Shown one piece after another: positions 1-23,056 of a stretch of 23,056 nucleotides of DNA (position 1 is the first letter of the stretch; every line of letters begins with the position of its first letter). The DNA is taken from positions 1-23,056 of the forward strand of contig CAZSVP010000001.1 of assembly GCA_964610335.1 (NCBI GenBank). The letters run 5' to 3'. A model generated the notes under the pieces. That model saw only the letters and a list, made by a program, of their open reading frames with translations, had not been told where the DNA came from and did no database searches. Source of the stretch: an uncultured Candidatus Saccharibacteria bacterium (GTDB lineage Bacteria > Patescibacteriota > Saccharimonadia > CAILAD01 > BJGX01). Made by a program: the position numbers and the translations under genes.

Positions 1-578
1 CTATGTTCACCTTCAAAATCAATCCAAAAATCCAGATTTATACCGCCATGTTTTTCTATAAGATAATCAACAAATTCCGGTGAGTCATTAAACATCTGTG
101 GCTCACGCAGGTGCGCCATAGGACGAGATTCGCCACCACCTTTCAAATTATGCTCAGCGTTAAGATTTAGTATTTGGTCTTCACTCAATCCAAACTGGGC
201 CAGTACATATTTAGCCTGTTCCAAAGCGAGATCAGCTGTTTCCGTACTACGTTTTCCGCCCTTATGAAAATCAGTATCACTGGCTACAACAAGTATTTTG
301 AGCTTTGACCGTTCCGACTCTGGTGTAGCTTCTATTTGTTGGGCAAAAAAATTTCTGACATCTTCTTTTTGTAGCTCCACTGCCTCTGGTGTAAGACTGC
401 CTACATTCGGGCTATCTTTATCGCGCTCATAGGCTCCGTGTCGTTGTAACACTATCGAAGTATCGCCGGCATCTAGTGGGATTGGTTCTAGATCACCGCG
501 CGTAATTGACTCCGGATATTCTCTTACTTCATCATTTTTTTCATTATGCTGCGGTGCCTCATTTGGGTTACCTGCCAT
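1..578 (-). CDS. Partial CDS (C-terminus lies beyond the window start). Acidic, low-complexity N-terminal extension followed by an 'LQRHGAYERD' RHG motif typical of the histidine phosphatase (phosphoglycerate mutase-like) superfamily.
   Basis: ATG at 578-576 (complement), preceded by AGGAGGTG (complement of 581-588) 5 nt upstream. The ORF stays open to position 1. The RHG motif is seen in my own translation. The family call rests on that motif only. Confidence 0.4.
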   Translation of the reverse strand, partial: MAGNPNEAPQHNEKNDEVREYPESITRGDLEPIPLDAGDTSIVLQRHGAYERDKDSPNVGSLTPEAVELQKEDVRNFFAQQIEATPESERSKLKILVVASDTDFHKGGKRSTETADLALEQAKYVLAQFGLSEDQILNLNAEHNLKGGGESRPMAHLREPQMFNDSPEFVDYLIEKHGGINLDFWIDFEGEH

Positions 579-664
579 TTCACCTCCTGTTTTTTTATAA
601 CCTAATTTTACGTCAAAGGTATAAGTATTACAAAAAAAATCAAACAAACTGTAATAAGCTGATC

Positions 665-2152
665 TCAAACACCTTTACCTAACAGTTTGGCATTTACCCC
701 AATATCTAGAGTTAGGGCAGCCTCAAGTGGTATCTGCTCTGGCAAGGTAATTGCCAAGCTGCCATCGTCTTCACCCAATTTCACACTAGCTTCACTTCCC
801 AAGAGCTTAACATTTTTAACAGAATTGGCTGCCAAGCCTTTGATTGTTAGCATTCTTTTGCCTGGTGGGTCCAACAGAAACATATAAACCCGTCCTGAAT
901 TTTGCACGAAACGTACCTGGCCACCCTCGTCTGTAGTAGTTGATGCGATACTCCATGGTCGAGAGCCTCTAATAGCACCACCATTGATTTTCATCCACTC
1001 AGCCAGTCCCTTTAGCGGCCGTTGTTGTTCCTCGGGGATTACTCCGTTTTCATCGGGCCCAATGCCAATCAACAAATTACCGTTTTTGGACACAACATCC
1101 ACTAGCATGCGCACTAGCTCGGCAGCGGTAACAATATCTTCTGGTCTTTCGTTGCGGTTGGCACCAAATGAATGTCCCACACCGTGGGTTGCTTCCCATT
1201 TCTTTGCTTGTATCTTGTCGAATACTTGATATTCAGGAGTGCGGAAATCAAACCAATGAGCCGCTGGAAAAGTAAGTGATTTGGACTTTTCTGGAATAAA
1301 GCGCCAGGCTAGCTGGGCAAAGCTACCCAACAACCGCATAGTAGCGACTTTTATTAGTCCACGTTTAGCACTAGGCTCTAGCCAGCGGTCATTGATAACT
1401 CCATCAGACACATGGTTGTAGTAGTAGGCAAATAGCTCTGCTAAATTACCTCCAGGTGGCCATGACACATCGTTCCACAGTACCGATGGTTTATAGCGAT
1501 CAATTAATTCTCTTACCTGCGATGTTGCATATTGTCGATATTCGTCAGTTACCGGGGCGGCAAGAGTAACATCGGCTGGTTTTTTCATAACTGCATTATT
1601 GTACGGCCAGTCGTAGCCACCAGAGTAATACAATCCCATATGCATGCCTTCGTCTCGAACTGATTTAGCCATGTCGCCTACCAAATCGCGCTTGGCATGG
1701 TAATTGGCTCCTTTACGTGGATGGGCAACAGCGGTTGGCCAGAGCGCAAAACCCTCATGATGTTTGGTAGTAAGCACCACATAGCCAGCACCGGCATCTT
1801 TGCAAAGCTTAGCAATATTATTCAAGTTTGCTTTGGCGCTGCCTTTATCGAAAATTGGCACAAAATCGTCGTATGCAAAATTCTCGCCATAGGTTTTAAT
1901 ATGGTGGATTTGAGTAGGGCTGCCCTCTATCTGCATGGTATTCATGTACCACTCTGCATAGGGATTGTTTTTGAGCATCCCTTTGGGTCCTTGTGTTTTT
2001 AGAAGTTCTTGTATGTTGGCTACCTGCGGCGCCCAGCCCGGTACTGAGAACAAACCCCAGTGCAAAAAGATACCCAATTTGCAATCGTCGTACCAATCTG
2101 GCAACGGGTGAGTTTTGACAGATTCCCAACTCGATTTATATTGTGTCTGCAT
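665..2152 (-). CDS. GH29 alpha-L-fucosidase with no signal peptide, so predicted cytoplasmic.
   Basis: N-terminus 'LPDWYDDCKLGIFLHWGLFSVPGW' and 'VLTTKHHEGFALWPT' match the GH29 fucosidase signatures (FUCA1-like 'FGIFIHWGVFSVP', 'TKHHEGF'). I place the start at the ATG at 2152 (GGAGGGTG sits 6 nt upstream) rather than the GTG at 2158 used by the ORF track. Confidence 0.85.
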   Translation of the reverse strand: MQTQYKSSWESVKTHPLPDWYDDCKLGIFLHWGLFSVPGWAPQVANIQELLKTQGPKGMLKNNPYAEWYMNTMQIEGSPTQIHHIKTYGENFAYDDFVPIFDKGSAKANLNNIAKLCKDAGAGYVVLTTKHHEGFALWPTAVAHPRKGANYHAKRDLVGDMAKSVRDEGMHMGLYYSGGYDWPYNNAVMKKPADVTLAAPVTDEYRQYATSQVRELIDRYKPSVLWNDVSWPPGGNLAELFAYYYNHVSDGVINDRWLEPSAKRGLIKVATMRLLGSFAQLAWRFIPEKSKSLTFPAAHWFDFRTPEYQVFDKIQAKKWEATHGVGHSFGANRNERPEDIVTAAELVRMLVDVVSKNGNLLIGIGPDENGVIPEEQQRPLKGLAEWMKINGGAIRGSRPWSIASTTTDEGGQVRFVQNSGRVYMFLLDPPGKRMLTIKGLAANSVKNVKLLGSEASVKLGEDDGSLAITLPEQIPLEAALTLDIGVNAKLLGKGV

Positions 2153-2177
2153 TGCCACCCTCCAATTGTTTTACAAA

Positions 2178-4001
2178 CTACTCAAGCACAGCCTTGATAC
2201 GACGTACACCAGCACTGCTAGATTCTTCTTTGGTGATTTTGAACTTACCAATCTCGCCAGTGTGCTCGACATGTGGGCCACCACAGATCTCACGGCTGTA
2301 CCAATCACCCTTCGGGTCACCTACGGTATAAACCTTCACCACATCTGGATATTTTTCACCAAAGGCACCGATCGCTCCACTTTCAAAGGCTTTGTCGACT
2401 GGCAGTTCCTCGAAACTCATTGGCAAGTCACGGCTAATTACATCGTTTACCATATCTTCAACTTGTTTGATCTGCTCAGGAGTCATCTTCTCGTGATGGG
2501 AGAAATCAAAACGCATGCGCTCGGCAGTGATGTTGGATCCGCGCTGGGTTACGTGATCGCCAAGTACATTGCGCAAGGCACGATACATGAGGTGAGTGGC
2601 GGTATGGTAACGAGTAACTATCTCACTGTTGTCAGAAAGTCCACCCTTAAACTGACCGGCAGTAGCAGTGCGGCTACGATCACGCTGTTCTTGGAGCTTT
2701 ATGTCGAACTCTTGCTCAAAGTCAGCACTCACTGGCAAACTCACTCTCTTGGCTTCTTCGAGGCTTAGCTCTTTGGGAAACCCGTAGGTATCGTAGAGTG
2801 TGAAAGCATCAGCACCCGTAAGGTCCTTCTTGTCGCGCAACATTCTCTCAAACTCTTTGAGACCCCTCACTAGAGTCTGGCGAAAGGCTGTTTCTTCGCG
2901 ATCGAGTACATCAAGTATTGAGGTATTGTTATCAGACAATTCAGCAAATGCATCGCCATATAGCTCAATAACTTTGCGGGAAATATGGGTAAACAAGTCT
3001 TGGCGAATACCGAGTATCAGACCTTCACGAATAGCCCGACGAGCAAGCCGGCGCATCACATAGCCTTGGTCTTTGTTGCCTGGCTGTACACCATCGGCGG
3101 CCATAAATGTAACAGTACGAGTATGATCGGTAATGATTCTTGCAGCGCGCAGGGCCGACTCAGGCGAAGTCTCGACAAATACGGCATCGTGACTGTCACG
3201 CGCATACTTCTCTACAGTAGTCAGAATGTCGTGCAACAAATCAGTCTCGTAAACATTGTCGACAGCCTGCATGGCTGCTGCCATGCGCTCTAGTCCCATG
3301 CCAGTATCGACATTCTTGTTTGGCAACTCAGTGTAGCTACCATCCTTCTGGCGCTGATAAGCCATGAACACATTGTTCCAAATCTCCACAAAGTCAGTGC
3401 TCTCGGTATCAAACTTAGGATTTTCATCACTGCCAAGATAATAAAAAATCTCAGTGTCAGGGCCAGCTGGACCGGTTTCTACACCACCCTGCTCCCACCA
3501 ATTATCATCGCGACCAAGTGCGAGAATGCGTTCGCCCTCACGCGCTTCAATGCCAACTTTTTCAAATTGCTCTTGCCACAGTTTGATTGACTCAGTGTCT
3601 TTGGGCACCTCGCCGTCACCCTCGTAGACCGTGACGTATAATTTCTGTGGGTCTATCCCCATCCATTTGGGATCAGTCAAGAATTCCCAGCTCCAAGCAA
3701 TCGACTCTGACTTGAAGTAATCACCAAGGCTCCAATTGCCCAGCATCTCAAAGAATGTCAGGTGGCTATAGTCACCGACCTCTTCAATGTCAGTCGTGCG
3801 CACGCACTTCTGGCTGTCAGCTAGGCGCTTGCCTTGCGGGTGCGGTTGGCCTAGTAGGTATGGCACCAATGGGTGCATACCGGCTGTGGTAAACAGTACT
3901 GTCGGATCATGTTCTGGCACGACAGGTGCACTTGGGATGATAGCGTGGTCCTTGGACTTAAAGAATTCCAAGAATTTAGCACGTATGTCAGCTGTTTTCA
4001 T
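2178..4001 (-). CDS. alaS: Alanine--tRNA ligase, short form. The catalytic, tRNA-recognition and editing domains are present; the C-terminal C-Ala/oligomerisation domain is absent.
   Basis: N-terminus 'MKTADIRAKFLEFFKSKDHAIIPSAPVVP..DPTVLFTTAGM' is the AlaRS class II core. The editing domain shows 'HTATHLM' ... 'CGGPHVEHTGEIGKFKI'. The protein ends 'VRRIKAVLE', where canonical AlaRS continues another ~250 aa. Confidence 0.9.
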   Translation of the reverse strand: MKTADIRAKFLEFFKSKDHAIIPSAPVVPEHDPTVLFTTAGMHPLVPYLLGQPHPQGKRLADSQKCVRTTDIEEVGDYSHLTFFEMLGNWSLGDYFKSESIAWSWEFLTDPKWMGIDPQKLYVTVYEGDGEVPKDTESIKLWQEQFEKVGIEAREGERILALGRDDNWWEQGGVETGPAGPDTEIFYYLGSDENPKFDTESTDFVEIWNNVFMAYQRQKDGSYTELPNKNVDTGMGLERMAAAMQAVDNVYETDLLHDILTTVEKYARDSHDAVFVETSPESALRAARIITDHTRTVTFMAADGVQPGNKDQGYVMRRLARRAIREGLILGIRQDLFTHISRKVIELYGDAFAELSDNNTSILDVLDREETAFRQTLVRGLKEFERMLRDKKDLTGADAFTLYDTYGFPKELSLEEAKRVSLPVSADFEQEFDIKLQEQRDRSRTATAGQFKGGLSDNSEIVTRYHTATHLMYRALRNVLGDHVTQRGSNITAERMRFDFSHHEKMTPEQIKQVEDMVNDVISRDLPMSFEELPVDKAFESGAIGAFGEKYPDVVKVYTVGDPKGDWYSREICGGPHVEHTGEIGKFKITKEESSSAGVRRIKAVLE

Positions 4002-4008
4002 GAGCGCT

Positions 4009-4032
4009 ATTGTAACAAATTTTCAGGTTACA
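4009..4032 (-). promoter_or_regulatory. TACAAT -10 box 7 nt upstream of the alaS ATG, embedded in the 6-10-6 inverted repeat TGTAAC-N10-GTTACA.
   Basis: Complement of 4009-4014 is TACAAT. The IR arms are 4011-4016 (tgtaac) and 4027-4032 (gttaca). There are 7 nt between the -10 and the ATG, and no SD. Confidence 0.4.
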
Positions 4033-4044
4033 GTCGAGCTATCA

Positions 4045-4728
4045 CTAAAGCTTCTGAGCGTTATTAAATGCTTGTAGTAATGCGGCTTTCTGAGTGTTTT
4101 GCATATTGATAGTGGCTTGATTGTTACTACAGTTGGCCTGCGGGGGAGCATAGCCAAGCACAAAACCGCTCAAGGCTTTTTGCTGGGTTGAACCAGCCTC
4201 ACTAGCATTGGCAAACTTACTTATAGCCCCAAGAGGTAGGGTTCCCAAACTGCAGTACTTACCTGCATCACTACTATCTGCTCCCCATGCGCTGCTTTGT
4301 AGGGCTCGCGTCGAGAAGAATGTAGTCTTGTCATTTACAAAATACTGTAAGTCACGTATAGAGTCGGTGAGTGGTATCTTGTATCCCAGTTCCTTAACTT
4401 CTAAGAAATTTGAGTTGCTCACCGCACTGCTGACAGCAGAAGCAGCAGCATTGGTTGCTGCAGCCGCTGCAGCGCTGGCAGCATCTTCGAGTGTCTTCTT
4501 CTTGTTACTAAGATCGTCAATTTGGGCCTGCTGGTCCTTGATCTGCTTGTTAAGCTTTTGCATGCTCATGTAGCCATATATACCAAGGCCAATCAAAGCT
4601 ATAATTGCCACAATAGCCACAATCATCCATACTTTGGCCGCTTGTGATTTCTTGGGCAAATCAATAGTGTCTGGCATGTCTTTCTTATGTAACTCTGGCT
4701 TGGCTGATTTTTTCTTTTCCTCTGGCAT
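4045..4728 (-). CDS. Hypothetical membrane-anchored protein: Lys-rich cytoplasmic N-terminus, one TM helix, a coiled coil, a poly-Ala/Ser linker, and a C-terminal domain with 2 Cys.
   Basis: AGGAGA RBS (complement of 4733-4738) about 5 nt upstream of the start at 4728. TM segment 'VWMIVAIVAIIALIGLGIYGY'. 'AASAAAAAATNAAASAVSSAVS' low-complexity stretch. No recognisable catalytic motif. Confidence 0.6.
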   Translation of the reverse strand: MPEEKKKSAKPELHKKDMPDTIDLPKKSQAAKVWMIVAIVAIIALIGLGIYGYMSMQKLNKQIKDQQAQIDDLSNKKKTLEDAASAAAAAATNAAASAVSSAVSNSNFLEVKELGYKIPLTDSIRDLQYFVNDKTTFFSTRALQSSAWGADSSDAGKYCSLGTLPLGAISKFANASEAGSTQQKALSGFVLGYAPPQANCSNNQATINMQNTQKAALLQAFNNAQKL

Positions 4729-4743
4729 AATATCTCCTAATAT

Positions 4744-5478
4744 TTATGTATTGTATTTTGATTTAAACTCTGCCGAAACTCGTTTGGCTGATTCAATCGC
4801 AACCGTCATACCATCTTGCTTGGCTTTTTGATCAGGCATAGGATTTTGCTCAAAGAACCGATCAACTTGCTTTTGCAAAGTGTTAGCTACATCAGTCATA
4901 CTCTCGGCGCTACCACTAATTGTATTGATGGCCTCAGTAAACCGAGCATTGATATCTTGATACTGTTTGGCATCTATTTTTTCCGCGACCCCTGATTCCA
5001 GCAATCGCCCATCGCGATCTATCCCCTGTGCAGAAAGCTCCATCTGAGTAAGTCCAGTAGTGGTATCGACATAGAGCTGTTCCAATGCTGGATTTTCACC
5101 TCGTCCAACAATTGCGCGAAGTGCAGATACTACAGATTCAAATGATCGTGCTAGTTTAGCAGCTTGCTCACGCAATTCAGAAGCTTGGAGTTTAAGATTC
5201 TGCTCCATCTTCTTAAGCTGCTCTTCGGTCATACGATCTTTTTCGGAATCATCTTGATCTTCTTCAGTTTGTTCTGCAGCACGGTCTTCGGTTTCATTGC
5301 TGGGTTTAGGCGCTTCAACTGTTCCCAGCTGCGATATATCTGGGTGTTCGTAAATAGGATGTACTTCGCTATTCTCAGCTTGTAAATTCTTCAATTGAGC
5401 GGCTAGTTCTTGCTCTCGGCTGAGATTGCCTTCAACTTTCTTGGCTGGATCTGGCGGAAAATCAGATGGATCGGACAT
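4744..5478 (-). CDS. Hypothetical acidic coiled-coil protein (244 aa), soluble.
   Basis: AGGAGGG RBS (complement of 5483-5489) upstream of the ATG at 5478. Glu/Gln/Lys-rich heptad-like sequence 'EEQLKKMEQNLKLQASELREQAAKLARSFESV'. No known domain recognised. Its stop lies 15 nt from the next gene, so it is likely co-transcribed with 4045-4728. Confidence 0.6.
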   Translation of the reverse strand: MSDPSDFPPDPAKKVEGNLSREQELAAQLKNLQAENSEVHPIYEHPDISQLGTVEAPKPSNETEDRAAEQTEEDQDDSEKDRMTEEQLKKMEQNLKLQASELREQAAKLARSFESVVSALRAIVGRGENPALEQLYVDTTTGLTQMELSAQGIDRDGRLLESGVAEKIDAKQYQDINARFTEAINTISGSAESMTDVANTLQKQVDRFFEQNPMPDQKAKQDGMTVAIESAKRVSAEFKSKYNT

Positions 5479-5515
5479 ATACCCTCCTAAGTAATTTGCT
5501 TGTGATTATATCACC

Positions 5516-6589
5516 TTATTTGCAGATAACACCACCACCAACTACAACATTACCATCGTAGAACACGGCCGACTGGCCTGGTGCGATAGCTCGCTCAGGA
5601 GCCTTGAGCACAACTCGCCATGTATCATCTCTAATCAGCTCAATATTGCATGGCATAGTCTTGCTACGATAACGGACCCTTACCTCTAACTTCTGCATTT
5701 TGCCTTCTGTCTTGCTTGTAACCCACCATACACGGTCGGCTATTACGAACTCGGTTCTGTTAAGTAGTGGCGAGTCTTCATCGGATGTAACACGTACAAT
5801 ATTATTCTTGGTATCAACCTCGTAAACAAAGTATGGTTGACCACCACCGATTCCAAGACCATGACGCTGGCCAATAGTATAGCTAAACGCACCGTTGTGT
5901 TCGCCAAGTTTGGTATCAGACTCATCGACTATGTCACCAAGCTTTGGCTCAATAAACTCACTCAAAAAATCACGCATAGGCACATTGCCTACGAAACACA
6001 GGCCTTGGCTATCAGGGCGCTTAGCGGTTGGAAGATCGTATTTCGACGCTAGCTCTCGCACTTCGGATTTGTGTAGATTGCCGATTGGAAATAGAACTTT
6101 TGGGGCAACACTAGGGTTCATGCGATACAAAAAGTAGGTTTGATCTTTGTTGGAATCTTTGGCGACCATAAGTTTGCCATCTTCCATCACAGCGTAGTGA
6201 CCAGTGGCTATGTAATCAGCTCCATCTTCCAAGCATTTTTTGTAGAAAGTATCGAATTTAATCTTCTGGTTGCACATCACGTCTGGGTTTGGCGTAAGAC
6301 CATTCTTGTAACTATCCAGCATGTACTGGGTGACTGACTCAAAGTAATCTTTTTCAAAGTCATATATTCTAAGTGGAATCCGCAAATGTGCTGCTACACT
6401 GCGCGCACTCGCTAGGTCCTCTTGCCATGGACAATGATGACCAGCTATATCACGACTCCAGTTCTTCATATATACCCCAACTACGCTGTAGCCCTGCTCA
6501 AGTAGTAATGCAGCAGCTACAGAGCTGTCTACTCCGCCGCTCAGACCCACAAATACAACTAGATTATTACTTCTTACTTCAGCTTTCAT
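5516..6589 (-). CDS. mnmA: tRNA-specific 2-thiouridylase MnmA.
   Basis: PP-loop 'VVFVGLSGGVDSSVAAALL', catalytic-Cys context, and conserved C-terminal domain. Confidence 0.9.
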   Translation of the reverse strand: MKAEVRSNNLVVFVGLSGGVDSSVAAALLLEQGYSVVGVYMKNWSRDIAGHHCPWQEDLASARSVAAHLRIPLRIYDFEKDYFESVTQYMLDSYKNGLTPNPDVMCNQKIKFDTFYKKCLEDGADYIATGHYAVMEDGKLMVAKDSNKDQTYFLYRMNPSVAPKVLFPIGNLHKSEVRELASKYDLPTAKRPDSQGLCFVGNVPMRDFLSEFIEPKLGDIVDESDTKLGEHNGAFSYTIGQRHGLGIGGGQPYFVYEVDTKNNIVRVTSDEDSPLLNRTEFVIADRVWWVTSKTEGKMQKLEVRVRYRSKTMPCNIELIRDDTWRVVLKAPERAIAPGQSAVFYDGNVVVGGGVICK

Positions 6590-6599
6590 AATTGTGCCT

Positions 6600-7190
6600 T
6601 TATTGGTAATTGCCGGTGAGCTGGATGTAAGCCAATTTGTATAGTTCTGACAGTGTGATAGTTAACGGAAATCCTCTACGCCACCACTGTGATTTGCTCC
6701 AACGATCATCGACGGAGCTTACACCAATTACCTTGATATCATCACCCATGACCTTGCGGAATGTTATGTTTGCCCTACGCTGGTGGTACGGACTAGTTAC
6801 CAGGATGATAGACTTAGCTCCTACCTCATCTAGAGTCTTTTTGACATTGACCGCGTTTTGATAAGTGTTTTGTGAGTCTTCGTCTATCAAAATATTCTTC
6901 GGTGGCACACCATCACCTAGCGCCTGATCACGCATAGCATAGGCATTACTTGGCCCATCATCAAGTGCTGCACCGGAGAATATCAGCAGCGGAGCATAGC
7001 TCTGCATATATAGATCAATTGCTTTGTCAGCCCGCACAGTGGTACGTCCCCCTGATATTGCCACAATTGCGTCAGCTCTCTCAAGTTTGTCCTGAGGACT
7101 TAGTATGTATCCAGTACCCAAGAAGAAGGTTAGAGCCAGCAATACCAGCCCCACAATTATTCCGGCAGACCAGGCCAAGAATTTCTTCAT
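6600..7190 (-). CDS. DUF218 (YdcF/ElyC-like) domain protein with an N-terminal TM anchor.
   Basis: 'IVAISGGRTTVRADKAIDLY' ... 'ILVTSPYHQRRANITF' matches the DUF218 pattern. N-terminal hydrophobic helix 'AWSAGIIVGLVLLALTFFL'. Confidence 0.75.
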   Translation of the reverse strand: MKKFLAWSAGIIVGLVLLALTFFLGTGYILSPQDKLERADAIVAISGGRTTVRADKAIDLYMQSYAPLLIFSGAALDDGPSNAYAMRDQALGDGVPPKNILIDEDSQNTYQNAVNVKKTLDEVGAKSIILVTSPYHQRRANITFRKVMGDDIKVIGVSSVDDRWSKSQWWRRGFPLTITLSELYKLAYIQLTGNYQ

Positions 7191-7197
7191 GCCTACA

Positions 7198-8379
7198 TTA
7201 TACCTGACTACTGTCAGGCAAGTCCTGTTTAGAGCTTAACCGTTTAACCACGCCGGCTAATTCTCGTGCAAAATCTTTCACCTGTGAGATGCTAGTTTGG
7301 CGACCAAAACTTACACGTAAGCTACCTTGTGCTTGTTTCTCAGAATATCCCAAGGCTAACAAAGCCTGGCTAGGCTTGTCACTACTTGCCTCGCAGGCGG
7401 CACCAGTTGATACTTCGTAGCCTGCAGCGTCCAGATAAGCTACCAAGTCCTCACCATTCAGACCATCAAATATTACACTAACTACGTTATGAAGTCGCTT
7501 ACTACTGTGTCCAGTTACCGTAGGCTTCAGCTGAGTTTGGATGCCATCTATCAAGCATTTGTATAAGCTTTCAAACTTAACTTCATCTTGGTGTCGTGAT
7601 TCTTGCACTATTCTTAGTGCCTCAGCCAAACCGGTAACCTGATTAATATCTTCTGTGCCTGCGCGCAAGCCATGCTGTTGACCACCACCAAATATCAGTG
7701 GTTGTAGCTTGGTACCACGCTTGATATATATTGCTCCGACGCTTTTGGGACCATACAGCTTAGCACCACTAATTGTTAGCATATTCACTCCGAGTCGTGA
7801 TACATCACAGCTAAGCAGGAGCGCAGCCGCACTAGCGTCAGAATGAAAAAGTATTTGCTTGTTATACTTCTTCTCGTGTTCTCGAATGATAGCGTTAATC
7901 TTACTTAGTGGCTGGATAGTGCCAATTTCACTATTGGCATAGCTAATAGTGACAAGTATGGTATCTTCCTGTAGACATTTAGAAAATTCATCCAAATCTA
8001 CTAGGCCAGTTTGATCGATTGGGCAGTTTGTGACTGTGAAGCCCTCAGCCTCAAGCTGCTTAAGCGGACCGCGTACCGACGTGTGCTCGGTGGCAATACT
8101 TACTATATGTCCATTTCCTACAGCTCGAGCCGAGCCTAGAATCGCCAGATTATTACTCTCAGTTGCACCGCTCGTGAATACTATCTCGTCGCTATTGGCG
8201 CCCAAAAACATTCCCACTAGTTTGTGAGCCTCAACAAGATTCTCATTGGCTAGCCGGGCAGATTGATACATTGCCGATGGGTTAGCAAAGCTTGCTTGGG
8301 ATTTTGACATAACGTCAGCCACTCGCTCATCAAGCGGGGTAGCGGCGGCATAATCCAAATAAACTCTAGCATTTTTCAT
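7198..8379 (-). CDS. iscS: Cysteine desulfurase (class V aminotransferase, IscS/NifS type).
   Basis: 'YLDYAAATPLDERV' N-terminus, PLP-lysine context 'TISGAKLYGPKSVGAIYIKRG', active-site Cys loop 'VSTGAACEAS'. Two genes downstream is mnmA, its expected sulfur acceptor. Confidence 0.85.
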   Translation of the reverse strand: MKNARVYLDYAAATPLDERVADVMSKSQASFANPSAMYQSARLANENLVEAHKLVGMFLGANSDEIVFTSGATESNNLAILGSARAVGNGHIVSIATEHTSVRGPLKQLEAEGFTVTNCPIDQTGLVDLDEFSKCLQEDTILVTISYANSEIGTIQPLSKINAIIREHEKKYNKQILFHSDASAAALLLSCDVSRLGVNMLTISGAKLYGPKSVGAIYIKRGTKLQPLIFGGGQQHGLRAGTEDINQVTGLAEALRIVQESRHQDEVKFESLYKCLIDGIQTQLKPTVTGHSSKRLHNVVSVIFDGLNGEDLVAYLDAAGYEVSTGAACEASSDKPSQALLALGYSEKQAQGSLRVSFGRQTSISQVKDFARELAGVVKRLSSKQDLPDSSQV

Positions 8380-8386
8380 TTGGTGG

Positions 8387-8415
8387 ATTATAACCTGATA
8401 AGGCTATATTTTCAA
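8387..8415 (-). promoter_or_regulatory. Promoter TTGAAA-17-TATAAT with the -10 box 7 nt from the iscS ATG (leaderless-type).
   Basis: Complement of 8410-8415 is TTGAAA (it overlaps the upstream stop codon). Complement of 8387-8392 is TATAAT. There are 7 nt (CCACCAA) to the ATG at 8379 and no SD. Confidence 0.5.
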
Positions 8416-9110
8416 TTAAATCGGTCCCAATTGCCCAAATCGTCGGCTCTAGATTCAACGCTGTCATAAAAGCCATCCAGTAGTTGTGACAATTCGCGCA
8501 TCATTGTATTGAGCCTACGTGCTTGAGTTGAGCTAAGAGCAACGTCATTGATGCCAAGTTCACGCTCTGTGTCTATCTTGGTTAATTCTTGCTGTAGATG
8601 TTGTGCATGCTCAACATAACTTAGTTCTATCTCTGATCTTGGTAGATTGAGAGTGACAACCGAAATCTTGCCATCCACCAAATGATATCCTGACCAGCGC
8701 AGGCTTGCTCGTTTTTCTCCAATATTTAGTATTTCTTGCTCAACACTAAAGCCGCCTTGACCATTGTAGTCAAACTGAATTTCGAGGATTTGTTCTCCCA
8801 ACAAATCTAGCTCTTGTAAATTGGCAAACTCTGAGTGTTCAGCTTCACTAATCTTGAAATCCAGATAGTTCATAAGGGCCTCGGACTCTTCAGCCAAGTA
8901 AGTGGTTCGGAGCATCAAGATTATTTGTTGTGTAGTCTCATCGGTACTCGTACTATCCACGCCGTGACGCTGCAACTCCTTACTAAAGCATACTTGCCGC
9001 CTAGTGGTTACCCTCTCGACAAGATCCTGAAACACGATCCCTTCGAACATTTGCTTTTCTTCTTCACTGATATCTCCTGGGTCGCGTGGTGGCGCTGGTA
9101 GCTCAGGCAT
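8412..9110 (-). CDS. Hypothetical acidic protein (232 aa) with no recognisable domain.
   Basis: Good RBS AAGGAG (complement of 9117-9122) 6 nt upstream of the ATG at 9110. The start overlaps the tatD stop by 8 nt (ATGCCTGA). Long uninterrupted ORF. Confidence 0.55.
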   Translation of the reverse strand: MPELPAPPRDPGDISEEEKQMFEGIVFQDLVERVTTRRQVCFSKELQRHGVDSTSTDETTQQIILMLRTTYLAEESEALMNYLDFKISEAEHSEFANLQELDLLGEQILEIQFDYNGQGGFSVEQEILNIGEKRASLRWSGYHLVDGKISVVTLNLPRSEIELSYVEHAQHLQQELTKIDTERELGINDVALSSTQARRLNTMMRELSQLLDGFYDSVESRADDLGNWDRFN

Positions 9111-9891
9111 GGAACAACTCCTTGGTGTTATGGTTGGTTTGATTTACTAGCTGATCGAGCTTGGTGCCACGTAGATCACTTAGGAAATCTGCTATATATA
9201 TGAGATTGGCTGGTTCATTGCGCTTTCCCCGCACTGGCAACGGCGCCAAGAATGGGCAGTCAGTTTCTAGCAGTAACTTATCCTCCGGGATTGCCTTAGC
9301 AGCCTCGAGCTGGGTATGGTCCTTGGTAAAAGTCATGATACCGTTGAGGCCATAATACAAGCCGAACTGGTTGGCTCTCTCTACAACTGTGCCATCGCCA
9401 GTGAAACTATGGATCACCCCACGCAACTTGTGGTGAGATTTGATAATGTCAAAGAAATCATCCCAGCCGTCACGAACATGGAAGATTATCGGTAAATCAT
9501 ACTTTAGCGCCAATCCGATTTGGAATTCTAGCGCGAGCCGTTGTTCAGACTTGGTAGAAAAGTTCTTGTAGTAGTCTAGTCCACACTCTCCTATAGCAAT
9601 CGGCTTAGTAGTTAGATCTTGACCATCAACCAAATCCTCAATCGTGAGCAGAGCATCACTACCCTTGTTGGCATCATGTGGATGCAAGCCAACTGTGGCA
9701 TAAAGCTTGATGCCGCCAGCTTGTTTGAGAACAGTTTGGTCAGATACAAATTCCAATGCTCGCCGCGAATCTTCATCGTTGGTGCCAACAGTAATAATTG
9801 AATCTACTGAATTCTTACGAGCATTGGCAAAAACTTCTGAAATGTCACCGGCAAACTCTTCGAAATGTATGTGAGCATGGGTATCAATCAT
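9103..9891 (-). CDS. tatD: TatD-family metal-dependent DNase/hydrolase.
   Basis: 'MIDTHAHIHFEEF' N-terminal His motif, 'GLHPH', 'ECGLDYY', 'IIFHVRD', 'HSFTG' - the full TatD motif set. Confidence 0.9.
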   Translation of the reverse strand: MIDTHAHIHFEEFAGDISEVFANARKNSVDSIITVGTNDEDSRRALEFVSDQTVLKQAGGIKLYATVGLHPHDANKGSDALLTIEDLVDGQDLTTKPIAIGECGLDYYKNFSTKSEQRLALEFQIGLALKYDLPIIFHVRDGWDDFFDIIKSHHKLRGVIHSFTGDGTVVERANQFGLYYGLNGIMTFTKDHTQLEAAKAIPEDKLLLETDCPFLAPLPVRGKRNEPANLIYIADFLSDLRGTKLDQLVNQTNHNTKELFHA

Positions 9892-9913
9892 ATATTGTTT
9901 ATTATAACTCAGG

Positions 9914-10531
9914 TTACAGCAGTACTGGCTCAGCTATTATTACTTCACGCCCATCGCGCTCGCCGCGAAGTGTGCAGCTATAAAGTGTTAAACGTGGCTC
10001 CGTGGTTTGTGCTTCGATATTTGAAGCATCAGGGGCGACAGTCTCCTTCTTGACCACTCGGTAAGTATAACGGCTGCCCTTGTAGTCCACATACATACTA
10101 TCACCAACAGATAGCTGATTGATATTGTACAAGATAGAGGCACGGCTAACTTGCTGTGGCGTCCAACCAAATACGTAACGGTGAGCGGCCAGAATAGTAT
10201 TGCCTCCATCGGCTGGGTTGCCACGTTCTGGGAAGCGATGCCAGACTTGATTACGGTCCAGTACTTCCCAATCACCTGTTGCGATCGGAGCTGCTACAGC
10301 AATCTTTGGTATCAGTAATTGGTCGTGGGACTTCGAATCTACAGGATGTTGGTCCAAAAACTCGACTTGTTGGGCTTCGGTGAGAGCATTATGGCGCGGT
10401 ACAAACTGTAAGTACACCACATATAATCCAAGTAATAGTATGACTACTAGTGATATTTGCAACAATCGACGCCAACCGCTCGGGCGTGGCGTCGATTTAT
10501 TTGTTGAGTCTTGATTATTTGACGTGGGCAT
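9914..10531 (-). CDS. Sortase (membrane-anchored transpeptidase, likely class E given the LAXTG substrate next door).
   Basis: N-terminal TM 'LLQISLVVILLLGLYVVYL'. Catalytic His in 'TILAAHRYVFG', Cys in 'LTLYSCTLRG', and a conserved Arg downstream. The start lies 17 nt inside the 3' end of the upstream surface-protein gene. Confidence 0.85.
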   Translation of the reverse strand: MPTSNNQDSTNKSTPRPSGWRRLLQISLVVILLLGLYVVYLQFVPRHNALTEAQQVEFLDQHPVDSKSHDQLLIPKIAVAAPIATGDWEVLDRNQVWHRFPERGNPADGGNTILAAHRYVFGWTPQQVSRASILYNINQLSVGDSMYVDYKGSRYTYRVVKKETVAPDASNIEAQTTEPRLTLYSCTLRGERDGREVIIAEPVLL

Positions 10532-12908
10532 ATTTGCGACGTCGCGTGATGCGCTCTACAGCCAAGCCGCCCAAGGCTAAGAATACCAATCCTATTGCTG
10601 CAAAAGTAATCAGGCTAGTGTTGCTACCAGTTTGTGCCAGTGTGCCACCAATTGTTGTTAGTACAATCTGGCTCGATTCACCACCTAAATCTATGTAGTT
10701 TATTCTAAACTGTACACCATTGGCTGTAAATATTGTGCCATCTGGCAATCCGTTGAACTGACCTGTAATGGTGTTATTTAGCGATCGAAGAATAGTAAAC
10801 TGAGTGCCTGGAGCAGGTGTATAGCTCAACATTACATTCAGTGTAGGATTGTTGAGAATAATTTGACCGTTAATGCCAGTCAGAGTCGTTTGATCATATT
10901 GGCTACATGCAGTGCCACCAGCTATTTCTTGGTCAAAAACTGTTGGTGAATTTAACACCAAATCACCAGAAACCGTCACACATCCCGGGCTATTACCTGG
11001 CGAAAATACACCAGTTGTACCTGTTGTAGTTCCGACCGTGCCAGAGCCCCCAAGCGTGCCCCCATTGATACCAAATTCCGCACCAGTATAATCATTGTTT
11101 ACCAATAGCTTGCCACCACTAACTGTAAAGTTCGGCTCGAAGCCAGCTGAAGTTGTACCATTCAGAGTAAATGTGCCAGTCCCTTGTTTATTGACAATAC
11201 CTGGCACAATGTTGTTGGTAGTTATACTACCGGAATAAGTAGTAGAAGTGTTATCAGCACCTACATTGAACGTGTTTTGAACAATATATACAGAACCTGT
11301 ACCAGACAATGATCCAATAGTTTCAGCGTCTGTCTGCAGTTGAGCGTTAAATGCAACCGATTCTATCATGTTAATGTTGGCAGTATCGGCAATTTGTTCA
11401 GCACTGTTTATCTGTACTTGTGAAAGGCCAGCCGTACCATCAATAACTAAGTTGCCTGGAATAGCCACTACACCAGGATCTTTGATCAACTGTAATTCGC
11501 CATCTTCAACGTATGTTGTGCCAGTATATGTATTTGCAGTTGAGCCATCAAGAGTAACAAATGATGTTGGGCCACTCGACTCGAAGTTTAAATTACCATT
11601 GCCATCTATTGTTCCTGCGATAATTAGATTGCTACCACCTGATGAGTAAATAGTGGTGTCACCTGCCAAAGTTATAGTGCCTGTATAGGTTCGGTCATTT
11701 GTATCAGCGGCAATTGCACCAAGGTAATTGCTCGTTCCTTCGCCGGCACCTGAAACTGTTATTGGCTCAGATACGGAAATATTACTAGTTGAATAGAGAG
11801 TAGCACCACTTTCGATTACCGTATTTCCTACTGTAGAACCAAGTGAGTCGCTTAGTGAAGATTGAATAACAGATCCCGATTTTCCTCGTATAACACCATT
11901 ATAGGTTGGACTATTGGTATCCAGCCAACATTTAACATTTGAGCAGCTCAACTCTCCGCTATTTGATAATCCCGAAGATGAAACTAAATATTGTGATGTA
12001 GCTGCACTATTGCCTATAACTTCTAATGATGAGATTAGGTTGACATTGCCAATTGTTTGAAAATTCGAACCATTACCGAGTTGAATTTGAGCGGAGCCAT
12101 TCGCACTTAGGGTCCCGAGAAGTGATACCCCAACTGTATCGTTGAGCTCCATCCCAACCGCTGTTGCACCACTAAGATAATTTAGACCAATGTCATTGGG
12201 CAAGCTTGCATCTCCGGTAAATAACAACTTCGCACCACTGTGCTGAGCAATAAAGTTACCGCTATCACCAGCACAATCGGCCGAAGAACACCCCCAAATA
12301 CCATCAGATACATTTACTCCGCCTACTGTTGTGAATGTCGACCCACTAGCTGATGTAAGAGTTGAAGTTCCCCACTTGTTAAAGTTGGTCATAGTACCTG
12401 TGAAGGCAGGAGCTGTGAAATCAGCATTTACATATGCATTAAAGTCCCCTGCGGGAAGCGTAATTCCAACGGAAGTAGCAATGCTATTTCCTGTACCATC
12501 AATTTGCAAAGACACACCCGTGGCGGCATTGGCAAAATTAAATGCAGATACATTTACGGTACTTCCCGTACTCTGAAATACCATTGAGCCCGAAACAGTG
12601 ATAGCATTGCCAGTCAAGGTATAGCCATCAGCAATATAGAACTGATCAAGCGTGAGAGTGCCTACTATATCGTTTGACATAGTTTTGTTACTAGCTACTG
12701 TAGGTAAGGTTACGATATCACCGTTTTGTGGTACACCTCCTCCACAATTATTCCAGTTAGCAGAATCGCTCCACAGATTACTGCTGGATCCATCCCACTC
12801 ACAAGAATTGGCAGCAACTGCTGGCATCATTGGCATTAGTAATAACGACCAAAAAGCCACAACTGTAGCTACATAAGCATGCAAAAACTTTCTCACAAAA
12901 CCCTCCAT
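10515..12908 (-). CDS. Large secreted cell-wall-anchored surface protein: signal peptide, Ser/Thr/Gly/Asn-rich beta-helical region with PATR-type (autotransporter-associated beta-strand) repeats, and a C-terminal LAQTG sorting signal with TM and RRRK tail.
   Basis: Signal peptide 'FLHAYVATVVAFWSLLLMPMMPAVAA'. Repeats such as 'SPGNSPGCVTVSGDLVLNSPTVFDQEIAG', 'TGTTYVEDGELQL', 'NKQGTGTFTLNGTTS'. C-terminus 'TLAQTGSNTSLITFAAIGLVFLALGGLAVERITRRRKYAHVK', with the LAQTG codons at 10626-10640. I prefer the ATG at 12908 (AAGGT 7 nt upstream) over the TTG at 12956 used by the ORF track. Confidence 0.8.
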   Translation of the reverse strand: MEGFVRKFLHAYVATVVAFWSLLLMPMMPAVAANSCEWDGSSSNLWSDSANWNNCGGGVPQNGDIVTLPTVASNKTMSNDIVGTLTLDQFYIADGYTLTGNAITVSGSMVFQSTGSTVNVSAFNFANAATGVSLQIDGTGNSIATSVGITLPAGDFNAYVNADFTAPAFTGTMTNFNKWGTSTLTSASGSTFTTVGGVNVSDGIWGCSSADCAGDSGNFIAQHSGAKLLFTGDASLPNDIGLNYLSGATAVGMELNDTVGVSLLGTLSANGSAQIQLGNGSNFQTIGNVNLISSLEVIGNSAATSQYLVSSSGLSNSGELSCSNVKCWLDTNSPTYNGVIRGKSGSVIQSSLSDSLGSTVGNTVIESGATLYSTSNISVSEPITVSGAGEGTSNYLGAIAADTNDRTYTGTITLAGDTTIYSSGGSNLIIAGTIDGNGNLNFESSGPTSFVTLDGSTANTYTGTTYVEDGELQLIKDPGVVAIPGNLVIDGTAGLSQVQINSAEQIADTANINMIESVAFNAQLQTDAETIGSLSGTGSVYIVQNTFNVGADNTSTTYSGSITTNNIVPGIVNKQGTGTFTLNGTTSAGFEPNFTVSGGKLLVNNDYTGAEFGINGGTLGGSGTVGTTTGTTGVFSPGNSPGCVTVSGDLVLNSPTVFDQEIAGGTACSQYDQTTLTGINGQIILNNPTLNVMLSYTPAPGTQFTILRSLNNTITGQFNGLPDGTIFTANGVQFRINYIDLGGESSQIVLTTIGGTLAQTGSNTSLITFAAIGLVFLALGGLAVERITRRRKYAHVK

Positions 12909-12959
12909 AGTTTTACCTTGTACTCTATTGTAGCTGTAACTACACCAAAAGCACAAGGA

Positions 12960-14402
12960 CTATTTTTCGAGTCGAGGGAATAGTATGCCGACAGAACTGT
13001 CTACTTTACCATCAGCAAAGATTTGTTTGATCTTGGGGGTAGTATCAGGCAAGAATGGAGCCAGATAGTCTGCCAATACTACTATCTCTGAAGCAATGCC
13101 GCTTAAAACTTCACGCACTTTGGCCGGATCAGTTTTTTGTAACTCCCATGGTTTAGTCTCTTCAATAGCAGCGTTGAGTTCTTCAGCTCGCCTCATAATA
13201 TCGCTCAAATAATTTTCAAAAGCTAAATCTGCAATGTAGCTGTCCAGCTCAAGGTTGTTATCTACCTTGCATACATCATAACTAGCATCACAGTATTTAC
13301 TAAGCATGGCTGCGACTCGCGATACGAGATTGCCAAGCTTATTGCCTAGCTCCGTTTCGTAAACTACTTCGAATCTGTCATGGCTAAAGTCACCATCACT
13401 GCCAAACGGTATTTCTCGCAACAAGTAGTAACGTAGCGCATCGTTGCCATATTGTTTGGCTAGGTCGAGCGGATTTACAACATTGCCAAGGCTTTTACTT
13501 ACCTTTACTCCATCAATAGTGAAAAACCCATGGGCAAATACACGATGTGGTATGGCAAGACCAGCACTCCACAGCATTGCTGGCCAGTATATACAGTGGA
13601 ACTTGATAATGTCCTTGCCAACTATATGTAGATCCGCTGGCCACCATTTATCGAATTCTTCACTGCCATAACCAGCTGCCGTGACGTAGTTGAGTAGAGC
13701 ATCAAACCAAACATACGCTACTTGGGTATCATCAAACGGTAGTTTTATACCCCAAGTTTGGCTCTCGCGACTAATACTAAAATCCTCAAGCCCTCGCTCT
13801 ACAAATGCCAGTATTTCGTTGCGACGTGATGCGGGTTGAATGAAATCTGGATTGTCGAGTATGTATTGTTTGAGCTGATCTTGATACTTCGATAGTTTGA
13901 AGAAATAGTTGTCTTCGCGGATTTGTTCTGGTGCCTTGTTATGATCGGGGCACAGACCATCAACTAGGTCTTCGGGCTTCATAAAGGCCTCATGTCCCAC
14001 ACAGTAAAGGCCTTCATAAACTCCCTTATAAATATCTCCATTGTCATAAACTTTTTGAAGTATCTCTTGAACAGTAATAATATGGTCGGCATCGGTAGTG
14101 CGAATAAATCGATCATACGAAATGCCTAGCTGGTCAAAGGTGGTCTGCCATTTCTTGGCGGTTACATCAGTGTACTGCTGTATGCTCTCCCCAGACTTGG
14201 CGGCAGCGTCAACCGTTTTTTGGGAGTTCTCATCGGTCCCAGTCGCAAACAACACGTTGTTGGGGCCTAATGCCTGTCGGTAATAACGCGCCAGCACATC
14301 AGCGGCAATCGTACTATAAGCATGACCGATATGCGCTATATCGTTGATATAATATATAGGAGTAGTTACATAGAACTTATTTCTTGCGTTTCGGTTTGTC
14401 AT
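12960..14402 (-). CDS. metG: Methionine--tRNA ligase, minimal form without the C-terminal appended domain.
   Basis: HIGH motif 'IAHIGHAYSTI', KMSKS motif 'VKVSKSLGNVV', and the anticodon-binding helical domain. AAGGAG RBS 7 nt upstream of the ATG at 14402. Confidence 0.9.
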   Translation of the reverse strand: MTNRNARNKFYVTTPIYYINDIAHIGHAYSTIAADVLARYYRQALGPNNVLFATGTDENSQKTVDAAAKSGESIQQYTDVTAKKWQTTFDQLGISYDRFIRTTDADHIITVQEILQKVYDNGDIYKGVYEGLYCVGHEAFMKPEDLVDGLCPDHNKAPEQIREDNYFFKLSKYQDQLKQYILDNPDFIQPASRRNEILAFVERGLEDFSISRESQTWGIKLPFDDTQVAYVWFDALLNYVTAAGYGSEEFDKWWPADLHIVGKDIIKFHCIYWPAMLWSAGLAIPHRVFAHGFFTIDGVKVSKSLGNVVNPLDLAKQYGNDALRYYLLREIPFGSDGDFSHDRFEVVYETELGNKLGNLVSRVAAMLSKYCDASYDVCKVDNNLELDSYIADLAFENYLSDIMRRAEELNAAIEETKPWELQKTDPAKVREVLSGIASEIVVLADYLAPFLPDTTPKIKQIFADGKVDSSVGILFPRLEK

Positions 14403-16323
14403 TGATGTGCTCCTTAATTTCCATCATTTCAAGTTCGTCTACCTCTGACTCTAAACTCTTGATACGATTTCTTGAGACTCTAGATTTTACCACAGCTACC
14501 AGCATTACTCCAGATAAGAATACCACTATCAACAACCACCACTGGGTGACTGAATTGGTACGCGCTAGCGTGATAGTGCCGCCAGTAGTTTTGGAAACTA
14601 GTGAATAGTTTTGAGTATTCACAAATTCCTTACCCAGCACCAGGAAGAAACTAGCTGCTTTTTGGCCAGGGGCCAACGGTTTTAGTTGCTTTACTGTTTT
14701 GCTGGCTACCTGCAGGTTGGCATCATTGGTCGCTTGTGACTGTGGTGCAGTAATATCGGCCCAGCCAATACTGACAAATGGTAGTAGCACAAGCTGCTGT
14801 ACAGCAAGTTTTGAGTTATCGGGGATAGGAGGAATCTTTTGGACGTAGTTGAGCGTAGCATTCTCGTATTGATAGTTGAGATCGGTATTGCCAAGCGATA
14901 TAGCAGCCGGGTTGGAGTCACGCGCACCCCATATGGCAAATGTTAAGTGGTCTAAATCACTTACACCAAAGTTGCTAAACTTTTCTCCCCAGGTTGGGTC
15001 TACATTGATCCAGCCAACATTGGGTACATATGCCTCAACCCAACTATGCAGCGAATCACTCACTGAGCTAGACGGCTTGAGGTCACCAGAGTAACCATAC
15101 CCTACCGGCATACGAGCTGGAATACCAGCTGCGCGCAGCAGACTTATACTCAAATCAGAATATTCCAGACAAACAACGTTGCTAGGGTTGGTTAGGGCCT
15201 TAACACCACCTTGACGAACATTGTATTTGATCTTGTCGTTGTTGTATGTAAGTGTTTCTATTACGTAGTTATTAATTGCTTTGACTTGCTCTGCAACGCT
15301 TGTTTTACCTTGAGTCAACTCGCGCGCCTTACGCTTGATGTTAGGGTTATCCGACTGCCAATACGTTGTACTATTAGTGTAATTCCTTACCAATTCTCTT
15401 GGGATATCAGCCTTGGTGCCACTAGCAGCCAAATCATATTTCTTGTATCGAACTTCAGCCAATATGTCCGTCTGAACATTTATAGAAGTACGGGGTGGCA
15501 CTTCGTAGTCAGCCAAAATATTACCATCACTATCTAAGCTAGTAGTGGTTGGTTGCGGATTGAGCGAATTTATATACACCGACTGTGTAGGGGTGTTTGG
15601 AGGTAGAGTTACAGTGAATGTTCTGGGTAGACCGGTCTCGTTTTTAAGTGGAAACCCGAAGTTTACCTGATAAATGGTCTTGTCCCCAAATACCATGGTG
15701 ACTGGTTGGTTATTGAGCTCTTCACGAGGAAAAACATACAGTGTTTTGTCGTTGGGTGCAGGAGTTGCTACTGGTTTGACATCACTGCTTTGTAAGCTAC
15801 CAAAACTATCGGGTATAAGGACTTGGATATTATATTTGTCGCTCGAGTCAGCGGCAATTGATGGTATGTATACCGTATGCCCACCACCCTTGGAGTCAAC
15901 AAGCTTTGTAGTGTCATAGTGAACTTCAAAGGTCCATTGGTTACCAAGACCAGTGTTACGCCGGTTAAAATCTACTACTATTTGCTGATAATCATAATTG
16001 TAGCCTTTGCTTTGAGCGGTCTTTTTTTGTGTAGTGGTATGCAAACTTGTGCCATCACTATAGCTAGCCTCTAAGTTTTGCACATCATCGCTAGGAGTAG
16101 AGATTTGGATACTTTGCAGGTAGCGATTGCTTGAGTCGTTGGTGACAGTGTATCTCTCGGTAACATGCGTAACCCCTGTCACATCAACATCGTAGTTAAC
16201 TAGAACATTGTAGCGAAAGTCGTCTTGGGCATGTGCCAGTCGTATAAAAAGCAGCCCAACTATAAGTGCAAGGACTAAGAACGAAGTATACTTCAAGAAC
16301 TGTTTGTACACGGTACGCAACAT
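14377..16323 (-). CDS. Bitopic membrane protein with a large extracytoplasmic region ending in a transglutaminase-like (papain-fold) Cys-His-Asp core and a C-terminal TM plus charged tail.
   Basis: TGase-like core 'NVVCLEYSDLSISLLRAAGIPARMPVGYGY' (Cys codon at 15169-15171), 'LHSWVEAYVPNVGWINVDPT' (His, Asp). N-terminal TM 'FLVLALIVGLLFI' and C-terminal TM 'WWLLIVVFLSGVMLVAVV'. The start is ambiguous between the ATG at 16344 and the ATG at 16323; I chose 16323, which begins directly with the signal/TM segment. Confidence 0.7.
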   Translation of the reverse strand: MLRTVYKQFLKYTSFLVLALIVGLLFIRLAHAQDDFRYNVLVNYDVDVTGVTHVTERYTVTNDSSNRYLQSIQISTPSDDVQNLEASYSDGTSLHTTTQKKTAQSKGYNYDYQQIVVDFNRRNTGLGNQWTFEVHYDTTKLVDSKGGGHTVYIPSIAADSSDKYNIQVLIPDSFGSLQSSDVKPVATPAPNDKTLYVFPREELNNQPVTMVFGDKTIYQVNFGFPLKNETGLPRTFTVTLPPNTPTQSVYINSLNPQPTTTSLDSDGNILADYEVPPRTSINVQTDILAEVRYKKYDLAASGTKADIPRELVRNYTNSTTYWQSDNPNIKRKARELTQGKTSVAEQVKAINNYVIETLTYNNDKIKYNVRQGGVKALTNPSNVVCLEYSDLSISLLRAAGIPARMPVGYGYSGDLKPSSSVSDSLHSWVEAYVPNVGWINVDPTWGEKFSNFGVSDLDHLTFAIWGARDSNPAAISLGNTDLNYQYENATLNYVQKIPPIPDNSKLAVQQLVLLPFVSIGWADITAPQSQATNDANLQVASKTVKQLKPLAPGQKAASFFLVLGKEFVNTQNYSLVSKTTGGTITLARTNSVTQWWLLIVVFLSGVMLVAVVKSRVSRNRIKSLESEVDELEMMEIKEHINDKPKRKK

Positions 16324-16370
16324 GGTTCTATAATAACATGTCATGATCTGGTTTGGGCCAACTAGCTTTT

Positions 16371-17138
16371 CTAGTTATGTTGTTTATAGAGTTCGTACCA
16401 TTGTGCAAGGCTTAGCTCTTGGGCGCGTGCAGTGTTGGGTAGCCCAGTCTTAGCTAGTAAATCGTCAACTTTCACCTGTTTTAAACCGAGTCCACCACTC
16501 AAGCTATTACGAAGCATCTTGCGCTTTTCTCCAAAGCCAGCCTTGACCAGACGGAAGAATGCTTTGTCATCAATATCAAACAGAGGCTTGTCACGAACTA
16601 CTAGCTTCACAATCGCCGAATCAACATTTGGCTGCGGCCGGAAGCTACTGGCCAGCACTGTTGCTACATATTCAACATCCGAGTACAACTGGGCACTCAC
16701 GGCCAACACAGACATATCGCCTGGCTTCGCACAAAGCCGCTCGGCTACTTCCTTTTGCACCAGTAACACTATGAGCGTTGGCTTATTTTCTGCCTGCAGA
16801 AATAACTTTACTAAGTAGCTAGTGAGATAATAAGGGATATTAGCCACTACTTTGTAACTTGATGGGAGATTGCGCAAATCAAAATTGCGAATGTCTCCAG
16901 ATACAACTGCCACATTGTCTAGCTGGTCAAATTCCCTTTTCAAGGCTGGGATTAAATCTGAATCGTATTCTATGGCTGTTACATTAGCCTTCGTATCAGC
17001 CAAAGCTCTAGTTAATACCCCTTTGCCAGGGCCAACCTCCAGTACGTTGTCGCTCGATTTCAATTCCGCGGCTTCCACAATTTGTCTAAGAGCTTGCTCG
17101 TCTTGAAGCCAATGTTGACCGAGTGATTTCTTAGCCAT
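16371..17138 (-). CDS. rsmA: 16S rRNA (adenine1518/1519-N6)-dimethyltransferase KsgA/RsmA.
   Basis: 'LGQHWLQDEQALRQIV' (the GQNFL-type motif) and the SAM-binding 'VLEVGPGKGVLTRAL'. I chose the start at the ATG at 17138 (GGTGGA 5 nt upstream). This avoids a 59-nt overlap with the NUDIX gene implied by the ORF-track start at 17189. Confidence 0.85.
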   Translation of the reverse strand: MAKKSLGQHWLQDEQALRQIVEAAELKSSDNVLEVGPGKGVLTRALADTKANVTAIEYDSDLIPALKREFDQLDNVAVVSGDIRNFDLRNLPSSYKVVANIPYYLTSYLVKLFLQAENKPTLIVLLVQKEVAERLCAKPGDMSVLAVSAQLYSDVEYVATVLASSFRPQPNVDSAIVKLVVRDKPLFDIDDKAFFRLVKAGFGEKRKMLRNSLSGGLGLKQVKVDDLLAKTGLPNTARAQELSLAQWYELYKQHN

Positions 17139-17622
17139 CCGTTCCACCAAACTTTTCAATGTAAGCCTGTGCCCGATCAATGATTTCATCTTCTTGCTTG
17201 GGCTCGAGATTTGTCTTTTGCTTGGCTTCCTCTAGGCTTAGCCATTGTAAATCATCATGCTCATCGTCCATATGTTGATCAGCCTCACGAACATAACGAG
17301 TCAAGAAGTAATGGGTTGTTTTGTCGATCAATATATTGGTCTGCTTATTGCGCCAACTCTGAGTCATTGCTCCGAGGTAGCCAACGATCTTCACTTCAAT
17401 ACCAGCCTCCTCGCGGGTTTCACGCAATGCAGCATGCTCAATAGTTTCTCCATTGTGTAAAGTTCCTTTTGGTAAATGCCAACTGTCTACACCAAAACGT
17501 TTTTCCCCTCTATGAACAAGGGCAACTTCCCAATCACCGCTGGATTGTTTGCGCAAGGTTACAGAACCTGCCGACACGTGGTAGGGCCAATCCTTGGAGA
17601 ACCTAAATAGGTCTTTTTGCAT
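17131..17622 (-). CDS. NUDIX hydrolase.
   Basis: Nudix box 'GETIEHAALRETREEAGIEVKI' (GX5EX7REUXEEXGU). Confidence 0.85.
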   Translation of the reverse strand: MQKDLFRFSKDWPYHVSAGSVTLRKQSSGDWEVALVHRGEKRFGVDSWHLPKGTLHNGETIEHAALRETREEAGIEVKIVGYLGAMTQSWRNKQTNILIDKTTHYFLTRYVREADQHMDDEHDDLQWLSLEEAKQKTNLEPKQEDEIIDRAQAYIEKFGGTDG

Positions 17623-17629
17623 AGAGCCT

Positions 17630-17638
17630 ATTTTATCA
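17630..17638 (-). promoter_or_regulatory. Extended -10 element TGATAAAAT 7 nt upstream of the NUDIX ATG.
   Basis: Complement of 17630-17638 is TGATAAAAT. 7 nt (AGGCTCT) to the ATG at 17622. Confidence 0.4.
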
Positions 17639-17649
17639 GATTATGACTA

Positions 17650-18798
17650 TTAGAGTGGGAACTTGGGTAGGCCAAGTTTGACCGAGCAAGCTGGCCACTG
17701 ACTCCAGAATCCCCCAGCACTGGCCTTAGCGTTTTTGATAGTAATAGCGTCTTGTACATCTGGAGGAGCTAGATCGGCTCGAGCATAACCAGTGTTGTAT
17801 TTATTCCATGTACCAATAGAGAACTGATAGGCGCCATAGTAGCCATTGCCACTATTGCGCTGGTAGTCACCACCCGCTTCACACTGACGCAACTTACGTA
17901 GAATCTCGGCATTACTGGTAACTGGATCAACCTTACTGCCACGTACTATTTGTTTGGGTTGTGGTTGGGCAACTACTTGTTCTTCTATAGCGTGGCGGCC
18001 TACAGGCTTGCCGTCTTGCTGATCGACCACATAGGTAATCAACTTCTTACCTTCTACGCCAGCGAAAGTCTCTGCTGTATAGCCGAGTGGCTTGTTGGGA
18101 TCATAACTTATCTGCTCACCAGCAGGAATCGCCTCAAACTCTTGTTGTAGGCCCTGACTAAAACGAGCGATCACGATCTTCATGTTGGCTCGTATCGGAT
18201 CGGCCTGAGCAACATCCATGCGATCATTGCCTTCGAGCTTGATACCTTTTTCGGCCAGTAAGCCACCGACTGTACGTTGATTGGTACGAAATACAAATGG
18301 CTTACCACCAATCAATACATTGACTGGTGTGGCTCGAACTATGTCTATGCGACTACCGACTGCTTGTTCACCCAAGAAATCGTTGACCCTAGACTCAGTA
18401 ATAGTATCCTCTGGATAGACAGTAACACCAGCTGCCTCAACTATTTGTCGTGGGCTGCGATAACCGCTCTGGACTATGCGCTTTTTGTTACCATCAACTA
18501 CCAAGTAGGGCAATCCACGATAGACATTGATATTAGTAAGGGCTTGGCTAATCTTGGTATCACGCGCTGGCTCTACCACGTCACCCTCACTAAGTTTTAC
18601 CCCGAGCTTATCAAGTGCCTCACCAACAGTACCGGCTGACACCGGAATCGTCTTGCGCCCCCCATCGACATACAAACTCACCAGGCTTTGACCATCAGCA
18701 AAAACTTGTGAATTAATATGAATATCATCGTTGGCGTAGGCGCTAACTGCGAGCGACGCTACAGTCAACAAAGCGATCACGAGGAGCACATAGCGCAT
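17650..18798 (-). CDS. RpfB-like resuscitation-promoting-factor family protein: signal/TM, DUF348 repeats, G5 domain, and a C-terminal Rpf-type transglycosylase domain.
   Basis: C-terminal 'CEAGGDYQRNSGNGYYGAYQFSIGTW...GGFWSQWPACS' matches the Rpf/transglycosylase-like catalytic domain (conserved Glu and Cys pair). Upstream 'KKLITYVVDQQDGKPVGRHAIEEQVV' is G5-like. Repeated 'VG..L...G' DUF348-like units. The start is placed at the ATG at 18798 (signal peptide 'MRYVLLVIALLTVASLAVSAYA') rather than the track start at 18873. Confidence 0.8.
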   Translation of the reverse strand: MRYVLLVIALLTVASLAVSAYANDDIHINSQVFADGQSLVSLYVDGGRKTIPVSAGTVGEALDKLGVKLSEGDVVEPARDTKISQALTNINVYRGLPYLVVDGNKKRIVQSGYRSPRQIVEAAGVTVYPEDTITESRVNDFLGEQAVGSRIDIVRATPVNVLIGGKPFVFRTNQRTVGGLLAEKGIKLEGNDRMDVAQADPIRANMKIVIARFSQGLQQEFEAIPAGEQISYDPNKPLGYTAETFAGVEGKKLITYVVDQQDGKPVGRHAIEEQVVAQPQPKQIVRGSKVDPVTSNAEILRKLRQCEAGGDYQRNSGNGYYGAYQFSIGTWNKYNTGYARADLAPPDVQDAITIKNAKASAGGFWSQWPACSVKLGLPKFPL

Positions 18799-18835
18799 GA
18801 TCGAATTGCGAAATATATTGACTGAGGAATTACGT

Positions 18836-18905
18836 AAAATAAAAAGCCTCTTGGTTACTACCACGACACACAAATTACTAGTCAGAAGGGGCTTTTGTTT
18901 TTGTC
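18836..18905 (-). terminator. Hairpin flanked by A/T tracts on both strands. Possible weak intrinsic terminator or attenuator between the pcrA end/promoter and the rpf start.
   Basis: Stem AAAAGCC-CTT (18842-18852) pairs with AAGGGGCTTTT (18886-18896): 10 bp with one mismatch (a G.U wobble on the plus-strand RNA, C.A on the minus-strand RNA). The loop is 33 nt. The T-tract on the minus strand is TTTTTATTTT (18836-18845). The long loop and the mismatch make it weak. Confidence 0.3.
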
Positions 18906-18923
18906 TCTCTTTTACTGCAAGTT

Positions 18924-18953
18924 AGTATATGCTTTTGGCATAAGCACTGTCAA
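18924..18953 (-). promoter_or_regulatory. Sigma-70-type promoter TTGACA-18-TATACT directed toward the Rpf gene.
   Basis: Minus-strand TTGACA (complement of 18948-18953) and TATACT (complement of 18924-18929), 18-nt spacer. It sits immediately downstream of the pcrA stop, about 120 nt upstream of the rpf start. Confidence 0.5.
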
Positions 18954-18982
18954 GACGCTTATGAACACATGAATTGTTCAAT

Positions 18983-21133
18983 CTACTGCAGTTTCTTGAT
19001 AGGAGCGTAGGCTAAATTGATAGTTTTAACTCCAACTCTTCGAAACCTCACAACTACCTCTTCTTCACCGCCACCCTGGACTGTACCACGCCCAAATACT
19101 GGATGTTCTATCTCGTCACCTACCTCTAAGCTCGGGTAGCTGGCCTCTTGAGAGAACTCGTCGCTTTGTTGGCTACTGTTAAGCAAACCAGATAGCAAAT
19201 TGGCTCGGCTAGTATTGTCTACCAGCTCAGCAGGGATCTCAGCCAAAAAGCGCGACGGCACATTGTGCTGAGTGGTACCATATAACAAACGAGAGCTAGC
19301 ATGTACCATGTAGAGCTTGGTTTTGGCGCGAGTCATGCCGACATAGCACAGGCGTCGTTCCTCTTCCATCTCAGTCGGCTCAAAAAACGTCCGGCTATGA
19401 GGAAATATTCCCTCTTCCATACCTATCATAAACACCGTGTCAAATTCTAAGCCTTTGGCTGAGTGCAAGGTCATCATGGTCACAGCATCACTGCCCTCAC
19501 GCATACTGTCTACATCGGCCACCAGCGTAATCTCACTCAAAAAAGTTGCCAGATCAACAGTGTCATAATTGCGCGTTACACCCACAAGCTCAGCTACATT
19601 CTCAAGCCTGTCTTCAGCACTTGGTGTATCGTCTTGTAAGTAGCCACGGTAGTCGGTAACTCGCATGATTTCCTCAAATGTTTCACTCACCGTATGCGAG
19701 CTTGCAAATTCTTGCAATTCAACAATCATGCTAGCAAATGCGACAAAACCCTTTGTGGCTCGGGGCGTAAGTCCGTTAATCTCGCCAGCATTAAGCATAG
19801 TTTCAAGCACAGGCCGCTCAACCTTGTCGGAAGCTTCGAGCATAACACTAACACTACGCTCCCCCAAGCTACGAGCTGGTACGTTGATGATTCGCCCCAG
19901 GCTGACACGGTCGGCCGTGTTTGACACGAAGCGCAAGTACGCCAGTAAGTCTTTGACTTCTTTGCGCTCATAAAACCGTACGCCACCTATGATTTGATAC
20001 GGCATATTAAAGCGTAAAAATGATTCTTCTAGCGCACGCGATTGAGCATTGGTACGGTAAAGCACAGCAAAGTCATGTCGTGACACTCTACTGTCGGCTC
20101 GCATAGCATCTTCGATAGTTTGTACCACAAAGCGACCTTCATCGAGCTCGTCACCGACTTGAACGATTGAGATCTTGGCGCCACCGCCAGCTTCAGTCCA
20201 AAGCTTCTTATCGGTGCGATCAGTATTGCGAGCAATCACCGCATAGGCTGCATCAAGTATGGTCTGAGTACTACGGTAGTTCTGCTCAAGCTTGACTACC
20301 TTGGCGTCCGGATAGTCACGCTCAAAGTTGAGAATGTTTTGGAAGTTGGCACCGCGCCAGCTATAAATACTCTGCCAGTCGTCTCCGACCACACATATAT
20401 TACTATGCGCGCGGGCTAGTAGATGGATTAGCTCGTACTGAGCCATATTGGTGTCTTGATACTCATCGACCAAGATGTACTTGAATTGTTGCTGGTACTT
20501 TTGCAATATTGCTTCGTCGGATTTGAGCAGCTCCACCAACTTCATAATCATGTCGTCAAAGTCCATAGCATCGGCTTCGCGAAGTTTCTTTTGATAAAGC
20601 GGGTAAATGGTAGCGGCTTGCTCTTGCATCATACCGTGTGCCAATTCGGCAAACTTCTCAGGCCCAACAAGTTCATTCTTGGCGCCAGAAATCGCATAAA
20701 GCATGCCATTTGGTGTAACCTTCTTGTCATCAATATGAAGTTCCTTAAGTATTTGTTTGATAAGACTTTGGCTGTCGGCTGTGTCATAGATCAGAAAGTT
20801 ACTGGTGTAACCTATATTCTCGGCCTCCCGCCGCAATATCTTGTTGGCTATGCCGTGGAAAGTGCCTAGAAATGGAAAGTAGCTAGCGTTGTCCTCATGA
20901 AAGCCTACCAGCCTTGCTAGTCGCTGGCGCATCTCACCAGCTGCCTTGTTGGTAAAAGTTACAGCCAATATATTGGCTGGATTAACCTTCTTCTCCTGCA
21001 CTATATAAGCCATGCGGTGTGTGAGCGCTTTGGTCTTACCCGAGCCAGCACCGGCCAACATCAGCACCGGACCGTCGGTAGTTACTACGGCTTCGCGCTG
21101 CGAGTCGTTTAAACCATCCAAAATATTTGTCAT
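18983..21133 (-). CDS. pcrA: ATP-dependent DNA helicase of the PcrA/UvrD family.
   Basis: Walker A 'LAGAGSGKTKALTHRMAYIV', motif II 'ILVDEYQDTNMAQY', motif VI region, and the C-terminal 'VGDEIEHPVFGRGTV' Tudor-like tail. The start is placed at the ATG at 21133 ('MTNILDGLNDSQREAV'). A TACAAT sits 7 nt upstream, and this start avoids the overlap with the ABM gene that the track start at 21223 would create. Confidence 0.9.
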   Translation of the reverse strand: MTNILDGLNDSQREAVVTTDGPVLMLAGAGSGKTKALTHRMAYIVQEKKVNPANILAVTFTNKAAGEMRQRLARLVGFHEDNASYFPFLGTFHGIANKILRREAENIGYTSNFLIYDTADSQSLIKQILKELHIDDKKVTPNGMLYAISGAKNELVGPEKFAELAHGMMQEQAATIYPLYQKKLREADAMDFDDMIMKLVELLKSDEAILQKYQQQFKYILVDEYQDTNMAQYELIHLLARAHSNICVVGDDWQSIYSWRGANFQNILNFERDYPDAKVVKLEQNYRSTQTILDAAYAVIARNTDRTDKKLWTEAGGGAKISIVQVGDELDEGRFVVQTIEDAMRADSRVSRHDFAVLYRTNAQSRALEESFLRFNMPYQIIGGVRFYERKEVKDLLAYLRFVSNTADRVSLGRIINVPARSLGERSVSVMLEASDKVERPVLETMLNAGEINGLTPRATKGFVAFASMIVELQEFASSHTVSETFEEIMRVTDYRGYLQDDTPSAEDRLENVAELVGVTRNYDTVDLATFLSEITLVADVDSMREGSDAVTMMTLHSAKGLEFDTVFMIGMEEGIFPHSRTFFEPTEMEEERRLCYVGMTRAKTKLYMVHASSRLLYGTTQHNVPSRFLAEIPAELVDNTSRANLLSGLLNSSQQSDEFSQEASYPSLEVGDEIEHPVFGRGTVQGGGEEEVVVRFRRVGVKTINLAYAPIKKLQ

Positions 21134-21140
21134 AAATGAT

Positions 21141-21146
21141 ATTGTA
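21141..21146 (-). promoter_or_regulatory. TACAAT -10 box 7 nt upstream of the pcrA ATG at 21133.
   Basis: Complement of 21141-21146 is TACAAT. 7 nt (ATCATTT) to the ATG. No convincing -35. Confidence 0.35.
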
Positions 21147-21188
21147 CTACAGCCAAATGCATAAGCCGAATAAAAAGCGTACGGATGA

Positions 21189-21515
21189 TTATCTTTTATC
21201 TTCTGGGGGATCAGAACTGCCAATTAGTTCTGCAGAAATAATAGTTTGGTGATCGTCTACAAACTGTTCGTGATTATGCAGCATATATTCGGCATCATCT
21301 CGTTTAGATATTTCCTCAATCGCCTTGTCACGTGCTGACTTGCTTTCCCATTCTGCCATGGCAAAAAGAATTTTTGGATTGTCTAATCTGCGAAAAAGCT
21401 TAGTGCCACATGCACCTGGATATTGCTGGATTCTATCACTACCCTCCTTCCAAGCTTTAATAAAAGCTTCTTCTTTGCCGTCTTTTGGATGATGCTCAAA
21501 GACTACTCGATACAT
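21189..21515 (-). CDS. Small ABM-like (antibiotic-biosynthesis-monooxygenase / Dabb-fold) protein. Tentative.
   Basis: About 108 aa. N-terminal 'MYRVVFEHHPKDGKEEAFIKAWKE' resembles the ABM-domain beta-strand plus 'KPGKEEEF..W' pattern. The start overlaps the ppa stop (TAATG at 21513-21517). Confidence 0.45.
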   Translation of the reverse strand: MYRVVFEHHPKDGKEEAFIKAWKEGSDRIQQYPGACGTKLFRRLDNPKILFAMAEWESKSARDKAIEEISKRDDAEYMLHNHEQFVDDHQTIISAELIGSSDPPEDKR

Positions 21516-22027
21516 TACTTCTGAGCTTGTTTTTGGTAGCGCTCAATTAGCGCGTAGGCCTCAGCCTTGTCGCCCCAACCGGTGATCTTAACTTCTTTTT
21601 TCTGCAAGTCCTTGTAGTGAGCAAAGTAATGTTCTACCTTGTGCTTAACATGTCCACCTAGATCTTCAACTGTCTGAGCGTGCTCGTAGTGTTTATCATC
21701 ATCAGCTACACAGATGAGTTTCTCATCGTTCTCACCATCATCGATCATATACATCACACCAATCACTCGGCTAGGCACTACTACACCTGGGTAGAGTGGC
21801 TCGTCGATCACTATCATGGCATCGAGTGGGTCACCATCGTCCCCTAAGGTCTCAGGCAAAAAACCATAGTCATAAGGTTGCTTCATAGTAGTAGGCTGTA
21901 CGCGATCTAGAAATATCGCTCCAGTGTCCTTGTCTAGTTCATACTTGTTACCACTGCCACGCGGAATTTCAATTACAACATTGACTACTTGTGGGGCTTT
22001 GCTGCCGAGAGGGATTTTGGTTGACAT
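21515..22027 (-). CDS. ppa: Inorganic pyrophosphatase (family I).
   Basis: 'NVVIEIPRGSGNKYELDKDTG', 'PYDYGFLPETLGDDGDPLDAMIV' - the canonical family I PPase active-site residues. AGGAGA RBS upstream. Confidence 0.9.
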   Translation of the reverse strand: MSTKIPLGSKAPQVVNVVIEIPRGSGNKYELDKDTGAIFLDRVQPTTMKQPYDYGFLPETLGDDGDPLDAMIVIDEPLYPGVVVPSRVIGVMYMIDDGENDEKLICVADDDKHYEHAQTVEDLGGHVKHKVEHYFAHYKDLQKKEVKITGWGDKAEAYALIERYQKQAQK

Positions 22028-22058
22028 AAGTCTCCTTGGATTAGAATTAACTGCTACT

Positions 22059-22088
22059 ATCTTAATTGATCTGGCGCAATTCTGACAA
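22059..22088 (-). promoter_or_regulatory. Candidate promoter TTGTCA-18-TAAGAT upstream of ppa (SD-led transcript).
   Basis: Complement of 22083-22088 is TTGTCA and complement of 22059-22064 is TAAGAT. An AGGAGA SD follows at about 22030-22036. Confidence 0.35.
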
Positions 22089-22089
22089 G

Positions 22090-22872
22090 TTAATTGTTTT
22101 TGACTGTCAGATTCACTATAGTGCTAAACTCTACGTAGTTCAGGCTGGCACCACCCACTAGCAGGCCATTGATATTTGGCATATCCAAGAATGCCCGTGC
22201 ATTGTGACTAGTTACGCTACCACCATAAAGCAAACCAACGCTCTTGGTACTTGGATACTGGTTTTGTATAAAAGCTACAATCTCACTTGCCACTTCCGAA
22301 ACATCTTGTGGTGAAGGTACTTCACCACTTCCGATCGCCCAGACTGGTTCATAAGCGATCGTTACTTGATTGATCTCTGTTTGCGTCACGTGTTGCAGCC
22401 CTTCCTCTAGCTGAGCTAACACAACTCTATTTGTAAGCTCTTGTTCTCGCTCCATCAAAGTTTCGCCAATACAAAGTATAGGCTTGATGCCGTATTCCAA
22501 ACACTGTGCAACTTTGCTACCTTCTACTGCTCTCGTCTCCCCAAAATGCAGACGACGCTCAGAGTGGCCAACAATCGCGAACTCGCACATACCCTTTAAT
22601 TGTTCTGCAGAGACCTCACCCGTATATGCACCAGCTTCGTACTGACTGACATTTTGGGCACCCACTTCAATATTGTGATGATTGCTTGACTTGATTGCAT
22701 TTAGTTCTGATCGTACCGAAGTGATAGCTATATAACTTGGACACAGCACAACTTCGGCCTGTGCGCTTGGAACAATTTTGTGTGCAATACGGCTAGCTAA
22801 GCGCACTGAATCAGCAATGCTAAGTTGCATTTTCCAATTGGCGACTATCAAAGGTTGATCAATACTACTCAT
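22090..22872 (-). CDS. tpiA: Triosephosphate isomerase.
   Basis: 'IVANWKM', 'VGHSERR', 'IAYEPVWAIGSG', 'LYGGSV' motifs. Confidence 0.9.
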   Translation of the reverse strand: MSSIDQPLIVANWKMQLSIADSVRLASRIAHKIVPSAQAEVVLCPSYIAITSVRSELNAIKSSNHHNIEVGAQNVSQYEAGAYTGEVSAEQLKGMCEFAIVGHSERRLHFGETRAVEGSKVAQCLEYGIKPILCIGETLMEREQELTNRVVLAQLEEGLQHVTQTEINQVTIAYEPVWAIGSGEVPSPQDVSEVASEIVAFIQNQYPSTKSVGLLYGGSVTSHNARAFLDMPNINGLLVGGASLNYVEFSTIVNLTVKNN

Positions 22873-22878
22873 GCTTAT

Positions 22879-22887
22879 ATTCTATCA
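22879..22887 (-). promoter_or_regulatory. Extended -10 element TGATAGAAT 6 nt upstream of the tpiA ATG.
   Basis: Complement of 22879-22887 is TGATAGAAT. 6 nt to the ATG at 22872. It overlaps the pyk stop codon. Confidence 0.4.
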
Positions 22888-22888
22888 T

Positions 22889-23056
22889 TTAGCTAACTTC
22901 GTGTAACCGAACAGTGTCTGTGCCACCCGCAACACCACGCTGCTTGCCATAGGCACTGACTATAAAATCGCCCTCGGTAATTGCACCTCGCTTTTTCATC
23001 TTATTAACCACTGTTTGATAACTATCTTTTTTGTTTTTTACCAAAAAAGGTTTACC
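22889..23056 (-). CDS. pyk: Partial CDS (N-terminus beyond the window end). The C-terminal tail resembles the pyruvate kinase C-terminal domain.
   Basis: Translation '...KKRGAITEGDFIVSAYGKQRGVAGGTDTVRLHEVS*' resembles the PK C-terminus '[25 protein letters not shown]'. The glycolytic neighbour tpiA fits. Only 55 aa are visible. Confidence 0.5.
   Translation of the reverse strand, partial: GKPFLVKNKKDSYQTVVNKMKKRGAITEGDFIVSAYGKQRGVAGGTDTVRLHEVS

Follow-up and report, generated by a model that had tools for sequence, protein, structure and literature searches.

Predicted leaderless gene starts beside Shine-Dalgarno-led starts in a Saccharibacteria gene array

Introduction

Where a -10 hexamer lies only a few nucleotides before a start codon, is the mRNA left without a 5' leader, and how is its translation then initiated? 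The question is raised by several genes of the window analyzed here, a stretch of 23,056 nucleotides. Transcription starts 7-8 nt past the -10 hexamer, RNA polymerase preferring a purine that follows a pyrimidine; for a hexamer placed 6-7 nt before an ATG, the first nucleotide of the transcript is therefore expected to be the A of the AUG or to lie no more than 1-2 nt from it. Leaderless mRNAs occur in Actinobacteria, Deinococcus and Escherichia coli, and leaderless translation is a mode often discussed as ancestral. An earlier note on this DNA had proposed that such starts occur here side by side with genes led by Shine-Dalgarno (SD) sites, as in leaderless expression of the actinobacterial/Deinococcus type.

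Results

The window holds about 21 genes, all on the minus strand, and forms a co-directional array of a Saccharibacteria (TM7/CPR) genome. The closest MetG homologues (64-77% identity) were found on metagenome contigs or in assemblies named Candidatus Saccharibacteria, and the lower matches included Saccharimonadales. These matches, together with syntenic loci from Saccharibacteria MAGs, rule out an origin in Actinobacteria or Deinococcus-Thermus. The leaderless regime proposed in the earlier note was retained and its implied taxonomic attribution was not, since proteins and synteny are those of Saccharibacteria (CPR). The AlaRS (607 aa) and MetRS (480 aa) encoded here are both short.

A near-consensus -10 hexamer separated by exactly 6-7 nt from the ATG of a long ORF was found at seven of the approximately 21 genes, and tatD has a 9-nt spacer:

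22870..22887, minus strand: tpiA; extended -10 TGATAGAAT at 22879-22887, spacer 6 nt, ATG 22870-22872; predicted leaderless
21131..21146, minus strand: pcrA; -10 TACAAT at 21141-21146, spacer 7 nt, ATG 21131-21133; predicted leaderless
17620..17638, minus strand: NUDIX gene; extended -10 TGATAAAAT at 17630-17638, spacer 7 nt, ATG 17620-17622; predicted leaderless
16321..16338, minus strand: transglutaminase-like (TGase) gene; TGtTATTAT at 16330-16338, spacer 6 nt, ATG 16321-16323
9889..9906, minus strand: tatD; TATAAT at 9901-9906, spacer 9 nt, ATG 9889-9891
8377..8415, minus strand: iscS; -35 TTGAAA at 8410-8415, 17 nt, -10 TATAAT at 8387-8392, spacer 7 nt, ATG 8377-8379; predicted leaderless
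7188..7202, minus strand: DUF218 gene; TATAAT at 7197-7202, spacer 6 nt, ATG 7188-7190; predicted leaderless
3999..4037, minus strand: alaS; -35-like TCGACT at 4032-4037, conserved CCTGAAAAT at 4019-4027, extended -10 TGTTACAAT at 4009-4017 (TACAAT 4009-4014), spacer 7 nt, ATG 3999-4001; predicted leaderless

The hexamers given in the earlier note for alaS, iscS, NUDIX, pcrA and tpiA all lie where it had placed them, on the minus strand, as do the TTGAAA 17 nt upstream of the iscS TATAAT and the tatD hexamer; the TATTAT that it had mentioned near the 16323 start was located at 16330-16335, 6 nt before the ATG. The DUF218 case was absent from that note and was found on re-examination. The iscS promoter matches the promoter consensus at 11 of 12 positions, and its 7-nt spacer with a purine at -1 means that the true leader could be 1 nt. 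In a scan for paired -35/-10 hexamers tpiA gave GTTACA-17-TAGAAT with a TG. The spacing at tatD predicts a near-leaderless mRNA with a 1-3 nt leader. In held-out sequence of the contig, beyond the window ends, TACAAT-7-ATG was found at pyk, which lies just outside the window, and two more genes fit. On this contig the pattern is present at 10 of 29 genes.

Other genes of the array have a different arrangement:

5476..5510, minus strand: 244-aa hypothetical gene; TGaTATAAT (-10 at 5505-5510), leader of about 16 nt, AGGAGG at 5483-5488, ATG 5476-5478; leadered, SD-led
4726..4755, minus strand: DivIC-like gene; -10 TACAAT at 4750-4755, AGGAGA at 4733-4738, ATG 4726-4728; short leader with SD
576..610, minus strand: first gene; -10 TAAAAT at 605-610, AGGAGGTG at 581-588, ATG 576-578
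14400..14417, minus strand: metG; AAGGAG about 7 nt before ATG 14400-14402, no -10 nearby

The metG start overlaps the 3' end of the TGase gene, and metG is an internal, SD-led cistron. The SD sites previously listed for the window are present, with one correction of coordinates: 5483-5489 reads TAGGAGG, and AGGAGGG occupies 5482-5488. Within 50 nt upstream of the window's gene starts the only other strong -10 matches were a second hexamer that overlaps the pcrA spacer and three at distances of 21-28 nt, all of them with an SD after the hexamer.

Coincidence was considered as the source of the pattern, since intergenic DNA is AT-rich, upstream stop codons can form TGATAAAAT-like strings and attention may be selective. 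The raw count of TANAAT-N6/7-ATG in the window is indeed only about 3-fold above dinucleotide shuffles (6 versus approximately 2.2), the DUF218 hexamer holds the iscS stop TAA (7198-7200), and TGATAG/TGATAA strings contain stop triplets. However, only one of the seven hexamers overlaps an upstream stop. The 6 occurrences (7 if TATTAT is counted) all belong to the coding strand of the window and the opposite strand has none, and each ATG opens an ORF of 163-716 aa. At a per-position hexamer frequency of 0.0023, the probability of at least 6 hits at 20 gene starts is about 3e-10.

The histogram of -10-to-start distances that the earlier note had proposed as a check was run on a small scale, using seven syntenic Saccharibacteria loci (153 kb, 137 long ORFs). 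The predicted spike appeared and was 2 nt wide, with 13 genes at 6 nt and 18 at 7 nt against 0-5, typically about 1, at any other distance; many of these 31 cases are mutual orthologues and not independent, and more than 15 gene families are represented. Among 187 proteobacterial, campylobacterial and Desulfuromonadales ORFs, including AT-rich Campylobacter and Arcobacter loci, none had the hexamer at 6-7 nt, and Actinobacteria loci, used as positive control, showed the expected peak at 6 nt. The Saccharibacteria loci were near the top in a ranking of more than 100 loci, and in the Saccharibacteria locus L173 the pattern was present at 8-9 of 17 genes.

Hexamer and distance are also kept, against diverging flanks, across orthologues whose MetG identity is 64-77%. 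In footprint alignments of alaS (7 sequences), pcrA (6) and TGase (7), upstream invariance is confined to the TG.TA..AT block plus, at most, one or two isolated bases; the ATG does not vary either, and the spacer is kept in length and not in sequence. TA.AAT-7-ATG was found in 6 of 6 alaS orthologues, with variable spacer sequence, TA..AT-6/7-ATG was retained in 6 pcrA orthologues, and the N-terminus MLR.. of TGase orthologues is preceded by TGcTAAAAT-6/7. A like arrangement was seen at pcrA and metG of Berkelbacteria and Buchananbacteria loci. The pattern is thus no product of chance, which it exceeds by far; gene-start statistics, histogram and orthologue conservation effectively refute coincidence, to which we give a vanishing probability.

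The sequence around the hexamers was then compared with promoter features that had no part in choosing the cases. An extended -10 (TGn) was found at 17 of 31 start-adjacent hexamers (55%) and at 53 of 574 others (9%; Fisher 1.4e-9). For the -35, at 17 nt, the best match scored 3.19 of 6 against 2.53 (P=8e-5), and a pyrimidine was at -1 in 25/31 versus 46/97 cases (P=0.0016). Support for the -35 element is nevertheless weak, since the generic two-hexamer scan of the window showed no enrichment over shuffles.

These flanks bear on the alternative that TAnAAT acts at the RNA level, as a non-SD, A/U-rich motif that binds ribosome or S1 on mRNAs that are leadered or polycistronic, like that of the GeneMarkS-2 group B genomes (Bacteroidetes/FCB), in which SD-less genes also have an A/T-rich motif, at about -10 relative to the start codon; the genes would then have a leader. 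The distance of TAnAAT from the start codon is that of a ribosome-binding site, and polycistronic transcripts are plausible in an array whose genes are densely packed on one strand, 7-55 nt apart and with no terminators between them. CPR ribosomes, moreover, are unusual, with a short bS1 and, in some Parcubacteria, a lost anti-SD (PMC9297842). On the other hand, TGn at -15/-14, a weak -35 and the pyrimidine at -1 are promoter flanks with no known ribosome-binding role, and TGnTAnAAT also occurs 20-30 nt upstream of genes with a canonical AGGAGG. Since the window also has canonical SD sites in use at other genes, the ribosome recognises SD. An SD-like 4-mer in -18..-4 was present at 0/31 leaderless-type starts, as the earlier note had stated for its own five genes, versus 47/97 other starts (Fisher 6e-8). 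The peak at 6-7 nt was due to ATG (31 of 137 ORFs), with 2 GTG and no TTG starts, among 192 ATG, 97 GTG and 160 TTG candidate start codons examined.

The position of the motif relative to neighbouring genes separates the two cases further. In group B every gene is preceded by the motif, those inside operons included, and it cannot be a promoter (PMC6028130). Here the motif has promoter flanks, coexists with canonical AGGAGG and was found at 36 of 67 genes with a 0-60 nt gap; none of the 40 genes overlapping the preceding gene has it, and internal genes have a canonical SD. Membership of group B was therefore rejected, and an RNA-level motif is in our judgement improbable. No intrinsic terminators were found between the window genes; thus read-through polycistronic transcripts with internal leaderless-type cistrons likely coexist with the shorter ones.

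If the hexamers are promoters, the translated start might still lie elsewhere, either at a downstream in-frame codon or after a short leader (3-10 nt). An automated gene caller differs for NUDIX (148 vs 163 aa) and TGase (655 vs 648 aa), and leaders of 1-3 nt are what a spacer of 9 nt at tatD, and of 8-9 nt at some orthologues, would give. The alternative starts, however, have no SD-like sequence before them, and the NUDIX residues between the proposed ATG and the alternative GTG, W12, P13 and H15 among them, are at least 90% conserved among homologues. Orthologue N-termini coincide with the proposed ATGs of alaS, pcrA, iscS, tpiA, DUF218 and TGase, and Pfam domains begin 1-14 residues after them, as in the 716-aa form of PcrA, where the UvrD domain starts at residue 8. 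The start codons chosen in the earlier note for pcrA (21133), tpiA, TGase (16323) and NUDIX (17622) agree with these N-termini and conserved residues, and 16323, not 16344, is probably the true TGase start. A start elsewhere than at the proposed ATGs, or a leader of 3-10 nt before them, is accordingly quite unlikely.

The same gene is not always predicted to start in the same way. For iscS the arrangement is TATAAT-ccaccag-ATG in L173 and TATAAT-6-ATG in L171, and NUDIX in L173 has TGaTAGAAT-6-GTG. The tpiA orthologue of L173 has TGaTACAAT-6-ATG and that of L171 is SD-led and overlaps pyk. For DUF218, L172 has TATAAT-7-ATG and L164 TATAAT-9-ATG, and L166, L168 and L170 have AAGGAG instead. In L164 tatD is preceded by TGtATAAT-6-ATG, and in other relatives it overlaps or directly abuts the upstream gene (0-nt gap in L166) with no nearby -10. 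The predicted initiation mode of individual genes (leaderless, SD-led or overlap-coupled) thus switches readily among close relatives.

Discussion

The preferred reading, which the computational evidence supports at the level of sequence, is that leaderless starts very probably exist beside SD-led starts, giving two initiation modes in one Saccharibacteria array. About a third of the window genes would have a housekeeping-sigma promoter adjoining the start codon. In most cases this is an extended -10 (TGnTAnAAT) whose -35 is weak, and the final T of its hexamer is separated from the ATG's A by 6-7 nt. The mRNA 5' end is placed by the promoter sequence, and recruitment by analogy with known leaderless mRNAs: the 5'-terminal AUG of the SD-less mRNA would be bound directly by ribosome and initiator tRNA. 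The leaderless-type genes would be first cistrons of short transcription units, and the cistrons downstream of them are SD-led or overlap-coupled: NUDIX is followed by ksgA, TGase by metG, tatD by a 232-aa gene, alaS by fucosidase and ppa by ABM. In a third class of genes an SD is combined with a promoter 20-30 nt upstream. This transcription-unit map of the region is a prediction open to RNA-seq.

The pattern resembles, and is supported as belonging with, the initiation type of the GeneMarkS-2 group C genomes, in which a -10 box lies 6-8 nt from the start codon of first operon genes that have no SD, internal or leadered genes carry SD sites, and about 25-50% of transcripts are predicted leaderless (PMC6028130). 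Group C includes Actinobacteria such as Mycobacterium tuberculosis, Corynebacterium and Streptomyces, and Deinococcus-Thermus. The Saccharibacteria loci share with them the spacer peak at 6-7 nt, a proportion of approximately 23-34% of genes and complete exclusivity with SD. They differ in that the genome is a small, dense CPR/Patescibacteria genome of about 45% GC, and in that the promoters occupy gaps of 7-55 nt, their -35 region falling within the preceding gene. High-GC Actinobacteria, moreover, have a degenerate TANNNT as -10, whereas here it is a near-full TATAAT, frequently with TGn. The extended -10 promoters (TGnTATAAT) of Gram-positive bacteria and E. coli are similar in the TG at -15/-14 and the weak or dispensable -35, but their transcripts have a normal 5' UTR, whereas here the promoter abuts the start codon.

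Our literature search found no statement on leaderless mRNAs in Saccharibacteria; the expression mode itself is already known, and what is added is a group for which no published report was found. The only Saccharibacterium 5'-end data found, from the same phylum, are the 188 transcription start sites from RNA-seq of Nanosynbacter lyticus TM7x (PMID 35975994, listed in PMC12641261); going by what PMC12641261 gives of that data set, its -10-to-TSS distance is more variable.

As a tentative extension, whose chances we put slightly short of even, leaderless initiation from an abutting extended -10 could be the main first-cistron mode across Saccharibacteria and some other CPR/Patescibacteria lineages. 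Such a CPR-wide feature would be one so far without explicit description. It may have a link with the reduced CPR ribosome and also with genome compaction, since abutting promoters fit gaps of 10-60 nt. The switching between relatives would also provide a clade in which the same gene changes its initiation mode between close relatives. Saccharibacteria have recently become genetically tractable, and TGnTAnAAT-6/7-ATG could serve as a native expression module for compact construct design.

Automated start assignments differ from those proposed here at no fewer than eight leaderless-type genes, suggesting that SD-biased callers likely mis-start a noticeable share of CPR proteins. Two of these genes, NUDIX and TGase, belong to this genome; the others are TGase of L168, L170 and L171, iscS of L171, pyk of L173 and a 249-aa gene of L164.

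Gene content and host of the window

The minus strand carries every long ORF of the window, which has a GC content of about 45% and sits within a 29.8-kb metagenomic contig. Pfam searches gave, from the minus-strand 5' end, the order tpiA, ppa, an ABM-domain gene, pcrA/uvrD, an Rpf-like DUF348-G5-transglycosylase gene, a NUDIX hydrolase gene, ksgA, a transglutaminase-like (TGase-like) gene, metG, an 813-aa hypothetical gene, a sortase gene, tatD, a 232-aa hypothetical gene, an iscS-like gene, DUF218, mnmA, a 244-aa hypothetical gene, a DivIC-like gene, a short alaS, an alpha-L-fucosidase gene and one further gene. The nearest homologues of MetG (64-77% identity) came either from metagenome contigs or from assemblies named Candidatus Saccharibacteria, with Saccharimonadales among the weaker matches, indicating that the organism is a Saccharibacterium (TM7, CPR/Patescibacteria). 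The earlier note had described the initiation regime of these genes as actinobacterial/Deinococcus-type; by its MetG homologues the host is neither an actinobacterium nor a Deinococcus.

The GH29 alpha-L-fucosidase gene (665-2152, minus strand; Pfam E=3e-86) adjoins alaS downstream and is led by a Shine-Dalgarno (SD) site, GGAGG. It is missing at the same position in all six syntenic Saccharibacteria loci that reach past alaS (L164, L166, L168, L170, L171 and L172) and therefore looks like a lineage-specific insertion; the syntenic locus L173 ends before this position.

The -10 hexamers at gene starts

The following hexamers precede start codons in the window (the number is the spacer in nt, k):
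alaS, minus strand: TACAAT-7-ATG
iscS, ATG at 8379, minus strand: TTGAAA-17-TATAAT-7-ATG, 11/12 match to consensus
NUDIX gene, ATG at 17622, minus strand: TGATAAAAT-7-ATG
pcrA, ATG at 21133, minus strand: TACAAT-7-ATG
tpiA, ATG at 22872, minus strand: TGATAGAAT-6-ATG
tatD, ATG at 9891, minus strand: TATAAT-9-ATG
TGase-like gene, ATG at 16323, minus strand: TATTAT-6-ATG
DUF218, hexamer 7197-7202, ATG at 7190, minus strand: TATAAT-6-ATG

The first seven had been reported in the earlier note and all were found on the minus strand at the coordinates claimed; DUF218 is an eighth case absent from it. The SD sites it had listed at other genes were also present, with the coordinates of one (5483-5489) off by one base.

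A -10 weight matrix run along the minus strand with a threshold of 6 bits gave 53 hexamers (0.0023 per position), seven of which had an ATG at a spacer of 6 or 7 nt, in every case the start of an ORF of 163-716 aa. The same matrix gave 39 hexamers on the plus strand, and none had an ATG at this spacer opening such an ORF. The binomial probability of at least 6 of 20 gene starts having a hexamer in this two-position window is about 3e-10. The raw pattern TANAAT-N6/7-ATG occurred 6 times against 2.2 in dinucleotide shuffles (about threefold), and it is the coincidence of the hexamers with gene starts, rather than their abundance, that carries the signal. Four other strong -10 matches lie within 50 nt of a start: three at 21-28 nt, each followed by an SD site, and a further hexamer that overlaps the pcrA spacer. 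An artefact of stop codons was rejected, since only one of the seven hexamers overlaps an upstream stop.

The spacer peak in Saccharibacteria loci

The distribution of -10-to-start distances, which the earlier note had named as a check, was determined in the full contig (the window and 6.7 kb of held-out flanks) and in six syntenic Saccharibacteria loci reached via MetG homologues of 64-75% identity, the sample being of loci rather than whole genomes; L173 was added later. Close syntenic relatives were obtained from contigs encoding MetG and NUDIX homologues, and MetG scans of genome and metagenome contigs, which returned mostly distant taxa (at most 55% identity), supplied control and comparison sets. 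No gene caller was involved: long stop-to-stop ORFs were taken, and -10 matches were counted per k before each in-frame ATG of the first 40 codons.

Among 137 Saccharibacteria ORFs, 13 had a match at k=6 and 18 at k=7, compared with 0-5 (mean about 1) at any other k within 0-44, so that the expected peak at 6-7 nt was observed in the sampled loci. The same procedure gave no match at k=6-7 in 187 proteobacterial, campylobacterial and Desulfuromonadales ORFs, and a TANNNT peak at k=6 in loci of the Actinobacteria, a known leaderless group. The next-closest Saccharimonadia-like loci had matches at k=6-9 in 15 of 46 ORFs, and when over 100 loci were ordered by their share of ORFs matching at k=6-8, those of Saccharibacteria came close to the top. 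This share was 10/29 in the window's own contig, where the held-out pyk gene has TACAAT-7-ATG and two more genes of the flanks also match the prediction. The -10-to-ATG observation is confirmed.

Promoter or ribosome-binding site

A non-SD ribosome-binding site acting at the RNA level (GeneMarkS-2 group B) would occupy the same distance from the start codon, and the flanks of the hexamer are therefore what decides between the two readings. The TGn of an extended -10 was present at 17 of the 31 start-adjacent hexamers and at 53 of the 574 remaining hexamers of this DNA (Fisher 1.4e-9). The best match to TTGACA at 16-18 nt was also higher at start-adjacent hexamers (3.19/6 versus 2.53/6 in the comparison set, P=8e-5), and the upstream positional profile showed a faint ttGACa. 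Position -1 was a pyrimidine at 25/31 leaderless-type starts and at 46/97 other starts (P=0.0016), which fits the preference of transcription start sites (TSSs) for a pyrimidine at -1 and a purine at +1. TSSs are reported to be centred 7 bp downstream of the -10 (PMC12641261). An SD-like 4-mer was found at none of the 31 leaderless-type starts compared with 47 of 97 others (P=6e-8), in line with the claim that these starts have no SD.

The peak was specific to ATG (31 of 137 ORFs, versus 2 for GTG and 0 for TTG). Some genes with an AGGAGG or AAGGAG site also had TGnTAnAAT 20-30 nt upstream; examples are ppa, the 244-aa gene and the DivIC-like gene. The motif was found in 36/67 genes separated from their upstream neighbour by 0-60 nt and in 0/40 genes overlapping it. 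Taken together, the flanks, the restriction to ATG, the SD-led occurrences and the absence from overlapping genes make an RNA-level ribosome-binding site unlikely; the flanks (TGn, -35 and the pyrimidine at -1) and the absence from overlapping genes were the grounds for rejecting this reading. The histogram, the flanks and the conservation of the motif support the leaderless interpretation of the earlier note, with the taxon corrected and DUF218 added.

Conservation and switching of initiation mode

In alignments of the regions upstream of alaS (7 genomes), pcrA (6) and the TGase-like gene (7), invariance ahead of the coding sequence was confined to the TG.TA..AT block plus no more than one or two isolated bases; the ATG did not vary either, and the 6-7 nt spacer kept its length and not its sequence. 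L173 repeats the architecture at pyk, tpiA (TGaTACAAT-6-ATG), pcrA, an alpha/beta hydrolase gene, the NUDIX gene (TGaTAGAAT-6-GTG), the TGase-like gene, a PNPOx gene and iscS.

Comparison of tpiA, iscS, DUF218 and tatD of the window with their counterparts in L164-L173 revealed that the same gene can be leaderless-type, SD-led or overlap-coupled in genomes sharing 64-77% MetG identity. In L171 tpiA is SD-led and overlaps pyk. In L166, L168 and L170, iscS and DUF218 either overlap the gene before them, directly abut it or are led by AAGGAG, while tatD is leaderless-type in L164 and overlaps or directly abuts its upstream gene in other relatives. Conversely, metG and mnmA are SD-led in the window and leaderless-type in L164 and in the further comparison loci L002 and L138.

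The 232-aa gene, between tatD and iscS in the window, is also present in L164 and L173 and missing from the other four relatives. The iscS of the window has its own promoter-like site (TTGAAA-17-TATAAT); in several relatives iscS overlaps tatD.

A CCTGAAAAT element (4019-4027, minus strand) lies directly upstream of the alaS extended -10 and is conserved in 6 of 7 genomes, those besides the window carrying it at orthologous positions in L164, L168, L170, L171 and L172. Its distance from the -10 is too short for a -35 element. In E. coli alaS is autoregulated, and CCTGAAAAT could be an operator, for instance for such autoregulation.

The -10-6/7-ATG architecture also occurs in other CPR lineages and other metagenomic bacteria, at pcrA, metG, tpiA, mnmA and other genes (L048 219, Berkelbacteria; L078 754 and 7296, Buchananbacteria; several L002 and L138 genes). 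Pooled loci of other CPR gave a modest excess only. The leaderless-type regime may reach beyond Saccharibacteria.

Relation to known systems and a proposed transcription-unit model

In the GeneMarkS-2 group C regime, reported mainly for Actinobacteria and Deinococcus-Thermus, the first genes of operons have a Pribnow box placed 6-8 nt before the start and other genes an SD, with 25-50% of transcripts leaderless (PMC6028130). At the sequence level the regime of the window matches group C, all of whose defining sequence features were tested and found here. The predicted mechanism is ordinary; the lineage is one for which we found no published description of it. A literature search returned no paper linking leaderless mRNAs to Saccharibacteria, TM7, Patescibacteria or CPR, although an earlier mention may exist. 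A study of CPR ribosomes covers short bS1 and loss of the anti-SD and does not discuss leaderless initiation (PMC9297842). For N. lyticus TM7x, PMC12641261 lists a set of TSSs from RNA-seq.

The region would be transcribed as a chain of short units. The leaderless first cistrons would be pyk, tpiA, pcrA, NUDIX, TGase, tatD (with a 1-3 nt leader), iscS, DUF218 and alaS, followed by the SD-led or overlap-coupled ksgA, metG, sortase gene, 232-aa gene, mnmA and fucosidase gene; a few leadered units (ppa, the 244-aa gene, the DivIC-like gene and the first gene) would have a promoter 20-30 nt upstream and an SD. We infer the placement of the 5' ends and SD-independent recruitment of ribosomes from the known behaviour of bacterial RNA polymerase and of leaderless mRNAs.

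Start codons

The proposed ATGs match orthologue N-termini and Pfam domain boundaries, and the starts previously chosen for pcrA (21133) and tpiA likewise agree with those of their orthologues. The automated call for the NUDIX gene is a GTG without an SD, 15 codons downstream of ATG 17622. Since W12, P13 and H15, which are upstream of this GTG, are at least 90% conserved (17 homologues), ATG 17622 is the predicted NUDIX start. Relatives of the TGase-like protein begin with MLR or MLH at the ATG after the -10, supporting 16323 over 16344.

At least eight leaderless-type genes of public contigs had an automated start other than the ATG next to the -10, including:
window, 16321-16344 (TGase-like) and 17577-17622 (NUDIX)
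L164, 14437/14488
L170, 3105/3141
L171, 8095/8113 and 15721/15760
L173, 136/154

The automated starts either lose conserved residues (NUDIX) or add residues running through the promoter (TGase, pyk), which matters in practice for annotating start codons in CPR genomes.

The -35 region, terminators and the rpf leader

In a generic scan of the window (1-23056), matches to the two-hexamer (-35 plus -10) pattern were not above those in shuffled sequence; such a scan is uninformative as a global test, and its result shows the -35 to be weak. Intrinsic-terminator-like sites were likewise not above shuffles in 1-23056, and none was detected between genes, so read-through transcripts probably coexist with the short units. 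The scan result fits promoters relying on an extended -10 and an array without Rho-independent terminators between genes.

Actinobacterial rpf leaders carry a riboswitch. None was found in the rpf leader of the window: Rfam gave no match on the whole window, nor on the pcrA-rpf spacer when the threshold was relaxed, and the leader fold was no more stable than shuffles. The stretch separating pcrA from the Rpf-like gene contains a hairpin, AAAAGCC.CUU...AAG.GGCUUUUU, and then a U-run (about 18834-18896, minus strand), with a promoter-like site, TTGACA-18-TATACT (18924-18953), upstream of it. The hairpin is conserved in L173 and could terminate pcrA transcription or act as an attenuator in the rpf leader.

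Follow-up and report, generated by a model that had tools for sequence, protein, structure and literature searches.

Within the 23,056-nt stretch of an uncultured Candidatus Saccharibacteria genome analysed here (hereafter, the window), two overlapping genes encode a large beta-helical surface protein and a membrane-anchored sortase. The surface protein is probably a Sec-exported, non-enzymatic beta-helix that is covalently attached to the cell wall of this ultrasmall, probably epibiotic Saccharibacteria-type monoderm by the sortase of the overlapping gene, with surface binding as the most likely role; the anchoring mechanism, as read from the sequence, is well supported. The two genes define a family of sortase-anchored, autotransporter-like beta-helices that is real, widespread and so far undescribed. 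Saccharibacteria, like other CPR bacteria, spend their lives attached to bacterial hosts and, to our knowledge, few attachment or surface components of these groups apart from type IV pili have been defined. The family provides a concrete, widely conserved wall-anchored candidate that is testable in now genetically tractable relatives.

10515..12908, minus strand: gene for the beta-helix surface protein (ORF list, start region, 10 orthologues, AF2 model); stop codon 10515-10517, alternative start GTG 12896
9914..10531, minus strand: gene for a 205-aa membrane-anchored sortase (PF04203, 24-homologue alignment, AF2 model, fold search)
10515..10531, minus strand: 17-nt overlap, with the sortase ATG at 10531 inside the 3' end of the surface-protein gene

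The surface protein and its predicted fold

The full large open reading frame covers 10515-12956 on the minus strand, and translation from the ATG at 12908 yields 797 aa rich in Ser, Thr, Gly and Asn (G 13.3, T 12.5, S 11.0 and N 8.7%), in line with the protein of about 800 aa described in the first-pass annotation. With GGAGG ahead of it, the GTG at 12896 is just as plausible a start, and it is the one from which the identical public protein P0001 is translated. The elements recognized in the product are as follows.

12810..12908, minus strand: putative signal peptide, residues 1-33 (read by eye: basic n-region, hydrophobic core, AVA/A cleavage-type site)
12717..12809, minus strand: N-terminal cap motif C36-x-W-x-G...W...NW..C..GGVP..GD, residues 34-64 (conservation)
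11487..11555, minus strand: best match to the PATR (autotransporter-associated beta-strand repeat) models TIGR02601 and PF12951, residues 452-474
10653..11210, minus strand: C-terminal 'pre-anchor' beta-helix module, residues ~567-752, the best-conserved region in the family
10626..10640, minus strand: LAQTG sorting pentapeptide, residues 757-761 (sequence; conservation in orthologues and family)
10518..10625, minus strand: hydrophobic helix and basic tail, SNTSLITFAAIGLVFLALGGLAVERITRRRKYAHVK (sequence; predicted helix 764-792)

The AF2 model (pLDDT 89.3) is all-beta from residue 35 to 755, and the predicted fold matches solved right-handed parallel beta-helices (pectin-lyase-like fold) with high confidence. 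In the signal-peptide region, the model contains a helix at residues 2-23 followed by low-confidence residues 25-30; the A-x-A motif is kept in the orthologues. The mature protein is acidic (D+E 51 vs K+R 12) and of low complexity. The same three-faced rod is found in type Va autotransporter passengers (Serratia Ssp, 8e7f; Vag8; UpaB; pertactin; Ag43) and in PATR proteins of the PVC group, so that the prediction bears out the earlier beta-helix call and relates it to both groups.

The PATR repeats proposed in the first-pass annotation hold in part. Homology to PATR proteins is solid: phmmer aligns the surface protein with a Pontiella PATR protein at E 1e-46 and with proteins bearing PF12951 at E 1e-46 to 1e-16, and most of the 30,075 library matches of the family search are long PATR proteins. 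The repeat models themselves yield a single borderline unit at residues 452-474 ('NTYTGTTYVEDGELQL'), with 20.4 bits for TIGR02601 (cutoff 19.85) and 16.1 bits, below the cutoff of 27, for PF12951. The 'SPGNSPGC...' segment, also previously listed as a PATR repeat, lies outside this match and belongs to the pre-anchor module. At the other end of the helix, the cap is the peak of N-terminal conservation (62 sequences). Among the orthologues, its invariant columns are C36, W38, G40, W46, N51, W52, C55, G57, G58, V59, P60, G63 and D64, and W38, W46, N51 and W52 stay invariant when distant PATR proteins, which have the W..G..W..NW cap in common with the surface protein, are added.

The pre-anchor module has its homologue in the final part of an autotransporter passenger: the last ~180 residues of the surface protein match the segment of the Ssp passenger next to the barrel (E 2.6e-8). 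As in type Va systems, a beta-helical passenger is combined with a conserved segment of this barrel-proximal kind. Unlike type Va systems, the surface protein lacks a barrel translocator and there is no outer membrane to house one: PF03797, the 12-stranded barrel translocator, is not matched and the C-terminus is a single helix. In place of the barrel, the protein ends in LAQTG, a transmembrane helix and RRRK, with a sortase partner. Elsewhere, the same module precedes a barrel (P0023), a PEP-CTERM signal (P0024, P0025, P0239, P0240, P0244, P0245 and P0247) or AP[DA]TG (P0241-P0243); the latter two variants emerged when the C-terminal 228 aa served as the query of a protein search, which returned 9 distant fragments. 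Combination of one beta-helix module with four anchorings, namely an autotransporter barrel, PEP-CTERM, MYXO-CTERM-type signals and sortase, bears on the re-use of surface proteins across the diderm/monoderm divide.

The sorting signal

LAQTG is followed by SNTSLITFAAIGLVFLALGGLAVE and then RITRRRKYAHVK before the stop codon, that is, by 24 mostly hydrophobic residues and a basic stretch at the extreme C-terminus, which is the pentapeptide, ~20-residue hydrophobic segment and basic tail of a sorting signal. Thus, the LAQTG, hydrophobic helix and RRRK reported earlier can all be read in the sequence. Of all the window's open reading frames of 100 aa or more, only that of the surface protein has this tripartite arrangement, which is also kept in the family: LA[QP]TG or LVPTG occurs in 9 of the 10 orthologues, and L[APSV]xTG or [AV]PNTG with a transmembrane helix and basic tail in 61 of 65 family representatives. 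Given its presence in one window ORF and in nine orthologues, the signal is not a chance occurrence. The curated anchor models PF00746 (Gram_pos_anchor) and TIGR01167 do not match the tail at E<=1, and the signal is therefore recognized by pattern and conservation only.

The sortase

10406-10477, minus strand: transmembrane segment, residues 19-42 (predicted helix)
10181-10183, minus strand: catalytic His117 (alignment)
9974-9976, minus strand: catalytic Cys186 (alignment)
9947-9949, minus strand: catalytic Arg195 (alignment)

The product of the second gene scores 62.2 bits against PF04203 (cutoff 26.6; superfamily MEROPS C60) and 38.7 bits, slightly under the cutoff of 39.35, against TIGR01076. 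H117 (LAAHR), C186 (TLYSC, TLxTC-type) and R195 are kept in >=90% of the 24 homologues aligned, and their counterparts in the solved sortases 4g1j and 4d7w are the catalytic residues. The AF2 model (pLDDT 86.5) has the eight-stranded sortase beta-barrel, and the fold search gave 132 PDB sortase matches at E<=0.001 (target-normalised TM <=0.75). Together with the transmembrane segment, these results establish the membrane-anchored sortase with a His/Cys/Arg triad that the first-pass annotation had named. The 17-nt overlap also stands and, with no Shine-Dalgarno sequence seen before the sortase start in the overlap region, suggests that translation of the sortase is likely coupled to that of the surface protein.

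The assignment to class E, suggested earlier from the motif, is not supported. The class E model NF033747 gives 31.8 bits, far below its cutoff of 160, and the models for classes D and C reach slightly more (36-38 bits), a pattern repeated by the orthologous sortases of the related loci L001 and L008. With the family profile, the closest solved relatives are of classes D and C (class D 4d70, 55 bits; 2ln7, 44 bits; class C, ~37 bits), and SrtE1 (5cuw, 31 bits) comes only 15th, after these. Classification by structure was abandoned because the fold search does not distinguish classes C, D, A and E. What this sortase has in common with the class E housekeeping system of Actinobacteria (SrtE1; Thermobifida fusca SrtE, 9iv0) is the N-terminal membrane anchor and the LAxTG substrate trait, the substrates linked to its clade carrying LAQTG, LA[QP]TG, LVPTG or LADTG. 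In class E enzymes, the beta3/beta4 loop carries a specific Tyr that recognizes the Ala at position 2 of the motif; in the present sortase this loop reads WHRFPERGNPADGGN, with R99 invariant in the 24 homologues. Another sortase from Saccharibacteria, SEML1_0711 (199 aa), is labelled 'class E sortase' in the public annotation.

In sequence as well as in fold, the closest solved relatives include class C sortases, which would be expected if the enzyme polymerised the surface protein into a covalent, pilus-like fibre. This is extremely improbable: structures of classes D, A and E score equally well, the 205-aa sortase has neither a C-terminal transmembrane helix nor an evident lid segment, and the surface protein, a single continuous beta-helix, has no CnaB/Ig pilin domains and no pilin-motif region.

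Family, synteny and covariation of motif and sortase

The 10 orthologues are 37-100% identical to the surface protein, and the family comprises at least 61 cluster representatives of ~800 aa that end in xxxTG, a transmembrane helix and a basic tail. Related loci come from Saccharibacteria metagenome-assembled genomes, several of them with the same housekeeping neighbourhood, and both the synteny and the gene overlap (17, 37 and 35 nt in L001, L008 and L011, respectively) persist between loci with protein identities as low as 30-58%; the pair is accordingly conserved in related genomes, one of the checks proposed for it at the outset.

In seven linked pairs, the number on which this comparison is based, the sorting motif follows the neighbouring sortase: LAxTG substrates from four lineages adjoin members of the present sortase clade (215-305 bits on the clade HMM), and three [AV]PNTG proteins adjoin class-F-like sortases (98-114 bits for NF033748, <13 bits on the clade HMM). 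The predicted pairing of enzyme and substrate gains support from this covariation. The split between the two clades is a natural experiment on sortase specificity, and these enzymes could be a source of new sortases for protein ligation. The conserved overlap likewise favours the pairing. The two genes are not adjacent in 8 of the 14 other lineages sampled, which counts against the preferred explanation and indicates that they are not obligatorily linked.

The absence of a nearby sortase gene from many family members, together with the failure of the curated models to detect the signal, would also be compatible with a C-terminal helix that serves as a permanent membrane anchor, with an incidental xxxTG and a sortase that acts on other proteins. 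We regard this as highly unlikely given that 61 of 65 representatives keep the spacing from xxxTG to the following transmembrane helix fixed although their tails share little identity, that the motif type switches with the type of the adjoining sortase, and that the overlap is conserved.

The first-pass annotation had called the fusion of a PATR helix with a sortase anchor unusual; as the family shows, it is not a single case. LPXTG beta-helix adhesins are already known from Firmicutes, namely PfbA of Streptococcus pneumoniae (3zpp, 4mr0) and SRRP of Lactobacillus reuteri (binding region, 5nxk). These are pectate-lyase-like helices of 200-400 residues within multi-domain proteins that are processed by class A sortases at LPXTG, in contrast to the ~720-residue autotransporter-type helix, LAxTG motif and own divergent sortase found here; the surface protein also scores higher against autotransporter passengers than against PfbA and SRRP. 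Sortases and predicted sorted proteins have already been described in TM7 and occur commonly among CPR bacteria (PMC3812714, PMC6744442); our literature search found no paper that links Saccharibacteria to such LPXTG substrates or PATR proteins to sortase.

Proposed mechanism and role

The signal peptide would direct export, and the C-terminal hydrophobic helix with RRRK would then hold the precursor in the membrane. By analogy with the mechanism of the enzyme family, Cys186 of the N-terminally anchored sortase is expected to cut the sorting signal (LAQT/G) and to transfer Thr760 first to lipid II and through it to the wall, from which the ~720-residue rod would project. The rod would expose a conserved wall-proximal module, a variable, mosaic middle and a conserved N-terminal cap, and its four cysteine pairs likely form disulfides.

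Residues 81-360 are poorly conserved and show block mosaicism, which fits the expectation for an exposed binding surface. The structure nearest to the predicted helix, at only 16% identity, is CBM89 (CapCBM89, 7JVI), the N-terminal module of a Bacteroidaceae GH10 xylanase, in contrast to the stand-alone, wall-anchored surface protein. CBM89 is a non-catalytic, xylan-binding helix (PMC8810776), which counts in favour of the preferred explanation. A wall-displayed enzyme of the pectate-lyase-like superfamily (a polysaccharide lyase, glycosidase or esterase) that digests host or matrix glycans seems very unlikely, and the Pfam and NCBIfam HMM searches, which returned no match to a catalytic family, speak for a non-enzymatic protein.

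The protein might instead be a sortase-anchored structural coat or spacer, fibrillar or S-layer-like, that sets the geometry of the envelope and has no specific ligand. Such a role is suggested by the strikingly uniform length (most of the 65 representatives of <=1000 aa have ~780-830 aa), by the acidic, low-complexity mature part and by the conserved position among housekeeping genes in divergent genomes. It appears unlikely, although not negligible, because the mosaic blocks and the poorly conserved residues 81-360 look like an interaction surface diversified by exchange, because a carbohydrate-binding module is the closest structural match, and because nothing points to lattice-forming contacts.

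Binding at the cell surface is thus the most likely role, and the protein is a reasonable candidate for it. The ligands are probably glycans, and the binding may serve adhesion to a host cell or matrix; host adhesion specifically is a tentative assignment, somewhat less likely than not. Against the preferred explanation, no autotransporter or PATR protein is annotated in the cultured oral species S. epibionticum, where type IV pili together with VCBS, dockerin and FN3 proteins are credited with host binding.

A broader scenario, which we consider speculative and rather improbable, is that of a vertically inherited surface organelle of the entire Saccharibacteria lineage. Here, the passenger helix would have kept its membrane-proximal module, and a sortase signal would have taken the place of the outer-membrane barrel. 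This would have followed either the disappearance of the outer membrane from the CPR lineage or the acquisition of the helix from a diderm. The choice of host surface glycans bound by the epibiont would depend on the mosaic distal half, and the motif would have co-evolved with interchangeable sortases, LAxTG with the present clade and [AV]PNTG with the class-F-like enzymes.

Genomic surroundings

A mobile-element origin of the locus was rejected in view of the flat GC content and the conserved order of the flanking housekeeping genes. Scanning of positions 9000-14600 gave 16 promoter and 6 terminator candidates, compared with 12.0±3.7 and 4.4±2.4, respectively, expected from shuffles, and at these counts the transcription unit cannot be delimited. 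The uniform length of ~800 aa and the core-genome position are as compatible with a structural coat as with an adhesin, which counts against the preferred explanation.

Gene neighborhood of the beta-helix protein and its sortase

All genes of the 23-kb window are located on the minus strand. Those discussed here are:

665-2158, minus strand: GH29 alpha-L-fucosidase (PF01120, 290 bits, plus a C-terminal domain)
4744-5478, minus strand: 244-aa ORF without a Pfam match
8412-9110, minus strand: 232-aa ORF without a Pfam match, overlapping the end of the TatD gene by 8 nt
9914-10531, minus strand: sortase gene, starting 17 nt within the helix gene, as described in the first-pass annotation
10515-12956, minus strand: large ORF (helix gene); the ATG at 12908 gives 797 aa
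14377-16344, minus strand: transglutaminase-core protein of 655 aa, just upstream of MetRS, with a 26-nt overlap

The related loci identified by a genome scan come from Candidatus Saccharibacteria or Saccharimonadales MAGs. The gene order of the window matches that of locus L001 (58% identity) and of loci L008/L009 (GCA_029781735.1), namely transglutaminase-like protein, MetRS, beta-helix gene, overlapping sortase, (PNPOx), TatD, aminotransferase and DUF218, so that the proposed substrate-sortase pair is syntenic across these genomes. The 655-aa transglutaminase-core gene is positioned alike in L001 and L008 and is missing from the arrangement in L011; a same-sized counterpart of the 232-aa ORF is found in the same position in L001. 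The neighborhood of the window (TIM, PPase, ABM, UvrD, G5/Rpf, NUDIX, KsgA) is recognizably shared by two distant members, L011 (UvrD, NUDIX, G5, HAD, KsgA, MarR, helix gene, overlapping sortase) and L012 (TIM, PPase, x, UvrD, helix gene, 473-aa gene, sortase, BipA, G5). In L015, the sortase is encoded immediately downstream of the helix gene; no sortase was found inside the flanks read around the helix gene in L003, L013, L014 and L016-L020.

Sequence features and fold of the helix protein

The ATG at 12908 is preceded only by a weak AAGG (region 12896-12910, minus strand), and a second possible start, the GTG at 12896, lies 5 nt downstream of a perfect GGAGG; an identical public protein (P0001) begins at this GTG. 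The choice between the two starts (four residues) leaves the other results unaffected. The N-terminus, as read from the sequence, is shaped like a signal peptide (basic start, hydrophobic core, AVA|A). Gly, Thr, Ser and Asn account for 45.5% of the residues, and the mature part is acidic. At the C-terminus, LAQTG (codons 10640-10626) is followed by 24 mostly hydrophobic residues and then RITRRRKYAHVK, the sorting signal that had been reported at this end; among all window ORFs of at least 100 aa, only the helix protein combines xxxTG, a hydrophobic stretch and a basic tail. Nine of the ten orthologues (37-100% identity) retain LA[QP]TG or LVPTG, the TM helix and RR(R)K, and the available sequence of the tenth, which lacks the signal, stops ahead of the anchor region. 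The eight cysteines form four close pairs (36/55, 207/212, 322/327, 643/668), and the three pairs checked (36/55, 207/212, 643/668) show little or no variation. Genes for thioredoxin/DsbD/glutaredoxin or DsbA adjoin the helix gene in two distant loci (L015, 2220-4756; L017, 9384-10028). Together, the close pairs and the neighboring redox genes hint at extracytoplasmic disulfide formation.

The PATR repeats ascribed to this protein stand as homology: the HMM detects a single borderline unit (residues 452-474), not the repeat series described, but a phmmer search yields 1e-46 to a Pontiella 'autotransporter-associated beta strand repeat-containing protein' and further matches to PF12951 proteins with an autotransporter barrel (P0023) or PEP-CTERM (P0024, P0025). 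Judged by these similarities, homology to PATR proteins is clear despite the borderline HMM signal. The AF2 model (pLDDT 89.3, pTM 0.77; 19-sequence alignment) consists of short strands running unbroken over residues 35-755, bounded by the signal helix on one side and the C-terminal helix on the other. Its Foldseek matches, 7jvi and the passengers of EspC, Ssp, SepA, EspP, Hbp, Ag43, Hap and pertactin, bear out the anticipated beta-helix. 7JVI is CapCBM89, a non-catalytic beta-helix with demonstrated binding of xylan and arabinoxylan (PMC8810776), and HMM searches of the helix protein gave no match to catalytic families. When the orthologue profile was compared with the sequences of solved proteins, the single match was the Serratia autotransporter Ssp (E 2.6e-8; residues 430-608 of the 618-residue passenger construct against profile positions 563-736). 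The stretch of ~180 residues that immediately precedes the sorting signal is thus a homologue of the part of a type Va autotransporter passenger nearest the barrel.

A large family of putatively sorted beta-helix proteins

An exhaustive search with the profile, covering 1.84 billion representatives, produced 30,075 matches, which amount to the PATR superfamily; C-terminal tails were inspected in the best 150. Among these 150, 85 are long (>1000 aa) PVC-type proteins that are essentially devoid of sortase-like tails, and 61 of the 65 proteins not exceeding 1000 aa end in xxxTG, a TM helix and a basic tail. The first two motif positions of the 61 include LA (26), LP (9), AP/VP (7), LS (6) and LV (4); the remaining four comprise three truncated sequences and one with a different C-terminus. 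Thus, the fusion of a PATR helix with a sortase anchor, initially considered unusual, is the architecture of a large family, and the signal is conserved in at least 61 of its representatives. Of the PVC-type relatives longer than 1000 aa (P0012, P0013 and many of P0100-P0234), most share a conserved ...RFYR[LVF]xxP-type C-terminus after a small beta-rich domain; this ending may be a further tag for sorting or secretion.

Conservation along the helix protein (62 family sequences)
N-terminal cap, residues 41-80: 0.59
Middle, residues 81-360: 0.31-0.41
C-terminal module, residues 601-760: 0.52-0.60

The orthologues compared (P0002-P0009) are block mosaics. Relative to the window protein, P0002 shows 90-100% identity at residues 1-350 and 42-54% at 351-450 and 601-750; P0006 and P0007 show 24-38% at 51-350 and 66-88% at 351-600. 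Such blocks suggest recombination within the gene or an exchange of segments, and they are consistent with a conserved stalk that carries an exposed distal body undergoing diversification. Were Thr760 linked to the wall, both the variable body and the N-terminal cap, which is conserved, would face away from the cell.

This C-terminal beta-helix module (...GTF.GL.DGA.F...F.I.Y...) recurs in other organisms (P0023, P0024, P0025, P0239-P0247), followed by an autotransporter barrel, VPEP-type PEP-CTERM or MYXO-CTERM-annotated tails, or AP[DA]TG with a TM helix and basic tail. The module combined with an xxxTG signal also closes other Saccharibacteria surface proteins, such as the tandem PD40 (WD40-like beta-propeller) proteins of a Saccharibacteria MAG (L004, 4879-6534 and 6543-8243; VPNTG, TM helix and basic tail), near which no sortase gene was found. 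The module behaves like a 'pre-anchor' cassette that is independent of the anchor.

TM7 sortases and predicted sorted proteins have been on record since 2013 (PMC3812714), more than half of the CPR genomes contain a sortase family (PMC6744442), and LPXTG-anchored beta-helix adhesins, PfbA and SRRP, already exist in Firmicutes. Our literature search retrieved no account of an autotransporter-passenger/PATR-type helix family bearing sortase signals, of a conserved association between that family and a divergent Saccharibacteria sortase, of a co-switch of sorting motif and sortase, or of one pre-anchor module serving barrel, PEP-CTERM, MYXO-CTERM-type and sortase anchors.

The sortase and its covariation with the sorting motif

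The 205-aa product of the gene overlapping the helix gene is a sortase, as originally annotated (Pfam model, 62.2 bits; cutoff 26.6), and all its 62 homologues in the protein collection contain PF04203. The expected catalytic triad consists of H117 (LAAHR), C186 (TLYSC) and R195, each at least 90% conserved in an alignment of 24 of the 62 homologues; they align with their catalytic counterparts in class C and D sortases of known structure. The AF2 model (pLDDT 86.5) includes an N-terminal TM helix (19-42), in agreement with the proposed membrane anchoring, and a beta-barrel (71-202); it matches 132 sortase structures at E<=0.001.

The class E assignment, drawn from the LAxTG motif, finds no support in the enzyme sequence. 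The NCBIfam models for SrtD, class C, class D and class E score 37.9, 37.0, 35.7 and 31.8 bits, none of them close to its own cutoff (140-165 bits). The best solved structures for the sortase-family profile are of class D (4d70, 55 bits; 2ln7, 44), and SrtE1 ranks 15th (31 bits), below class D and class C structures; fold search gives near-equal scores for classes C, D, A and E. Class HMMs, family profile and fold search thus single out no one class for the enzyme.

The HMM of the window sortase clade scores 215-305 bits on sortases adjoining LAxTG substrates, with LAQTG in the window and L001, LAPTG in L008-L010 and LADTG in L012, versus 12 bits or no score at all on sortases with an [AV]PNTG substrate alongside:

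L011, 7408-8076
L015, 7447-8067
L006, 6610-7626

These three are class-F-like: NF033748 clearly outscores the other models on them (98-114 bits, yet below its cutoff of 166). They resemble each other (E 2e-26) and not the window enzyme (E 0.004). Because L011 lies in the same genomic neighborhood as the window, the sortase was apparently replaced there, and the motif looks as if it had switched along with it. The partition of motifs and sortases is complete in a small sample of seven linked pairs, which is the best evidence available for the adjacent sortase being the cognate enzyme.

Proposed anchoring and function

Besides the directly observed features of the pair (sortase family and catalytic residues, signal anatomy and conservation, beta-helix fold and homology, synteny, covariation), the established sortase mechanism offers a plausible route to the surface. 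The helix protein would be exported by Sec, its precursor would be retained in the membrane by the TM helix and basic tail, and thioacyl cleavage between Thr760 and Gly761 would precede transfer to lipid II. By analogy with its structural neighbors, the anchored product is probably a non-enzymatic, glycan-binding rod. A role as an adhesin for host attachment is plausible, although unproven. Host binding by TM7x relies on glycans of the host wall, and further adhesins acting at close range have been proposed (PMC11623550).

The envelope factors reported as essential for S. epibionticum are type IV pili, a T4SS, and proteins of the VCBS, dockerin and FN3 types (PMC10633639); the ML1 tables contain no autotransporter annotation and list two sortases (PMC10633639, supplementary). 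SEML1_0327 (448 aa) adjoins an essential PEGA-domain protein and belongs to the growth-defect/essential Tn-seq class, whereas SEML1_0711 (199 aa), annotated as a 'class E sortase', is non-essential and its disruption confers a growth advantage (PMC10633639). These classes contrast sharply, and neither protein is identified as an ortholog of the window sortase. Finally, the GH29 alpha-L-fucosidase, in an apparently reduced Saccharibacteria genome, may hint at a habitat with fucosylated glycans, perhaps animal- or mucus-associated.
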